A stretch of DNA of 64,000 bases from a bacterium (GTDB lineage: Archaea > Thermoplasmatota > E2 > JACPAO01 > JAHFTW01): contig JAZJZE010000009.1 of NCBI GenBank assembly GCA_040390065.1, positions 96,001-160,000 on the forward strand, read 5' to 3'. Position numbers and translations under genes: made by a program. Below, in pieces: positions 1-64,000 of this stretch (positions are counted from its first letter, which is position 1; every line of letters begins with the position of its first letter). The notes under the pieces were generated by a model. The model saw only the letters and a program-made list of their open reading frames with translations, did not search any database and had not been told where the DNA came from.

Positions 1-68
1 AGTCGCTGCTGCGCGAACGCTACCGGATGCCGGTCGTCGCCGACATCGCCCTGCTCCTGCGCCTGTAG
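1..68 (+). CDS. 3' end of a gene entering from the left (partial)
   Basis: Open frame ...SLLRERYRMPVVADIALLLRL* ending TAG at 66-68, with GC-rich third codon positions. Confidence 0.5.
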   Translation, partial: SLLRERYRMPVVADIALLLRL

Positions 69-117
69 CGCCGAGTTGGCAAACCTTATCGCAGACGCGC
101 CACCATGGCCATGGCAC

Positions 118-1197
118 ATGCGCGCCTTGGCCCTGGCCCTGCTGGTCGTCGTCGTGCCCCTCTCCGGCTGCTTCGGTGGCGAAGCCCGCACCGAGTGGGC
201 CTTCGACGTGACGCAACTCTCGACGCTCGCGGACATGGGCCGCAGCGGCTCCGGCGTCGTCGTCGCCATCCTGGATACGGGCATCAACCCGAACCACGTT
301 GCCTTGTCGCACCTCTTCGACGGCGACCGTGGCAACGGCGAAGTCATCGAATTCAAGGACTACGTCAACCACCGCGACGGTGTTGGCAACGCCTACGACG
401 ACGACGGCCACGGCAGCCACGTGGCTGGAATCATCGCGGCAAGCGGCTCGTCGCTTGGCGACAAGATCTCGTACAGCGGCATCGACCTCCTGGGCGGGGC
501 GCCTGGCGTCACGCTCGTCATCGCGAAGGTGTGCGGACCTGGCTCCTGCAACTCCCAGGCGATTCCGGATGCCATCAACTGGGCGGTGTCGAAACATGCC
601 CAGATCATCAGCATGAGTTTCGGCGGCGATGCGGCCCTCGGCGTGCTCGGCCTCAACCAGGACGCCATGACGCAAGCCTTGAACGGCGCCATCGCCAAGG
701 GCATCGTTGCCGTCGCGGCAGCCGGCAACACGGGCCCCTCCAACGACGACGTCTCCGAACCCGCCGACATCCCCGACGTGATCGGTGTCGGCGCCATCCA
801 GGAGGACGGGACGGTATGGACGAACTCCAGCCGGGGGAGCCCCATGGCCAACCGTTGCCAGCCGTCGCCCATTCCTGTTCTGCCGAGCGCCGGCCGCTGC
901 GATCCCAGCAAGAAACCGGAACTCGTGGCCCCAGGGGTCGACATCCTCTCGTCCTGGACCGACGACAAGTACGTGCGGGCCACGGGCACCAGCCAGGCAA
1001 CACCGTTCGTGACCTCGGCCATCGCGCTCCTCCTGCAAGGCCGCGCCCCACTGCACAACGCCGACGACGTGCGCCACCTCAAGACGGTGCTCGAGCAGAC
1101 GGCCCGACCCGTCCCAGGCCAGACGCTGCCGCACGACGACGCAGCCGGGTACGGCCTTCTGCAGGCGAAGGCGGCGTACGACGCGTACCGCGGATGA
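118..1197 (+). CDS. S8 subtilisin-like serine protease, lipoprotein
   Basis: Triad motifs ILDTG, HGSHVAG, GTSQATP; lipobox-like LSGC after a hydrophobic stretch from ATG 118; CCTTAT box about 30 nt upstream. Confidence 0.9.
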   Translation: MRALALALLVVVVPLSGCFGGEARTEWAFDVTQLSTLADMGRSGSGVVVAILDTGINPNHVALSHLFDGDRGNGEVIEFKDYVNHRDGVGNAYDDDGHGSHVAGIIAASGSSLGDKISYSGIDLLGGAPGVTLVIAKVCGPGSCNSQAIPDAINWAVSKHAQIISMSFGGDAALGVLGLNQDAMTQALNGAIAKGIVAVAAAGNTGPSNDDVSEPADIPDVIGVGAIQEDGTVWTNSSRGSPMANRCQPSPIPVLPSAGRCDPSKKPELVAPGVDILSSWTDDKYVRATGTSQATPFVTSAIALLLQGRAPLHNADDVRHLKTVLEQTARPVPGQTLPHDDAAGYGLLQAKAAYDAYRG

Positions 1198-1219
1198 GCC
1201 CGCACTCACCCCAACGCCC

Positions 1220-2179
1220 ATGAACGCGCCCCACCCTGCCGGCATCGTGCTGCATGACGTCATCATCATCGGCTCCGGCCCGGCCGGCTGCACGGCCGCC
1301 CTGTACGCCGCCCGCGCGAACCTCAAGGTCCTTGTCGTGGCCGGCTACGAGTCCGGCGGCCAGCTCATGATCACGTCGGACGTCGAGAACTATCCGGGCT
1401 TTGCCGAGGCCATCACGGGGCCCGACCTGATGGCGCGTTTCCGCAAGCAGGCGGAGCGCTTCGGTGCCGTCTTCAAGGACGAAGACGCGACGGCCGTGGA
1501 CTTCACGGGACGGCCGTTCAAGGTGACGAGCGATTCCGGCGTGCACGAGGCCCGCAGCATCATCGTGGCGACTGGCTCCTCGGCGAAATGGCTGGGGCTT
1601 GCGTCCGAGACGCGGCTGCGCGGCCACGGCGTCTCCGCGTGCGCGACCTGCGACGGCTTCTTCTTCAAGGAGAAGGAGGTCGTCGTCGTGGGCGGCGGCG
1701 ACTCGGCGATGGAGGAGGCAACGTTCCTCACCAAGTACGCGACCAAGGTCACGATCATCCACCGCCGCGACTCGTTCAAGGCATCGAAGATCATGGCCTC
1801 GCGCGCCATGAACCACCCGAAGATCAAGATCCTGTGGAACACGACGGTGGAGGAAGTCCTCGGCACGACGTCGGTGGAGGGCGTGCGCATCAAGGACGTC
1901 GCGACCGGCAAGGTCTCCGTCTATCCGGCCGGCGGCTACTTCTCCGCCATCGGCCACGTCCCCAACACGACCATCTTCAAGGGCCAGTTGCACCTCGACG
2001 AGATGGGATACATCCTGTCGGACGGCCCCGTCGAGACCAGCACGAGCGTCGAGGGCGTCTTCGTGGCCGGCGACGTGTACGACCACCGCTACAAGCAGGC
2101 CATCACGGCAGCCGGTTCCGGCTGCAAGGCGGCCATCGACGCCGAAAAGTGGCTGGAAGGGCAAGCTGCCCACGGCTGA
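1220..2179 (+). CDS. trxB: Thioredoxin-disulfide reductase
   Basis: GSGPAG, CATCDG, GGGDSA and FVAGDV...QAITAAGSG motifs. Confidence 0.96.
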   Translation: MNAPHPAGIVLHDVIIIGSGPAGCTAALYAARANLKVLVVAGYESGGQLMITSDVENYPGFAEAITGPDLMARFRKQAERFGAVFKDEDATAVDFTGRPFKVTSDSGVHEARSIIVATGSSAKWLGLASETRLRGHGVSACATCDGFFFKEKEVVVVGGGDSAMEEATFLTKYATKVTIIHRRDSFKASKIMASRAMNHPKIKILWNTTVEEVLGTTSVEGVRIKDVATGKVSVYPAGGYFSAIGHVPNTTIFKGQLHLDEMGYILSDGPVETSTSVEGVFVAGDVYDHRYKQAITAAGSGCKAAIDAEKWLEGQAAHG

Positions 2180-2245
2180 CCTGCGAGTTCGGCGGGCGCC
2201 AAACCTGGACCGCGGCCTTTCGTTGCAGCAATCCATTCGGGCACA

Positions 2246-3178
2246 ATGAGAACGCCTGCCGCGGTGGCCGCCGTGCTCCTCGTCCTGGCTAGCGGATGCG
2301 CGTCGCCCACCGCATCGCAGCCTGCGCCATCCCCTCTGCCGCTTCCGTCGTCGCCCCCCGGCGGCGAAGTCATGGCGCCGGCCTCGTCGTGCCTCAACGC
2401 CACGGGCGCCTCCCGCCACGCCCCGCCTCTGATGCGCGACGACGCACAGCCCCTGGCATCCCTCCCGGCTGCGTTCGGCGACGCCCTCGTCGGCGAACGG
2501 TGGCGGTTCGACCACCCCGATGGAAGGCAGCGCATCAACACGACGACGGAGCACGGTTACCTGCTCGTCGACCATGCGGCCGACGGCAGCATCGACGACG
2601 TCGTGTATGCGACGAACGTGACGTTGTCGCCCACCGATGAATCGGTGGCCATCCGGGGCATGCTCTTGTCGGCGCTCCTGGCCATGGGGGCCAACGCGAC
2701 GCACCTTCGCTTCGACCGCCACTGGTCCGGCCTTTTCGTGTACGAGCACGTGGGCGGCGTGGACGTCTCCGACTTCGCCTCCTACTCCGCCTCGTGGACA
2801 GTCCGCGGCGGGGGCGCCTTCGTCTACGTCTTCCTGAGGCAGTTGCATGACCTGGATGCAGCCCGCATCGCCGTGAGCCAAGCGGCGGCCCGCCAGGCCG
2901 GCTGGCCGGCCCTCGAATGCTACCTCCGGGAGAAGGGCCACGCGGAACTCGTGCCGGAAGGCGGCTTCCGGCAGAACAACCAGGCCAGGTACGGGCCCCT
3001 CGGGATCGCCTTGGACTCCGTCGTCTACAAGTTCGATTTCGGCACGGCCCGGATTTCCTGCGGGGCCGACGGCCCCCAAGTCTATGGCACCGAGGTCGAC
3101 ATCGACGCCGAAACGGGCCAGGCCATCCGGGTCAAGGCCCGGGCGCCCTGCGCAGACGCCCACGATCCCGACATCTAG
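2246..3178 (+). CDS. Hypothetical lipoprotein
   Basis: Signal peptide ending LASGC, Pro-rich linker; fills the trxB-metG gap. Confidence 0.7.
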   Translation: MRTPAAVAAVLLVLASGCASPTASQPAPSPLPLPSSPPGGEVMAPASSCLNATGASRHAPPLMRDDAQPLASLPAAFGDALVGERWRFDHPDGRQRINTTTEHGYLLVDHAADGSIDDVVYATNVTLSPTDESVAIRGMLLSALLAMGANATHLRFDRHWSGLFVYEHVGGVDVSDFASYSASWTVRGGGAFVYVFLRQLHDLDAARIAVSQAAARQAGWPALECYLREKGHAELVPEGGFRQNNQARYGPLGIALDSVVYKFDFGTARISCGADGPQVYGTEVDIDAETGQAIRVKARAPCADAHDPDI

Positions 3179-3281
3179 CACGAGGCTAGCCTGGGTGTCC
3201 ACATGGCGCGCGGCCCACGCGCCCGACGGCACCGGTCGGCATGCAGCATCGCTAAGAACGCCAACCATCCTCGGCCTCGTC

Positions 3282-5384
3282 GTGGCCCGCAGCGCACCCA
3301 CCGCCCCCCCAATCTACATCGGCGTCGCCTGGCCGTACGCCAATGGGCCGCTGCACTTGGGCCACGTCGCCGGCTCGCTCTTGCCGCCCGACATCTTCCG
3401 GCGCGCCATGCGCATGCTCGGCCACGACGTCCTCATGGTGTCCGGCTCGGACTGCCACGGCACGCCCATCATGATCAAGGCCGAATCCGAAGGCAAGACG
3501 CCGGCACAGGTCGTCGAGCACTTCCACAAGGACCACGTGCGGGCTCTCGAGCGCCTCGGCATCGGCTTCGACCTCTTCACCACCACGACGACCGCGAACC
3601 ACAAGGAGTGGGTGCAGAAGGTGTTCCTTGCGGCCCTGGAGATGGGCTACATCGAGAAGCGCACCTCCAAAGCCCCCTACGATGCCAGGGCGGGCCGCTT
3701 CCTGCCGGACCGCTACGTCGAGGGCACCTGCCCGCATTGCAAGACGCCGGGCGCCCGCGGCGACCAATGCGACGCCTGCGGCAAGACCTTGGACCCGAAA
3801 GACCTCAAGGACCCGGTCTCGAAGCTCAACCCGGGAAACGCGGTCACGTTCCGCGACACGGAGCACTTCTTCTTCCTGCTCTCCAAGCTGCAGCCGGCGC
3901 TGGAGCGCTACGTCGCCGCGACCGCGGGCCACTGGCGGGCAAACACCATCAACTTCACCCAGAATTGGCTCAAGGAAGGCCTGCAGGACCGAGCCATCAC
4001 GCGCGACCTCACGTGGGGCATCGACATCCCACTTCCCGGCTACGACGACAAGCGCATCTACGTCTGGTTCGAGGCCGTCTGCGGCTACCTCTCCGCCGCC
4101 GTGGAGTGGGCAAAGAAGTCGGGGCACCCGGACGACTGGATGCGGTTCTGGACCGAGCCGGCATGCAAGGGCTACTACTTCCTCGGCAAGGACAACATCC
4201 CCTTCCACACCATCATCTGGCCCGCGATCCTCATCGCGTACAACGAGAAGCGCGGCAAGGATGGCCAGAGGAGGCTCAACCTGCCGTTCGACGTGCCGGC
4301 CAACGAGTTCCTCAACCTCGCCGGCCTGAAGTTCAGCAAGTCGCAAGGCGTCGGCATCGGCGTGCACGAGGTCCTCGACCGCTTCGAGGCGGACGCCGTG
4401 CGCTACTACCTCAGCATCAACATGCCCGAGGGCAAGGACGCAGACTGGACATGGGACGACTTCTCCTCGAAGGTCAACGACGAACTCGTCGGCACGCTCG
4501 GGAACCTGTTCAACCGCGTCACCACCATCGCGCAGAGGAGCCTGGCGACGATTCCGCCGGAGCCGCCCGCCAGCCACAAGCTGTCGCAGCAAGTCGAGGC
4601 AGCGATCCTCGGGTGCGGCGAGGACATGGCCCTGCACCTGCAATCCGTGCGACTGCGCCCCGCAATGCGGCGCCTCATGGACCTCGCCGGACAGGGAAAC
4701 CAGTGGATGCAGGAGGCCGCACCTTGGGCCAAGCTCAAGACCGACCCGGCGGAGGCCGCGCACGACTTGCACGCCCTGCTGCGCCTTTGCCGCGCCCTTT
4801 CCGTCTACATGGCTCCGTTCATGCCGACCGCGGCCGCCAACGCATGGACGGCGCTTGGCGAAGCGGGCTCCGTGCATGACCAGCCGTGGTCCGCCGCGCG
4901 GGCTCACGTGAAGGTCGGCGCAGCCCTCCCCGAAGCGAAGCCCCTCTTCAAGAAACTCGACCCGAAGGAGATTGCTGCATTGTCCGGACCCACACCAGCC
5001 TCGCCAGGAGAGCCGAAAGCCGCGGCCCCCGAAGCCACGGCGCACCCGAACAAGGACGGGCCCGTCACCATCGAGGAGTTCCAGCGCATCCACATCCGCA
5101 TCGCCAAGATCAAGTCCGTCGAGAACCACCCGAAGGCGGACAAATTGTACGTCCTCAAACTCGACGCCGGCGACCTCGGCGAGCGGCAAGTCGTCGCGGG
5201 ATTGAAGGCGCATTACAAGCCCGAGGAACTCGTGGGCAAGACGGTGGCCTTCGTGGCCAACCTCAAACCGGCCGTTCTGCGCGGCGTGGAGAGCCAAGGC
5301 ATGGTCCTGGCCGGCGACGACGGCACCCTGGTCGGCGTCCTGACGCCAGACCGCGCCCTGCCCGCGGGTTCCAAAGTGCGCTAG
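3282..5384 (+). CDS. metG: Methionine--tRNA ligase with C-terminal tRNA-binding domain
   Basis: PYANGPLHLGH (HIGH), CPHC/CDAC zinc knuckles, KFSKS, C-terminal HPKADKLY...GVESQGM; GTG start at 3282 inferred. Confidence 0.96.
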   Translation: MARSAPTAPPIYIGVAWPYANGPLHLGHVAGSLLPPDIFRRAMRMLGHDVLMVSGSDCHGTPIMIKAESEGKTPAQVVEHFHKDHVRALERLGIGFDLFTTTTTANHKEWVQKVFLAALEMGYIEKRTSKAPYDARAGRFLPDRYVEGTCPHCKTPGARGDQCDACGKTLDPKDLKDPVSKLNPGNAVTFRDTEHFFFLLSKLQPALERYVAATAGHWRANTINFTQNWLKEGLQDRAITRDLTWGIDIPLPGYDDKRIYVWFEAVCGYLSAAVEWAKKSGHPDDWMRFWTEPACKGYYFLGKDNIPFHTIIWPAILIAYNEKRGKDGQRRLNLPFDVPANEFLNLAGLKFSKSQGVGIGVHEVLDRFEADAVRYYLSINMPEGKDADWTWDDFSSKVNDELVGTLGNLFNRVTTIAQRSLATIPPEPPASHKLSQQVEAAILGCGEDMALHLQSVRLRPAMRRLMDLAGQGNQWMQEAAPWAKLKTDPAEAAHDLHALLRLCRALSVYMAPFMPTAAANAWTALGEAGSVHDQPWSAARAHVKVGAALPEAKPLFKKLDPKEIAALSGPTPASPGEPKAAAPEATAHPNKDGPVTIEEFQRIHIRIAKIKSVENHPKADKLYVLKLDAGDLGERQVVAGLKAHYKPEELVGKTVAFVANLKPAVLRGVESQGMVLAGDDGTLVGVLTPDRALPAGSKVR

Positions 5385-5388
5385 CCGC

Positions 5389-6264
5389 CTACCCCGGCGT
5401 CTCGTCGATGACCTTCTTGGATCGGATGAACGTCCCCTTGCGCAAGTCGCTCACGGCCTCGACGATCTCGTCATTGGTGTTCATGACGATAGGGCCGTGC
5501 CACGCGATGGGCTCACCAAGCGGCGTCCCGGACACGAGAATGAAGCGTACGCCCTCCTCGCCTGCCACGACGTGCACGTTGTCCCCCGGACCGTAGACGG
5601 CCGTCTCCCCCGGTCCAAACCAGGAATCCGCATCGAAGCGCCCCTTGCCGGAGAGAATCTGCGCAAAGACGGTGTCGCCGGTGCGAACCTTGTGCTTGAA
5701 TTCTGACGTCGGCTGCAACGCGACGTCGAGGTAGTGCGGGTCCACGGCCGTGTTGTGCACCGGCCCCGTCGCGCCTTCATGCGTCCCCGCGATGACCTTG
5801 ATGACCGACCCGTCGGCGCCCTTCACCACGGGGATTGCATTCGCCGTCACGCCACGATAGGCGGGCGTCTCCATCTTGAGGCGGCGCGGCAGGTTGATCC
5901 ACAACTGCAGACCGGACAAGAGACCGTCCGTGCGTTGCGGCATCTCCTGGTGCATGATGCCGGAGCCAGCACTCATCCACTGCACCTCGCCGGGCCCGAT
6001 GGTTCCCTTGTTGCCGAGAGTGTCCTCGTGGTCCGTGCGGCCATCTAGCATGTACGTCACGGTCTCCATGCCGCGGTGCGGATGCCACGGGAAACCCTTG
6101 ACGTAATCCTCGGGCCGCGTCGAACCAAAATTGTCCAACAGCAGGAACGGGTCGAGAAGCGGCACCTCGGCATTGCCGAACATGCGGCTCAAGCGGACGC
6201 CAGCACCCTCCATCGTGGGGCGGCCGCGGAAGCGGCGGGCGATGATGCGCGTGGTTGGTTGCAT
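5389..6264 (-). CDS. Pirin family protein
   Basis: DPFLLLD, HPHRGMETVTY, AGSGIMHQEMP, GPIVMNT. Confidence 0.95.
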   Translation of the reverse strand: MQPTTRIIARRFRGRPTMEGAGVRLSRMFGNAEVPLLDPFLLLDNFGSTRPEDYVKGFPWHPHRGMETVTYMLDGRTDHEDTLGNKGTIGPGEVQWMSAGSGIMHQEMPQRTDGLLSGLQLWINLPRRLKMETPAYRGVTANAIPVVKGADGSVIKVIAGTHEGATGPVHNTAVDPHYLDVALQPTSEFKHKVRTGDTVFAQILSGKGRFDADSWFGPGETAVYGPGDNVHVVAGEEGVRFILVSGTPLGEPIAWHGPIVMNTNDEIVEAVSDLRKGTFIRSKKVIDETPG

Positions 6265-6556
6265 GGGGCCCAGGCAGAAACGCCCGACATTTAGACATGG
6301 TTGAAGGCGCAAAGACCGGGGAAGAACAGAAAAACGGGCAGCCTGCTTGTCACCGACCAACGCGCGATTTGTCCTCCTCCGACGGCGCCGACCACAGATT
6401 GCGACAAATCGCACATGGCGAGCTGGAGTGCTCCCGGTCGGGGCGAGCCGCCCGTCGCGAAGCGCGGGCGTGCGAGGGCGTGGCAAGCCCACGGCGAAGC
6501 GGGTGGGCGGGGGCCGCCGGGGGCCCGACGTGGCTGTCGGGTTGAATTGGCTGGCC

Positions 6557-6753
6557 AGTGTCGGCGGCCTGGGATTGCGGGGATCAAACGGCGACGTTTG
6601 GGATTTGGCGGTCGACCACGCAGTCCCAAGAATCGCCGTTGGCATCCCCGAAATCCGAAGGCCGCCCACACTCCGCCGCCCAACGAACCACTGAACGCAC
6701 TGAACGCCCCGGCGCGTCGGGTCCAGTGAGCTCAGTGAATTCAGTGGTTCGTT
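6557..6753. repeat. Composite palindromic element: inverted arms 6557-6605 and 6622-6672, then a CACTGAAC 9-mer hairpin at 6682-6753
   Basis: Arms are imperfect reverse complements; the same parts recur at 61469-61519 and 62340-62466. Confidence 0.85.
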
Positions 6754-6823
6754 CGGAGGCACAGCCAGCCACGCGGCCGGCAGACCGCCGCCGTCATCTG
6801 CGGCTCGCGCCGTCCGACAAGGC

Positions 6824-7309
6824 GTGGCTCGGCACAAGGTGGACGGGGTGGTGAAGCTCCTTTTCTGGGCGCTCCTGCTGTTCCCGGCAGCCGTGATTGG
6901 CCCCCTGCTGTGGAAGATCATCACATTCGGGGCAGAGCGCGCGCTGGAGGGGCGACTCCCGCCCCCCTGGGCCCGCGCAGCCATGTTGCTGCCCTACCTG
7001 CTACTCGTTGCGGCGGGTTTCACCGGGCTCACGTATCGAACCCTGCGCAACGACTGGTGGCCGCTCTTGAACGCCATGAGCGCTGGACTACCTGTCGCGT
7101 TGGTCTGGGGGGGCGCTTGGTGGAACCTGGCCGGGGCATGGACCTGCGGATTCTTCTGCGTCGACGCGACTCCGCCTGGGTTGCCGCTCTTGTTGGGATT
7201 GTGGGCAGGCACCACGATGGCTGGCGGCTTTGCATTGGGGGGCTGGCTCGTGGCGCGCCGAACCCGCTCCCCGGTTCTGGGTGGTCTCGCAATTGAGAAA
7301 TCGAATTGA
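6824..7309 (+). CDS. Hypothetical membrane protein (about 4 TM)
   Basis: Four hydrophobic segments; start uncertain; lies between palindromic elements. Confidence 0.6.
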   Translation: MARHKVDGVVKLLFWALLLFPAAVIGPLLWKIITFGAERALEGRLPPPWARAAMLLPYLLLVAAGFTGLTYRTLRNDWWPLLNAMSAGLPVALVWGGAWWNLAGAWTCGFFCVDATPPGLPLLLGLWAGTTMAGGFALGGWLVARRTRSPVLGGLAIEKSN

Positions 7310-7340
7310 CAACGGCCGACAGCCTCGAACGACCGCCCTA

Positions 7341-7560
7341 CCGGCCTCGGGGGCCGGAGGCGAGCGAAGCGAGCCACGCGATGCTCACGCCGAGCGAAGC
7401 GATGGCGCCGTGGACGCGGATGAGGCCGGGCCGCGATGAGCGGCCCGACGCCGACCGGCCCCCGTCTCCTCCGGGGGGTCTGGGGCCCGGAGGGCCCCAG
7501 AGTGGGCCGAACCCCATGCGTTTGGTTTGGTCCGAGCGCAGCGATGGAGCCAATCAAACG
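7341..7560. repeat. REP-like cluster of GC-rich hairpins with GAGCG(A/C)AGCGA loops
   Basis: Motif at 7362, 7392 and 7534, each in a stem loop; CTGGGGCCC-GGA-GGGCCCCAG hairpin. Confidence 0.6.
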
Positions 7561-7805
7561 TTGACGACGGCTTTGACTTCCGGCACGCGTTCCTTGAGGA
7601 TGCGCTCGATGCCGGCCTGGAGTGTGAGGGTGCTCATGCCGCAGCCGTTGCAGGCTCCATGCATGCGCAGTTGGACGACACCCGTGTCCGGGCTGAAGTC
7701 GACGAGTTCCGCGTCGCCGCCGTCGAATTGCAGGGCGGGCCGGATCTCGTCCAAGGCGGCCTGCAGGCGGGCCATCAGTTCGGAGGCGGTCTCGAGTTCT
7801 GCCAT
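7554..7805 (-). CDS. NifU/NfuA-like Fe-S carrier domain protein
   Basis: IRPALQFDGGD...GACNGCGMS..TL..GIE signature. Confidence 0.93.
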   Translation of the reverse strand: MAELETASELMARLQAALDEIRPALQFDGGDAELVDFSPDTGVVQLRMHGACNGCGMSTLTLQAGIERILKERVPEVKAVVNV

Positions 7806-7986
7806 CGTGGTCCTACTCTACGGCCGTGGCCATAAGGCTTCGCCTCGGCGCGATGGCGTCCCTCGCCGCGCTTGGACCCATCGCGCCGTGGGCGGGTTGC
7901 ACCCGCCCCCGCCCGTTCGGCCTGTTGGCCTCGCGGGCAGGTCGCCGACGGGGGCAACGCGTGGCATGCCCGCGAAGCCAACGACG

Positions 7987-9780
7987 CTACGCGCCGAATC
8001 CGAGGAAGTTTGCTGCTGCCCTGAAGGACGCATCCATGAATGGCTGCGGCCAGACGCCCATGGCCAGGATGAGGAGGGCGCAGACTCCGACGGCTGCGAT
8101 GGTGCCCGCGGGTGCGTCGAGGCGGCCGGTCTCGCCCTCGTCGACGTACATGGCGCGCATGACGCGCAGGTAGACGAACAGGCTGATGGCCGAATTGATG
8201 ACCGCGATGATGGCGAGCCAGGTGAGCCAGCCCATGTGCTGCGTCGTGCCCGCGTCCACGGCTCCCGAGAAGAGGACGAACTTGCTGGCAAATCCGCCAA
8301 GCGGCGGCAGGCCGGCCATGGAGAGCAGGAACAGCGTCATGGCGAAGGCGAGGAACGGTGCGCGCTTGCCGAGGCCGCGCCAATCCGAGATCTGGTCGGG
8401 GAGTCCGGCGTAGAGGAGGGCGCCGACGATGAGGAATGCGCCGAGCTTCATGGCGGCGTTGGCAAGGAGGTGGAAGAAACCGCCGCCGAGGGCGAGTGTT
8501 GCCGTCTTCTGCGCCAGGAGCGACGCCTGGTTGGCCTCCGAACCGCCGACGGCGCCGGCTGCGACGACGGCGATGAGGACGTAGCCGGCCTGCGCGATGG
8601 AGGAGTAGGCCAACATGCGACGGATGTTGGTCTGCTGCAGCGCAACGAGGTTGCCGAAGAACATGCTCGCCACGGCGATGACCGCGACGACCAGTTCCCA
8701 GTTCGCGTGCGCGCCCGGCAAGCCGATGAGGAAGACGCTGAAGATGGCCGCGAAGCCCATGGCCTTGCTGGCGGCGGCGAGCATTCCGGCGACGGGGACG
8801 GGCGCGCCTGCGTAGACGTCGGGCGCCCAGGCGTGGAAGGGCACGCTCGAGATCTTGAAGCCCAGGCCGGCTAGCAGCATGACGATGGGGATCAGCATCG
8901 CGGCGTCGAAGGCGCCGTGCGTGCGGATGGCCGTTGCGAGGCTCGCGATGTTCGTCGTTCCCGCCATGCCGTACAGGAGGCTTACCGCGAACAGCAGGAG
9001 GCCGCTCGAGATGGCGCCGATGGTGAAGTACTTCAGGCTGGCCTCGGCGCCGACGGCGTCGCGGCGGAAGCCCGCAAGGACGTAGCTGGACATGGACGTC
9101 ATCTCGATGCCGAGGACCAGGACGATGAGGTCGCGGGCGGAGGCGACGACCATCATGCCGAGGGTGGCAAAGAGGATGAGGCTCACGAATTCGCCCCAGT
9201 CCTCCTCGGTCTTGCCCTTGAGGGGCTTGCCGACGCCGAGGATGGCGATGAAGGCGACGCCGAGGAAGAGGACCTTGAGAAGCTGGCTGGCGTACGTCAC
9301 CGACAGGACGTGCGCGACCGGGTCGCCGGCGACGAGGGCGTCCTGGCTGCGGGCAATGTAGTCGAAGGGCACCGAGAAGCTGCCGATGTTCAGGGTCCAC
9401 GACACCAGGCTCGAGGCGCAGAGGAAGAGGGCGCCGCCGAGGCCGACGACGGCGAAGTTGCGCATGTCGCGGCCCGTGGAGTTGCCGAGGCCGACCAGCG
9501 GCGCCAGCACTGCGAACAGCAGGATGACGAGTTCGGGCGTCAAGGCCTGCCACGACGGCGGCATGGCGAAGTGCTTGAAATTCTCCGACGTCCACCAGTG
9601 CTGCATGTAGCCGAGGACGAGGACGGCGGCGAGCGCCGCGATGAGGAGCCAGCCGAGGATGCCGTTGTCTTTCTTCGTGGCCGCGGGGGTCGGCATGTGC
9701 TCGGGGACTGGCATGGATGGCGACGGCGTAGCCAGGACGTTGGCGGCCTCGACCTCCATCGCATCAGCGTCGTCCTCCAT
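7987..9780 (-). CDS. nuoN: Complex I-like subunit N
   Basis: EASLKYF, FKISSVPFHAWAPDVY, RMLAYSSIAQAGY; ATG overlaps the nuoM stop. Confidence 0.95.
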   Translation of the reverse strand: MEDDADAMEVEAANVLATPSPSMPVPEHMPTPAATKKDNGILGWLLIAALAAVLVLGYMQHWWTSENFKHFAMPPSWQALTPELVILLFAVLAPLVGLGNSTGRDMRNFAVVGLGGALFLCASSLVSWTLNIGSFSVPFDYIARSQDALVAGDPVAHVLSVTYASQLLKVLFLGVAFIAILGVGKPLKGKTEEDWGEFVSLILFATLGMMVVASARDLIVLVLGIEMTSMSSYVLAGFRRDAVGAEASLKYFTIGAISSGLLLFAVSLLYGMAGTTNIASLATAIRTHGAFDAAMLIPIVMLLAGLGFKISSVPFHAWAPDVYAGAPVPVAGMLAAASKAMGFAAIFSVFLIGLPGAHANWELVVAVIAVASMFFGNLVALQQTNIRRMLAYSSIAQAGYVLIAVVAAGAVGGSEANQASLLAQKTATLALGGGFFHLLANAAMKLGAFLIVGALLYAGLPDQISDWRGLGKRAPFLAFAMTLFLLSMAGLPPLGGFASKFVLFSGAVDAGTTQHMGWLTWLAIIAVINSAISLFVYLRVMRAMYVDEGETGRLDAPAGTIAAVGVCALLILAMGVWPQPFMDASFRAAANFLGFGA

Positions 9781-11327
9781 CAGTGCACCCCCAACAGGGC
9801 AAGCGTCGAACCGGTCCAGTCGTTGATCTGGCCCATGAGGAGCCCGGGCAGGATGCCAAAGAGCAAGGCCAACGCGATGAGGGCCGCCATGCTCCACTGT
9901 TCCGTGCGCGGCACGTCATGCATGTGCTCCCAGTCGACGTCGACGTGGCGCACTTCGGGGCCGTAGAAGCCGCGCTGCAGGGCCCAAAGGTAGTAGCCGG
10001 CGGTGATGAGGATGCTCCAGATGGGGATGAGGATGAGCCACCCGTAGTGGATCCAGATGCCGGCGAAGATGGTGAACTCGGCGACGAAGCCCATCAGGCC
10101 CGGCAGTCCAAGGGATGCCAGAAACAGCGTGGCCGTGAGGCCGGTCAGCTTGGGGACGCGCACACCGATGCCGCCGAGCTTGCTGATGCTGCGCGTGCCG
10201 GTCGAGTGCTGCAGCGAACCGGCGGCCATGAACATGCCTGCCGAGATGATGCCGTGCGCGATGTTCATGAATGCCGCGCCAGCAAATCCGAGGGGCGTCA
10301 TCGTCGCAAGCGCGATCGTGATGAGGCCCATGTGCGAGACGGACGAGTACGCAATCAGGGACTTGAGGTCGTCCTGGGCGAGGCAGAGGAAGGCGCCGTA
10401 GATGACGGAGACCGTGCCGAGGACGAAGAAGGCCCACTGGTACGACCAGTCGAAGGACAGCGGGCCGAGGTGCACGTGGTTCATCGTGGTGAACGCTGTG
10501 CCCAGCATCGGGATGGCGATGCGCATGAGGCCGTAGGAGCCCATCTTCAGGAGAACGCCGGCCAGGATGACGGAGCCGGCCGTGGGCGCTTGCACGTGCG
10601 CATCGGGCAGCCACGTGTGGAAGGGCGCGCTTGGCATCTTGACGAGGAAACCTACGGCGAGGAGGCCGAAGACCATGAGTCCGATGTCCTTGGCGATCTC
10701 GCCGCCCGGCGACGTCATGTGCGCCGTCAACTCGGGGATCGAGAAGGTGCCTTGGCCGGCGGCGAAGTAGACGGCCATGAAGCCGACCAGCATGATGAGC
10801 GACGCCGTGCCGGTGTAGATGAAGAACTTCGCCGACGCGTAGCGACGGTTCGGCCCGCCCCAGATGGCGATGAGGAAATACATTGGGATGAGGACGAATT
10901 CCCAGAAGATGTAGAACAGGAACAGGTCCAGGCTGGTGAAGACGCCCATCACGGTTGCGTCCATGAGGACAAGCAGGGCGAAGAAGAGGCGCGGCCGGTT
11001 CGTCTCATGCCACGAGTAGAGGATGACAAGGGGTGTCAAGACCGCCGTGAGCCAAGCGAGGCTTGCGGACAGGCCGTCGACACCGAATTCCAGGTGCGCA
11101 CCGAGTGCCGGGATCCAATCCCACTGAGAATAGAAGGCGTAACTGTGGCCGGCGATGGGGCCGAAGCCGGTCTTCCACATGATGACGCTCGTCACGGCGA
11201 GGGCGGGAAGCGAAGCGATGAGGGCGACGAGGCGGCTGTTGCGGTTGGATGACGAGTAGGTCGCAAGCGCGCCAAGCAGCGTGATGCCGATGGTGACCGG
11301 GATGAGGGATTGCATGTCGATGTCCAT
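9780..11327 (-). CDS. nuoM: Complex I-like subunit M
   Basis: FYIFWE, PFHTWLPDAHVQAPT, LLKMGSYG, IAYSSVSHMG. Confidence 0.96.
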   Translation of the reverse strand: MDIDMQSLIPVTIGITLLGALATYSSSNRNSRLVALIASLPALAVTSVIMWKTGFGPIAGHSYAFYSQWDWIPALGAHLEFGVDGLSASLAWLTAVLTPLVILYSWHETNRPRLFFALLVLMDATVMGVFTSLDLFLFYIFWEFVLIPMYFLIAIWGGPNRRYASAKFFIYTGTASLIMLVGFMAVYFAAGQGTFSIPELTAHMTSPGGEIAKDIGLMVFGLLAVGFLVKMPSAPFHTWLPDAHVQAPTAGSVILAGVLLKMGSYGLMRIAIPMLGTAFTTMNHVHLGPLSFDWSYQWAFFVLGTVSVIYGAFLCLAQDDLKSLIAYSSVSHMGLITIALATMTPLGFAGAAFMNIAHGIISAGMFMAAGSLQHSTGTRSISKLGGIGVRVPKLTGLTATLFLASLGLPGLMGFVAEFTIFAGIWIHYGWLILIPIWSILITAGYYLWALQRGFYGPEVRHVDVDWEHMHDVPRTEQWSMAALIALALLFGILPGLLMGQINDWTGSTLALLGVH

Positions 11328-13366
11328 CACGACCACCTCACGCGCAGGACGACTTCATGCAGGAAGACGAGCAGGAGGGCGACGCCAATGGCGATGGACG
11401 CCATGTACGTGGACAGGCGGCCGTCTTGCCAACGGCGGGCCCGAGCGCCGGCGTTGTCGGTGCGGTTCGCGATGCCGTTGACGGCGCCGTCGATGCCGCG
11501 CTTGTCGAACCAGTTGGCGACCTTGGCCGTCCCGTAGGCGAGCGTGTTGCCAAGGGGCTCGTAGATGGCCTCTGTCACGTAGTAGCGGCGGTAGAGGAGG
11601 CCGCGCCAGCCGCGAGTCGGTGTCGCGACTTCGTCGGCGGGCAGGCCGGCCGCGTAGCGCATGCGGGCAAACCAGATGCCGGCGACTGCGACGGCCAGGC
11701 TGAGGTACGTCATCCACGCGTTCGGGCCGAGGAAGAAGTTGTGCAGAAGCTCTCCCGTCGGCTCGATCTCGAGTTCGCCCGGCAGGTCCGCCGAGTATGG
11801 GTAGTGGATGATGCCGCTGAAGCCCGGGCCCGCAACGAGCCAGAGGCCCGACACGGCGGCGGCGACGGCGAGGATGGCCAAGGGCACGGTCATGACGGAG
11901 GGCGATTCGTGGGCGTGCTCCGCATGCTCGGTGCGCGGTTTGCCGTAGAAGGCGAGGTACATCATGCGGAACATGTAGAACGCCGTGAGGAGGGCTGTGA
12001 GGATGCCCATGACCCAGAGCAGGAAGAAGACGGAGTTCGTGTTGCCGGCCGAGAAGGCGGTCTCGAGGACCTGGTCCTTGCTCCAGAAGCCGGAGAGGGG
12101 AATGATGCCAGCGATGCTGAGGCTGCCGATGAGCATCGTGACGTGCGTCGTCTTCATCTTCTTGGCAAGGCCGCCCATCTCGCGCAAGTCTTGGTGGTGA
12201 TGCAGGCCCAGGATGACGGAGGCGCTGCCCAAGAACAGGAGGGCCTTGAAGAAAGCGTGGTTCATGAGGTGCAGCATCGCAGCCGTGAAGCCGGCCCCGG
12301 AGCCCGTGTGCAGATACAGGACGCCGCCAGCACCGAGGGCGAGGAACATGTAGCCGAGCTGCGACAGCGTCGAGAAGGCCAGCACGCGCTTGATGTCCGT
12401 CGCCGCAATCGCCATGGTCGCCGTGTAGAGTGCCGTGAAGCCGCCCACGACGCCGATCAAGAGGAACAGGTTGTCGCCGGAGATGACGAGAAGCGGCCAA
12501 CTGCGGGCGACGAGGAAGACGCCGCCCTTCACCATCGTGGCGGCGTGGATGAGCGCCGACACGGTCGTCGGGCCTTCCATGGCGTCCGGCAGCCACAAGT
12601 CGAGGGGGAACTGCGCTGACTTGCCCACGGCGCCGCCGAAGATGAACAGGCCGGCCCAGAACAGGGTCTCCTTGTGCGCCGCGAGGTCCGCATGGAACAA
12701 GTCGCGATAGTTGAACGTGTGGAACGTCGTGAACAGCATCACGATGCCGAGGAAGAGGAAGATGTCGCCGAGGCGCGTGACGAGGAACGCCTTCTTCGCG
12801 GCAATTGCGGCGGATTGCTTGTGGTACCAGTAGCCGATGAGGAGGTACGAGCACACGCCCATCACTTCCCACCCGATGAACATGAGGAGGTAGTTGTCCA
12901 TCGTCACGGTGGCGAGCATGCCGGCGACGAACAGGGACTTGACCGCGTAGTAGCGGCGCAACTTCTCGTCCGTCTCGTCGGCAAGGTACGCCGTCGAGAA
13001 GATGATGATGAGGAGCGACAGCAGCGAGACCAGGGTCATGAGCCAGACGCTGAGATTGTCCAGCAGGAGGCCCACCGTGAACGGGTACCCGCCGGTGCCG
13101 GCGGCGCCGACGCGGAACCATTCAACCTGCCAGCCGAGGGGTTCGCCCCCCTGCAGCATGCGCCAGAAGAACAGCAGCGACAGGACGAGCGAGCCGCCGA
13201 CGGCGGCAATGGACAGGATGGCGCCGCCCCGCCACATCTTCTTGCCGACGAGGAAGATGAGGGCCGCGGCGATGACCGGCAGCAGGGGAATGAGGATGGC
13301 CTCCCATTGCTGGGCGCCGGCCGCGAGTTGCATGGGCTGGATGGATCCGGTTAGTTCGTCTGCCAT
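11327..13366 (-). CDS. nuoL: Complex I-like subunit L
   Basis: GKSAQFPL..WLPDAMEGPTTVSALIHAATMV, HAFFKALLF. Confidence 0.96.
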   Translation of the reverse strand: MADELTGSIQPMQLAAGAQQWEAILIPLLPVIAAALIFLVGKKMWRGGAILSIAAVGGSLVLSLLFFWRMLQGGEPLGWQVEWFRVGAAGTGGYPFTVGLLLDNLSVWLMTLVSLLSLLIIIFSTAYLADETDEKLRRYYAVKSLFVAGMLATVTMDNYLLMFIGWEVMGVCSYLLIGYWYHKQSAAIAAKKAFLVTRLGDIFLFLGIVMLFTTFHTFNYRDLFHADLAAHKETLFWAGLFIFGGAVGKSAQFPLDLWLPDAMEGPTTVSALIHAATMVKGGVFLVARSWPLLVISGDNLFLLIGVVGGFTALYTATMAIAATDIKRVLAFSTLSQLGYMFLALGAGGVLYLHTGSGAGFTAAMLHLMNHAFFKALLFLGSASVILGLHHHQDLREMGGLAKKMKTTHVTMLIGSLSIAGIIPLSGFWSKDQVLETAFSAGNTNSVFFLLWVMGILTALLTAFYMFRMMYLAFYGKPRTEHAEHAHESPSVMTVPLAILAVAAAVSGLWLVAGPGFSGIIHYPYSADLPGELEIEPTGELLHNFFLGPNAWMTYLSLAVAVAGIWFARMRYAAGLPADEVATPTRGWRGLLYRRYYVTEAIYEPLGNTLAYGTAKVANWFDKRGIDGAVNGIANRTDNAGARARRWQDGRLSTYMASIAIGVALLLVFLHEVVLRVRWS

Positions 13367-13367
13367 G

Positions 13368-13670
13368 TCACCACCTCAACATGCTGCTCTGGTCGATGTC
13401 GACGGACCGCGCGTGGCGGTAGAAGTGGATGTAGATGCCAAGGCCCACGGCGGCTTCGGCCGCAGCCAGCGCGATGGCGAACAGCGTGATGATGAGACCG
13501 TTTCCATCCCCGTGGTAGTTGGCGAAGGCGACGAAGTTGATGTTCGCGGCGTTGAGGACGAGTTCGACGGCCACCAGCACGCGCAGGGCGTTACGTTGCG
13601 TGAGCAGACCGAAGACACCGATGGCGAGCAGCGCCATGGCAAGGCCGACGGTCCACGACAGCGGAATCAT
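13368..13670 (-). CDS. nuoK: Complex I-like subunit K
   Basis: VELVLNAANINF, AAAEAAVGL. Confidence 0.95.
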   Translation of the reverse strand: MIPLSWTVGLAMALLAIGVFGLLTQRNALRVLVAVELVLNAANINFVAFANYHGDGNGLIITLFAIALAAAEAAVGLGIYIHFYRHARSVDIDQSSMLRW

Positions 13671-14563
13671 TTTCCGACCTCCGCAGCGGTCGGGTGCAAC
13701 GAGGGGTCGCTTGCGCGCTGCGATTCGGTGACCTCAGCGCGGGTGATTGCGGAGTAGCGGTCCTTGTCTGCCATGCCCGTCATGGGGCGCGCGATGACGA
13801 GGGCGCCGATCATGACGGCCGTGAGGAGCACGCCGAGGACCTCGAGGGCAACGACCTGGCCGGAGAACAGCAGCGTCACGACGGAGTCGAGGTCATTCGC
13901 TGCAGTCTGGTTGGCGTCGGTCGGCGACGCTTGCCAGGCCGTCGTTCCCATGGCGATGGCGAGCAGCAGGCCCAGGATGACGGCACTGACCACGACGCCG
14001 AGGATGCGCTGCGGCGTCCAGTTGTAGACGACGTGGCGCACACCCAACCAGATGACGATGGCCGCGACGACGAGGAAGACGAGGTACAAGATGGACGCGG
14101 TGAAGCCGGCGCCTTGGCCGGGCCAGTTGTCGACGCCGCGAGCCAGCAGGTTGGCGGCCTTGACGTAGATGTCGAAGACGCTCGGTAGGACTTTGGGCAG
14201 GCCGAACAGGCCGCCGAAGGCCCACCACATGACAAGGGGCACCATGGCGACGCCGGCGAGGATTCCCCAGGCCGAGCTGCGCGGCGGTGCGACGTAGGCG
14301 TCGGCTTCCTTCTCGTCGCCGGCCACGAACATGACGGCAAAGACGAACAGGGTCAGGATGCCGCCGACGTAGACGAGGATCTGGATGACACCGATGAGGG
14401 GCGAACCGAGCAGGATGAAGAGCGACGCCACCGACACGAGGGTGACGCCGAGGAACATGACGGAGTGGAAGGTGCGCTTGACCATCGACGAGGCGAGGCC
14501 GGAACCGAGGATGACGGCCGCGATGATGCCGAAGGCGACCGTCTCGCCCAGGTCGGCAGTCAC
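13667..14563 (-). CDS. nuoJ: Complex I-like subunit J with internal insertion
   Basis: QILVYVGGI..LFVFAVM and C-terminal EVLGVLLTAVMIGALVIA; GTG overlaps the nuoI stop. Confidence 0.9.
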   Translation of the reverse strand: MTADLGETVAFGIIAAVILGSGLASSMVKRTFHSVMFLGVTLVSVASLFILLGSPLIGVIQILVYVGGILTLFVFAVMFVAGDEKEADAYVAPPRSSAWGILAGVAMVPLVMWWAFGGLFGLPKVLPSVFDIYVKAANLLARGVDNWPGQGAGFTASILYLVFLVVAAIVIWLGVRHVVYNWTPQRILGVVVSAVILGLLLAIAMGTTAWQASPTDANQTAANDLDSVVTLLFSGQVVALEVLGVLLTAVMIGALVIARPMTGMADKDRYSAITRAEVTESQRASDPSLHPTAAEVGK

Positions 14564-14994
14564 TTGAATGGCCCCCGGCCGAGGCTTGCTTCGTTCTGGC
14601 TGAGGCGGTCGGGTTTGTAGTCGAAGTCGCGCACGTAGGCGGCGGTCTCGAACTCCTTGCCCATGCGGATCGAGTCCGTCGGGCAGGCCTCTTCGCAGAG
14701 GCTGCAGTACATGCACTTGGAGATCTCGACGGCGGGGAATTTCTTGCGCTTGTTCTGCGGCGTGTCGAACCCCGGGTCGTAGTCGACCATGTAGCACGAG
14801 CCGTTCGGGCAAGCCTGTGCGCAAAGGGTGCAGCCGATGCAGGTCTCGAGTTTGAGGTAGATGCGGCCGCGGAAGCGGTCCGCGACGGGGCGTTTCTCCT
14901 CGGGGTACTGGATGGTCACGGGCTTCTTGAAGAAGTGCGACAGGGTGACGCCCATGCCTTGTAGGATTGGGACGAGGGGGACGCGGTTCCTCAT
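14560..14994 (-). CDS. nuoI: Complex I-like subunit I (2x[4Fe-4S])
   Basis: TIQYPEE, CIGCTLCAQACP, CMYCSLCEEACP. Confidence 0.96.
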   Translation of the reverse strand: MRNRVPLVPILQGMGVTLSHFFKKPVTIQYPEEKRPVADRFRGRIYLKLETCIGCTLCAQACPNGSCYMVDYDPGFDTPQNKRKKFPAVEISKCMYCSLCEEACPTDSIRMGKEFETAAYVRDFDYKPDRLSQNEASLGRGPFK

Positions 14995-16067
14995 GCGAGC
15001 ACCCCCGTCTTCAGGAGGACGGCCACCATGACAAAGTTGGCAAGCGACAAGGGCAACATGACTTTCCAGGCAACGGCGAGGTACTGGTCGACGCGGACGC
15101 GGGGCAGCGTCGCCCACACCCAGAAGACGACGAAGGACATGAGGAGGGACTTGCCGAGGAACCACAGGACCGGCGTGAATTCGCCGACGAGGTGGTTGAG
15201 GGCCGGCACTTGCGCGCCGAACGGTGCCTGCCAACCGCCGAGGTAGAGCGTCGTGATCATGGCCGAAACGAAGAAGACGTTCGAGAACAGGACGACGAAG
15301 AACATTCCGAAGCGCATGGCTGAATATTCCGTCGTGAATCCTGCGACGAGTTCGGACTCGGATTCAGCGAGGTCCGTCGGGACGAGGCCGGCTTTGGCAA
15401 GCGCCGTCACGAAGAAGATGCCGAAGCCGATGATCTGCGGGAACAGGAACCACAGGCGGGACTGGTGCTCGACGATGGCGTTCGTGTCCAGGCTGCTCAC
15501 TTGCAGGATGATGGCAGCGACGGCGAAGACCATCGGGATCTCGTAACTCACGTCGAGGGCGGCCGCCCGCACGCCGCCGTACAGCGCGTACTTGTTGTTG
15601 GAGCCCCAGCCGGCCAGGATCTCGGCCAGCGGCGCGATGGCACCCATGGCCAAGATGAGGAGAATGCCGGTGCCAGCGTTGGAGAAGATGAGGTTGTGCG
15701 ACCAGGGGATGGGCGCCCATGCCATGACGGTGAACACGATGGCCACGTACAGCGCCGACGTCCAGGCGAGCCGGTCCGCCTTCGCGGGGCGAACGTCCTC
15801 CTTCGAGATGAGTTTCGCGCCGTCCGCGAGGAACTGGAAGATGCCCTGCGGGCCGACGCGATTCGGGCCTGGGCGTTGCCCCATGCGGGCGAAGATGCGG
15901 CGGAAGGCGAAGGTGAAGACGCCGCCGATCGACAGGACGACGGTGAAGAGGATGACCGCCCCAATGAGGGACGCGACAAGGATGACGAGCCAGTCGGGCG
16001 GGTTCGCCATGCCGAGCATGCGCAGGACGGCGGCGATGAAATCGGCAAGAAGTCCCTTGTCGGTCAT
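14991..16067 (-). CDS. nuoH: Complex I-like subunit H
   Basis: RPGPNRVGP, ADGAKLISKE, DLAESESELVAGF.TEYS. Confidence 0.96.
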   Translation of the reverse strand: MTDKGLLADFIAAVLRMLGMANPPDWLVILVASLIGAVILFTVVLSIGGVFTFAFRRIFARMGQRPGPNRVGPQGIFQFLADGAKLISKEDVRPAKADRLAWTSALYVAIVFTVMAWAPIPWSHNLIFSNAGTGILLILAMGAIAPLAEILAGWGSNNKYALYGGVRAAALDVSYEIPMVFAVAAIILQVSSLDTNAIVEHQSRLWFLFPQIIGFGIFFVTALAKAGLVPTDLAESESELVAGFTTEYSAMRFGMFFVVLFSNVFFVSAMITTLYLGGWQAPFGAQVPALNHLVGEFTPVLWFLGKSLLMSFVVFWVWATLPRVRVDQYLAVAWKVMLPLSLANFVMVAVLLKTGVLA

Positions 16068-16071
16068 GGCG

Positions 16072-17256
16072 TCACCGGTCCACGTCGCCCAGCACGATGT
16101 CGATTGAACCAAGGCTCGCAATCAAGTCCGCGATCTTCTGGCCGCGCGCCATGATGGGAAGCACTTGCAGGTTGGCGAAGCTCGGCGCCTTGACGTGCAC
16201 CCGGAGCGGGTTCTGCTTGCCTTCGCCGATGACGTGGCAGCCGTACTCGCCCTTCGGGTGCTCGATGCGCGCGTACGCCTCGCCCTTGGCCTTGACACGC
16301 AGGATCTTGCCACCTGCATAGTCGGGGTTGAGGTGCAATCCGTCGAGCGAGCCGCCTTCCAGCTTGGCGATGACTTGCTCCAGGATGCGGCAGGACTGGA
16401 TCATCTCGGCCCAGCGCAGCTGCAGACGACCGTAGCAGTCCGACTGGTGCGTCGTCGGGACTTCGAAGTTGAGCTTGTCGTACACCGAGTAGGGCGCGGC
16501 CTTTCGCAGGTCGTGAGCGACGCCGGTGGCGCGCAGCATCGGACCCGTGATGCCCCAGTCCAAGGCCTGCTGGCGCGAGAGGGGGCCGGTTCCAGTGAGG
16601 CGCGAGAGGATGATGTCGTTCTTCTTCAGCAGCGTCTCGTAGGTGCGGACCTTTCCCGGCATCGCGTCCACGAATGCCTTCACGCGGGGCAGGTACGTTG
16701 CGTCCTGGGGCAAGTCGTACTTGACGCCGCCGAAGCGGAAGTAGTTGAACGTGAGGCGCGCGCCGCAGAGTTCCTCGAGGAAGCCCAGGATGTCCTCGCG
16801 TTCACGCAGGGCGTAGAACAACGGCGTGATTGCGCCGAGGTCCAGCATGAACGTGCCCATCCAGAAGAGGTGGTTGCACAGACGCGACAGTTCCGCCGCA
16901 AAGACCCGGATGTACTCCGCGCGCTCGGAGACGATCTGCTGCTGCGGCCCGCCAAGAAGCTTCTCGACGGCAAGCACGTAGCCGTGATTGTTGTGCATCG
17001 CCGAGATGTAGTCCATCCGGTCCGTGAGGGGGATGAACTTGATCCAATGCATGTTCTCCGCGATCTTCTCGCTGCCGCGGTGCAGGTACCCGATGATGGG
17101 CTCCACGTCGACGACGATCTCGCCGTCCAGCAACAGCTTGAGGCGCAGGACGCCGTGCGTCGAAGGGTGCTGCGGCCCCATGTTGAGCGTCATCAACTGC
17201 GACGCGGGAGCGGAGCCGTCGGGCATGGTCGGATTGACGAAATCGACGCGCGACAT
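16072..17256 (-). CDS. nuoD: Complex I-like subunit D
   Basis: NMGPQHPSTHGVLRL, GYLHRGSEK, terminal GDVDR. Confidence 0.96.
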   Translation of the reverse strand: MSRVDFVNPTMPDGSAPASQLMTLNMGPQHPSTHGVLRLKLLLDGEIVVDVEPIIGYLHRGSEKIAENMHWIKFIPLTDRMDYISAMHNNHGYVLAVEKLLGGPQQQIVSERAEYIRVFAAELSRLCNHLFWMGTFMLDLGAITPLFYALREREDILGFLEELCGARLTFNYFRFGGVKYDLPQDATYLPRVKAFVDAMPGKVRTYETLLKKNDIILSRLTGTGPLSRQQALDWGITGPMLRATGVAHDLRKAAPYSVYDKLNFEVPTTHQSDCYGRLQLRWAEMIQSCRILEQVIAKLEGGSLDGLHLNPDYAGGKILRVKAKGEAYARIEHPKGEYGCHVIGEGKQNPLRVHVKAPSFANLQVLPIMARGQKIADLIASLGSIDIVLGDVDR

Positions 17257-17981
17257 TACCAGGACCCCTCTTCCTGCGTCTTGTAGGTGATGTCCTCGCC
17301 GTCGCGCATCCCGACAAACTGTTCCGGCTCCTTGTAGTCCTTCCTCATCGGATAACCGGTCCAATCGGCCGGCAGGAACATGCGGCGGAGGTCCGGGTGG
17401 CCTTCGAACTTGATGCCGTACATGTCGTACATCTCGCGCTCCTGCCAGTTTGCGGCGGGCCAGATGTCGCAAAGCGACGGCATCGATGGTTCGACGACGG
17501 CGCCGGCGGCGTCCTTCTTCGGCATGACGACGCGCAGGCGCATCTCGCCGAACTGGGCAGGCGACTCCGCGAGCTTCACGAAGGCGTACAGGACGCCGAA
17601 GTGGTCGCCGCGGTCATACGCCGACAAGAGCGACAAGTTGTGGTAGCCGAGCGCCTTGACCTCGGAGGCGACGGTGAACAAGCCATCCGGCGTGACCGTG
17701 AGCACGCCGACGCCGTCCTCGAGGACCTCGAACTTGACGACGTCCCCTGCATGCGCGTCGCGCACCATGGCGTAGTCGCCGGTCGGCTCGGGGGCTGGCT
17801 TGGGCGGCGGCGCGGCGGCAGCGGGCTTGGGGGGCGCAGCGGGCGCTGGGGCGGCAGAGGATGTCGGGGCGGGCGCCGCAAGAGGCATCGCCTTCTTCGC
17901 TGCGGCGCCGGGTGCGGCCACCGGGCCGTCGGCAGGCGTCGGCGTCTTCGGCGCTTTCGCAGGCGCAGGCGCATCGGCCAT
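17256..17981 (-). CDS. nuoC: Complex I-like subunit C with Pro/Ala-rich N-terminus
   Basis: ANWQEREMYDMYGIKFEGHPDLRR..GYPMRKDY. Confidence 0.95.
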   Translation of the reverse strand: MADAPAPAKAPKTPTPADGPVAAPGAAAKKAMPLAAPAPTSSAAPAPAAPPKPAAAAPPPKPAPEPTGDYAMVRDAHAGDVVKFEVLEDGVGVLTVTPDGLFTVASEVKALGYHNLSLLSAYDRGDHFGVLYAFVKLAESPAQFGEMRLRVVMPKKDAAGAVVEPSMPSLCDIWPAANWQEREMYDMYGIKFEGHPDLRRMFLPADWTGYPMRKDYKEPEQFVGMRDGEDITYKTQEEGSW

Positions 17982-18559
17982 CAGAAGCCCAACTCCAGGA
18001 TGGCGTTCTGGTCGCGGATCTTCTTCTGCAGCTTCTGCAAGCCGTCCAGCAGCGCCTCAGGCCGTGGCGGACAACCGGGGATGTACACGTCGACCGGGAC
18101 GATCTTGTCCACGCCCTTCACGACAAAGTACGAGTCCTGGTAAGGTCCGCCGTTCGTGGCGCAGGCACCCATCGCGATGACGTACTTCGGGTCCGCCATC
18201 TGGTCATACAGGACCTTGATGCGCGGCGCCATCTTCTTCGTCACAGTGCCCGGGACGATCATGAGGTCGCACTGACGCGGAGAGGCCCGCGACACCTCGG
18301 AGCCGAAGCGGCTCATGTCGAACGTGGAGCCCTGCGTGCCGATCATCTCGATGGCACAGCACGCCAAGCCGAACGTAAACGGCCAGAGAGAATTCGAGCG
18401 CCCCCAGTTGAAGATCTTCGAGGCGACCGTGAGGATGATGCCCTCCTTCTGCTCCTCCACGACGATGGGAATGCGCTCATCGGCATGGCGCGGATTGAAT
18501 TCAGGGAGCACCGGCGACGGAGCGAGAGCCGCAGGAGAAGTCGTGCTCTCCTCGCTCAT
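17981..18559 (-). CDS. nuoB: Complex I-like subunit B
   Basis: [27 protein letters not shown]. Confidence 0.96.
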
Positions 18560-18906
18560 TCCAGCGTCCTCCACTGCAGGAGGCGCTTCTTGATTTCATA
18601 CACGAAGCCGACCAAGATGAGGCCCACAAAGACCGCCATCGCGATGAGCGCCGCCTCGTTCACAACAGAGGACCGGAACTTGATGGCGAAGGGAATCACG
18701 AACATCGCCTCCACGTCGAAGATGAGGAACGTCAGGACGTACATGTAGTACTGGACATCGATGGGCCCGCGAGCCCCCGGCGTCGCCTTCTCGCCGCACT
18801 CGTACGACGAGACCTTCCCCGCATTGGCACGCTTGGGACCCAAGAACTTGTTGCCCACCAACGTGGCCAACACAAGGAGGAAAGCTACCAAGCCGAGGAT
18901 GGCCAT
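18556..18906 (-). CDS. nuoA: Complex I-like subunit A (may extend to an ACG at 18936)
   Basis: [22 protein letters not shown]. Confidence 0.93.
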
Positions 18907-19109
18907 TGGCAGGTAAGCAAGGGCGTCAGAAGCCGTTTTAATACCCCCTTCAGGCGGCTCGAAGATGGGGATGGTTAAAGGGGTTCCCGTCGCATTTTTC
19001 CAGAAGAAGGAAGGGTCGGCGGCGAGGGCGACGGACGGCCATGGCCGGCCTTGGACGGCGACGGACGTCCGCGAAACGCCTTATGCGCTCGCCAGAGGTC
19101 GGCGAATGC

Positions 19110-20201
19110 GTGTCGGAGGAGTTGGCCGAGATCATCCGAGAGGAGATCCGCGCTCGGGGGCCGATGCCGTTGTACCGTTGGATGTGGTTGTGTCTCTACC
19201 ATCCGCAACACGGCTACTACACGAAACCAAGACCGGACGGGCAGCGCATCACCGGGCCCGGGCGCGACGCGGACTTCGTGACGCCGCCGACGCTGCACCC
19301 ATTTTTCGGGGAGGCTATTGCCAAGGAATTGGCAGGCATGTGGCAGCAGGATGGGCGGCCAGCCGTGTTCCGGGTTCTGGAGTACGGCGGAGGTGAAGGG
19401 GGCCTCGCACGGGCGGCACTTGCATGGGCCGACCAAGCCGACCCTGGGTTTGCAGCAGCGGTTGCATGGCATCATGCTGAAATCTCGCCGTCACACCAGG
19501 CCGCAATCCTGCACGAAAAAGATTCCCGGGTGAAACTCCAGCCGACCCAGCTGTGGGGGGCACACCATCAACCCGCCGGGCTGCCGTGGCCATACGACGC
19601 CGTGCTCGCCTGCGAATATGTCGACGCCCTACCGGTCGATGTGCTTGAGGCGGTGGACAACGGGGCGTGGCGCCAGGTCGCCGTGGAATCCAATGCCTCC
19701 GGGTTTGCCGAGGTCTTGATCGAACCCAGGGGTCTGCCGTTGCCTGAGCGTGGAGCCCCCGGCGAGCGCCGCCTCGTCGAAAGTGAGGTTCAGTATTGGG
19801 TCGAAGACGCCGTGGAGCCCGGCCGGACTAGGCATATGCTGGTTGTCGATTACGGAGCTCGTGGGATGCCAGCCGACCTCCGGGGATTTCGGTCTCATGC
19901 TGCCGCATCGTTCCTCGACCGCCCCGGAGACACTGACATTACGCGGTCAGTGGACTTCGAGGCCCTTCGTTTCGAAGTGGAATGCAATCCGGAGCCAAAC
20001 GGGCTGGTGGAGACCTCCTTCGAAACCCTCGAATCCTTCCTCCTTCGCCACGGCGTCCTCGACGAGCTCAACGCCATCGACCGCTCCACGCCCGGAGGCG
20101 CCTCCTCCTACCTCCGCCTCCGCCAACTCCTCCTTCCCACTGGACTCGGCGCGGCGTTCAAAGTGCAACGGTTCGACCGCATCCCAGCGAAGCAGGACTA
20201 A
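19110..20201 (+). CDS. MidA/NDUFAF7-like SAM-dependent methyltransferase
   Basis: GYY..., DFVTPP..FGE, LEYGGGEG, EYVDALP, DYG, PGDTDIT..VDF follow the family motif order; CTTATG box upstream of GTG. Confidence 0.85.
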   Translation: MSEELAEIIREEIRARGPMPLYRWMWLCLYHPQHGYYTKPRPDGQRITGPGRDADFVTPPTLHPFFGEAIAKELAGMWQQDGRPAVFRVLEYGGGEGGLARAALAWADQADPGFAAAVAWHHAEISPSHQAAILHEKDSRVKLQPTQLWGAHHQPAGLPWPYDAVLACEYVDALPVDVLEAVDNGAWRQVAVESNASGFAEVLIEPRGLPLPERGAPGERRLVESEVQYWVEDAVEPGRTRHMLVVDYGARGMPADLRGFRSHAAASFLDRPGDTDITRSVDFEALRFEVECNPEPNGLVETSFETLESFLLRHGVLDELNAIDRSTPGGASSYLRLRQLLLPTGLGAAFKVQRFDRIPAKQD

Positions 20202-20644
20202 TCCTCGTCGCCGCCGAGCATCCCCTCGTCCAGCGGCATGAGATGACGCAGCGTGTAGCCTTCGGCTTGCACCATGTCAGACAATTTCTTGCGCAACTTG
20301 CCCAACTCCAAGCGCGTCTCGTACCGCTTCTCGAATGTCGGGACCTGCTGCTCCACGGCGCCACCTTCCGTGGCAGGCCCGACGAGGAAAGCCTGCTCCT
20401 TCTCGCGCAGGGCACCGCCCAGATCGAGGCCAGGGTGTTGCACGCGCTCCCACAACGTGTCCTCGAAATACAGCACGGCATCGCCCTCCTCTTCGTCCAA
20501 GTTCAGCCGGTAGCGCAGGTGACGCAATTCGCTGCCCGCATGACGCTCCGCGAGAGTGAGCTCGACGACCCAGTGACCGTCACCACCGTCGACGTCGGCA
20601 TGCAGTTGCCGACCGTACTGGCGGATGGCCTCGTCGAGACCCAC
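20198..20644 (-). CDS. Hypothetical acidic protein
   Basis: 148-aa ORF with protein-like composition, convergent stop overlap with the methyltransferase. Confidence 0.6.
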   Translation of the reverse strand: MGLDEAIRQYGRQLHADVDGGDGHWVVELTLAERHAGSELRHLRYRLNLDEEEGDAVLYFEDTLWERVQHPGLDLGGALREKEQAFLVGPATEGGAVEQQVPTFEKRYETRLELGKLRKKLSDMVQAEGYTLRHLMPLDEGMLGGDED

Positions 20645-20755
20645 GATGGCACTACGGGCCGTGCAGGTTCATGGACATTCCGTTTGCGCCCAAACAAGGA
20701 TTCTTGCCGGCGTACTCACCCCAACCCCAAAACGGCACGCCGCCGCGACGCGCCA

Positions 20756-20981
20756 AGTGCACAGTTCGGGATTTGGCGGCCCGGTGCCAAGCACCGGCCC
20801 GTAACCACGCGCCACGGCGCCAGGCAAACCCAAGCGGGCCCTAGCTCGCTTCGCTCGCAGTGCACCGTTCGGGATTTGGCGGCCCGGTGCCAAGCACCGG
20901 CCCGTAACCACGCGCCACGGCGCCAGGCAAACCCAAACGGGCCCTAGCTCGCTGCGCTCGCAGTGCACCGTTCGGGATTTG
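20756..20981. repeat. tRNA-linked tandem repeat with 103-bp period; each unit carries the tRNA-Gly 3' end
   Basis: AGTGCAC(C/A)GTTCGGGATTTG at 20756, 20859 and 20962; the intervening sequences are near-identical. Confidence 0.93.
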
Positions 20982-21034
20982 AACCCGAGCTGACAGCTTG
21001 GAAGGCTGAAGTCATACCCCTAGACCAACGGTGC
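20964..21034 (-). tRNA. tRNA-Gly(TCC), no encoded CCA
   Basis: Reverse complement GCACCGTTGGTCTAGGGGTATGACTTCAGCCTTCCAAGCTGTCAGCTCGGGTTCAAATCCCGAACGGTGCA folds as a cloverleaf with anticodon TCC. Confidence 0.95.
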
Positions 21035-21223
21035 GGGCAAGGTCGCCGACACCGGCCCGGTCTTTGAGTGCATCGGCACGCAATGGCGGCGCGGACACGG
21101 TACTGAAGTTGGGGTTCCTTCAGGCAACTGAAGAGACCTCCAGAACCCTGCGCTGCACCGGCGGCCGTCCGATTTCGCCCATCCCCCGGCAGGCCTCATG
21201 CGGCGCAGCGTCATGGGTGGCGT

Positions 21224-21391
21224 ATGTCGAATCCGCCGTGGATGGTGACGCTCGTGGTGCCTGCGGAGTTGCGGGAGCGGCTCGAGGAAAGGAAGTTGCA
21301 CCGGCGCCAGCCGTTTCATGAGGTGATCCGGCTGGCTTTGGATGTGGCAGAGGAGAGGTTGCCGTCGCAGAGGCTGGACCCGCCGTTGTAG
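21224..21391 (+). CDS. Small ribbon-helix-helix-like protein (55 aa, not in ORF track)
   Basis: MSNPPWMVTLVVPAELRERLEERKLHRRQPFHEVIRLALD... has a beta-helix-helix pattern like archaeal RHH proteins. Confidence 0.6.
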   Translation: MSNPPWMVTLVVPAELRERLEERKLHRRQPFHEVIRLALDVAEERLPSQRLDPPL

Positions 21392-21392
21392 G

Positions 21393-23852
21393 TTAGGCGG
21401 CCTTGGCGCCGCGCTTCTTGGCCGGTTTTGCCACGACCTCTTCGTCGGTGGCTTCGTCCTTCTTGCCTTTGCTCTTCTCGGTGCGGATGTTGGAGGGGCA
21501 TCCCATGTTGATGCAGATGTCCCATGGCTTGCGGCCTTTGGTGATGACGAGGACGCGGGGCGCGCTGCAGGTCGGGCAGACGACGCCGTCGTACTGGATG
21601 GCGCCGCGCTGGGGGAGCGGGTATGTCTGGGCGCCGCGTTCGTCGGCTTTGCAGTCGGCGTTGTCGCACTTGACGTAGCGTTTGAAGTTGCGGCTGCGTG
21701 TGACTTGCAGCGTGCCTTTCTTGCACGTTGGGCAGGTGCCCAGGGCCATCTTCTCGGCCTCGACGGCCGCTTGCCTTGTTGGGCATTCGCCGTTGACGCA
21801 GAATTCCTGCTTGCGGCCGCGGTCGTCGTGCAGCATGTAGGGGGCGCCGCAGGTTGCGCAGGGTTCGTCCCGGAACTCGATGCGGCCGCGGACGGGGAGG
21901 TTGTATGTGACGCGGCAGTCGGGGTAGCCTTTGCAGCCGATGAACTGGCCGCCGAAGCGGTTTTGGCGCACGATGAGTTGTTTGCCGCAACTCGGGCAAC
22001 TGCCGGCGTCGGCGTCTTCGTCGAGGGCGATGCGGACGGCGCTGCCGATTGCGTCCTTGTGTTCCAGGAGCGTGTCGATGACCCCATGCAGGAGTGTCCG
22101 TGAGTCTCCCAGCGTCTCGTCGAGGCTGCGCTTGCCGTCGGCGATCTGGTCCATCTCGTCTTCGAGTTGCTTGGTCATGTCGGCGCGCGTGATGCGGCCG
22201 GCGTGTTCTTCGAGGGCCGCCGTCACCGCGAAGCCGACGACCGTCGGCGCCACGGGGCTTTCCGTGATGTAGTTGCGGTCGATGAGTTTCTGGATCATGT
22301 CGTGGCGGGTGGCCTTCGTGCCGATGCCGAGTTCTTCCATTTTCGCGATGAGGCTGCCCTGGCCGAAGCGGCTTGGCGGCTGGGTCTCCTTGGCGTGGAC
22401 GCGGACGTCCGTGACGGGGAGGACCTGGCCCCCCTTGACGGCGGGAAGGGGCCGCTCGTCCGGGGCGGCGTATGGGTACACTTGGCGCCAGCCGGCAAAC
22501 AGCGTGACTTGGCCCGTCGTGCGTAGGGGCTCGCCGCCGGCGTCGAAGCGGATGGTCGTTTGTTGCACGCGTGCGTCGGGGCTGAGGGTTGCGAGGAAGC
22601 GGCGGGCGATGAGTTCCCATACCTTGCGGCCTTGCTCGTCGACCTTTGCGTCGGGTCCAGGGACGGCGGTCGGGTAGATGGGCGGGTGGTCCGTCGTCTC
22701 TTTTTTGCCGCGGGTCGGCGTCTCGCGCCGGTTCTTCGCGACCCATTTTGCGTCGGCTGCGGTCGGGCCGCGCTGTAGCATGGTGACGAGCTCGGCGAGG
22801 TCGAGTGTGGGTGGGTAGACGGTGTTCTCGGTGCGGTGGTAGGAGATGAAGCCGTCGAGGTACAGTCGCTGTGCGATGTCCATGGCGCGCTTGACGCCCA
22901 TGCCGAAGCGGCTCGAGCATTCGGCTTGGAACGTCGTCGTGCTAAACGGCGAGGGCGCGCGCGCAGTGCGCTCCTTGCCTTCCACGGAGAGGACCTTCGC
23001 CTTGCCGGCCTTGCGGATGGCGTCGCGCGCCTTGTCCGCCTCCTTGCCGTTCTGGAACTTGCCCTCGAGGGAGAAGCCCTTCTCCTCGTCGGAGTCCTCG
23101 GCCTTGGTGGTCTTGTAGCCGGATTTCTCGTGGTGCGCCAGGACGCAGACGGGTGCAGCGTCCAAGTCGGCCTCGACCTCCCAGTAACCTTGCGGCATGA
23201 AGGCGAGGCGCTCCTTCTCGCGGTCGACGACGAGTCCAAGGGTCGGCGTCTGGACGCGGCCCACGGACAGGAAGCCGCGGCCGCGGCGACCGCCGGCCAC
23301 GGAGAGGTAACGCGTCAAGGCGGCGCCCCATGCGAGGTCGATGATTTGCCGGGCCTCGCCGGCTTGGGCGAGCTTGTAGTCCACGTCCTGCAGGTGGGTA
23401 AAGGCGTCGCCGACCTCCTTGGCGGTGAAGCTGGAGTACTTGGCGCGACGGATCTCCTTGCCTTTGAGGGCGGTGCCGAGGGCCTCGAGCGCCTCGACGC
23501 CGATGAGTTCCCCTTCGCGGTCGTAGTCCGTCGCGACGATGATGCGGTCGGCCAGCTTGGCTGCGGCGACGAGGGATTTGACGATGGCTTCCTCGGTGAC
23601 GGCCTTCTCGACGGGGGCGTCGATGAGGGCGTGCAGCTTCGGCGGGTCGAGCGTCCAACGGCTGTGACCCTTCGCGAAGTCGAGTTCGACGATGTGTCCG
23701 CGCAAGCCGATGACCGTCGCGGGTCCGCCGCCCCATTCCATGTCGTAGGCGGGCACGCCGGCACCGCGGCGCTGTTTGGCCTTGCCGCCGGAGAGCGCCT
23801 TGGCAATCTGCTTGGCGGCATCGTTCTTCTCGCAGATAATGAGCGTCTTCAT
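21393..23852 (-). CDS. topA: DNA topoisomerase I (type IA) with C-terminal zinc ribbons
   Basis: IICEK, ATDYDREGE, SVGRVQTPTL, catalytic ISYHRT, GIGTKATR, several C4 ribbons. Confidence 0.96.
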   Translation of the reverse strand: MKTLIICEKNDAAKQIAKALSGGKAKQRRGAGVPAYDMEWGGGPATVIGLRGHIVELDFAKGHSRWTLDPPKLHALIDAPVEKAVTEEAIVKSLVAAAKLADRIIVATDYDREGELIGVEALEALGTALKGKEIRRAKYSSFTAKEVGDAFTHLQDVDYKLAQAGEARQIIDLAWGAALTRYLSVAGGRRGRGFLSVGRVQTPTLGLVVDREKERLAFMPQGYWEVEADLDAAPVCVLAHHEKSGYKTTKAEDSDEEKGFSLEGKFQNGKEADKARDAIRKAGKAKVLSVEGKERTARAPSPFSTTTFQAECSSRFGMGVKRAMDIAQRLYLDGFISYHRTENTVYPPTLDLAELVTMLQRGPTAADAKWVAKNRRETPTRGKKETTDHPPIYPTAVPGPDAKVDEQGRKVWELIARRFLATLSPDARVQQTTIRFDAGGEPLRTTGQVTLFAGWRQVYPYAAPDERPLPAVKGGQVLPVTDVRVHAKETQPPSRFGQGSLIAKMEELGIGTKATRHDMIQKLIDRNYITESPVAPTVVGFAVTAALEEHAGRITRADMTKQLEDEMDQIADGKRSLDETLGDSRTLLHGVIDTLLEHKDAIGSAVRIALDEDADAGSCPSCGKQLIVRQNRFGGQFIGCKGYPDCRVTYNLPVRGRIEFRDEPCATCGAPYMLHDDRGRKQEFCVNGECPTRQAAVEAEKMALGTCPTCKKGTLQVTRSRNFKRYVKCDNADCKADERGAQTYPLPQRGAIQYDGVVCPTCSAPRVLVITKGRKPWDICINMGCPSNIRTEKSKGKKDEATDEEVVAKPAKKRGAKAA

Positions 23853-24073
23853 GGCCGATTCGCGGCAGCGACCGGCGATTCCGGGTGCCGCGGCGCGGCC
23901 GAGGCTGGGAGTCCTTGAAATGGCTTTGCCATGATGCATGAACGTGCCACCCCCTACGGGGGTGACGCCGGGACGGCGTCGGCGGCGCGCCTGCGGGCCG
24001 ACCCGCCGGCGGGCCGGCAGGGGGCTCGGCGAAGTCCCCAAATAGTCCCCGACTTTCGAAGGAGCGGTCGGTT

Positions 24074-24481
24074 ATGGACGAGGTGGACCGCCAGATTGTT
24101 GCGCTTCTACGGCAAAACGCGCGTGAATCGTTCACGCGGATTGCCGAACAGGTCGGGACGTCGGAGGGGACCGTGCGGGCCCGCGTGAAGCGCCTCACGG
24201 ACGATGGCACGATCCGCCAGTTTACCATCCGCACCGCTGGCTCGCACGTCAAGGCCCTGGTCGAAGTGAGCGTCACGGCCAACGTCCACTCGAACGAGAT
24301 CGCGAAGAAGATCCGCACCTGGCCTGGCGTCGACGCCGTCTGGGAAGTGACGGGCGACAACGACATCATGGTCGTCGCCGACTGCCCCAGCACGGAGGAC
24401 TTGAACGGCATCATCGACAAGATCCGCGACGTGCCGGGGACGCAGGCGACGCGCAGCCGGCTCATCCTCAAGGAGCATTGA
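24074..24481 (+). CDS. Lrp/AsnC family transcriptional regulator
   Basis: MDEVDRQIVALLRQNARESF...SEGTVRARVKRL HTH plus RAM domain (EVTGDNDI). Confidence 0.93.
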   Translation: MDEVDRQIVALLRQNARESFTRIAEQVGTSEGTVRARVKRLTDDGTIRQFTIRTAGSHVKALVEVSVTANVHSNEIAKKIRTWPGVDAVWEVTGDNDIMVVADCPSTEDLNGIIDKIRDVPGTQATRSRLILKEH

Positions 24482-24645
24482 GCACGCCGCACAACGACTT
24501 GCCGCACCTTCGCGAACTCTCCTGCTGCAAGTCGGAACCCGAGTGCCCGCTCTGTCCGCTCCTACCGCAGAATGCTCACCGCAGCCTCAAGGAATTGGCG
24601 GAGGCCGGGCTGTACGCGAACCTCAAGGGGCGACGCGCGGAATGA
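24478..24645 (+). CDS. Small Cys-rich protein (55 aa, CC-x5-C-x2-C; not in ORF track)
   Basis: TTG start overlaps the Lrp stop (TTGA); ...LSCCKSEPECPLCPLLP... Confidence 0.55.
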   Translation: MSTPHNDLPHLRELSCCKSEPECPLCPLLPQNAHRSLKELAEAGLYANLKGRRAE

Positions 24646-25237
24646 TTGCGAACCCACGCGGCCCCAGGCCGGCGAGAAATCCCGTCAGGTGGTAGACGAA
24701 GATGAACGGACCCGTGAAGCCGCCAAGGCCGGCGGCGGCCTCGAACACGACGACCGTCGCCCCCAAGCCGAGCGCAAGAAGCGGCGAAGCGATGCCGGCC
24801 ACGGCCATGCCCGCCGTTGCGTAGGCGACGACGCTGAAGCCGACGAGCGGGATGGTCATCGCCTGCACGGCGTACGGCAAGCCGGCCGCCGCAAGCGGGC
24901 GAACGACGGCAAGGTGCAGGAGCAGGACTCCGAACAGGCTGACGGCGTAGGCGCTGGCCAGCGTCGCCCAGAGGCTTTGGCCGCGGATGGCAAACGGGAA
25001 GGCGAGCGAGAAGAGCGCCACATTGAAGGCCAAGTGGATCGGCGTCGTGTGGAAGAAGCCCGCCACGACGTGGTTCCACCACCGGCTCAGGGTCGTTTCC
25101 GGCGTGATGGCGACCGCGTTCAACGTCGTGCTCCGGATGGTGAACGTGCCGCCGCTTGCAAACACGTGGACGACGACTAGGAGGCAAACGACGCCGAGCC
25201 ATACGGCAAGGCCGCGGCCGTTCGGGTACAAGTCCAC
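24623..25237 (-). CDS. Rhomboid-like intramembrane serine protease
   Basis: FFH...HLAFN, VGFS (Ser), YHLTG (His) in TM helices; start inferred. Confidence 0.7.
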   Translation of the reverse strand: MDLYPNGRGLAVWLGVVCLLVVVHVFASGGTFTIRSTTLNAVAITPETTLSRWWNHVVAGFFHTTPIHLAFNVALFSLAFPFAIRGQSLWATLASAYAVSLFGVLLLHLAVVRPLAAAGLPYAVQAMTIPLVGFSVVAYATAGMAVAGIASPLLALGLGATVVVFEAAAGLGGFTGPFIFVYHLTGFLAGLGPRGFAIIPRVAP

Positions 25238-25284
25238 GTCCGCCCCGATGCCTCGTCGCTGGATGAGGCCGTCGTCCGCGCACG

Positions 25285-25938
25285 CTAGCGCGTCGCCTGC
25301 CAGGCATTGATGCCGTCGAAGACGTACTGCACCGCGAAGGCGACCGTCAGCAGGCCCATGATGCGCGTGATGACGCGGCGGCCGTTCTCGCCGATGACGT
25401 GGCTGGCGCGGCTTGCCGCAAGAAGGATGAGAAGCGATGCGAGCATCGTGACGGCGATGGCCAGGCCGAGGACCCAACCGTTGAAGCGCGCGTCCGTGCC
25501 CTGGACGATGACCAACGTAATAGCGCCAGGACCCGCAAGCATGGGCAAGCCGAGCGGGACGAGGCTGGGGTCATGGGCCACGGGCCGGCCCGTTGGGTGC
25601 GCGCCTCCGGTGGCGACTTGCAGTTCGGCTTGGCCAAGCTTGTCCTGCGGGACCTCCTCGCCTTCCTTCAGCATGTTCAGGCCGATGAGTGTGAGCAGGA
25701 TGCCGCCGGCCACGCGCAGGCTGTAGAGTTCGATGCCGAGGTAGCGCAGGATGGCTTGGCCTGCCACGGCGAAGCACGCGAGAACCGCGCCGGCGAAGAA
25801 CGTGGCCCGAACGGCGACGCGGTCGCGGCCTTCGGCGTCGTGGCGCGTCGTCAAGCCCAGAAAGAGTCCGATGGAGGCGAGCGGGTCGACGACCACGAAG
25901 AGCGGCACGAAGGCGAGCAGGAAGCCGCTTGCATCCAC
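25285..25938 (-). CDS. MarC family membrane protein
   Basis: LFVVVDPL, RVAGGILL, VPLGLPMLAGPGAIT, TRIMGLL. Confidence 0.93.
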   Translation of the reverse strand: MDASGFLLAFVPLFVVVDPLASIGLFLGLTTRHDAEGRDRVAVRATFFAGAVLACFAVAGQAILRYLGIELYSLRVAGGILLTLIGLNMLKEGEEVPQDKLGQAELQVATGGAHPTGRPVAHDPSLVPLGLPMLAGPGAITLVIVQGTDARFNGWVLGLAIAVTMLASLLILLAASRASHVIGENGRRVITRIMGLLTVAFAVQYVFDGINAWQATR

Positions 25939-26053
25939 GGCCCTCGCACTGGCCGCGCATACATGAGCGTGCGGCCGGCAACGCCGCGCACATCGCGTGA
26001 AGACAGCGGCGACCGGCAGGGCTATGCGGCATCGCCGAGGTCCGCGCCCTGCC

Positions 26054-27400
26054 ATGGCCGTCACGGGGAAGGAGACGAAGCCGAACGTGCGCACGCCGAT
26101 GCCGGGCCCCAAGACGCGGGCCATCGTGGCGCGCGACGCCAAGTTCCTTGTCACGACGACGAAGACGGCGCCGGTCGCCGCCACGCAGGGCCGCGGCGTC
26201 GTCGTGGAGGACGCGGACGGCAACGTGCTACTGGACTTTGCCGCGGGCATCGGGGTGCTCAACACGGGTCACTGTCACCCGCGCGTGGTCAAGGCGGTGC
26301 AGGAGCAGGCCGCGAAGCTCATGCACTTTGCCGGGACCGATTACTACTACGACATCCAGACGCGGTTGGCTGAGCGCATCGGGCAGAAGCTGCCCATCGC
26401 GGGGCCCACGAAACTGTTCTACTGCCAGTCCGGCACGGAGGCCAACGAGGCCGCCATCAAGGTGGCAAAGCACCACTCGGGCCGCCCCCTGTTCCTCGCC
26501 TTCCTCGGCGCCTTCCACGGCCGCACGCAGGGCTCCCTGTCGCTCACGGCGTCGAAGATCCGGCAGAAGGAGGGCTTCTTCCCGACCATGCCGGGCGTCT
26601 TCCACACGCCCTTCCCCAACCCGTACCGGAACATGTGGCACATCGACGGTTACGACGAGCCCGAGGAACTTGCGAACCGCGCCATCGAGGCCATCGAGGT
26701 GCTGTTCGAGACGCTCATGCCGCCGCATGACACCGCCGCCTGTTTCTGGGAACCGGTGCAAGGCGAGGGCGGATACGTGGTCCCGCCGCCCATGTTCCCG
26801 AAGATGCTGCGCAAGCTCTGCGACGAACACGGCATCCTGCTTGCCGCCGACGAGGTACAGACGGGCTTTGGCCGCACGGGCAAATGGTTCGCGGCGGAGC
26901 ACTTCGGCGTCAAGGCCGACATCGTCTCCATCGCCAAGGCCATGGGATCGGGCTTCCCCATCGGCGGCTGCGCCATCCGCGCGGACCTGGATTTCCGTCA
27001 GAAGGGCAAGCACTCCAACACGTACGGCGGCAACCTCGTCGGCTGCGCGGCCGGGCTTGCGACCTTGGACGTGCTCGAGGACGAGGGGCTGGTGGCGAAC
27101 TCGGCGAAGATGGGCAAGCGCATGGCCAGGCGCTTGGACGAACTCAAGGCCAAACATTCGGGGATTGGCGACCACCGCGGCCTTGGCCTCATGCGTGCCC
27201 TGGAGTTCGTCGACGGCAAGGGCAAGCCGGATGCCGCCTTGCGCGACGCCGTCGAGGAAGCGTCATGGAAGCGCGGCGTCGTGCTGCTCGGCACGGGCAA
27301 GTCCAGCCTGCGCATCATCCCGGCCCTCAACGTCAACGCAGCGCAAGTCGACGCGGCGATGGATGTTCTTGGCGAGGCGCTGACTTCGGCGAAGGCGTAA
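26054..27400 (+). CDS. Class III PLP aminotransferase (4-aminobutyrate/acetylornithine type)
   Basis: SGTEANEAA, FHGRT, EPVQGEGG, DEVQTGFGRTG, IAK. Confidence 0.93.
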   Translation: MAVTGKETKPNVRTPMPGPKTRAIVARDAKFLVTTTKTAPVAATQGRGVVVEDADGNVLLDFAAGIGVLNTGHCHPRVVKAVQEQAAKLMHFAGTDYYYDIQTRLAERIGQKLPIAGPTKLFYCQSGTEANEAAIKVAKHHSGRPLFLAFLGAFHGRTQGSLSLTASKIRQKEGFFPTMPGVFHTPFPNPYRNMWHIDGYDEPEELANRAIEAIEVLFETLMPPHDTAACFWEPVQGEGGYVVPPPMFPKMLRKLCDEHGILLAADEVQTGFGRTGKWFAAEHFGVKADIVSIAKAMGSGFPIGGCAIRADLDFRQKGKHSNTYGGNLVGCAAGLATLDVLEDEGLVANSAKMGKRMARRLDELKAKHSGIGDHRGLGLMRALEFVDGKGKPDAALRDAVEEASWKRGVVLLGTGKSSLRIIPALNVNAAQVDAAMDVLGEALTSAKA

Positions 27401-27402
27401 GC

Positions 27403-28038
27403 CTACGGCGCCTTGGCGGCCTTGCTGCGTCCCGCTGCGACCGTCCACGCGCCCCAGCCCAACAGCATGACGGCGGATCCGGCGGCGGCGAGCGCCATGT
27501 CTTCCACGGAGTCGAAGGCGTCGCCCTGCTGGCCCAGGAACGCGTCTGCCGCGTTGGGGTCGACGACGACGGCCGTGGCCCATTCGAGGATCTCGTAGAG
27601 GGCGCTCGTGGCGACGATGAACTGCAGCGCAAGAACCCCGGCGCGCGGACCCGTGGCCCACTGCGCCCGGCGGAAGAGTTCCGCGGCCGGGTAGGTGAGC
27701 AGCAGGCCGTAGCCCGCGTGCACGAGGCGGTCGTAGACGTTGGCGTGCGCCCCCGCAGGCCCCCAGTAAAAGTGGGGCACGTGGTTGTACGTCCAGTGCG
27801 AGCCGAGCACGTGCATCGAGACGAAGACGAAGAGCAGCACGTACGACGTCGCCGAGAAGCGGAACCACCGGTACGTGACGACGAGGGCGGGCACGGTGAG
27901 GAACACGAGGATGTTCTCGAGGAACCAGTCAAAGCGGTAGAGTGGGCTGATTGCTGCCCACGTCCACAGCGCAAGGAACGCGGCAAGCAGGGCCGCGGGC
28001 ACGAGGTGACCTTCGGGCTGCCTCGTCCAACGACCCAC
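27403..28038 (-). CDS. DUF2238/YjdF-like membrane protein
   Basis: DWFLEN, YDRLVH, YEILEW, FLGQQGDAFDSVEDM. Confidence 0.85.
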   Translation of the reverse strand: MGRWTRQPEGHLVPAALLAAFLALWTWAAISPLYRFDWFLENILVFLTVPALVVTYRWFRFSATSYVLLFVFVSMHVLGSHWTYNHVPHFYWGPAGAHANVYDRLVHAGYGLLLTYPAAELFRRAQWATGPRAGVLALQFIVATSALYEILEWATAVVVDPNAADAFLGQQGDAFDSVEDMALAAAGSAVMLLGWGAWTVAAGRSKAAKAP

Positions 28039-28059
28039 GCAGCGCGAGTCGCCGTGAGG

Positions 28060-29538
28060 CTACTTCAGGCCACCGGCGGGAAAGGCGCGAACCGCGCGAA
28101 GGGCGAGCCGCCATGCGGCGACGCGGCGCTTGACCTCGCTTGCCGCCATGCGCGGCCGTACCGTCGAGTCACCGCTACGCGGCCGGCGCACATCGGCGAT
28201 GCCCCACAAGTCGACGGCCATGCCGGCCAGGTAGGCAGCGCCCATCGCCGTCGTCTCCACGTTGGCCGGCCGCACGACGGGCCGCGCCAGGATGTCGGCC
28301 TGGAACTGCAGAAGCGGTGCGCTCTGGCTGGCGCCGCCGTCGGCGCGCAGGCGAGGGATGCGTGTCCCCGAGTCCTTCTCCATCGCCCAGAGCACGTCGG
28401 CGGACTGCAAGGCGATGCCCTCGAGGGCTGCGCGCGCGATGTGGCGGCGGTCGGAGCCGCGCGTCAGGCCGAGGATGGCGCCGCGGGCCGCCGGGTCCCA
28501 GTGGGGGGCCCCGAGCCCGGTGAAGGCGGGGACGACGTGGACGCCGCCGGCGTCGTCCACCTCGGCGGCAAGCTTGTCGACCTCGGGGGCCGCCCGGATC
28601 ATGCCGAGCTGGTCGCGCATCCATTGGATGGCGGCCCCTGCCGTGAAGACGGAGCCTTCGAGCGCGAACTGGGCCTTGCCGGTGGAGGCCGCCCGCGTCG
28701 AGAGGAGGCCGTGGCGACTGCGCACCTTCGACGCGCCCGTGTGCTGCAGCAGAAAGCAGCCGGTGCCGTACGTGTTCTTGGCTTCGCCGGCGCGGGTGCA
28801 GCCTTGGCCGAAGAGCGCTGACTGTTGGTCGCCGACGAGCGAGGCCACGGGCACGGCGGGGCCTGCGACGTCGGTCGTGCCGATGGTGCCGGAGGACGGC
28901 ACGATCTCCGGCAGCATCGCAGCGGGGACGCCGAACAGATCGAGCATCTCCTGGTCCCATGTGCCGCGCTCGAGGTCCATGAGCAGCGTCCGGCTTGCAT
29001 TCGTGGCGTCGGTTACGTGCCGGCCGGTCAAGTTCCATGCGAGCCACGAATCGATGGTGCCGAACGCGAGTCGCCCTTCCTTGGCTCGCAGCCGCAGCCG
29101 GTCGTCGCGCAGCAGCCATTGAACCTTGGTCGCCGAGAAGTAAGGGTCGAGGACCAATCCGGTGCGGCGGCGCACGGCGGCCTCCCAGCGCGGCTTCAAC
29201 TTGGCGCACACGTCCGCAGTACGCCGGTCCTGCCACACAATTGCAGGCGCCACGGGTTTCCCGGTACGCCGGTCCCATACGACGGTCGTCTCGCGTTGGT
29301 TGGTGACGCCGATGGCAGAGAGTTGGTTGGCACCGATGCGCGCCGCGGCGATGGCCTCGGCCATGGTCTGCCGTGTGAGGTGCCAGATGGCCTGCGCGTC
29401 CTGCTCGACCCAACCGGGCTGCGGATACGATTGCGGCACCTCGCGATACGCCCGCGCCACGACCGCCCCTTCGGCATCGACGACGAGCGACGTGACCCCC
29501 GTCGTCCCCTCGTCCACGGCCAGCACGAAGCCCTTCAC
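28060..29538 (-). CDS. glpK: Glycerol kinase
   Basis: DEGTTG, TNQRETT, DPYFSATK, GDQQSALFGQ, KNTYGTGCF. Confidence 0.95.
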   Translation of the reverse strand: MKGFVLAVDEGTTGVTSLVVDAEGAVVARAYREVPQSYPQPGWVEQDAQAIWHLTRQTMAEAIAAARIGANQLSAIGVTNQRETTVVWDRRTGKPVAPAIVWQDRRTADVCAKLKPRWEAAVRRRTGLVLDPYFSATKVQWLLRDDRLRLRAKEGRLAFGTIDSWLAWNLTGRHVTDATNASRTLLMDLERGTWDQEMLDLFGVPAAMLPEIVPSSGTIGTTDVAGPAVPVASLVGDQQSALFGQGCTRAGEAKNTYGTGCFLLQHTGASKVRSRHGLLSTRAASTGKAQFALEGSVFTAGAAIQWMRDQLGMIRAAPEVDKLAAEVDDAGGVHVVPAFTGLGAPHWDPAARGAILGLTRGSDRRHIARAALEGIALQSADVLWAMEKDSGTRIPRLRADGGASQSAPLLQFQADILARPVVRPANVETTAMGAAYLAGMAVDLWGIADVRRPRSGDSTVRPRMAASEVKRRVAAWRLALRAVRAFPAGGLK

Positions 29539-29597
29539 GCCGCCGGCACCGCCGCCGGGCCCATCAAGGCTTTGTCGCGCACGCGCGTGCCGCGCCT

Positions 29598-30638
29598 GTG
29601 CCCCTCTTCGCAGGACGCATCCTGCTGGCCGATGCGGCCGTGGAGGGATGGCTCGAAGTCGAAGGAGGGCGCATCGCGGGGTGGGGGGAAGGCCCGCCGC
29701 CAGAAAAGCCGCAGGCGCGCGGCTGGATCGTCCCATCCCCCGCCAATGCTCACACGCATGTGGCGGACGCGTTCCTACGCGCCGTGCCCGGCAAGCCACG
29801 GGGCGTTGCCGAACTTGTCGGCCCAGGCGGCTGGAAGCAGACCCGCTTGGCCGCGGCAACTGCCCAACAGGTCGTGGCCGGCGTGCACTCCTACGCGGAC
29901 GAGATGGCCGCCGTCGGGACCGCCGCCTTCGTCGACTTCCGGGAGGGCGGCGTCGCGGGAGCCTCTCTGTTGCGCGAGGTGGCCGGCGAGCTTGCCCTGG
30001 CGTGCATGATCCTCGGCAGGCCGATGAAGAACGATTTCAACGCGGAAGAGGCGCAGGCCCTCTTGCCGGTTGTCGACGGCATCGGGCTCTCCGCCTTGCG
30101 GGACTTCCCGAAGGCGTCCGACGCCGCCGACTGGGCCGAGGCGGCGCGGGCTGCCCGCAAGCCCTTCGCGTTGCATGTCAGCGAAGGTCGCCGCGAGGAG
30201 CCGGGCGCCGTGCTTGCGCTCGTGCCGTCGTTCGTCGTGCATGCCACCCAGGCGACGGGACGCGACCTGGCGGCCTTCGCCGACGAGGACGTGCCAATCG
30301 TGGTCTGCCCACGCAGCAATGCCTACTACGGCCTGCGCACACCCGTTGCGGCCATGCGTAACGCCGGCGTGACCATCGCAGTCGGCACGGACAACGGCAT
30401 GCTGCAGGACGGCGACCTGCTGCGCGAGCTGGCACAGATTCGCTCGTGGGAGCCGGGCCTGGGCGACGAGGATCTGCTTCGCATGATGACATGGAACGGC
30501 CGCCGCGTGGCGCGCCTGCAGACGGCGCCGCCGCGCAAGGGCGCCGCCGCGGACTGGATCGTGCTGCCCGAGCGGGCCATCCCGCCAGCCCCCGAACGCC
30601 GACCAGGCTTCGCATTCCCCATGGAGGGCCCGCCGTGA
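29598..30638 (+). CDS. Amidohydrolase/deaminase family protein
   Basis: NAHTH, HVSE, VVH, CPRSN, GTDN metal ligands. Confidence 0.88.
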   Translation: MPLFAGRILLADAAVEGWLEVEGGRIAGWGEGPPPEKPQARGWIVPSPANAHTHVADAFLRAVPGKPRGVAELVGPGGWKQTRLAAATAQQVVAGVHSYADEMAAVGTAAFVDFREGGVAGASLLREVAGELALACMILGRPMKNDFNAEEAQALLPVVDGIGLSALRDFPKASDAADWAEAARAARKPFALHVSEGRREEPGAVLALVPSFVVHATQATGRDLAAFADEDVPIVVCPRSNAYYGLRTPVAAMRNAGVTIAVGTDNGMLQDGDLLRELAQIRSWEPGLGDEDLLRMMTWNGRRVARLQTAPPRKGAAADWIVLPERAIPPAPERRPGFAFPMEGPP

Positions 30639-31279
30639 AGCGCGTTCCGGATTCCGTCGACGTGCCGTGGCGCGAACTCGGTGCGCTCCTGTCCCATCCT
30701 CTCGTGCAGGGCGCTGGCACCATCCAAGTCGTCTCCCGCCAGCAGTTCTGGGACGAAGACGGCCTGCCCTTCCGGTTCGAGGGCGGCGGCTCCATCTGCC
30801 ACATCGTGCCGGACCGCGGCTTTCGCAAGGAGGCGCTGGCCGGCTCCGAGGACGAACGTCTGCTCATCGTCGATTGCCCCGACGACGAGGGCTGGCTTGT
30901 GCCCGAGGACGTCGTCGCGGACTGGATGGCCCGCAACGTCACGGTCCCCGCCCTCGACGACGTTCTGCTGTCGCATCGCCTCTACGAGTACCTGACCCAT
31001 CCGGACGACGAGGGCCTGTCGCGCGGCGGCAAGGGCGACCTCGTGCAGTGGGCTCCGGGGCTGCCGCACCTGGCCAGCATCGCGGCGCCGGAGTTCTTGC
31101 CCAACGACCCGGAAGCCCCAAGGGTGAACCGCGACCGCCGCACGTACGCGGCCGCCGTGAAGGACCTGCTGCGGCAACTGGAGCGACGCTTCGAACTCGA
31201 AGAGATCGAGGTCGGCGTGCGCTTCGGCAAGCCCCCGGCCGCCCCAGAGGACGACCCGGAAGGCGCCGGGGCGGCGTGA
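30635..31279 (+). CDS. Hypothetical protein
   Basis: GTG overlaps the previous stop (GTGA); globular acidic composition. Confidence 0.7.
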   Translation: MKRVPDSVDVPWRELGALLSHPLVQGAGTIQVVSRQQFWDEDGLPFRFEGGGSICHIVPDRGFRKEALAGSEDERLLIVDCPDDEGWLVPEDVVADWMARNVTVPALDDVLLSHRLYEYLTHPDDEGLSRGGKGDLVQWAPGLPHLASIAAPEFLPNDPEAPRVNRDRRTYAAAVKDLLRQLERRFELEEIEVGVRFGKPPAAPEDDPEGAGAA

Positions 31280-31350
31280 ATCCGGCTACGCAAGGCCGCA
31301 CCGCCGAGTTGTCCGGCGACGGCGCCTCACACGAGGTGGCCGCGTGGCTG

Positions 31351-31447
31351 AGTGTGGGCGGCCTGGGAGAACCGTGAACGCAGGAAAATGGGTGAAACGT
31401 GTTTTCCTGGTTTCGCAAGGTTCACTGATTTTCCAGGCCTCCCCCAC
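31351..31447. repeat. Palindromic element with AGTGTGGGCGGCCT terminus
   Basis: GTGGGCGGCCTGGGA...GTGAAC...CAGGAAAA / TTTTCCTG...GTTCAC...TTCCAGGCCTCCCCCAC; same terminus as 61469 and 6557. Confidence 0.75.
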
Positions 31448-31659
31448 CGGCCGCGAGGGCGACGACGCCATCGGTTTCATCGGTTGGCAGGTCGGGCCAA
31501 GCCTGCCACGACCGATTCATCCCAAACTGGCGAGGCCGCCGTCGGAGCCTGACGAAGCGCTCAGCCGTCCTCAGGCAGCAGGCATTCCAGCCCTTCGGGA
31601 AATCCGTGCTTCGGCAGGCTGGCGTTGCCGTTTTCTATCCCGTCCCCGTCGCAGCCGTC

Positions 31660-33495
31660 GTGCCGGACAAGACCGACCTCGTGATGGACCTCGCCAAGCG
31701 CCGCGGCTTCCTCTGGCCGAGCTACGACATCTACGGCGGCGCCGCCGGCTTCTGCGACTACGGGCCGCTCGGGGCCGCGATGAAGAAACGCTTCGAGGAC
31801 CTGTGGCGCCACATCTTCGTGGCGACGGAGGAGACGCCGATGGCGGAGATCTTCTGCCCGCGTGTGACGCCGAGTGAAGTCCTCGAGGCGTCCGGCCACG
31901 TCGCCGAGTTCACGGACGTCGTCGTAAAGTGCGCCAAGGGCCACCCGAGCCGCGCCGACCACCTCGTCACCGCAGCGGGTTACAAGGGCAATGCGGGCGT
32001 CCTCAAGCCCAGCGAACTCGATGCGCAGATTGCCGTGCTCAAGGCGAAATGCCCGACGTGCGGCGAGACCAAGTGGTCCCCGGCCGCGCGCCAGAACCTC
32101 ATGAACCAGACGGAGATCGGCCCCGGCTCCGGCCGCGTCGGATACCTGCGCCCCGAGACCGCGCAAGGCATCTTCACGGACTTCCCCCTCCTGTTCCGGC
32201 ATTTCCGCGAACGCCTCCCGTTCGGCGTCGTCCAGCTGGGCGGTTCGAACCGCAACGAGATCAGCCCCCGCCAAGGCATGCTGCGCCTGCGGGAGTTCAG
32301 CATGATGGAGGCCGAGATCTTCTACGACCCCGCCGAGAAGAGGCACCCGCGCTTCGGCGACGTCGCCGACCGCACCGCCACTTTCGTGCCGCAGACTGAC
32401 GAGAAGGACCACGTCCTCACGTTCCGCCAGGCCGTCGACCAGAAGATGGTCGCCAACCAAGCCCTCGCCTATTGGCTCGCGCGCACGCAGGAATTCCTGG
32501 TCGCCGCCGGCCTGGACCCGAAGCGCCTGCATTTCCGGCAACACCTCAAGGACGAGATGGCGCACTACGCCGCAGATTGCTGGGACGCCGAATTCCACAG
32601 CGACCGCTACGGCTGGGTCGAATGCGTGGGTGTCGCCGACCGCGGGAACTACGACTTGACGCAGCATGCAAAGAAGAGTGGCGTCGATGTCCTGAACCCG
32701 ATGACGGGCGCGACGGAGCGTCGGCTGAACCCCGAGTTTCTCCGCTTCGTCAAAGCACCGGCCCAGCCGACCGGATTCTCGTCCGTCGACCACGTCCCGT
32801 CGAAGAAGTTCTTCCCGACGTTCAAGCAGAAAGCCAAGGCGCTCGAGTGGGCAATGTCGGCTGCCTCCCCGTATGCTCGTGAAGCAGCGGCCCACGGCGT
32901 CGGCGGCCACGACTGGCAGCGCCGCGACGAGGATTGGCTCATCACCGAAACCGTCGTCAAGACCGACGCCGCCTCGCAGCCCCTTCGTCTCAAGGTCGGC
33001 GCGGAGACCGTCGAAGTCCCCGCCGACTGCTACAACGTCGTCGCCAAGGATGTCGTCGTGCAAGGTCGCCGCACCATCCCCTGCGTCATCGAGCCGTCCT
33101 TCGGCGTCGACCGCATCCTCTACGCCATCTGGGAGCACGCCTACGAGTCGGGCCAGAAGAACGGCGAAGCGTACACGCGGTTGCGCCTCAGCCCAAAGGT
33201 GGCGCCGGTGCAGGTCGCAGTCCTGCCGCTCACGGGGAAGGACGGTTTGCCCGAGAGGGCCAAGGAGATTGAGTGGACTCTGCGCCGCGCGGGACTCCTC
33301 ACGGATTTCGACGAGTCGGGCTCGATCGGCCGCCGCTACGCGCGCCAGGACGAAGTCGGGACACCGTTCTGCATCACCATCGACAACGAGACCTTGGTGG
33401 ACAAGGCGGTCACAATCCGCGAGCGGGACTCCGGCGCACAGGTTCGCGTCCCAATCGCGGGGCTGGCGGGCCACTTGTCAAGTCGTCTCGCCTGA
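31660..33495 (+). CDS. glyS: Glycine--tRNA ligase (alpha2, archaeal/eukaryotic type)
   Basis: KRRGFLWPS, YLRPETAQGIF, RNEISPRQG.LRLREF, EMAHYA, VIEPSFGVDR, SIGRRYARQDEVGTPF. Confidence 0.96.
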   Translation: MPDKTDLVMDLAKRRGFLWPSYDIYGGAAGFCDYGPLGAAMKKRFEDLWRHIFVATEETPMAEIFCPRVTPSEVLEASGHVAEFTDVVVKCAKGHPSRADHLVTAAGYKGNAGVLKPSELDAQIAVLKAKCPTCGETKWSPAARQNLMNQTEIGPGSGRVGYLRPETAQGIFTDFPLLFRHFRERLPFGVVQLGGSNRNEISPRQGMLRLREFSMMEAEIFYDPAEKRHPRFGDVADRTATFVPQTDEKDHVLTFRQAVDQKMVANQALAYWLARTQEFLVAAGLDPKRLHFRQHLKDEMAHYAADCWDAEFHSDRYGWVECVGVADRGNYDLTQHAKKSGVDVLNPMTGATERRLNPEFLRFVKAPAQPTGFSSVDHVPSKKFFPTFKQKAKALEWAMSAASPYAREAAAHGVGGHDWQRRDEDWLITETVVKTDAASQPLRLKVGAETVEVPADCYNVVAKDVVVQGRRTIPCVIEPSFGVDRILYAIWEHAYESGQKNGEAYTRLRLSPKVAPVQVAVLPLTGKDGLPERAKEIEWTLRRAGLLTDFDESGSIGRRYARQDEVGTPFCITIDNETLVDKAVTIRERDSGAQVRVPIAGLAGHLSSRLA

Positions 33496-33594
33496 GTGTG
33501 GGGGGCCTCAGAGAACGGGAGCAGAACGGAGAACAGGAACCCATTCCCCTTCTCTCCGTGGCATTCCTGTTCTCCCAGCCCGCCCTAGCTCAGG
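33491..33594. repeat. Palindromic element starting at the glyS stop
   Basis: CCTGAGTGTGGGGGC...GAGAAC repeats / GTTCTC...GCCC...CTCAGG. Confidence 0.6.
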
Positions 33595-33716
33595 AAGGGC
33601 AGCGCGCCGCAGAAACCTCGGAATGACCGAAAGACCCGCATTGGCAGTACCGGCCCTTCCGTCCAGAACACCCTCGCCGATGCGGCGGACCCGCAATCCA
33701 GGCAGGCCGAAATCTC

Positions 33717-34031
33717 CTACGTCGAGCGGTTGTCCACGACGACGACGCGTGGTTTGTCCTCGGCGAAGGCCCGGATGGCCCCGCCGACGGCGGCAAGCAC
33801 GATGCCGATGCCGGCGCCGATCAGGCCGGAGATGGCGATGACCATGCCCATCTGGGCTCGCGCCTGGGTCTCCTTGTCGTTGCCGGACGAAAAGAGTGTC
33901 GGGTCCTGGTGGTTGGCCAGGGCGGCGTCGAAGCCGAAGTATCCGATGGCGGCGGCAAGGAGCCCGGCGCCGACGAGGACGACGCCGGGGATGAGAAGGA
34001 ACGTTCCGATGCCGTACGCGATGCGGGCCAT
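33717..34031 (-). CDS. Two-TM membrane protein
   Basis: Two Gly/Ala-rich helices; similar to the N-terminus of 35077-35967. Confidence 0.7.
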   Translation of the reverse strand: MARIAYGIGTFLLIPGVVLVGAGLLAAAIGYFGFDAALANHQDPTLFSSGNDKETQARAQMGMVIAISGLIGAGIGIVLAAVGGAIRAFAEDKPRVVVVDNRST

Positions 34032-34084
34032 GCGACTCGATGCCGCGGCCTGGCAAAAAAGCGTTCCGGTGGTCCTGCCGAAGC

Positions 34085-34303
34085 CTAGGCGGGGTCGCGG
34101 CCGCGCTTGCGCCGTTCGGCCGATGTGCCCAAGAAGCACAACGCCAGGGCGATGACCAGGGCGCCGACGATGGTCGGCATGTAGATGAACGACGACCAGC
34201 CGGCGGGCTCGAAGGCCATGCGCACGCCCATGCCGCTTGCCAGAAGGAGAGCGCAGGCTGCGAGGACGAAGTACATGCGGCGCGGGCGCGACGTGGCGTT
34301 CAT
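34085..34303 (-). CDS. Small membrane protein
   Basis: ATG overlaps the methyltransferase stop; two hydrophobic helices. Confidence 0.6.
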   Translation of the reverse strand: MNATSRPRRMYFVLAACALLLASGMGVRMAFEPAGWSSFIYMPTIVGALVIALALCFLGTSAERRKRGRDPA

Positions 34304-35040
34304 GCCGCCACCTGCCGGACGCGTTCGAAGAGGATGACGGCGGCGGCCGCGCTGACGTTGAGGGACAAGTCGCCACCGGGCGTCGGGATGCAGGCGCGGC
34401 CGTCGACGGCGTCGAGGGTCTGCCGCGACAAGCCTTCGGATTCGCCGCCGAAGACGACGCAGATGGGGCCACTCAACTTCAGGCGCCAGGGGGCCTTGCC
34501 GCCGTTGGCGTCGGCGCCGATCACCCAGACGCCTTCGCGCTTCAGTGTGGCAACGGCGGTCGCCAGGCTGGAGACGTGGGCGACGGGCAGGAGCGAGAAG
34601 GCGCCGGAGGCCGCCTTGATGGCGCCCGTCCCAATGGTCGCGGTGCCCTTCTCGGGGACGATGAGGCCGTCGGCGCCGGCCAGGAGCGCGCTGCGGGCAA
34701 TGGCGCCCAGGTTCTGCGGGTCTTCGATGCCGTCGACGGCGACCAGGAACGGTTCGTGCCCGGCCTGGCGGGCCCCCTCGATGAGGTCGCGCACACTCAC
34801 GTTGGCAAGCGGGGCGACGATGGCGCCGACGCCTTGGCTTGCCGTGCCCACGGTGCGCACGAGGTCGCCCGGGGTGACGTAGCGTACCACGAGGCCGCGC
34901 GTGGTGGCCTCGGCGATGATCTGGTCGAGGGCGTCGTCCTGGCCTGCTTCCCTGGAAACGAGGACGGAGTGCACCTCGCGGCCGCTGCGCAGCGCCTGCA
35001 GGACTGCGTGTCTGCCGGCGATGCCCTCGCGCTCGGCCAC
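34300..35040 (-). CDS. TrmH/RlmB-like SPOUT 2'-O-methyltransferase
   Basis: GRHAV, EDPQNLGAIARSA, GGESEGL, SLNVSAAAAV. Confidence 0.93.
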   Translation of the reverse strand: MAEREGIAGRHAVLQALRSGREVHSVLVSREAGQDDALDQIIAEATTRGLVVRYVTPGDLVRTVGTASQGVGAIVAPLANVSVRDLIEGARQAGHEPFLVAVDGIEDPQNLGAIARSALLAGADGLIVPEKGTATIGTGAIKAASGAFSLLPVAHVSSLATAVATLKREGVWVIGADANGGKAPWRLKLSGPICVVFGGESEGLSRQTLDAVDGRACIPTPGGDLSLNVSAAAAVILFERVRQVAA

Positions 35041-35076
35041 GGCATCCCGAAGCCGGCCACCATCAAAGCCCTGGCG

Positions 35077-35967
35077 TCATGAGACGCAGAGGACCGCCAA
35101 GGAGAAGTCCTGCGGCGGCACCACTTGGGCATCACCGTCGGGGAAGACCGCGAGGTGGTACGCGACGCCCGGAGCAAACTTGTCGCCCGCCGTGCGCAGG
35201 TCCATGACCAGCCCCGGACCGCCGTGGCCCTCCTTGGCGAGCGTTCCACCGACGCTGGCTTGCAACTCGAGCGCCGTCGGCCCGCCTGTGGTGGGGCTCC
35301 AATTCAGGGTCACAGTGCAGGCGGTGCTGCCGGCGGGGACGGTGAAGTCGGCGCCGTTGTTGCCGCCGCCGTTCAGGGCCATGCCGTTCACGGATACGCC
35401 TTGCACGTTGCCGGCGTGCGTCTCGTTGAGAAGGATGCCGCTGGGGCCGGACTCGGGGGGGCGACTGGCGCCGCCGGACATCACGCCCTTGAAACCCCCG
35501 ACTGCCACGAAGGCCCACACGACCAGCACGAGAGCGAAAAGGAGAATGCCCGCGATTGCGGCCCGGCGAGCGCCCGACGGTTGGGTCGCCGGGGCGGCGG
35601 TTCGGGCCGATGCGGGTTCTGCCGCCGCGCCTTTGACTGAGCGGGAGGCGGCGGTTGCGGCATTCGCGTTGGCGACGGCCGCGGCGCCGACGGCGCGCGT
35701 CATCTGCGTGTCGCGGCGCGCCCCGCCTGCAACGAGGAGGACGATTCCCACGATGACGGCGGCAAGGCCGGCCGCGGCGCCGATTGCGCCGTACGTGATG
35801 ACTTGCTTGTTCTCCTCCGTCTTCTTGTTGTCCTGGAACAAACCATGGTCCTGGTTGTCCTTCTGCTGCATGAAGCCGTACGCGGCCGCCCCGAGGCCGC
35901 CCACGACGGCGACGATGCCTAGGATCAGGAAAACGACGCCAAACGACTTGAGGATGCCACCGGCCAT
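35077..35967 (-). CDS. Membrane protein with C-terminal extracellular beta domain
   Basis: Three TM segments, Ala-rich linker, Gly/Thr/Asn-rich C-terminus. Confidence 0.72.
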   Translation of the reverse strand: MAGGILKSFGVVFLILGIVAVVGGLGAAAYGFMQQKDNQDHGLFQDNKKTEENKQVITYGAIGAAAGLAAVIVGIVLLVAGGARRDTQMTRAVGAAAVANANAATAASRSVKGAAAEPASARTAAPATQPSGARRAAIAGILLFALVLVVWAFVAVGGFKGVMSGGASRPPESGPSGILLNETHAGNVQGVSVNGMALNGGGNNGADFTVPAGSTACTVTLNWSPTTGGPTALELQASVGGTLAKEGHGGPGLVMDLRTAGDKFAPGVAYHLAVFPDGDAQVVPPQDFSLAVLCVS

Positions 35968-36035
35968 GCCGCGGCCAGGAACGTTTCACTTGAAAAGCCC
36001 TGCGTGCGCCGTCCCGTCGGCACGGGGTTTCGGAC

Positions 36036-37301
36036 TCAGCCGGCAACACCGTTGGGGGAGGCGTCCTCCGGGTGGTCGCGCTGGGGCGGCTCCTTGAATC
36101 CAGCCCACGCCACCAGGGCAACGAACGCCAGCCCAGATACGCCGGCGCCCCATGCGAAGGCTGCCCACGGCCCGTATGCGTCCCACAGCAGGCCCGCCGC
36201 AAGGCCGCCCAGGATGGTCGCGACACCCGTCGTGAAATGGAACCAGCCCAAGCGGTGGGAACGGCCGGAGGAGCCAGCCAGGTCGGCCGCCAGCGCGCGC
36301 CCCGTGCCTTCGGTGGCCGCGAACGAGAAGCCGAGCACCACGAAGCCGGCGGCGATGCTCCATCCGCTTGGCTGCAGTGCGAAGAGGGCAAACGAGCCGG
36401 CGGCCAAGGCGTAGCCGAAGGCGAGGACGCGGATGCGCCCAAAGCGGTCGGTCAGCTGCCCGGCGGGGTACGCCGCGGCCATGTAGACGAGGTTGAAGAC
36501 GAGGTAGAGAAGGACGGCCCCCGCCGCGGTCGGCAGCCCGCCCCAGCGCAAGGCCGCGGCGCGCAAGATGAAGAACAGGTAACTCACGTGGCCGAGGTAG
36601 AACAATCCGGACACCACGAGGTAGCCGCCGTAGCGCGGTGACAGCGGTTCCAAGGGGGAGGCGCCGTCCTGCACTGCATCGCGGGGCCGCCGCACGAACA
36701 GGATCGGGATGACGGACGTCAGGCCGATGACGGCTCCGGCCAGGACGATCTTGGATTCCAGGCTGCTCTGCACCTTCGGGTCCGTGGATTGGAACGAGGC
36801 GAGGGCCACGAGGGCGATCACGATGCCGATGACGGCGCCTGCCGTGTCCGCGGCGCGGTGCAAGCCGAAGGCCCGCCCGCGTGCGTTCCTTGGCACGACG
36901 TCAGCGAGCATGGCATCGCGCGGTGCGGTGCGCAATCCCTTTCCGACGCGGTCGAGGGAGCGAAATGCCAGGCTCACGGGCCAAGCGGTCGCGAGGGCGA
37001 CGCCGAAGCGCGACGCGGACGCCAGACCGTAGCCGCCGGCCACGATGGCCTTCTTGCGCGACGACCGCTCCCCCCAGTAGCCGCCGACCAGCTTGAAGAA
37101 ATGGCCCACGGCTTCGCTGCCGCCGCCGACGATGCCGAGACCCAGGCCGGTCGCGCCCTGTGCCACGAGCAGGAACGGCAAGACTGATTGCAGCATCTCG
37201 CCGGAGACGTCGGAGATAAGGCTCGCGGCCGACAGGAGCCGGATGTCCCTCCAGGCTGCCAGGTCGCGTGCCACTGTGCATGCGAGGGCTGGCCCCCGCA
37301 T
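36036..37301 (-). CDS. MFS transporter
   Basis: SDVSGEM, DRVGKGLRTAPRDAML, RGRAFGLHRAADTAGA; about 12 TM. Confidence 0.92.
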   Translation of the reverse strand: MRGPALACTVARDLAAWRDIRLLSAASLISDVSGEMLQSVLPFLLVAQGATGLGLGIVGGGSEAVGHFFKLVGGYWGERSSRKKAIVAGGYGLASASRFGVALATAWPVSLAFRSLDRVGKGLRTAPRDAMLADVVPRNARGRAFGLHRAADTAGAVIGIVIALVALASFQSTDPKVQSSLESKIVLAGAVIGLTSVIPILFVRRPRDAVQDGASPLEPLSPRYGGYLVVSGLFYLGHVSYLFFILRAAALRWGGLPTAAGAVLLYLVFNLVYMAAAYPAGQLTDRFGRIRVLAFGYALAAGSFALFALQPSGWSIAAGFVVLGFSFAATEGTGRALAADLAGSSGRSHRLGWFHFTTGVATILGGLAAGLLWDAYGPWAAFAWGAGVSGLAFVALVAWAGFKEPPQRDHPEDASPNGVAG

Positions 37302-37354
37302 CAGGCTTCTGCCCTGACGGGCATGTTCTTGGGCCGCCGAGACCGTCGTGGGGC

Positions 37355-38230
37355 GTGGCCCAGGCCGCTTTGCGCAGGCCCGAAAACGCCGCGGGCGACT
37401 TCTTCGTCGACACGACCTGCATCGACTGCGACACGTGCCGGTGGATGGCACCCTCGGTGTTCGCCCGGCGCGGCCCGATGAGCGCCGTGGCGCACCAGCC
37501 GCAAGGTGCGTCGGAGCGTCGGGCGGCACTGCACGCCTTGCTCAGTTGTCCCACAGCCTCCATCGGGACGACCGCGAAGGCCCCCGACCTCGCCGTCGCC
37601 CAACGCGAATTCCCGATCCCCATCGTGGGCGACGTGTTCCACTGCGGTTACCACAGCCCGGACTCGTTCGGTGCGGCAAGCTACTTCATCCGCCGACCCG
37701 GAGGCAACGTCCTCATCGACTCGCCCCGCTTCACGGCACCACTCGTGCGCCAGCTCGACGAGATGGGCGGCGTGGCCTGGATGCTGCTGACGCACCGCGA
37801 CGACGTGGCCGACCACGACAAGTTCGCCACGCACTTCGGACTACGCCGGGTCATCCATGCCCGCGATGCTGGCGGCGTCGACGCCGAGACCGTCCTGGAG
37901 GGCGACAATGCGGCGCAGATCCTGCCGGGGCTCATGGCCATCCCGACCCCGGGCCACACGGCCGGCCACATGGTCTTCCTTTGGGCGCAATCCGGCGGCG
38001 TCCTGTTCACCGGCGACCACCTCGCCTACGACGATGAAGCGGGCCACCTCGAGGCATGGCCCGACGTCTGCTGGCACGACTGGGGTGCACAGACGGCCAG
38101 CATGCGGCGACTCACGGACATCGACTTCGAATGGGTGCTTCCCGGGCATGGCCGCCGGGTCCACCTTGACGAGCCGACGATGAAGCGCGAACTCCTGCGC
38201 CTGCTTGCCTGGATGACGAGCCAGGCATGA
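37355..38230 (+). CDS. MBL-fold metallohydrolase with N-terminal ferredoxin-like domain
   Basis: CIDCDTC...CP; LTHRDDVADH, PGHTAGH, TGDH, PGHG. Confidence 0.9.
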   Translation: MAQAALRRPENAAGDFFVDTTCIDCDTCRWMAPSVFARRGPMSAVAHQPQGASERRAALHALLSCPTASIGTTAKAPDLAVAQREFPIPIVGDVFHCGYHSPDSFGAASYFIRRPGGNVLIDSPRFTAPLVRQLDEMGGVAWMLLTHRDDVADHDKFATHFGLRRVIHARDAGGVDAETVLEGDNAAQILPGLMAIPTPGHTAGHMVFLWAQSGGVLFTGDHLAYDDEAGHLEAWPDVCWHDWGAQTASMRRLTDIDFEWVLPGHGRRVHLDEPTMKRELLRLLAWMTSQA

Positions 38231-38243
38231 CCGCCACGCTTCT

Positions 38244-39005
38244 GTGTCAGGCACGGCTGGGCGCCGCGTGGACCCGGTCGCAACGGAACGCCTGTGGCTG
38301 ACGCAGCCGCGGCGCAGCACATGCCTTGCCCGCGTGGTTGCGGTCCGCGGCGACAAGGTGGCCTTCGACCGCAGCCTCTTTGCACCGGCAAGCCACGCGC
38401 ATCGCCACCCGCAGCCGCACGATACCGGCACCGTCTGGGTCGAAGGCGAGAAGCGCCGGATGGACCGGGCGTTCCTGCGCGACGGCACGCTCTGGCACCA
38501 CATCCGCGGGCGCGTGCCGGCAGTCGGGGCCGCGCTCAACTGCCAACTCGACCAGGACCGACGCGAGCGGGCGTCGCGGGCGCACACCGCCATGCACCTT
38601 CTGATTGCGGCCGTGCAAGGGGCGTCCGGCCCGGCACTCGCCGGCGAGCCCTCCGTGAAGGGCGGCGGCACCTTCCGCCTCGAATTCGCGACCAGGCACA
38701 TCCCAGCCCCGGACCTGGCGGCTTGGCTTGCCCGCGCCAATACGTGGGTCCAGGAGGACCACAAGGTATCCGTCGAGCACGTGCTGCGTGAACTTGCCGC
38801 GCGCGCCCTTGACGTGCAGCGCTTCGATCCGCCACACGCGTATCCGGGACCCGACTTGACGATCGACGCCGTCCGCATCGAGGGCGTCTGCGCGTACCCG
38901 TGCGACGGGACGCACGTCGAACGCACCGGCCGCGTCGGCCGCATCGTCATCAGCCAAGCGCACGCCTCCGCCGGGCGCTTCGTCGTGGTCGGCCGCGTCG
39001 GCTAG
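38244..39005 (+). CDS. AlaXp-like free-standing tRNA editing protein
   Basis: HTAMH and PCDGTHV zinc ligands; N-terminal beta barrel. Confidence 0.8.
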   Translation: MSGTAGRRVDPVATERLWLTQPRRSTCLARVVAVRGDKVAFDRSLFAPASHAHRHPQPHDTGTVWVEGEKRRMDRAFLRDGTLWHHIRGRVPAVGAALNCQLDQDRRERASRAHTAMHLLIAAVQGASGPALAGEPSVKGGGTFRLEFATRHIPAPDLAAWLARANTWVQEDHKVSVEHVLRELAARALDVQRFDPPHAYPGPDLTIDAVRIEGVCAYPCDGTHVERTGRVGRIVISQAHASAGRFVVVGRVG

Positions 39006-39057
39006 GCTGCGGGTTGCAAGACGAAAAAGCCAAGAACGGGCAGTCCCGATTTCGGGC

Positions 39058-39207
39058 ATGGCCCCCGACCCCAAGATGGACGTCAACCGCGGCGACAAGG
39101 CCGCCGCCGAGCGCCTTGCGATGCTGAAGGAGTTGGCCAAGATGACGAAGCCCACCGGCGCCTCGGCCAAGGGCAAGGCCGTCGAGAAGCCGGACGAGGA
39201 CGAATAG
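39058..39207 (+). CDS. Small protein (49 aa, not in ORF track)
   Basis: MAPDPKMDVNRGDKAAAERLAMLKELAKMTKPTGASAKGKAVEKPDEDE with strongly host-like codon usage; fills the gap exactly. Confidence 0.6.
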   Translation: MAPDPKMDVNRGDKAAAERLAMLKELAKMTKPTGASAKGKAVEKPDEDE

Positions 39208-39208
39208 T

Positions 39209-40465
39209 CTAGGCCGGATACCGTAGCGGCTTGCACTCGCTCTTCGTGGTGCCGTCGTTCCACGTGTACGTGCCGCACTCGATGACGCCCCGCGCCTGGA
39301 ACGTCAGGTGCACCTGCGCCGTGCGGTCGGCCATCTGCGACGGCACTTGGCCGACCTCCACGCGGACGGCCGTGCCGCCCACCAGCGCCTCGTCCTGGAG
39401 CTCCCATGTGCCGTCCGCGCCGCCGGCGCCGTCCAGCCGCACCCAGCCCGCTGGCGTCTCGATCCAGAAGTGCACGAACGGCTGTGGGCCTGCACCATCG
39501 ACGCGCGCCTCGAGGCGGCTCGTGTTCTGCGGGGCAACCATGGCATCGGTCGTTCCATTGCGTTGCGGCGACACGATGTACAGTGCGCCGTCGCCCTTGA
39601 CGGTCAGGGGCGCCGTCACGTTTTGCAGGGGCACCCAGACGTACGTCCCGGTGCCTGCGTATGCGGGGGCCGGCTGCGAGGGGCTCAGGATTCCTGCCTG
39701 CACGAGGGTCACGACCACGGCGATGGCAGCCATGGCCAAGCCGAGGACGATGGTGCGCCGTCGGCTCGTCACGTCGGGCGGCAAGGGCTGGCCCTTGACC
39801 TGTGCGCGCGGGGCGGGTGCTTCGGTGTCGCGCCGCATGAGGTAGGCCGCAACGAAGACGGCGCCGAAGAAGCCGATGAACAGCGTGGGGATGGCCCACG
39901 GCGGCCAGGAAGGGCGTCCCGACATGGCGAGGCCGACGATGCCGACGAGGCCCATGGCGCCGTAGAGGACCATGCCGCCGCGCCAGCCCGGAGCCAAGCG
40001 GTCGCGGAAGCGGTACGCGGCAAGAGGGCCGACGAGTCCCATCCACATGAGCGAGCCGAAGAGCCACCACTGCGTCGAGTCCGGGCGCTCGTGCGACGTC
40101 AAGGCCACGATGGCACTGGCCCATCCCGCCGCGAGGACTGGGGCGCCAATCGCCGCGAAGATGGCGATGCGTTGCCAGAGCGGGAGGCGCGGGCCGTCAA
40201 CCGTGTCGTTGGGGTCCTGCTGCGGCGCGTTGGAGGCGGGAGACGCGGTCTCGGGGTTGGCGAGGGCCGCGGCGCGCTCGCGCAGGTTGCGCCGAATGAC
40301 CCAGACGGCGAAGGCCAAGCAAGCGACGCCCAGGACGAGCGCGCCGAGGCCCAGCTTCCAGTCGCCTCCGAGGACAAGGTTTGCAACGCCGGCCACCGTC
40401 GCGACGACCCCCAGGTAGAGGTTGCGCATCGGCAATCGCGTCCAGAACCCGGGCGGCTTCTCCAT
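39209..40465 (-). CDS. Multi-TM protein with extracellular C-terminal domain
   Basis: About 7 hydrophobic segments, then a beta-rich domain with a C-terminal Cys pair. Confidence 0.72.
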   Translation of the reverse strand: MEKPPGFWTRLPMRNLYLGVVATVAGVANLVLGGDWKLGLGALVLGVACLAFAVWVIRRNLRERAAALANPETASPASNAPQQDPNDTVDGPRLPLWQRIAIFAAIGAPVLAAGWASAIVALTSHERPDSTQWWLFGSLMWMGLVGPLAAYRFRDRLAPGWRGGMVLYGAMGLVGIVGLAMSGRPSWPPWAIPTLFIGFFGAVFVAAYLMRRDTEAPAPRAQVKGQPLPPDVTSRRRTIVLGLAMAAIAVVVTLVQAGILSPSQPAPAYAGTGTYVWVPLQNVTAPLTVKGDGALYIVSPQRNGTTDAMVAPQNTSRLEARVDGAGPQPFVHFWIETPAGWVRLDGAGGADGTWELQDEALVGGTAVRVEVGQVPSQMADRTAQVHLTFQARGVIECGTYTWNDGTTKSECKPLRYPA

Positions 40466-40523
40466 CCTAGACGGCTCCAACCACGGGCCGCCCAGTGGGC
40501 CAGCGGTTCTTGGAGGTTGTGCC

Positions 40524-40632
40524 TCAGTATGTCCTGGCAAACCGCAGCGTGTCCTTTGCCTGCTTGGCGCAGACGGCGCACGCGGCTGGCGCGAAGGCCT
40601 CGTCGACGGGGACGCCGAGCGTCTTGATGTCC
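40524..40632 (-). pseudogene. Duplicate of the proS 3' end (last 35 codons plus stop)
   Basis: 100/109 nt identical to 41167-41275; encodes DIKTLGVPVDEAFAPAACAVCAKQAKDTLRFARTY*. Confidence 0.93.
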
Positions 40633-40634
40633 CG

Positions 40635-40733
40635 CGACCTGCAAACAGGTCGATCATTTGCGTCGTGCTGCCTCGCTGCGCTCGGCACCACATAGCGTCG
40701 GGGGGCTGCCGCCCCCCGCCCGTGTCCCCCCGC
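40635..40733 (-). repeat. About 100-bp structured repeat, copy 1
   Basis: Reverse complement matches 47416-47515; ends in the CGACCTG-TTTG-CAGGTCG hairpin. Confidence 0.88.
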
Positions 40734-40777
40734 CGGGGGGCCTGCCGGCCCCCGCGACCCCCAGCAGCCGCTGGATC

Positions 40778-41167
40778 CTACGCCCAAGTCGCTGCGGGGC
40801 GGGGCAACAAGCGCATCACGGATTCGTCATCGCTTCGGGGAAAACGCGTTTCAGCGATGTCAAGGGCGGTCGGCTCGTCGTGCGGTGTCTCGTACGCGAA
40901 ATCCGACCAGACGACTTCGTCCCCAACCTGCGCCACGAGGGCCGCAAGGGCACCGCATCCTTCGTGGCCGCACAAGCCACACGTCGTAATCGTGGTTCGG
41001 CCCGACTTGAATGTAGGGCGTTCGAGAGGGACCCGGAACCAGACAAGGAGCTCGCCGTCGCGGAGCGGTCGCCCGTCAATGACGAAACGCCAAGCCGTCC
41101 GGTCCGGTCGCTCCACGCTGTCGGCCGTTGGGAACGTGTCGGTGTTCGGGACGAGCGCCAGCTGCAT
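40778..41167 (-). CDS. Hypothetical protein with CxxC-x4-C motif (cargo)
   Basis: ATG overlaps the proS TAA; TCGLCGHEGCGAL...DEVVWSDF. Confidence 0.7.
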   Translation of the reverse strand: MQLALVPNTDTFPTADSVERPDRTAWRFVIDGRPLRDGELLVWFRVPLERPTFKSGRTTITTCGLCGHEGCGALAALVAQVGDEVVWSDFAYETPHDEPTALDIAETRFPRSDDESVMRLLPRPAATWA

Positions 41168-42621
41168 TAGTAGGTCCTTGCAAACCGCAGTGTGTCCTTT
41201 GCCGGCTTGCTGCAGACGGCACACGCGGCTGGCGCGAAGGTCTCGTCGACGGGGACGCCGAGCGTCTTGATGTCCAGCGTCTTCTCGACGTTGGCCGCGC
41301 ATTCCGTTCCGCAGATGGGCATGGTGAGGATGTAGCCGACGTTGGCCTTCTGCCCCTCGTCATCGAGGCGCTTGGCCTCGTCGAGGGACTTGGGATGCTT
41401 GATGCGCGTCGCAACGAAGGCGGCTTGTTTGTCGAGGAGCGTTTTCTGGATGCTGGCCAGGACGTCCTTGACGCCTTGCTCCAGGTGGTCCATCGGAATG
41501 GCCTTCTTGCCCTCGCGGCCCATGTCGCGGCGGGCGCTGAAGACGGATTTCTTCTCGACGTCCTTGGGGCCGACTTCGAGGCGCAACGGGACGCCGCGCA
41601 GTTCCCAGTGGTAGTACTTCTCGCCGGCCGCCTTGGCGCGTTCGTCCAGTTCGACGCGGAAGCCCGCGAGGTCCAGCCGGTCGCGCACCGTCTTGCACGC
41701 CGCGAGGACGGCTTCCTCGCTGCCCTTGAAAACCACGGGGACGATGACGACTTGGATGGGCGCGATGTCCGGCGGCATCACCAGGCCGTTGTCGTCGCCG
41801 TGACACCCGACGACGGCACCGACGAGGCGTTCGCTCATGCCGTACGTCGTCTGGTGGCAGAGCTTGTGGCCCTCCGTCTCGGACTCGTACTTCATGTCGT
41901 ACGCCTTGGCAAAGTTCGTGCCGTAGTAGTGCACGGTGGCGCATTGCAGCGTGCGGCCGCTTGGCATGACGACGTCGGCGCCCGTGGAGTCGACGGCGCC
42001 GGGGAACTTGTCCCAGTCCGGCCGCTTCGAGTACAGCGCGGGGAGGGCGAGTTTGGCGTAGACGTGGCGCACGATGTCGAGGTCGAGCGCGACGTGCTCG
42101 CGGGCCGTCTTCTCGTCGGCGAAGACCGAGTGGTCCTCGAAGAAGTGGATCTCCCGAACGCGCATGAAGGCACGCGTCTGCTTCGTCTCGTACCGGAAGA
42201 CGTTGCAGATCTGGTACGTCGTCAGCGGCAGGTCGGAGTGGCTGCGGATCCACAGCGGGAAGATCTCGTACATGGCGCACTCCGACGTGGGGCGCACGAT
42301 CCAGCGCTCGCCTTCCGGCAGTTCGTTGTCGCCGGCATGCGTGACCCAGAAGACCTCGGAGCCGAAGCCCTTGATCTGGTCGGCCTCCTTCATGAAGAGC
42401 TTCTCGGGGATCATGAGGGGGAAGGAGACCTCGTCGTGGTGCGTGCGGCGCATCTCGGCGCGCGTGTAGTCGTCGATGGCCGACATGATGCGTTGGCCGT
42501 AAGGCCGCCAAATGTTCATGCCCTTGATGGGGTACCGCTTGTCCGTGAGTTCGGCGACCTCGACGACCTCATTGTACCACTCCATGAAGTCCTTCGACTT
42601 GGGGACCTGGGTCGCGGGCAT
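41167..42621 (-). CDS. proS: Proline--tRNA ligase (archaeal/eukaryotic type)
   Basis: EWYNEV, VRPTSE, FRYETK..FMRVREI, TTYGMSER, WELRGVPLRLEVGP, terminal FARTY. Confidence 0.96.
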   Translation of the reverse strand: MPATQVPKSKDFMEWYNEVVEVAELTDKRYPIKGMNIWRPYGQRIMSAIDDYTRAEMRRTHHDEVSFPLMIPEKLFMKEADQIKGFGSEVFWVTHAGDNELPEGERWIVRPTSECAMYEIFPLWIRSHSDLPLTTYQICNVFRYETKQTRAFMRVREIHFFEDHSVFADEKTAREHVALDLDIVRHVYAKLALPALYSKRPDWDKFPGAVDSTGADVVMPSGRTLQCATVHYYGTNFAKAYDMKYESETEGHKLCHQTTYGMSERLVGAVVGCHGDDNGLVMPPDIAPIQVVIVPVVFKGSEEAVLAACKTVRDRLDLAGFRVELDERAKAAGEKYYHWELRGVPLRLEVGPKDVEKKSVFSARRDMGREGKKAIPMDHLEQGVKDVLASIQKTLLDKQAAFVATRIKHPKSLDEAKRLDDEGQKANVGYILTMPICGTECAANVEKTLDIKTLGVPVDETFAPAACAVCSKPAKDTLRFARTY

Positions 42622-42645
42622 GTTGACCCTGCGACTATGGAGATG

Positions 42646-42655
42646 GATAAAAGCG
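42646..42655. promoter_or_regulatory. TATA-like box, possibly bidirectional (proS and candidate ncRNA)
   Basis: GGATAAAAGC (CTTTTAT on minus) about 30 nt from both the proS ATG and the structured region at 42680. Confidence 0.45.
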
Positions 42656-42679
42656 GGGCGGCGCGGCACGCGCAGCAAA

Positions 42680-42818
42680 GGTCACGGCAACGGAGCTTGA
42701 CAAGGGTATGGTGCCGGCGCTCTAGAGGGGCCCCTTCAATTCTCGGGGCCCACTGGCCTGCCTGGCAACCGAGTGGGGGGCGACCCCCCGAAGGGTTGTG
42801 GCTCCGTTGGCCGTGGCC
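42680..42818 (+). ncRNA. Candidate structured ncRNA of unknown family
   Basis: 17-bp closing stem, nested helices and a side hairpin; G-U pairs favour the plus strand. Confidence 0.45.
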
Positions 42819-42914
42819 AACCCTACTGTTGGGGGCCTCCCCTTGACATAGATTTCCCTTGGGCATGCCGCCGACCTTATGGCCTGTGCGCCGTATCGTC
42901 GACTGGTCGATTGC

Positions 42915-43847
42915 ATGGCCAAGCGCATCTCCCGCAAGACCCCGAAGGCATCGAAGAGCCCGCGCCGCAAGGCGACCCGGAAGGCCCCGTCGAAACCCAA
43001 GACGCCCCTGCGCCGGAAGGCCAAGCCAGTGAAGGCGGCAAAGGCACGCCGGGCCAAGCCCAAGGCGAAACCGGCGCCGGGAGCCTCCGCCGCGCGCGCG
43101 CCCGCAAAGCCTGCAAGGGCAACCAAGGCGGCGGGCGTTGACGTCGTGTTCAAGGAGCGAGCCGCCCCCGTGGCTTTCTCGGGTCGGGCAGCCGCCGAGG
43201 CGCGGCCCCTCAAGATCGTTCTCTTCGGCGCCTCCGGCAACATCGGCAGCCGCATCACGAGCGAGGCCGTCCGCCGCGGCCACCACGTCACGGCCGTGAT
43301 GCGCAACCCGGACCGCATGGAGTTCCGGCACGCCAACGTGCGCACGCTGCGCGCCGACGTCACGGACCCCATCCTGGTGGCGACCGTCGCCCGCGGCCAT
43401 GACGCCATCATCTCGGCCATCGCGCCGGCCGACGACGACCACGACATGCTCGCCGAGGCCGCGAGCTCCATCCTGCAGGCCGCCCGCGAAACAGGCATCA
43501 AGCGCATCGTCATCGCCAACGGAGCCGGCAGCCTCCTCGTCGGCAAAGGGAAGATGCTCATGGACACGCCGCAGTTCCCGGCCGAGTGGCGCTGGATCGC
43601 CAAGTCGCACAAGGATGCGCTCGACGTGCTGCGCGCCAAGGGCTCGGACCTCGACTGGACTGCCGTCAGTCCCGCCGCCATGATCGCCCCCGGCAAGCGC
43701 ACCGGCAAGTACCGCCTCGGCGGCGACCAACTCATGGCCGACGCAAAGGGAGACAGCCGCATCAGCATGGAAGACTTCGCGGCGGCGCTCATGGACGAGT
43801 TGGAGCAGGAACGCTACGTCGGGAAGCGGATGAGCGTGGCGTACTAG
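42915..43847 (+). CDS. NAD(P)-binding oxidoreductase (YwnB/flavin reductase-like) with Lys/Arg/Ala/Pro-rich N-terminal tail
   Basis: FGASGNIG, GAGSL, DWTAVSP, ISMEDFAAA. Confidence 0.9.
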   Translation: MAKRISRKTPKASKSPRRKATRKAPSKPKTPLRRKAKPVKAAKARRAKPKAKPAPGASAARAPAKPARATKAAGVDVVFKERAAPVAFSGRAAAEARPLKIVLFGASGNIGSRITSEAVRRGHHVTAVMRNPDRMEFRHANVRTLRADVTDPILVATVARGHDAIISAIAPADDDHDMLAEAASSILQAARETGIKRIVIANGAGSLLVGKGKMLMDTPQFPAEWRWIAKSHKDALDVLRAKGSDLDWTAVSPAAMIAPGKRTGKYRLGGDQLMADAKGDSRISMEDFAAALMDELEQERYVGKRMSVAY

Positions 43848-43898
43848 TGCGGACACCCACCCTCCACCCTTTTGGCCCCCACCCGCGTGCGCCCAAGC

Positions 43899-45341
43899 AT
43901 GCCTGAAGTCCAGCCGATGCTCCTCGGCGGCGAATGGAAGACCAAGAGCGACGTCGAGGCCGTGCACGACCCGGCCACGGGCGCCGTGCTTGCCAGCGTC
44001 CCGCGCGGCACGAAAGAGGACGTCGACCACGCCGTCTCTGCAAGCCGCGCCGCCTTCGAAAGCAAGGACTGGAAGGGCATGGACCCGGCGCAACGCGGCC
44101 GCATCTTGCAGAAGCTCGCGGCCCTCACGTACGCCAACGCAAAGGAACTCGCCCTCATCGAGTCGCAGAACAATGGCAAGACGATCAAGGAGGCCACGGG
44201 CGACGTACGCTTTGCCGCCTGGACGCTGGAGTACTTTGCCGGTTGGGCCGACAAGGTCGAGGGCCGCACCATCCCCGTCCCCGGCGACCGGCTCGACTAC
44301 ACGCTGCAGCAACCGCTGGGCGTGACGGCGCACATCGTGCCGTGGAACTTCCCGCTGCAACTCGCCGTGCGCTCCATCGCGCCGGCACTCGCAGCCGGCT
44401 GCACGGTCGTCGCGAAGCCCGCCACGCTGACGCCGCTGTCTCTCCTGCGCTGGGCGAAGCTGGCGGAGGAGGCTGGGCTGCCAAAGGGTGTGCTGCAAGT
44501 CATCACTGGCCCCGGCGGCGAAGTCGGCGGCCGGCTGGCGTCGCATCCCGACGTCGACGGCGTCACCCTGACCGGCTCCGTCGCGACCGGCGTCCAAGTC
44601 ATGAAGGCCGCGGCGGAGAACGTCACCCCAGTGACGCTCGAACTAGGCGGCAAGGGGGCCCACATTGTCTTGCCTGACGCCGACTTGAAGAAGGCCGCCA
44701 AGGGCATCTGCTTTGGCATCTTCATGAACGCCGGGCAGATGTGCTGGGCAGGTTCGCGCCTTCTAGCACACGAATCCATCCACGATGCACTCGTCGAAGC
44801 CGTGAAGGCGGAAGCCGCGACGTGGAGGCTCGGCGTCGGCACCGAGGACGGCGTGCGCATCGGCAGCATGGTCAGCCAAGGCCAACGCAAGTCCGTCCTC
44901 GCCATGGTGCAGAAGGGCACCGACCAAGGCGCGACGCTCGTGATGGGCGGCAAGGCCCCGACGGACCCCAAGCTCGCAGGCGGCGCATTCGTCGAACCCA
45001 CGATCCTCACAAACGTCGAGGCAAAGAACGCCACGTGGAAGGAGGAAGTCTTCGGGCCCGTCCTCAGCGTCATGCCGTTTGCCACCGCCGACGACGCCGT
45101 CAAGCTCGCCAACGGCGTCGACTACGGACTCCTCAACGGCCTGTGGACGAAGGACCTCTCCTCGGCGCATCGCATCGCCCGCGACTTGCAATGCGGCATG
45201 GTCAGCGTCAACGAATACCCCGTGACGTTCCCGCAGACCCCGTTTACCGGTTGGAAGAAGTCCGGCATCGGCGCCGAGCAGGGCCGCGACGCGATGAACT
45301 TCTACACGCGCACGAAGAACGTCAACGTGAACTTGGGGTAG
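43899..45341 (+). CDS. Aldehyde dehydrogenase
   Basis: PWNFP, TGS, LELGGK, NAGQMC, EEVFGPV. Confidence 0.95.
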   Translation: MPEVQPMLLGGEWKTKSDVEAVHDPATGAVLASVPRGTKEDVDHAVSASRAAFESKDWKGMDPAQRGRILQKLAALTYANAKELALIESQNNGKTIKEATGDVRFAAWTLEYFAGWADKVEGRTIPVPGDRLDYTLQQPLGVTAHIVPWNFPLQLAVRSIAPALAAGCTVVAKPATLTPLSLLRWAKLAEEAGLPKGVLQVITGPGGEVGGRLASHPDVDGVTLTGSVATGVQVMKAAAENVTPVTLELGGKGAHIVLPDADLKKAAKGICFGIFMNAGQMCWAGSRLLAHESIHDALVEAVKAEAATWRLGVGTEDGVRIGSMVSQGQRKSVLAMVQKGTDQGATLVMGGKAPTDPKLAGGAFVEPTILTNVEAKNATWKEEVFGPVLSVMPFATADDAVKLANGVDYGLLNGLWTKDLSSAHRIARDLQCGMVSVNEYPVTFPQTPFTGWKKSGIGAEQGRDAMNFYTRTKNVNVNLG

Positions 45342-45372
45342 TGCACAAACGCGGATCGCGGGCGCGGCTTGA

Positions 45373-46359
45373 CTATCGGCGACGCGCCGCAAGGACCACG
45401 AGAAGCACGGCGACGAGGGCCCAGGGTGCAGCCGCCGACGAATGCGCCTGGGCTGCGGCGGGCTCGTTGTGGGGTTCCGCGTGGATGTGGATACGGCCCT
45501 TGAAGTGCTGGGCCAGGACGCGGACGTGCCATTCCCCCGGCGCACCCGACAGGCGCTGCGGCTTGTGCTGCGACATGGAATCGATTTGGGCTACGACGTC
45601 GGTGCCGTTGCCGTCCGTCATTGTGACGGCGATCGCTCCCCCGGTGCGGTCGACGTCCAATGTCAAGTCGAGGTCGGGCGTCGCTACACTCCAGTTGTAG
45701 TCGTACTGCGCCGTTCGGGGGGCCCCGAAGTACGTGTCGATGTCCAGAACCTGGTCCCGCACTTCGGTGAAGGGGCGGGAAGGGTCCAGTTGGAGCGGAC
45801 AGCCTCGCACGCGCGTGCAGCCGAGAACCACGTACTCGGGCTGGAAGTCGGTGCCCAGGATGCACCCGTGCGGGTTCGGGTCCGGTGCGCAGTCCTGCAG
45901 GACGAGCGGGTTGGCGGGCGCATTGGAGTACGAGTACCCCTTGATGCTCGTCAACCCCTTGCCGACGGCGAGCTCGTACAACTCGTAGGGGACCCAGCAG
46001 TACGCCGCATTCCCCTCCGGCCTGCAGGGTATGGGCGCCAATGCGGATTCGCCGTGGGAGTCGAAGCGCAGTTGCCGGCTGGTCCAGACGTCGCTCTCAC
46101 CCGCTTGGGTGAGCAACTGCAGCCATACTTCGCCGCCGGTGCCGACGGGGTCCGTGAAATCGGCCACCTGGATGCGCACGAGAAGGGTCCCATTCCCTGG
46201 CTCGGCGATGGCCAGCTCCCGCATGTCGGCGAAGCCCAAGGCATCCGCGGGGTCGGTCCAGACCGGCTGGAACTCAAGGTCATCGAACGGCGCCGCGGCA
46301 GCGGTTTGGCCAAGGGACGCCGCGCACCACATCAGGATGACCGCCTGCTTGACGCGCAC
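45373..46359 (-). CDS. Secreted protein with C-terminal TM plus basic tail (sorting-signal-like)
   Basis: Signal-like N-terminus; ends APWALVAVLLVVLAARRR; start inferred. Confidence 0.7.
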   Translation of the reverse strand: MRVKQAVILMWCAASLGQTAAAAPFDDLEFQPVWTDPADALGFADMRELAIAEPGNGTLLVRIQVADFTDPVGTGGEVWLQLLTQAGESDVWTSRQLRFDSHGESALAPIPCRPEGNAAYCWVPYELYELAVGKGLTSIKGYSYSNAPANPLVLQDCAPDPNPHGCILGTDFQPEYVVLGCTRVRGCPLQLDPSRPFTEVRDQVLDIDTYFGAPRTAQYDYNWSVATPDLDLTLDVDRTGGAIAVTMTDGNGTDVVAQIDSMSQHKPQRLSGAPGEWHVRVLAQHFKGRIHIHAEPHNEPAAAQAHSSAAAPWALVAVLLVVLAARRR

Positions 46360-46444
46360 GTTATGGTTCGCACTCCCACGTGCATGAAATAGTTGCCCCA
46401 CCCACCTAGCGAGCCTTTTCACGGCGCTCCCCTTCGGCCCAGCG

Positions 46445-47236
46445 ATGACGTCCGCTTACGTCACAGTCCAGCGCGAACCCGGCGCCGTCGCCGTGGTCAC
46501 CTTCAGCCGCGCCGAGTCGATGAACTCCTTCGACCCGAAGGTCATCGGCGAACTGCACCGTCTGTTCCGCTCGCTCCTCGACGACGTGACGGTGCGCGGC
46601 ATCGTCCTCACGGGGACGGGAAAAGCGTTCTGCGCCGGCGCCGATGTGCGGGAATTCGAGAAGGGGGTCCAATCCGGCACCGCCGTCCAATGGGTGCTCG
46701 ACGCAACGGCCGCGCTCCACCCGCTCCTGCTCGAGATCCAGGAATCGCCCAAGGTCTTCGTGGCGGCGCTCAACGGAGTTGCCGCCGGCGGCGGGTTGGG
46801 GCTGGCGCTCGTGGCCGACGCGCGTATCGCAAATCCACAGGCCCGCCTGGCGGCGTCGTATTTCCGTCTCGGCCTCAGCCCCGATGGCGGCGCGACGTGG
46901 CTCATGCCGCGACTCGTCGGGTTCCAGCGGGCGCGCCAGTTCTTCTTCAACAACGAAGTCATGGACGCCGAGGAGGCCTTCGTCTGCGGCGCCGTCGACG
47001 AACTGGTCCCGGCGGACAAGCTGCTGCCGCGCGCCATCGAATTGGCCCGCACGTGGGGCGCGTGGGCGGCCCACAGCCGCGGTGCAACCAAACGCCTCTT
47101 GGCTGCCTCCGAGAACCACGACTTCGGCACGCAGTTGGACCTCGAGCGCGGCCTCATCGCCGCCGCGGCCGGGACGAAAGACTTCGCGGAAGGCGTCACT
47201 GCGTTCCGGGGAAAACGCGAGCCGAAGTTCGCCTGA
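46445..47236 (+). CDS. Enoyl-CoA hydratase/isomerase (PaaG-like)
   Basis: AFCAGADV, NGVAAGGG, GLSPDGG. Confidence 0.92.
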   Translation: MTSAYVTVQREPGAVAVVTFSRAESMNSFDPKVIGELHRLFRSLLDDVTVRGIVLTGTGKAFCAGADVREFEKGVQSGTAVQWVLDATAALHPLLLEIQESPKVFVAALNGVAAGGGLGLALVADARIANPQARLAASYFRLGLSPDGGATWLMPRLVGFQRARQFFFNNEVMDAEEAFVCGAVDELVPADKLLPRAIELARTWGAWAAHSRGATKRLLAASENHDFGTQLDLERGLIAAAAGTKDFAEGVTAFRGKREPKFA

Positions 47237-47290
47237 CCGGACCACCTGCGTATCGACGTTGCCCGCAAGAGCCTCCCCCGCCCCCACCAT

Positions 47291-47316
47291 CAACCGAAGC
47301 AACAGAAGCAACCGAG
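47291..47316. repeat. Three 9-bp CAACCGAAG-type units
   Basis: CAACCGAAG CAACAGAAG CAACCGAG. Confidence 0.7.
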
Positions 47317-47415
47317 TTGCAAGGCCGCTCGTCAGGCGCCCCTCGGTGGTGGGCACTCGTCCGTGCGAGCGCAAGGCGCGAGCGTAGCGGGGGCGAGGGA
47401 CGCGCAAGCGCCCCC

Positions 47416-47515
47416 GCGGGGGGACATGGGCGGGGGGCCGAGCCCCCCGCCGCTATGTGGCGCCGCAGAACAGCGGCGGCGCCACGACGCAACTGATCGA
47501 CCTGTTTGCAGGTCG
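47416..47515 (+). repeat. About 100-bp structured repeat, copy 2
   Basis: Matches the reverse complement of 40635-40733. Confidence 0.88.
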
Positions 47516-47554
47516 ACCGGCATTGCCATGAACCGCGTTCGAATCCCGCAAGCC

Positions 47555-48358
47555 ATGGCAAATGTCGACCTCGCGTTCAAAGAGGACGGCCCCGGCGCCG
47601 GCCCCGCCGTCGTCCTGGTGCACGGCTTCCCTTTCGACGGCCGCATGTGGCTCCCGACGGCCAAGGTCCTGGGCGCAGCCGGCTACCACGTCATCGTCCC
47701 CGACTTGCGTGGCCACGGCAAGTCGCCCGTCGGCGAAGGAGCCGCGACGATGGAGGCCATGGCGGACGACGTTGCCGGCCTGCTCGACAAGCTCGCAATC
47801 CGCCGCTGCGTCCTCGTCGGCTTCTCGATGGGCGGATACGCCGCGCTGCAGGTCGCGCACCGGCACCGCGAACGCCTGTCGGCCCTCGGCCTCGTCGACA
47901 CGCGCGCCGAGGCGGACTCCGAGGAGGCCAAGGCGGGCCGGCGCACGACGGCCGCCGCCATCCGCGAGAAGGGCATGCAGCACCTCGTCGACACGATGCT
48001 TCCCAAGGTGACCGGTCCCGCGACGAAGGCGAAGAAGCCGGAGGTCGTCGAATTCCTCACCCGCATGGTCCTCGAGAATTCGACGGACGGCGCCGTGGCG
48101 GCGCTCGCAGGCATGGGGAAGCGTCCGGACATGCGTGGCAAGCTTTCCGGCATGGGGCTTCCCGTCTTCGTGGCGGTGGGCGAGGACGACGTCATCACAC
48201 CCCCCGACGCGGGCTCGCGCATGGCCCACGCCTTCGCCATGAGCAGCTACGAATTGATTCCCGGCGCCGGTCATGTGTCACCGCTGGAGCAACCCGAGAA
48301 GTTCCACAAGGTTCTCCTGGAGTGGCTCGGGGCCGTCTCGCCGGTACGCCGCAGCTAG
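47555..48358 (+). CDS. Alpha/beta hydrolase (enol-lactonase-like)
   Basis: HGFP, DLRGHG, GFSMGG, GEDD, GAGH. Confidence 0.92.
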   Translation: MANVDLAFKEDGPGAGPAVVLVHGFPFDGRMWLPTAKVLGAAGYHVIVPDLRGHGKSPVGEGAATMEAMADDVAGLLDKLAIRRCVLVGFSMGGYAALQVAHRHRERLSALGLVDTRAEADSEEAKAGRRTTAAAIREKGMQHLVDTMLPKVTGPATKAKKPEVVEFLTRMVLENSTDGAVAALAGMGKRPDMRGKLSGMGLPVFVAVGEDDVITPPDAGSRMAHAFAMSSYELIPGAGHVSPLEQPEKFHKVLLEWLGAVSPVRRS

Positions 48359-48453
48359 GCGCCCACAGGTCAACCGACGCAACCGAGGCAACCGACCCAG
48401 TCACCAGATTCGGTTGCGTCAGTTGCTTCGGCTGAGGGAACGCCGAAGCCTAG
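48355..48453. mobile_element. Putative MITE-like 9-mer palindrome bounded by CTAG
   Basis: 3x CAACCGA then 3x TCGGTTG-like units; CTAG at 48355 and 48450. Confidence 0.5.
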
Positions 48454-49358
48454 GGGCCAATCAACGTCGCCGCATTGTCATGCAAGATCATGCGATTCGC
48501 CTTCTCCGACAGTCCGAGAGCGAGGAACGATTCGACGTTCTTGCCCATTCCCGGGACTCCGGGTCCTGGCCAGTCGCTTCCCCAGAGGGTCCGCGGCGCC
48601 AACGCCTCGAGGTCGCCAAAGTAGTCTGGCAGCTTCTTCGGTGGGCAACTCGACACGTCGAGCCAGGCGTTCGGGAACTCTGCCAGAATGGCAAGGGCCT
48701 CCTGCGTCTCGTCCGGTCGCCCGCCGTGCGCAATGACCACCTTGAGTTTGGGGAAGGTCTGGCACACCTTGCGCAGGCGCGACGGTGAGCCGAACTTGTT
48801 TGACGCGCCCGGGAACTTGCTCGTGCCGGTATGGAAGATGACGGGCATGCCGCGTCGTTCACATTCCCGCAGCGCCGGCCGCAGGCGCCGCCCGTCGGGT
48901 CGCAAATGTTGGTGGACGGCGTGGATCTTCAGTGCCCGGATGCCCAGGTCCGCCAGCTTGCCGACGGCCTCCTCGCCGTCGCCGTCGTGCCGCGGGTCGT
49001 AGCCGCCAACGGCGACCAGGCGCGTGGGGTCGGCCTCGACGTACCCGCCGATCCAGTCGTTGACTTCCCACCCGTAGCCCATCACTTCCTTGGCGCAGTA
49101 ATTGACGAGCCACGCCTGCCGGATGCCCTCGCGGTCCATGTGTTCCAGGAACGCGGTTGCATCGGCCTGGAATTCCTGCATGAGGTGAAACGTGGGGTTC
49201 TGGCGGATGAGGGCCTGCGCCGCCGGCGTCATGAGGTCGAAGCGGTTGACGTGCACGTGGCCGTCGACGACCGGGATGCCTGCATGAGGCCACTTGCCCG
49301 CCGGGACGGTCTTGGCCTTGGTGGGCGTCGATTTGGGCTTGGGCGCACGCGTTGCCAT
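48450..49358 (-). CDS. Amidohydrolase_2 family protein
   Basis: DGHVH, LKIH, FHTG, AHGG, WGSDWP. Confidence 0.9.
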   Translation of the reverse strand: MATRAPKPKSTPTKAKTVPAGKWPHAGIPVVDGHVHVNRFDLMTPAAQALIRQNPTFHLMQEFQADATAFLEHMDREGIRQAWLVNYCAKEVMGYGWEVNDWIGGYVEADPTRLVAVGGYDPRHDGDGEEAVGKLADLGIRALKIHAVHQHLRPDGRRLRPALRECERRGMPVIFHTGTSKFPGASNKFGSPSRLRKVCQTFPKLKVVIAHGGRPDETQEALAILAEFPNAWLDVSSCPPKKLPDYFGDLEALAPRTLWGSDWPGPGVPGMGKNVESFLALGLSEKANRMILHDNAATLIGP

Positions 49359-49384
49359 GCTGTCGAAGGTGAGGCGTCCAACCT

Positions 49385-50161
49385 TCATGTGCGTGGCGGA
49401 CGCGGCACTGCGGCCTTGGAAAGGAAGGCCTGCACCCGCCGCTTCGACTCTTCGCGTGCGTGCAACGACACGAATTCGTCCACCTCCATGGCAAGGCCGC
49501 GCTGGTAATCAACCGTCACGGCGGCGTGAAGGGCGCGCTTCGCGGCCGCCACGGCGACCGGGTCTTGGGCCGCCATGCGCGAAGCCATGGCCACGGCCGA
49601 AGGCAGGACCGTTTCAGGGGAAAGCACGATGTCGACCAAGCCAAGGATTTGCGCTTCGGCCCCGTCGACAGCGTGCCCCGTGAACACGAGACGACCGGCG
49701 TGGCTTCGACCGATGAGGCGTACCAGTCGCTGCGTTCCCCCGCCTCCTGGAATCAAGCCGAAGGAGATTTCCGGCTGACCCAGCCGGGCCGCGGCACTGC
49801 AGGCCCGCCAATCGCAAGCCGTCGCGAGTTCGAGGCCGGCTCCGAGGGCATCCCCGTTGATGGCCGCGATGACGGGCTTGCGCAGCCCTTCGATGACTGA
49901 GTAGATGTGCGGCGGCTGCAGGAAGGCGGCTTGCTGCTCGCTGGTGCGCGCCGCAAGTTCCCCGAGGTCGGCGCCAGCGGCGAAGGCAGAGCCTGCCCCC
50001 GTGATGACGATGGCGCCGACGCTCGCGTCGTTTTCCGCTTCGTGCAGGTTTGCAATGAGTTCGAGGCGCAAGGCGGCGCTGAGGGCGTTGCGCTGCTCGG
50101 GACGGTTGAGGGTGAGGATCCGGACGCGCCCTTCGTCCTTCGACAAGACCAAACCACTCAT
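49385..50161 (-). CDS. Enoyl-CoA hydratase (PaaF-like)
   Basis: AFAAGADL, ALGAGLE, QPEISFGLIPGGGGTQRL. Confidence 0.92.
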   Translation of the reverse strand: MSGLVLSKDEGRVRILTLNRPEQRNALSAALRLELIANLHEAENDASVGAIVITGAGSAFAAGADLGELAARTSEQQAAFLQPPHIYSVIEGLRKPVIAAINGDALGAGLELATACDWRACSAAARLGQPEISFGLIPGGGGTQRLVRLIGRSHAGRLVFTGHAVDGAEAQILGLVDIVLSPETVLPSAVAMASRMAAQDPVAVAAAKRALHAAVTVDYQRGLAMEVDEFVSLHAREESKRRVQAFLSKAAVPRPPRT

Positions 50162-51042
50162 GACAATCGTCGCTCCATGGGTTTTCCCGTCGACCAGTCG
50201 TAGATTCCTTTGCCGGACTTCTTGCCGACCTCGCCGCGCTCCACGAGGCGACGCGCGAAGGCGGGGCTGTCGAACTGCGATCCGCCGAGTTCGCGCTTGA
50301 GATAGTCGCTGATGGCAAGGCGGACGTCGAGTCCCACGAGGTCGGACAATTCGAGCGGGCCCATCGGGTGGCCGTAGCCGAGACGCATCGCCGTGTCGAT
50401 GTCGCTGGCCGAGGCGACGCCGGATTCGAGCATGCGCATGGCCTCGTTGCCAAGCACGATGCCCAGGCGGCTCGTGGCAAAACCGGGAACGTCCTTGGCG
50501 ACGATCGTGGTCTTGCCGAGCCGGTCGCCGACCGCGCGGGCCGCGGCGACGGTGGCGTCGGAGGCGGCGTCGTGGCGGACAATCTCGAGGAGTTTCATGA
50601 GCGGCACCGGATTGAAGAAGTGCATGCCGACGACGGCCTGCGGCCGCTTCGTGGCGGCGGCGATCTGGGCGATGCTGAGACTTGACGTGTTCGTGGCGAG
50701 GACCGCGTGCGGGGGCGCCCATCGGTCCGCGTCCCGGAAGACGTCCTGTTTGAGGGCCATGTTCTCGGGGACGGCTTCGATCACGAGGTCGCTCTTGGCA
50801 AGCGCGTCGCGCAGCGGGGTCTTGGCGTCGAGGTTCGCGGTCCACGCATCCCGCTGCGCCGTCGTGGTCTTGCCCTTGGCGATGCCCGCGGCCCAGAACT
50901 CCTCGATGCGCGCGACGCCCCTGGCCAGCCCGGCCGGGATGGCGTCGTGCAGGTAGGTGTAGTACCCGGCTTGGGCGCACACTTGCGCGATGCCCGCGCC
51001 CATCGTGCCGGCGCCGACGATGGTGACGGTCTTGACGTCCAT
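50158..51042 (-). CDS. 3-hydroxyacyl-CoA dehydrogenase (PaaH/Hbd-like)
   Basis: GAGTMGAG, EAVPE, NTSSL, GMHFFNP, PMGPL. Confidence 0.94.
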   Translation of the reverse strand: MDVKTVTIVGAGTMGAGIAQVCAQAGYYTYLHDAIPAGLARGVARIEEFWAAGIAKGKTTTAQRDAWTANLDAKTPLRDALAKSDLVIEAVPENMALKQDVFRDADRWAPPHAVLATNTSSLSIAQIAAATKRPQAVVGMHFFNPVPLMKLLEIVRHDAASDATVAAARAVGDRLGKTTIVAKDVPGFATSRLGIVLGNEAMRMLESGVASASDIDTAMRLGYGHPMGPLELSDLVGLDVRLAISDYLKRELGGSQFDSPAFARRLVERGEVGKKSGKGIYDWSTGKPMERRLS

Positions 51043-51080
51043 CGGGGGCCGCGAGGGCGCAACCCGGTGAAAGGCTTGCC

Positions 51081-51695
51081 TCAGCTCAGGTCGAAGTGCG
51101 TCGTCCCCGTGACGGTGTCCATGCCGTTCACCGTCGGCCCCGTCGCCTTCAGGGTCGCCGCCAAGGTGAAGGAGATGGTCCCGGGGATGGCGGTGAGGTC
51201 GAACTCGATGGGGCTGTCGCCTGTTGCCGACCCCATGGCGTTGCCGTCCGCATCGGCGACGCTGAAGGTGTTCGTGACGGCGGCGCTGCTTGGGGGGGCC
51301 CCGGAGAACGTTGCCTTCGCGTGCCCCTTCGTGAAGGGACCGCCCGTGCTCGACGAGATGTCGGGGCTCGTGCAAGTGAGCGTGACGCTTGGCCCCGCAA
51401 AGGTCTGGCCGCCGCCGGCAAAGGTGCATTCGACGCTGACGGGTGCCGGCGCGCCCTTCGTCGCGTTGGCGGGCGGGGCGGACGTGGTCGTCGTCGTGGA
51501 GGACGTGGACGAGGAACTTGAACTGGGAGTCGTGCTCGGTGGCTGCGTCGTGGTCGTGGTGGATGGCGCGTCCGACGTTCCGGGGTGGCCGGGGTTGGTG
51601 GCTCCAGGCTCCGACGAGGACCCTGTGCCGGGGCTGCTGGAGCTGCAGCCCGCCAGGACGAGGGCACCAAGCAACGCGATGAGGACGATACGCAT
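51081..51695 (-). CDS. Ser/Thr-rich lipoprotein
   Basis: LVLAGC lipobox; poly-Ser/Thr linker; beta-rich domain. Confidence 0.8.
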   Translation of the reverse strand: MRIVLIALLGALVLAGCSSSSPGTGSSSEPGATNPGHPGTSDAPSTTTTTQPPSTTPSSSSSSTSSTTTTTSAPPANATKGAPAPVSVECTFAGGGQTFAGPSVTLTCTSPDISSSTGGPFTKGHAKATFSGAPPSSAAVTNTFSVADADGNAMGSATGDSPIEFDLTAIPGTISFTLAATLKATGPTVNGMDTVTGTTHFDLS

Positions 51696-51731
51696 GGGCG
51701 GGCGCCAAGCCTGGCCCCCTATGAGCGTTGT

Positions 51732-51767
51732 GTCAGGCCTTGCGGAAATCCGGTTTGCGGCGCGCGA
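51732..51767 (-). repeat. Exact 36-bp duplicate of the 3' end of the enoyl-CoA hydratase gene at 52568
   Basis: GTCAGGCCTTGCGGAAATCCGGTTTGCGGCGCGCGA is identical to 52567-52602. Confidence 0.95.
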
Positions 51768-51781
51768 CGGATGAGATTCCC

Positions 51782-52531
51782 TCACAGGCCTGCCGCCCGG
51801 GAAACGGGCTTCACGCACCTGAAGTCGAGGAGCTGCGTCGTCGAGGTGTTTCCACTCGCGTCCGTCCACACCGTGCGCACGGGGCCGCAAGCTGCCGGGG
51901 CGTACCAGGTCGTCATCGTGCGTTGGAACGTCGGGGTGTCCCACGAGGAGATCTCGGTCACGATCTTGAACGCCGCAAACGTCCCGGCCGGTACGGACAC
52001 CATCTCGCTGCCGACGACGTGGGCGTCCTGCTGCACGTGCCACCCCGCGGCCGGGCCGCGCGAGTCATGAAGCGTACAGGCGTCCGTCCACGCGGCCCCG
52101 ACCCGCAGCGGCCAATGGCGATCTGGGCACGGCGGCGAATAGACGCGGGTCTGCGGGGGGCCCCCGGCGGATGAGCGCTCCTCGAGGTTGGCGTCGTCCG
52201 ACACGCGTTGCCACTTCACGCTGTGGATGGCCGTGTGGGTTCCGTCCCCAGGCTGCCGGTCGATGTCGGTCTGCACACGGGCCGCCGCGTAGGTCGTCCC
52301 GAGGACCGTCCAGTTCTCGAGGGCCATGACCGTGATTTGCGCGTCGTCGCGCATGTCGTTGTACTGGGGATTCGTCTCGATTTCGGATTCGTGCCAGGAA
52401 TCGCCCACCGTGCGGTCCGGGGCTGCCGCGTCCGGCATCACAACCGTCGCGACTTGGCTTTCGCGATGCCCGGTGCAACCCGCCGACGCTGCCGTTGCCA
52501 GAGCGAAACATGCGAGGGCGACGAGCTTCAT
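51782..52531 (-). CDS. Lipoprotein with VSVPAGTF beta domain (cargo)
   Basis: SAGC lipobox; EMVSVPAGTFAAFKI...TWYAP..G.V. Confidence 0.78.
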   Translation of the reverse strand: MKLVALACFALATAASAGCTGHRESQVATVVMPDAAAPDRTVGDSWHESEIETNPQYNDMRDDAQITVMALENWTVLGTTYAAARVQTDIDRQPGDGTHTAIHSVKWQRVSDDANLEERSSAGGPPQTRVYSPPCPDRHWPLRVGAAWTDACTLHDSRGPAAGWHVQQDAHVVGSEMVSVPAGTFAAFKIVTEISSWDTPTFQRTMTTWYAPAACGPVRTVWTDASGNTSTTQLLDFRCVKPVSRAAGL

Positions 52532-52567
52532 GGCCGGGCCTACTTTCCTGCCTTCAAAACCATTCGG

Positions 52568-53350
52568 TCAGGCCTTGCGGAAATCCGGTTTGCGGCGCGC
52601 GAAGAAGGCGTCGCGCCCCTCGGCGTGCTCACGCGTGAGGAAGGCTGCAGCTTGCAGGTGCGCCTCGCGCTCCAAGGCTTCGGGGAGCGGCGCCTCGGCG
52701 TTGAGTTGCAAGGCGCGCTTGGACAGGGCGAACGTCGCCGCGGGACCCTCGGCGAGGGCGGCAGCCAGGTGCGCGACGGCGCCGGCCAGCTGTTGTGGCG
52801 GCACGGCTCGCAGCACGAGGCCCCACGCCACGGCGTCCTGCGCGGAGAACGGCGCCGCCGTCCAGGCGAGGTGCTTGGCCCGCTGCAGTCCGAGGCGGCG
52901 CGGCAGCAGCCACGTCGCACCGGTATCAGGGATCAAGCCGACATGCCGAAAACTCAGGGAGAATTGGGCGTCTTCGGCGACGATGGCGAGGTCGCACTGG
53001 AACGCTAGGATAGCGCCAGCCCCGTAGGCGTTCCCCTGCACCTGCGCGATGACGGGTTTGGGCAAGTCGTGCAACGCGAGGACGACCCGGTTGAGGCCGG
53101 TGCGCAGGCGGTGCAGGGTGGCCTGGGCATCGCCCGCAAACTCGCGCATGACTTGGATGTCGCCGCCGGCCGAGAACATGTCGCCGGCCGCCGCCACCAC
53201 GACGACCCGGACGTCTGCATCGTCGCGGGCCGCCTCGAGCGCTTCTGCCAGCTGGCCGAGGGTATCCAGGTCGAGGGCGTTCTTCTTCTCGGGACGCGAC
53301 AAGGTCAGGGTGAGGATGCCCGCGTCGAGACGGGAAGCCAGCGCTGCCAC
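52568..53350 (-). CDS. Enoyl-CoA hydratase/isomerase
   Basis: FSAGGDI, AYGAG, GLIPDTG; start inferred. Confidence 0.9.
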   Translation of the reverse strand: MAALASRLDAGILTLTLSRPEKKNALDLDTLGQLAEALEAARDDADVRVVVVAAAGDMFSAGGDIQVMREFAGDAQATLHRLRTGLNRVVLALHDLPKPVIAQVQGNAYGAGAILAFQCDLAIVAEDAQFSLSFRHVGLIPDTGATWLLPRRLGLQRAKHLAWTAAPFSAQDAVAWGLVLRAVPPQQLAGAVAHLAAALAEGPAATFALSKRALQLNAEAPLPEALEREAHLQAAAFLTREHAEGRDAFFARRKPDFRKA

Positions 53351-53390
53351 AGGCCGGCGGAGCCCGTGTCTCTCTTTGGCCGTGTTGGTG

Positions 53391-55238
53391 CTATGCCGTT
53401 GCCCGGCGCGGCGCCTTGGTCTTGCCAGTGGGGCCGGCAACCCGCATCCCGGCAGGCTCGCCGAGGGGGTTCACGGATCCCTTCGACTCGATGTCCACGG
53501 CCACCTCGGCCACGGGCTGGCCCCGCAGCGTTGCGAGCAGTTCGACGAGTCGACCCCGTTCAGGCCCGTCCCGCGGCGCGGCGTCGAGGGCGCTTGCGCA
53601 TGCCTGGTCCGCCTCGTCATGGCGGCCAAGGCGTTCGAGGCACAGGGCACGCTTCCAGGCGGCGTCGGCGCAGCGGGCGGGCTCCACGGCGTCGCGGAAG
53701 GCCGCGAGGGCCTCCTCGTAGAGCGGCAGGGCCACGGCCGGCTTGCCGTTGTGCAGCGCAATGTCGGCCTTCTCGTCCTGGATGAGGCCCCAGAGGTGAC
53801 GTTCGCGCACCTCGGATTGCGGGAACAGCCCGAGGATGCCGAGATACAAGGCCTGGTACCCGGCATCGACGAAGTCGAAGTCGCGCAAGTCGAGGTTCTG
53901 CCGCAGGAGTTCGAGGACCTTTGGCCGTTGGCCGGCGGCGACGAAGTGGTGCATCGCCTCGAGACGCCCCTCGACCGTGCCCTTGGCCACGTAATGTGCC
54001 GCCGCGCGGCCGTGCAGCGTCGCCTTGTCCTCGAGTCTGCTGTAGAAGAAATTCTGCACGACCTCATGCAACTGGAACGTGCCGCGCGCCTCCGAGACGA
54101 GCATGCGTCGCCGCAGCGTGGCGAGAACGGCATCCAGGCGGCGGCGCGACACGGCGGCCAGGTCGGCGGCGCCGAAGCCGGGACGCAGGAGGCTGGCATG
54201 CGACAAGGCGAGGCGTTCGTCGTCGGACAAGCCGTCATGCAGTTCCTGCAGGAGCCAGGTCTCGAGGTCGCGTTCCGGGATGCGGTCGAGGAGGGATTCG
54301 AGGGAGCCTGCCTGTTGGGCCGCCTGGGCCAGCAGTTGCAGTCCGAGGGGATGTCCGCCGACTTCCGCGCGAAGCTTGCCGTAGAGGGCCGCATCGACCG
54401 TGAGCCCGCGGCTTTCCAGGACTGCGGCCGCGTCCGCGTCAGGAAGACCGGAAAGATGCAGGACTGCAAGACCTGGGGTCGCGGGATTGTGGCCGATCCA
54501 TTCGCGGCTTGCGATGACGAGTTTGCCGTGGCGGACGCGGGCGACGGCGTCGGCGAGCAGGTTGCGCACGGCTGGGTCCTCGGCGCGGTGGGCTTCGTCG
54601 AGGATGACGATGCCCGCGTGGGCGTCGATGGCAGCGATGGTGGCGTCGGCGAGTTGCGCGGGGTCGGCGCCGAGGCGTTCCATGAGGGACGAATCGCCGT
54701 ACTGGGCGAGGTGGAGGGCGACCTGGTTGGCGAGCCACGCCACGGATTCGACGCCCCGCAGCGAACGCCAGAAGACGGGGCGACCCTCGGGCTGCGACCG
54801 GGCGTAGCGGGCCAGGAGCGACGTCTTGCCGATGCCGGGCATGCCGAGCACCAGGACGACGGGCTCCGGTCCTGCGAGGCGTGCCAGTTCGCCTTGGCGG
54901 CCGACGAAGCCGGCGTCGTCAGGGATGGGGATCGGCGTGGGGGCGCGTGCAGCACGGGCCTGCGCCTTGCCGACCTGGACGGACAGGCCGGACGGCGTGA
55001 TGCCGATGGTCACGAGGTCGGCGGCGAGCCGGTAGAGCTTGACGTTCTTGCCTTGCCTCTCCCAGCGGCCCTCGACGAGGCCGAGCGATTCGAGGCGCTT
55101 GAGACGCCGGGCCACCTCGGTCTCGGACAAGCCGAGGAGGGCTCCCATGCGGCGCGGGTATGACGGCTCGACGGCGAGCAGCGTCAGCAGGGCCTGGGTC
55201 GACGCGTTGGCGACCTCACGCAGGACCTCCTTGGACAC
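53391..55238 (-). CDS. wHTH + P-loop (STAND/MalT-like) + TPR regulator
   Basis: N-terminal wHTH, FVGR..EL, GMPGIGKT, ILDEAH, GGHPLGL, LHEVV, helical repeats. Confidence 0.85.
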   Translation of the reverse strand: MSKEVLREVANASTQALLTLLAVEPSYPRRMGALLGLSETEVARRLKRLESLGLVEGRWERQGKNVKLYRLAADLVTIGITPSGLSVQVGKAQARAARAPTPIPIPDDAGFVGRQGELARLAGPEPVVLVLGMPGIGKTSLLARYARSQPEGRPVFWRSLRGVESVAWLANQVALHLAQYGDSSLMERLGADPAQLADATIAAIDAHAGIVILDEAHRAEDPAVRNLLADAVARVRHGKLVIASREWIGHNPATPGLAVLHLSGLPDADAAAVLESRGLTVDAALYGKLRAEVGGHPLGLQLLAQAAQQAGSLESLLDRIPERDLETWLLQELHDGLSDDERLALSHASLLRPGFGAADLAAVSRRRLDAVLATLRRRMLVSEARGTFQLHEVVQNFFYSRLEDKATLHGRAAAHYVAKGTVEGRLEAMHHFVAAGQRPKVLELLRQNLDLRDFDFVDAGYQALYLGILGLFPQSEVRERHLWGLIQDEKADIALHNGKPAVALPLYEEALAAFRDAVEPARCADAAWKRALCLERLGRHDEADQACASALDAAPRDGPERGRLVELLATLRGQPVAEVAVDIESKGSVNPLGEPAGMRVAGPTGKTKAPRRATA

Positions 55239-55372
55239 GGGCGCCCAACTGGGCGGACGGGATTTAATCCAACCCACAGGGCGGGGCGGGCACCCGTGGG
55301 GCGCGGTCTGTCGGCCCGGCGCACAGCGAGGCTCATTAACCCCCCCGCGACGAGCGCCGGGTCGGTGGTCCC

Positions 55373-56158
55373 ATGACCGCGAACCAAGCATCCTGGAAGC
55401 CTGCAACGATGATTGCCCTCCTGGCCCTGGCGGCGGCTCCTCTTCTGCCCATGGCCTCGGCCTGCACGACGGATTCCCTGCTGTGCCCGGCGGATTCGAC
55501 CCGCGACTCGGCCCTCGGCGCCATGGCCGACGCGGAAGGCCAAGCAACGGGCGCGGTGGACGACGTCCAGGAGACGTACGTCCCGGCCGTCCTCGCGGCG
55601 GAGTCCGACGCCTTCGGGCAAGTCGACGGCGCCCGCGGGGCCGCCGATGACGCCTTCACGACGACCCTCCCGGCCGCCGTGGCCGCCATCGAAGGCGCGC
55701 CAGGCATGGCGGCGGACACGGCCCTCCCCGTGATCGTGAGCCTGCCCGGCATGGTCAACGGCAAGACCCACCAGGCGGACGCCTCCATCACGGACCTGCA
55801 GGACAACACTGTCGGCCCCGCGGTTGGCGGCATCGATGACACGGTCGCAAGCGTCCAGGAGGACTTGAGCGACTTCCAGGCGGACCCGGTCGACTGGACC
55901 CTGGCCTTCGAGTACCAGTTCGAGGAACCCGTCGACAAGGACGTCAACGACGTCTGGACCATCTACATCCAGCCGAGCCTGGACGGCGTCAACGACGTCA
56001 TCTCCGGCCTCCACCTGGACCCGGTCTTCGACATCTATGACGGCCTGAAGGGCGCCGCCTTCGAGGCGGCCAACTACAACTACGGCCTCCTGGCGAACAG
56101 GATCAGCGCCTTGCCCCCCGAGTCGACCCTCGAGGGAGCCGAAGCCGGCCTCCCGTAG
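55373..56158 (+). CDS. Secreted acidic protein
   Basis: Signal peptide, Cys pair, Asp-rich amphipathic helices. Confidence 0.75.
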   Translation: MTANQASWKPATMIALLALAAAPLLPMASACTTDSLLCPADSTRDSALGAMADAEGQATGAVDDVQETYVPAVLAAESDAFGQVDGARGAADDAFTTTLPAAVAAIEGAPGMAADTALPVIVSLPGMVNGKTHQADASITDLQDNTVGPAVGGIDDTVASVQEDLSDFQADPVDWTLAFEYQFEEPVDKDVNDVWTIYIQPSLDGVNDVISGLHLDPVFDIYDGLKGAAFEAANYNYGLLANRISALPPESTLEGAEAGLP

Positions 56159-56331
56159 ACCCGATGGATTCCCCTCCTCCCCTCTTCCCCCCTTTCTCTT
56201 ACCTCTTCTTGTGGCCTCCTGGGTACGGCCGCGGATTGCCGGCGCGCCTCCTGGTTTGCCCTGGTCTGCTTGGCCGACCCACACCCAGCCTTGATACCCC
56301 TGCCAGGGCGACTGGGTGCTGGTGATGGTCC

Positions 56332-57138
56332 ATGACAACCAAACTGTTCCGCCGCGTCCTTGTATCGCTCCTGCTGGTGGTGGCCTCGAGCGCCGCCGCC
56401 CTGCCGGTCGCCGGACTGGCCCAGATCCGCTCCCCGTTGTGGGAGGGCTGCATGAACGGCGCCTGCTCGTCCGCCCTGTCGGCGGCGGACACCAAGCCCC
56501 TGCCCGACCGCTTGGCCCTCAAGGACCCGACCGACATGGCCGCGTCCTTGCGCCTCGAATCCAAGGACTTGGCCGACCGCTCGGGCGGGGTCGCCGACCG
56601 CGGCCGCGCGCAAGTCCTGGCGCTGGCCCATCAGGCGCAAGTCTTGGCGGGCCGCGCCGCCGACGCTGCCAGCTACCTGGCCGGCCTCGGCCTTGCCGAC
56701 GCCGCCCGCGAGATGGCCGACTTGTCGGCGCGCCTTGACCGCCTGGAGGCGGACCTCATGCGCATGGCCGACACGCTTGCCGCCTGGACCTTCCTGCAGG
56801 TCGCGGGCGCGTCTGCGTGGGCTCGGGAAACGGTGGACGCGGTGGCCGCCGACGCTGCCGACCTCGCCGCCTGGGCGCAGTCCGAAGCCGGATTGCTTGC
56901 CGCCGACGGCAGCCAGCTGGCCGAGGCCGCGGCCGGCGACGCGCAACGCCAAGCGGCCGAGACCGCCGACCAGGCTTCCGGCGCGGCCGACGATCTCGGC
57001 GTCGCGGCGCAACGCTTGGCTGACGACGCCCAGGACTGGGCTGGAGACGGGGCGGACGCTGGTGGGGCCGCCGCGCAGGCGGTCCTCGACAGTGCAGGCA
57101 TCCTGGTGGCGTGGGTCGGCGGCTACGCCGGCCTGTAA
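56332..57138 (+). CDS. Secreted Ala/Asp-rich helical (apolipoprotein-like) protein
   Basis: Signal peptide, C-x4-C, repetitive amphipathic helices. Confidence 0.72.
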   Translation: MTTKLFRRVLVSLLLVVASSAAALPVAGLAQIRSPLWEGCMNGACSSALSAADTKPLPDRLALKDPTDMAASLRLESKDLADRSGGVADRGRAQVLALAHQAQVLAGRAADAASYLAGLGLADAAREMADLSARLDRLEADLMRMADTLAAWTFLQVAGASAWARETVDAVAADAADLAAWAQSEAGLLAADGSQLAEAAAGDAQRQAAETADQASGAADDLGVAAQRLADDAQDWAGDGADAGGAAAQAVLDSAGILVAWVGGYAGL

Positions 57139-57168
57139 ACTCGCCGTCCGCGCAACCCTGCCCCTCAA

Positions 57169-59025
57169 ATGGGTAGCCCTGGTCGCGCCGCCGTGGAGGG
57201 ATGCCCGTGTGGCGGGGAGACGACGCGCACGCGCTTCGGCGCCGCCCTCGTGACGTCCTGCTCCGCGTGCCATCGCCTGACCGTGAGCCCTCTCGTCGAC
57301 CCGCGCATCCCGGGCTTTTCCGAACAGGTCAGGGCGTTGCAGGACGAGGTGCGCGCCGAAGAGGAGGACCAGGAGCGTCGTGGCGTCAAGGCCATCATCG
57401 AGGAAGCCTCGTCGCGGCCCGAGGGGGGCCTCGTGCGTCTGCAGGTGGTCTCGGGCGACCCGCGGGGGCTCTCCCCTGGCGCCCTCGTCGAGGGGTGGCT
57501 GGACGGCGAGGCGGAACCGTGCAATGTGGAGGTCCTGCAACGCGCCGGCACGGTGCTCGAGGCCATCGCCGACGACCGGTCGTGGGGCAACTTGCGCAAG
57601 GGCGCCGGGTTGACGCTGAAGCCCTCCAGCAATGCGACGCTGTACCGCAATCTCCTGAAGGCCTTCCTGGCGGTGAAGCGCCGCCACCAAGCGTACGCCG
57701 AACTCGAGCACGCACAGGGCCTCCCGCGCCTTCCAACGGCTGCGGACCCGGCCATGGACGTGCAAGGTCTGCGCCCTGGCCAGGCGAAGGCGCTGCGTGC
57801 AGCGTGCAACCTCAAGGAGGGCGGCGTGGTCTTGATTCAAGGCCCGCCGGGCACGGGAAAGACCACGGTCATCGCGCGTTTCCTCAAGGAGCAGGCGCGG
57901 CGCGGCCGGACGGTCCTCGTGACAAGTCATACGCACGTCGCCATCGACAACGCCATGCGCAAGGCGCTGCAGGCCGCACCCGCCCTTGCCGCGAAGATGA
58001 TCCGGCTCGGCGACGCAAGCCGCGTCAGTACCGACTTGGCTCACCTGCAGAAACGCGTCAGCCAGTTCCGCATGGACCCCGAGGATCCCGAGGCGAAACC
58101 GCTCTTTGCACGCCTTCAGGAGACGCCCATCGTGGCCATGACGCTCGACGCCTTGGCCGCCGCGGTGCTTGCCTCGGACCTGGACAACCAGGACATCCCG
58201 CCGTTCGACTTCGTCGTCGTGGACGAAGCCGGCATGAACGCTCTGCCGAAGACGGCCATCGCGCACTTCGTGGCCAAGCGCCTCGTCCTCGTCGGGGACC
58301 CGTTGCAGTTGCCACCCATCGTGCGGTCGCGGCGCTTCGGGGCCGACGAGAACCACAAGCGCAGCCACTTCGAGCTCCTGCAGATGCTGCGGCCCGACCT
58401 GTGCGTGCTGCTGGACGAGCAGTTCCGTTGCCAGCCGGACATCTACGAATGGAGCCGCGACGCCATCTACGGGGGCCGCGTCTCGTCCCAGGCAAGCCAG
58501 CGACCCATCCCGGTCGGCAAACTCCTTGGCAAACCCGTCACGTCGCGCATCCTGTGGGTCGACACGTCGGCCGTGCAGGGGAACCGCAGCATCCAAGTCG
58601 GGTCCAGCCGCGCCAACCCGACGCACACGGCTCTCGCCGTCAAGGCCGCGCTGGAACTCATGAAGCAGGGCATCGCTCCCGGCGAGATGGGCTACATCGC
58701 GCCGTTTCGCGCGCAGGCGCAGGCGTTTGCCGATGCCGTGATTGCGGGAAAATCACGCACCGCTGGCTTGGCGCGCATGACGGCGGCGACCGTCGACGCG
58801 TTCCAAGGCAACGAACGCCGCGTCATCCTCTTCGACCTCACGACGCTGCACCCGGCCAAGCCGCATGAGGACCATCGCCGCCTCAACGTCAGCCTGACGC
58901 GGGCGCAGGAACTCTTGGTCATCCTCGGGCCGCGGCCGTTTGTCAAGTCGGCTGCCGAGAACCCGTTCCTGTGGTCGCTGCAGAACTGGAAGGCGCCGCA
59001 GGTCGTGGTTCCGGCTTCGGCGTAG
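57169..59025 (+). CDS. SF1 helicase (DNA2/Upf1-like)
   Basis: QGPPGTGKT, DEAG, VGDPLQLPP, QFR, TVDAFQGNE, RRLNVSLTRA; N-terminal CxC...CxxC. Confidence 0.92.
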   Translation: MGSPGRAAVEGCPCGGETTRTRFGAALVTSCSACHRLTVSPLVDPRIPGFSEQVRALQDEVRAEEEDQERRGVKAIIEEASSRPEGGLVRLQVVSGDPRGLSPGALVEGWLDGEAEPCNVEVLQRAGTVLEAIADDRSWGNLRKGAGLTLKPSSNATLYRNLLKAFLAVKRRHQAYAELEHAQGLPRLPTAADPAMDVQGLRPGQAKALRAACNLKEGGVVLIQGPPGTGKTTVIARFLKEQARRGRTVLVTSHTHVAIDNAMRKALQAAPALAAKMIRLGDASRVSTDLAHLQKRVSQFRMDPEDPEAKPLFARLQETPIVAMTLDALAAAVLASDLDNQDIPPFDFVVVDEAGMNALPKTAIAHFVAKRLVLVGDPLQLPPIVRSRRFGADENHKRSHFELLQMLRPDLCVLLDEQFRCQPDIYEWSRDAIYGGRVSSQASQRPIPVGKLLGKPVTSRILWVDTSAVQGNRSIQVGSSRANPTHTALAVKAALELMKQGIAPGEMGYIAPFRAQAQAFADAVIAGKSRTAGLARMTAATVDAFQGNERRVILFDLTTLHPAKPHEDHRRLNVSLTRAQELLVILGPRPFVKSAAENPFLWSLQNWKAPQVVVPASA

Positions 59026-59030
59026 AACCT

Positions 59031-59624
59031 CTAGACGCAGCCGACCATGACGGGCGCCTGCGGCTGGTTGACGATCGGGTACGCGATGACGCGGGCGTCG
59101 ACGGGCAGCGGGTTGGTAATCTGGACCGAGTACGTCATGGCGGGCTGGAAGCCGCCGTTGTGCCGCAGCGGCTCGATGTCGGTGCCCCCGATCTGGTTGA
59201 CGTTGCCATCGGCCGTCAGGCCGACGACGTAGTCGAGGCCGATGACGAGACCGTACAGACGGGGTTGGTCAATCGGTCCGGCCCACGTCGCCGTGCAGTG
59301 CATCGTCGTGAACGCCGGCACGAGGGGGCCGCAGAGCTCGCCGGGCAGCGGGCCGACGAACGGGATTGGCGGGCATGGCGGCGCGCCGCTTGTGAAGACG
59401 AGGCCCGTCGCCGTGGGGGCGGGTCCCGGGGGGCCAAGAACCGGCGTCACGGTGCACGCAGCGGGGCCGAGCGCGTTCAGGAATGGCGGGATGACCTTCC
59501 AAGGTGTCGGCACCATGGGGCCGGGGTTGGGCAAGGAGCAGCCGGCGGCCGTCGCGGTCGCAGTCGGGGCGACGACGATGAGGCCGAACATCAGGAGGCA
59601 CGCGATCATGGTTGTGGTCTTCAT
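59031..59624 (-). CDS. Secreted Pro/Cys-rich protein
   Basis: Signal peptide; six Cys in the mature part; ends GCV. Confidence 0.7.
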   Translation of the reverse strand: MKTTTMIACLLMFGLIVVAPTATATAAGCSLPNPGPMVPTPWKVIPPFLNALGPAACTVTPVLGPPGPAPTATGLVFTSGAPPCPPIPFVGPLPGELCGPLVPAFTTMHCTATWAGPIDQPRLYGLVIGLDYVVGLTADGNVNQIGGTDIEPLRHNGGFQPAMTYSVQITNPLPVDARVIAYPIVNQPQAPVMVGCV

Positions 59625-59706
59625 GCGGGTCACTGGCTGGCAGGCGCCAACCGCCGGCCAATCCCCCTCGACGACTTAGGCTTCGCCGGGATTTGCGGGA
59701 AATCAG

Positions 59707-60279
59707 CTAGGCCGTGGGCCGGGCCCCGAATGCGTCGAGCGCCGCCTGGACGATGCGCGTCAGGTACACGTTCGTCTCCGGCACGTCCCAGAACGGGATG
59801 CGTTCCTTCAACTCCTCGATGGCCGCGATGTAGAGTGCATAGATGTCGGCGTTGCGCACCTTCGTGTACGGCACAGGCGCCCCAAGGCGTTCGAGTGCGG
59901 CGCACGACGCCCTGGTGTAGATGGGATACGCGTGGTGGAAGAAATGCAGGTAGTGGCTCAAGATGCGAAGGTCGAGGCCGGCGACCGAGCGCAGGTCCGA
60001 GATCGGCGACGTGTCGGGATAGCGCAAGCCGTCGAGCATGGCGATGGCCTCGGTGCGCGACCCCACGGTCCAGGCGGGATGCGGCAGCCCGAAGGCGTCG
60101 TCGATGGCGTCCGTCGTCGACTCGGACAACGGGTGCTCGACCGTGTAGAGGAGGCGCTGGTACGGCTCGTTGACGCGGCGTTGGGCCTCGGCGTAGTTGT
60201 GCGGGACGACGGCGAAGAAGTCGCGCAGGGCCGTTGCGTCGAATGCGAAGAGGGAGGCGCCCGCCGCTGGTCCGGTCAT
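59707..60279 (-). CDS. Hypothetical protein, possible HhH-like helical fold
   Basis: ATG overlaps the boxB-like stop; S.YLHF...YPIY...AL..LG...Y..Y pattern. Confidence 0.65.
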   Translation of the reverse strand: MTGPAAGASLFAFDATALRDFFAVVPHNYAEAQRRVNEPYQRLLYTVEHPLSESTTDAIDDAFGLPHPAWTVGSRTEAIAMLDGLRYPDTSPISDLRSVAGLDLRILSHYLHFFHHAYPIYTRASCAALERLGAPVPYTKVRNADIYALYIAAIEELKERIPFWDVPETNVYLTRIVQAALDAFGARPTA

Positions 60280-61397
60280 GCCGCCTTCGCCGCGATCCAT
60301 TCCTGCTTGAAGCACTCGGCCAGCACGGCGTCGTCCTCCTTGAGCGGCAACTGTGCGGCGAGGTAGTCCGCGTAGGCGCCCTTGCCCTTCCAGGGCTGGC
60401 CGTCAATCGTGACTTCGGCGCCGACGTCGGGGCCGATGGCGCGGTGGAAATTCGCGACGGGCACGACGAGGCGCGCGGCGCCGTCCGGCAGGGACTTGTT
60501 GATGATGTCGACCTCGCGCACGATTTCCTGGCGGTACAGTTCGCGCGCCATCTGGTTGAGGAGATTCTTGTCGGGGACGTCCTGGTGGTCCGCCTCGTCG
60601 TAGCGGCCCTTCAAGCCCCACACGTACGCCCACTCGGAACTCGTGCTGCCGTCCTTGCCGAAGAGGTCGTACGCCGTCGGGATCCAGCGGTTGAAGCTGC
60701 GCTGCAGGACGGGGATGGGGACGACGCCGGACTTGACGATGCGGCGGAGTCCGTTGGAGCCCGTTCCGAGGTGGAAGGCCTCCTCCTTCAGCATCGGGCC
60801 CATGGACGCGGCCAGCGGCTTGAAGGCGGAGGTGGAGAGCATCTTGAGTTGGAACTTGCCGTCGCGGTCGACGAACATGGTGAAGACGAAGAAGTCCAGC
60901 CAGTTCTTGGTGGGCTCGTTGAATGAACCGAGCAGACGCGTCTGTTCGTTGGCGTCGCGCTGCAGCAACTTCTGGGCTTCGCGGGCGCCTTGTTCGCCGA
61001 AGTGCTCGACGAGCAGGTGGCACATCTGCCAGCCGTGGCGTTGCTCCTCGGCCATGATGCGCAATGCAGATTTCCTGTCGTACTCGGTCGGCGCCGAAGC
61101 GAGGAGGTGGCGCTGCTGTTCGACGGACGCGAACTCCGTGTCGCCTTGGACCGTGATGAGGTGCAGGAGCGCGTCGCGGATGTTCTGGTGCGGGATCTGC
61201 AATGGGCGCTCCCACTTCGGGCGGCCCTTGTAGTCGCCGAACTCGATGGCCGGATTCACGTTCTCGTAGTCGTACTTGGCCTCGAACTTGTAGTCGCCAA
61301 GCCACGCCGTGTCGAAGCCGACCTTCCTCTGCCAGTCCCCGAACTGCGCGACCCAGCCGTCGAAGTTGGCAGGCGGCGCTTGGGCGGTCCGTGTCAT
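60276..61397 (-). CDS. BoxB-like di-iron aryl-CoA epoxidase subunit (PaaA/BoxB family)
   Basis: QGDTEFASVEQQRHL, EEQRH, F.DRDGKFQL, EEAFH. Confidence 0.85.
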   Translation of the reverse strand: MTRTAQAPPANFDGWVAQFGDWQRKVGFDTAWLGDYKFEAKYDYENVNPAIEFGDYKGRPKWERPLQIPHQNIRDALLHLITVQGDTEFASVEQQRHLLASAPTEYDRKSALRIMAEEQRHGWQMCHLLVEHFGEQGAREAQKLLQRDANEQTRLLGSFNEPTKNWLDFFVFTMFVDRDGKFQLKMLSTSAFKPLAASMGPMLKEEAFHLGTGSNGLRRIVKSGVVPIPVLQRSFNRWIPTAYDLFGKDGSTSSEWAYVWGLKGRYDEADHQDVPDKNLLNQMARELYRQEIVREVDIINKSLPDGAARLVVPVANFHRAIGPDVGAEVTIDGQPWKGKGAYADYLAAQLPLKEDDAVLAECFKQEWIAAKAA

Positions 61398-61468
61398 CGG
61401 ATGATGGTTAGGTGTTGGCGGATATGAGGAGAGCGGTGGGACACTTCCTGGACTGGATGGGCTGGCTA

Positions 61469-61519
61469 AGTGTGGGCGGCCTAGGATTTCGGGGATTAAG
61501 CGGCGATGCTTGGGACTTG
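61469..61519. repeat. Left arm of the palindromic element
   Basis: Homologous to 6557-6606; reverse complement of 62340-62386. Confidence 0.85.
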
Positions 61520-61581
61520 TCCCCGAACGAATGATTGGGACGGCCACGAGATGCCCCTGTTGAACTGGCTGCGTTGGTGCA

Positions 61582-62190
61582 TTAGGATTGGGACAACTTC
61601 TGGCGACCGGCGGCGACCCACCAGCCTGCCAGGCCAACGAAGGCGAGGCCTGCGGCCGCGAGTGCGAGGAATAAGACGAACAGTACGCCGTGCGATAACT
61701 CGGGTCCTTGATTGTCGCTTGCTACCGACTCAAACAGTCGAAACGCCCCTACGCCAACGGCCAGTCCGAGCACTTGCAGGGACCAGAATCCACCCGTTTC
61801 GAATACGAGGGCCGCCCATGCCGCAGCACAGACAGTCGCCGCAAGAACGAGTGCCATTATCCCCAGTGCAACCTCAATCCCCGTCTCCAAACCACATAGG
61901 TCGAGAGCCCACCCGCCTTGCGGTTTGCCGCAGTGTTCCGGATGGGTCAACGCCCACCCGAATGAGAAGATGGCAAGAGCGACTAGAAGGGCGGCCTGAA
62001 ACCCGCCAACCCATGCGGCAGCCTTTGCCACCCTCCGATGACCGGCAACCCGCCGCGTGTGCAATGCTGTTCGCACCTCGGCCAACATCCATCCACACGT
62101 CGGGCACGCCAGACCGGTGAATGACCTGGAACAGGTTGCACACCAGGTCCGGGCGCTTGGGGGATGAACCGAGGCCGCTGCACTGCTCAT
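61582..62190 (-). CDS. Zinc-ribbon plus 4-TM hypothetical protein (cargo between inverted arms)
   Basis: CATC...CPTC then hydrophobic helices; lower GC than neighbours by eye. Confidence 0.65.
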   Translation of the reverse strand: MSSAAASVHPPSARTWCATCSRSFTGLACPTCGWMLAEVRTALHTRRVAGHRRVAKAAAWVGGFQAALLVALAIFSFGWALTHPEHCGKPQGGWALDLCGLETGIEVALGIMALVLAATVCAAAWAALVFETGGFWSLQVLGLAVGVGAFRLFESVASDNQGPELSHGVLFVLFLALAAAGLAFVGLAGWWVAAGRQKLSQS

Positions 62191-62339
62191 GGGCCTATAC
62201 CTCACACCAGGAAGCGTCCTCAAGGTTTCGGGGTCGCCGCAAGCCGGGGCCGTAGGCTGCGACTAAGCAGGCCCCCCGCACCCCTTCCTTCCCCTCACTT
62301 TCCAGAAGGCCATGGCTGCGTGCCCCACCGGGCGCGCTC

Positions 62340-62466
62340 CAAGTCCCAACAATCGCCGTTGGCATCCCCGAAATCCCAGGCCGCCCGACGCCTAGGGTTT
62401 CAAACCACTGAACTCACTGAACCCACTGAACGCCGTTTCAGTGAGTTCAGTGGTTTCAGTGGTTCG
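62340..62466. repeat. Right arm plus CACTGAAC 9-mer hairpin
   Basis: AATCGCCGTTGGCATCCCCGAAATCC identical to 6631-6656; 3x CACTGAAC / 3x TTCAGTG. Confidence 0.88.
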
Positions 62467-62487
62467 TCCGTCGTCGGCGTCGGAGGC

Positions 62488-62510
62488 CTAGGCGGCCTTC
62501 GCCATCTTGC
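62488..62510 (-). repeat. Duplicate of the desaturase 3' end
   Basis: CTAGGCGGCCTTCGCCATCTTGC versus CTAGACGGCTTTCGCCATCTTGC at 63109-63131 (21/23). Confidence 0.8.
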
Positions 62511-62583
62511 TCGTCGGTCGCCTTGCAGGCGGTGCCGCCTGACATGAGACGGGCCCTGGGGGACGGCGAAGTCGCCGCGCGAC

Positions 62584-63066
62584 CTACCGCCGGGCCGGGG
62601 GCGGAAGTGGCGGGCGCTGGGTGGCGGGCTGTCCGGGCGGGCGCGGCGTCTTGGCCGCGTTCTGCAGCGTCGCTGTCGGACGGGCGACCGGGGCGCGACC
62701 CCGTGTTTGTGCCGCCGGCTGCGTGGCTGCAAGCGGACCGCCTGGCATGCGTTGCAGGACGGCCGTCAGGTGCGCAGACAGGTCACGCGAGATGGTCGAG
62801 ATGGAGAGGCCGTACAGGGCGCCGCCGATTGCGCCGAAGGCCATGAAGGGCATCGCCCATGGAGCGGGTTGGGCCGTGACGGTGATTCGCGTGTCGTTCT
62901 TCTTGGCGCGGGCCTTGACGAAGACGTTGACGCGGGCCTTGCCATCACGGACCTTGAGCATGCGTTTTCCCTGGGCCTCCACGACGGCGCTCGCCGGCAG
63001 GGAGCCGCGCACGACGGCCGCCACGGCGGCGAGGTTAGCTAGACCGCGGACGAAGAACTTGGCCAC
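62584..63066 (-). CDS. Hypothetical basic protein with a hydrophobic segment (cargo)
   Basis: GTG start with a CCTTAT box about 27 nt upstream; host-like codons. Confidence 0.65.
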   Translation of the reverse strand: MAKFFVRGLANLAAVAAVVRGSLPASAVVEAQGKRMLKVRDGKARVNVFVKARAKKNDTRITVTAQPAPWAMPFMAFGAIGGALYGLSISTISRDLSAHLTAVLQRMPGGPLAATQPAAQTRGRAPVARPTATLQNAAKTPRPPGQPATQRPPLPPPARR

Positions 63067-63108
63067 GGTGGCCCTGACCCCCGCGTTGCAATAAGGGTTC
63101 CTTCCGGT

Positions 63109-64000
63109 CTAGACGGCTTTCGCCATCTTGCGCGCCTTGGCCTTGACGGCCCGCTTCTCGGCGCGCTCTTGCCTCGTCGGCATGTGGATCTTCTTGATCT
63201 GGCCGAGGGCCTGCAGGACGCGGATGGTGTACTTGCCGATGTCCACCTGGTACCAGCGCATGCCGATGAAGGCGGCGCGCGGGAAGGCATGGTGGTTGTT
63301 GTGCCAGCCCTCGCCCCAGCCGAGGAGGGCGACGGCGAAGTTGTTGGTGGCCTTGTCGTTGATGGCGAAGGGGCGCGTGCCGAACATGTGGCCGAGGGAG
63401 TTGACGCTCCACGTGATGTGGTGGCCGAGGAAGACGCGCACCAGACCGCCCCACAGGAAGCCGTCGGCGAAGCCCCAGAGGCCCCAGAGGGTGAATTGGG
63501 CGTGGCCGATGACGAGCCAGCCGATGAATCCCGGAATCAGGAGGCCGAGGGTGGCCCAGAGGACCCAGGTCTTGCTGACGAAGCGCGTCACGGGGTCGGC
63601 CATGAGTTTGTCGTGGGCGAGGCCGTTGCGGACGAAGCGGTCGCGCAGGAGCCAACCGAAGTGCGCGTGCCAGAAGCCTTCGAGGGGGCTGTGGGGGTCG
63701 CCTTCGCGGTCGGCTTTGGCGTGGTGGCGGATGTGGGTCGCGGCCCAGTCGGCGCACGGGCCCTGCATGGACATCGTGCCGGCAACGAGGAGCGCGAACT
63801 TCGTGGGGGCGCGGACGTCGACGGAGCGGTGGGTGAGCATGCGGTGGAAGCCGACGGAGATACCGAGGCCAGTGATGGTCCACATCGCCGCGAGGATGGT
63901 GAGCTCGAAGACGCCGACGTGGATGCCCCAGAACGACCACACGGCGAAGCCGAAGGCCAGCAGGGGGAGGATGACGAACGTCAGGACCAGGAGCTTGTTC
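63109..64000 (-). CDS. Acyl-CoA delta-9-type fatty acid desaturase (5' end outside window)
   Basis: His boxes HRMLTH, HIRHH, WHNNHH; DPHSP; frame is open to the window edge. Confidence 0.93.
   Translation of the reverse strand, partial: NKLLVLTFVILPLLAFGFAVWSFWGIHVGVFELTILAAMWTITGLGISVGFHRMLTHRSVDVRAPTKFALLVAGTMSMQGPCADWAATHIRHHAKADREGDPHSPLEGFWHAHFGWLLRDRFVRNGLAHDKLMADPVTRFVSKTWVLWATLGLLIPGFIGWLVIGHAQFTLWGLWGFADGFLWGGLVRVFLGHHITWSVNSLGHMFGTRPFAINDKATNNFAVALLGWGEGWHNNHHAFPRAAFIGMRWYQVDIGKYTIRVLQALGQIKKIHMPTRQERAEKRAVKAKARKMAKAV

Follow-up and report, generated by a model that had tools for sequence, protein, structure and literature searches.

Duplicated gene ends flank short inserts at tRNA and protein genes of an uncultured Thermoplasmatota archaeon

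Introduction

Integrative elements are bounded by attL and attR sites, direct repeats of the end of the target gene, of which the incoming copy restores the gene; tycheposons are among them, and the available part of the report on these elements describes partial tRNAs flanking the integrated elements together with degenerate remnants (10.1101/2020.12.28.424599). A second route has been proposed for Rhs, CDI and T6SS effector loci, in which C-terminal displacement is attributed to homology-facilitated illegitimate recombination: in the available part of that account, incoming DNA is anchored on a conserved part of a resident gene, the old 3′ end becomes a downstream orphan, and a new downstream gene is added with no known recombinase (PMC5361080). 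The loci described here appear to share all of these latter features, and resemble integrative elements, as far as the available account of those goes, in their stacked units, in the payload genes between the repeats, and in tRNA repeats that begin in the T-arm and extend to the 3′ end.

Other known arrangements bear a more partial likeness. MITEs, REP elements and Rickettsia palindromic elements are, like many of the inserts reported below, short, hairpin-rich, multi-copy and non-coding, and they can sit at or in genes that remain functional. The tyrT distal repeats of E. coli, associated with RtT RNA, are tandem units behind a tRNA gene, and a copy of the tRNA 3′ end closes each unit. The insertion sequences IS1634 and IS1549 generate direct repeats that are long and variable.

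Here we analyse a window of 64,000 nucleotides from an uncultured Thermoplasmatota archaeon, whose 2.7-Mb genome is available as a 50-contig metagenome-assembled genome (MAG), 89% complete and containing N gaps. An initial annotation of this window had noticed four genes whose own 3′ end is repeated a short way downstream. All four duplications were recovered, are non-random, and extend far beyond the window, to 22 tRNA loci and about 18 protein genes genome-wide, around inserts of 60–800 bp. The taking up of small DNA pieces at gene ends, together with a second copy of the end, looks like a routine form of DNA gain in this lineage; a limited literature search on long target-site duplications and on archaeal MITEs at tRNA genes found no description of this architecture.

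Results

Three protein genes with a duplicated end

The protein genes discussed here were assigned by Pfam to ProRS, ECH_1, FA_desaturase and 3HCDH. At each of the three target genes, the upstream copy of the repeat (R2) includes the stop codon of the intact gene, and the repeat ends 1–4 nt past that stop; the downstream copy (R1) is a relic of the same end. Features of the proS locus are:

41167–42678, minus strand: proS, archaeal-type prolyl-tRNA synthetase, intact (Pfam tRNA-synt_2b, HGTP_anticodon, ProRS-C_1)
41163–41279, minus strand: R2, the working last ~107 nt, stop codon and ~4 nt (repeat search)
40520–40636, minus strand: R1, displaced relic of the 3′ end with its own TGA stop (repeat search, comparison with relatives)
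40778–41167, minus strand: cargoB, 129-aa ORF, its ATG start overlapping the stop codon of proS (TAATG) (ORF inspection)
40635–40767, plus strand: copy of a dispersed repeat, element E, 133 bp, within the interval (dispersed-repeat search)

The proS repeat, first described as 109 bp with a period of 643, spans 117 nt at that same spacing, and its copies are 91% identical. The protein is 66–88% identical to those of 11 relatives; the sequence after its stop codon differs in all 11. CargoB has no match in 40 relatives searched and a single one, 58% identical, among 5.8 billion proteins. A distance of 3 nt separates the relic from the constant end of element E (CGACCTGCAAACAGGTCGATCA). At the 10 sites where the two copies differ, the genus-majority base is carried by the relic in six cases and by the working copy in two.

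The enoyl-CoA hydratase (ECH) locus comprises:

52568–53440, minus strand: intact ECH gene (Pfam ECH_1, E 3e-59)
52567–52602, minus strand: R2 (repeat search)
51732–51767, minus strand: R1, perfect 36-nt relic of the gene end (repeat search)
51782–52531, minus strand: cargoC, 249-aa lipoprotein, DUF3108-like (Pfam)
51081–51695: genus-conserved lipoprotein gene (conserved in relatives G002, G004 and G007)

Here the original description, 36 bp with a period of 835, needs no change; the copies are 100% identical. Proteins related to cargoC are only 25–40% identical and are encoded at other loci. The relic lies 37 nt upstream of the conserved lipoprotein gene, and thus adjoins what appears to be native DNA. 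A 516-aa frame at 50158–51708, considered as a fusion, was rejected, the lipoprotein gene and the HCDH gene (50158–51042) lying in different frames. In 10 genomes compared, the distance between ECH and HCDH varies between about −10 and about 1500 bp, which, together with the differing sequences after proS, marks these loci as hot spots.

The third locus runs to the edge of the window:

63109–64000, minus strand: fatty-acid desaturase gene, continuing past the window end (Pfam FA_desaturase)
63106–63134, minus strand: R2 (repeat search)
62485–62513, minus strand: R1, relic of the gene end, in frame, with its own TAG (repeat search)
62584–63066, minus strand: cargoD, 160-aa ORFan (homology searches)

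Initially measured as 23 bp with a period of 621, the desaturase repeat covers 29 nt (86% identical) at a spacing of 621. CargoD matched only its own genome (G000) among 41 genomes searched, and no other protein among 5.8 billion. The relic adjoins a palindromic repeat (62395–62470) of a kind found after the stop codon in relatives, so that it too appears joined to native DNA. The C-terminal tail is too variable for the copies to be polarised: G004, the closest relative, agrees with the working copy at three sites and with the relic at one. By codon position, the paired copies differ at 2/3/4 sites at proS, 1/1/1 at the desaturase and none at ECH, which makes the window's own cases uninformative on codon positions.

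Alignment across relatives, which the initial annotation had proposed, found the window ORF missing from its locus in every case examined (11 relatives for proS, 11 for ECH and 12 for the desaturase), the closest sampled relatives being ~74–85% identical at the target genes. No donor genome was found for any of the payloads. The initial statement that each of the three intervals encloses exactly one co-oriented orphan gene holds for the ORF count, but the proS interval also contains element E.

Metagenome assemblers can lay strain variants or graph cycles in series, and some observations would fit such an artefact: N runs at other places in this assembly are bordered by perfect 55-bp repeats, which are scaffold artefacts, and when the probable source run (X1) was assembled independently at k=31, the graph branches at the 36-bp ECH repeat, with an insert unitig depth of 9.3 against 13.1 and 12.3 for the flanks. 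This graph is compatible with an integrated insert or with an empty site plus an 835-bp circle. However, the four loci are free of N letters, the proS and desaturase copies are 9–14% diverged with their own in-frame stops, all junction k-mers, including the four ECH repeat junctions, are present in this second assembly, and other species, whose genomes were assembled independently, show the same architecture. The window region was found in contigs of that one run, runs X2 and X3 carrying only fragments of relatives. We regard an assembly artefact as extremely improbable.

Stacked units at a tRNA gene

The fourth locus differs in form:

~20963–21034, minus strand: tRNA-Gly(TCC), intact (ARAGORN; Rfam tRNA, 61.2 bits)
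20722–20927, minus strand: two 103-bp tandem units downstream of the tRNA gene (repeat search)

Repeat search bore out the 103-nt tandem and the two extra copies of the tRNA end already noted. Each unit terminates in a copy of the last ~20 nt of the tRNA (20756–20775 and 20859–20878; the gene's own end is 20962–20981), and a third, partial unit of 54 nt (20928–20981) extends into the gene. Related units were found in G004 only, among five relatives searched. The arrangement recalls E. coli tyrT in that each tandem unit carries a tRNA 3′-end copy. Unlike that case, tRNA was the sole Rfam family above the gathering threshold in the whole window, RtT (RF00391) not being matched, and the pattern recurs here at 22 tRNA loci and at protein genes.

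Tandem arrays of more than two units (tRNA-Gly, 103 bp × 2.5; tRNA-Ser, 208 bp; a 119-bp array on contig C5), and an excess of local direct over local inverted repeats (298 vs 26), might suggest replication slippage or unequal crossing-over between short repeats, with no incoming DNA. Such events would only amplify an existing repeat-insert-repeat unit; they provide no source for cargoB, cargoC and cargoD, which have no close copy elsewhere in the genome, nor do they account for the synonymous divergence reported below. A purely local origin, already contradicted at the three protein-gene loci, is therefore very unlikely.

Genome-wide census of duplicated ends

A scan of the genome for repeated gene ends, also suggested in the initial annotation, excluded chance: when the last 123 nt plus 10 nt of 1473 genes were compared with the next 1.5 kb (score at least 17), 28 genes matched, as against none in a reversed-sequence control and 12, largely tandem paralogues, in an internal-segment control. 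About 18 are left after removal of six tandem paralogues (four genes on C4, C5:304246 and C21:20305), the ribosomal P0/P1 genes, which share an acidic tail, two 3′-UTR tandem repeats (C9:316597 and C13:18314) and one doubtful case (C1:3128). At C9:369728 and C10:37756 the reading frame of the ‘cargo’ continues into the second copy, and these may be neighbouring genes with a common tail. The outer boundary lies at +4 (proS), +1 (ECH), +3 (desaturase) and −2 nt (C1:128859) relative to the stop codon, and many pairs are perfect or nearly so (36/36 at ECH, 39/39, 47/47, 63/64).

For tRNA genes, a copy of one end was sought within 600 bp at a score of at least 15 (maximum of 100 reversed controls, 13) and found for 23 of 52 predictions (22 loci). 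Among 3′ copies, 11 of 17 end −1 to +2 nt from the discriminator base, and the inner boundary falls at positions 45–57 in 14 of 16 cases. The breakpoint is the same nucleotide in different species at tRNA-Ser (G000 and G002) and tRNA-Met (G000 and G012), and stacked units occur at tRNA-Gly, tRNA-Thr and tRNA-Leu. An inverted copy of the flanking repeat within the insert was not significant at protein-gene loci (z ≤ 2.0) and weak at tRNA loci.

The initial annotation had envisaged a general, trans-acting way of appending genes. The architecture does recur, spares the resident gene and comes with no recombinase gene in cis; it is not, however, mainly a matter of gene appending, since across the genome the majority of inserts consist of non-coding hairpin repeats, duplication also affects gene 5′ ends, and robust single-ORF inserts number only four among the 1473 genes scanned, three of them in the window.

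A dispersed hairpin repeat at many junctions

The core of element E (GACCTGCAAACAGGTCGATCA) has 30 copies in the genome, compared with 0–1 for five shuffled motifs, and 7 of the genus's 13 genomes carry it; Rfam gave chance-level matches only. The window contains a second copy:

47393–47515, minus strand: element E, without flanking duplication (dispersed-repeat search)

Fifteen aligned copies share a sharp start and have variable far ends, so that one end is constant and the other variably truncated. At 12 of the 30 core hits a repeat of 32–128 bp is present whose upstream copy ends 0–3 nt from the constant end, its last base often being C (a tendency scored without a control); in relatives the same holds for 6 of 16 hits. 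The intact gene lies on the variable-end side in all 10 assignable cases.

These properties could mean that transposition with staggered cuts 20–130 bp apart spreads element E, perhaps along with other repeat families, with ORFs as passengers and gene ends as tolerated sites. Its multi-copy distribution, the tight abutment of often perfect and mutually unrelated repeats on its constant end, and its truncated far end would all fit, as would the precedent of IS1634 and IS1549. Yet element E lacks the terminal inverted repeats, the two defined ends and the short, fixed-length target duplication of MITEs and insertion sequences, of REP elements and of Rickettsia palindromic elements, its flanking repeats varying from 19 to 128 bp, and its core is absent from the ECH and desaturase inserts. 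Nor does transposition explain why boundaries fall at exact tRNA ends and stop codons; copies that end at functional termini argue against a staggered cut, whereas homology with a foreign copy of the gene would end just there. With no match to RVT_1, Y1_Tnp or TnpB in this 89%-complete genome, and neither of its two DDE_Tnp_1 genes near any copy of element E, we consider this explanation improbable. A retroelement-type insertion finds no counterpart either, reverse transcriptase (PF00078) having no match in the 89%-complete genome, while the control was positive in 3 of 14 reference genomes.

Paired copies differ mostly at synonymous sites

Across 18 loci, the paired copies differ at 15/14/55 first, second and third codon positions, with 51 synonymous and 24 non-synonymous codons. 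For a relic decaying after duplication in situ we would expect roughly 28/27/44% (our own estimate). Four loci together account for 2/3/34, one of them having an E-type insert and differences that extend to the last codons, and five loci with E-type inserts sum to 5/5/20, an excess that transposition of element E leaves unexplained. The third-position excess shows that both copies diverged as working gene ends, which argues against plain target-site duplication followed by decay and for incoming DNA that brought a spare end. It directly supports an alternative already raised in the initial annotation, recombination with DNA of relatives anchored on gene ends.

Where third positions differ, the working copy has A/T and the relic G/C in 23 cases, the reverse in 11, in a genome with GC3 near 0.85. 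This bias, together with the genus-majority bases kept by the proS relic, makes the working copy look like the newcomer, a reading weakened by the significance of the asymmetry (p ~0.06) and by a polarisation at proS based on 10 sites.

Recombinase genes lie elsewhere in the genome

The initial report of no integrase or transposase in the window holds for the families searched. Outside it, the genome has 6 Phage_integrase (PF00589; tyrosine recombinase), 5 Resolvase (PF00239; serine recombinase) and 2 DDE_Tnp_1 matches, those of the first two families lying on C2, C4, C5, C11 and C49 and at C9:1766–2194. The inserts could accordingly be miniature, non-autonomous integrative elements with att sites in gene ends, moved in trans by tyrosine or serine recombinases that are encoded at other places in the genome or by a plasmid or virus; the recombinase-binding arm would then be the constant hairpin end of element E. 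We consider this possible, though unlikely: repeats from the T-arm to the 3′ end of tRNAs are the classic att pattern, stacked units and breakpoints common to different species would be expected, and coding selection would continue to act on a gene end carried by the element, which fits the synonymous excess.

Direct repeats of the target's terminal segment are indeed found at both ends, but no recombinase gene was found in the window or beside the copies of element E examined, and no long-range tRNA att pair was seen around any integrase gene (14-nt seeds). The inserts, at 60–800 bp, contain no integrase, replication or excision gene and no sign of decayed integrase genes, and dozens of targets in one genome include ordinary protein genes and 5′ ends, features unlike those of integrative elements in the available accounts. 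More than 40 target sequences would demand many specificities, and, again unlike integrative elements as so described, a single repeat family with the same core adjoins unrelated repeats.

Discussion

The reading that we favour, tentatively, is insertion with a replacement end, in which a short incoming DNA would start with a homologous version of the terminal segment of the gene and have a payload behind it: a hairpin repeat, an orphan ORF, or both. Recombination with the resident gene inside the terminal segment would make the incoming copy the working gene end and push the native end downstream as a relic, joined to its native flank. No dedicated enzyme need be involved. Host homologous recombination on the gene-end anchor, either a single crossover with a small circle or a one-sided event with a linear fragment, would form one junction, and an illegitimate join at a hairpin base (that of the tRNA T-arm, or of element E at its constant end) the other. 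The repeat-payload-repeat unit might later be excised as a circle and insert again into that gene, whether in its own lineage or in a related one, and unequal crossing-over could stack units, as at tRNA-Gly.

As in homology-facilitated illegitimate recombination, one junction lies in an anchor homologous to the recipient and the displaced native end still sits on its native flank. The Rhs, CDI and T6SS loci differ, according to the available part of their description, in that the incoming 3′ end there encodes another toxin domain and the function of the arrays is immunity (PMC5361080); here it is the same sequence, often as a synonymous variant, the targets are housekeeping genes and tRNAs, and the payloads are mostly non-coding.

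Several observations weigh against insertion with a replacement end. The many perfect or near-perfect repeat pairs are one, since a fresh target-site duplication also predicts perfection; a donor from the same population should, moreover, usually have recombined on both flanks, leaving no repeat. Because element E stands beside many unrelated repeats, every copy would need to have acquired a separate gene-end segment, and this account offers no explanation of the founding event. Finally, the clustered inner boundaries in tRNA genes and the breakpoints common to different species look site-specific, which argues against the host route.

A bolder proposal, which we put forward as speculative, is that recombinase-less, hairpin-ended modules of a few hundred bases, equipped with spare gene ends, enter tRNAs and essential genes harmlessly, spread by homology between related lineages and deliver ORFans, as an undescribed class in Thermoplasmatota and a major route of gene gain. 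The 621-, 643- and 835-bp units are short, defined and small enough for direct tests of excision and re-insertion. If insertion with a replacement end is the right reading, compact archaeal genomes with few classical mobile elements would gain orphan genes and repeats beside essential genes that are left undamaged. It would then be clear why no two species of the genus have the same DNA directly behind conserved genes, and such events in other genomes could be recognised by a simple sequence signature, an additional copy of a gene end that has diverged at synonymous sites.

Results

Duplicated gene ends in the window

The window, C9:96001-160000, belongs to an archaeal genome (GCA_040390065.1, here G000: 2.68 Mb, 50 contigs, 67% G+C, 89% complete), whose tRNA sequence looks archaeal in our judgement. 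The initial annotation described four genes with 3' ends repeated a short way downstream; a repeat search of the window recovered all four duplications, and annotation bore out the gene identities (tRNA-Gly, proS, enoyl-CoA hydratase (ECH) and desaturase). All four genes lie on the minus strand:

proS 3'-end repeat: 117 nt, 91% identity, spacing 643
tRNA-Gly repeat: 103-nt tandem plus a third partial unit extending into the gene
ECH 3'-end repeat: 36 nt, 100% identity, spacing 835
desaturase 3'-end repeat: 29 nt, 86% identity, spacing 621

At each protein gene the stop codon falls within the gene-attached ‘working’ copy, the repeat running 1–4 nt past it; the displaced downstream copy, or ‘relic’, retains its own in-frame stop at proS and at the desaturase. 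Extra tRNA-Gly end copies number two in G000, three in G004 and none in four other relatives (G006, G007, G008 and G012). The three copies in G004, the closest relative, lie 3' of tRNA-Gly(TCC) (L090, contig C15), one of them forming part of a near-complete second tRNA with ∼60 nt inserted in its anticodon loop. Slippage is able to stack units, as at tRNA-Gly, but unable to supply the hairpin repeats or orphan ORFs enclosed by such copies.

Assembly artefact is an unlikely source of the duplications, because the proS and desaturase copies have diverged and the same architecture is present in assemblies of other species. Contigs assembled at k=31 from the probable source run, the sole run containing the region, break at the 36-bp ECH repeat, with an insert unitig depth of 9.3 versus 13.1 and 12.3 in the flanks; the k=31 graph contains all ECH junctions, and is compatible with either an integrated form or an empty site plus a circle. 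Perfect 55–89 bp repeats at runs of N (C1:249900-250222, C50:8788-8997, C43:26465-26725) were rejected as scaffolding overlaps.

Inserts and neighborhoods at the three protein genes

The 799-bp ECH insert is almost exactly one gene, encoding a 249-aa DUF3108-like lipoprotein (cargoC), with 35 nt 5' of its start and 14 nt 3' of its stop. No cargoC homologue was found at the ECH loci compared in 11 relatives; its closest relatives anywhere share 25–40% identity and occupy other loci, in 10 of the 41 genomes when G000 is included. Starting 37 nt downstream of the ECH relic is a gene for a 204-aa lipoprotein (51081-51695), which has same-place homologues in G002, G004 and G007 and is followed by the 3HCDH gene (HCDH, 50158-51042). 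One or two Ser/Thr-rich lipoprotein genes, from two unrelated families, usually occupy the ECH–HCDH gap; in nearly all species this interval and the one downstream of proS have a different length and content (11 relatives each; L002-L012, L014-L024).

The proS insert had been described as a single-gene cassette: the 129-aa ORF (cargoB) is present, its ATG overlapping the proS stop, but a 133-bp dispersed element in the same insert had been overlooked. Searches for cargoB returned no match in 40 relatives and one protein, at 58% identity, among 5.8 billion. Beyond the proS stop, each of the 11 relatives examined has a different sequence. The genus-conserved neighbor is a small convergent gene (39058-39207, plus strand, 49 aa) whose DNA sequence is conserved in several species and which marks the ancestral neighbor of proS; ∼2 kb separates the two in G000. 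Downstream of the proS relic lies a 494-aa open frame (39209-40693, minus strand) for a predicted multi-pass membrane protein that has no counterpart at the proS locus in relatives; the N-terminus as listed overlaps the relic, in a different frame, and the true start is probably further in.

The desaturase insert contains a 160-aa ORF (cargoD), for which searches of 40 relatives and of the 5.8 billion proteins gave no match. A palindromic repeat adjoins the desaturase relic (z -6.2), and a similar one stands immediately 3' of the desaturase stop in relatives. Repeats of this type (62395-62470 and 61460-61520; CACTGAA-like words, DNA fold z -6.2) occur in dozens of copies on both strands of G000 and in related versions in other species, frequently immediately 3' of stop codons.

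Gene-end copies across the genome

Among 52 tRNA predictions in G000, 23 (22 loci, tRNA-Leu and tRNA-Ser loci among them) have a copy of either of their ends within 600 bp (threshold score 15; control maximum 13). The 3'-end copies terminate -1 to +2 nt from the discriminator base in 11 of 17 cases, and 14 of 16 such repeats begin at tRNA positions 45–57. Several tRNA 3' inserts (e.g. window 20825-20927, C1:345591-345733) include a segment complementary to the tRNA's T-arm and to the 3' strand of its acceptor, with an alignment z of only ∼2–2.7; most changes in this segment are C-to-T or A-to-G, types that would preserve G-U pairing in RNA.

The genome-wide scan for nearby downstream copies, suggested in the initial annotation, matched 28 of 1473 protein-gene 3' ends at a score of at least 17 (internal-segment control 12, reversed control 0); the corresponding search of upstream sequence with 5' ends gave 22 (controls 16 and 0). 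Discounting paralogue arrays, the tail shared by P0/P1, two tandem repeats in UTRs and a doubtful case left some 18 3'-end cases. Inserts are mostly 60–170 bp of hairpin-rich, non-coding repeat, and only four robustly hold a single ORF: the three in the window and, at C1:128859, an ORF for a 66-aa membrane protein. The ‘mini-cassette’ originally proposed thus corresponds to the gene-carrying variant, itself rare, of a common event. In two further candidates the frame continues into the second copy; these may be neighboring genes with a shared tail.

At the start of the 133-bp element (element E) is a 7-bp hairpin, then GATCA (core GACCTGCAAACAGGTCGATCA). Its core matches G000 30 times at up to 4 mismatches (five shuffled motifs gave 0, 0, 1, 0 and 0), and stem variants change in a coordinated way on both sides (CCTG/CAGG to CCTT/AAGG). 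In an alignment of 15 copies the common start is sharp and the far ends stop at differing points. Across the genus, 7 of 13 genomes carry the core (23 copies in G000, 9 in G005, 1–2 in five others; reversed control 0).

A 32–128 bp direct repeat flanks 12 of the 30 G000 matches, its upstream copy stopping 0–3 nt short of the core (upstream controls scored at most 14 outside tandem arrays), and 6 of 16 matches in G002, G005, G006 and G012 have the same arrangement. These repeats are pieces of local genes: tRNA halves, protein-gene 3' ends and one protein-gene 5' end. In all 10 gene-assignable cases the variable end faces the intact gene, whereas the constant end abuts the truncated relic; proS fits exactly, with an ORF added between element and gene. 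An E-like core in G008 (L091, contig C4) lies within 4 nt 3' of an intact tRNA-Gly(TCC) end, in the orientation opposite to duplicated cases and with no second tRNA-end copy beside it, and may represent insertion without duplication. A third dispersed family (∼185 bp, more than 20 G000 copies) sometimes adjoins the element E constant end:

window 33505-33585 (C9:129505-129585): ∼185-bp family member; reference copy at C9:83199-83382

Discussion

Origin of the second copy

Duplication by a staggered cut, with later decay of the spare copy, fits poorly with two results. The repeat's outer edge coincides with a functional terminus far more frequently than a random stagger allows, as seen for the tRNA copies described above; at the four ORF-carrying loci it lies +4, +1, +3 and -2 from the stop codon. 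Moreover, paired copies at 18 protein-gene loci differ by 15/14/55 at codon positions 1/2/3 (51 synonymous versus 24 non-synonymous codons), a third-position share of 65% (67%, 5/5/20, in five E-type loci) compared with the ∼44% that we estimate for a neutral relic. This excess indicates that both copies diverged while serving as working gene ends; one must then have arrived from another lineage along with the insert. Four loci show 2/3/34 differences, among them an E-type insert at C5:257126, where the last three codons specify the same amino acids with different codons.

Weaker observations suggest that the newcomer is the working copy: differing third positions are A/T in the working copy and G/C in the relic 23 times, versus 11 for the reverse, and at 10 differing proS sites the relic keeps the genus-majority base at six and the working copy at two. 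The window loci (ECH 0, proS 2/3/4, desaturase 1/1/1) add little to the codon test, and their case is one of membership in the class.

Possible mechanisms

We favor replacement-end insertion, in which incoming DNA would carry its own copy of a gene end plus a payload, recombination would occur inside that end segment, and the native end would be displaced; that host recombination alone suffices is a real possibility, if short of probable. A small circle might enter by one crossover; alternatively, homologous recombination might act on one side only, the other junction being joined illegitimately at a hairpin base. This host-only route is the scheme that PMC5361080 proposes for T6SS and Rhs loci, where 3' ends are displaced.

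The same geometry could be catalyzed in trans: the reported absence of recombinases holds in cis, but the genome contains 6 tyrosine and 5 serine recombinase genes. Such catalysis is favored by tRNA breakpoints that cluster at the T-arm and by reuse of the identical nucleotide in different species; we regard it as somewhat less probable than host recombination alone. The many perfect repeats, and the single element family beside unrelated repeats, speak against both routes and for long-stagger transposition, a reading that seems distinctly improbable. Searches of G000 (89% complete) for reverse transcriptase, TnpB and Y1 transposase gave no match. Two paralogous DDE_Tnp_1 proteins of ∼590–650 aa are encoded at C4:101803-102330 (L042) and C43:12106-12459 (L041), each gene preceded by one for a similar small proline-rich membrane protein; the C4 region is likely an integrated element, because a tRNA-Lys and tyrosine and serine recombinases are nearby.

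Relation to known systems

Gene-end duplication by integrating elements is textbook knowledge, and displaced 3' ends are known from toxin loci. A limited literature search found no description of the gene-end-copy insert architecture. In contrast to integrating elements and toxin loci, the inserts described here are small, have no recombinase in cis, occupy many varied targets in one small genome, involve 5' as well as 3' ends, and can carry ORFan payloads.
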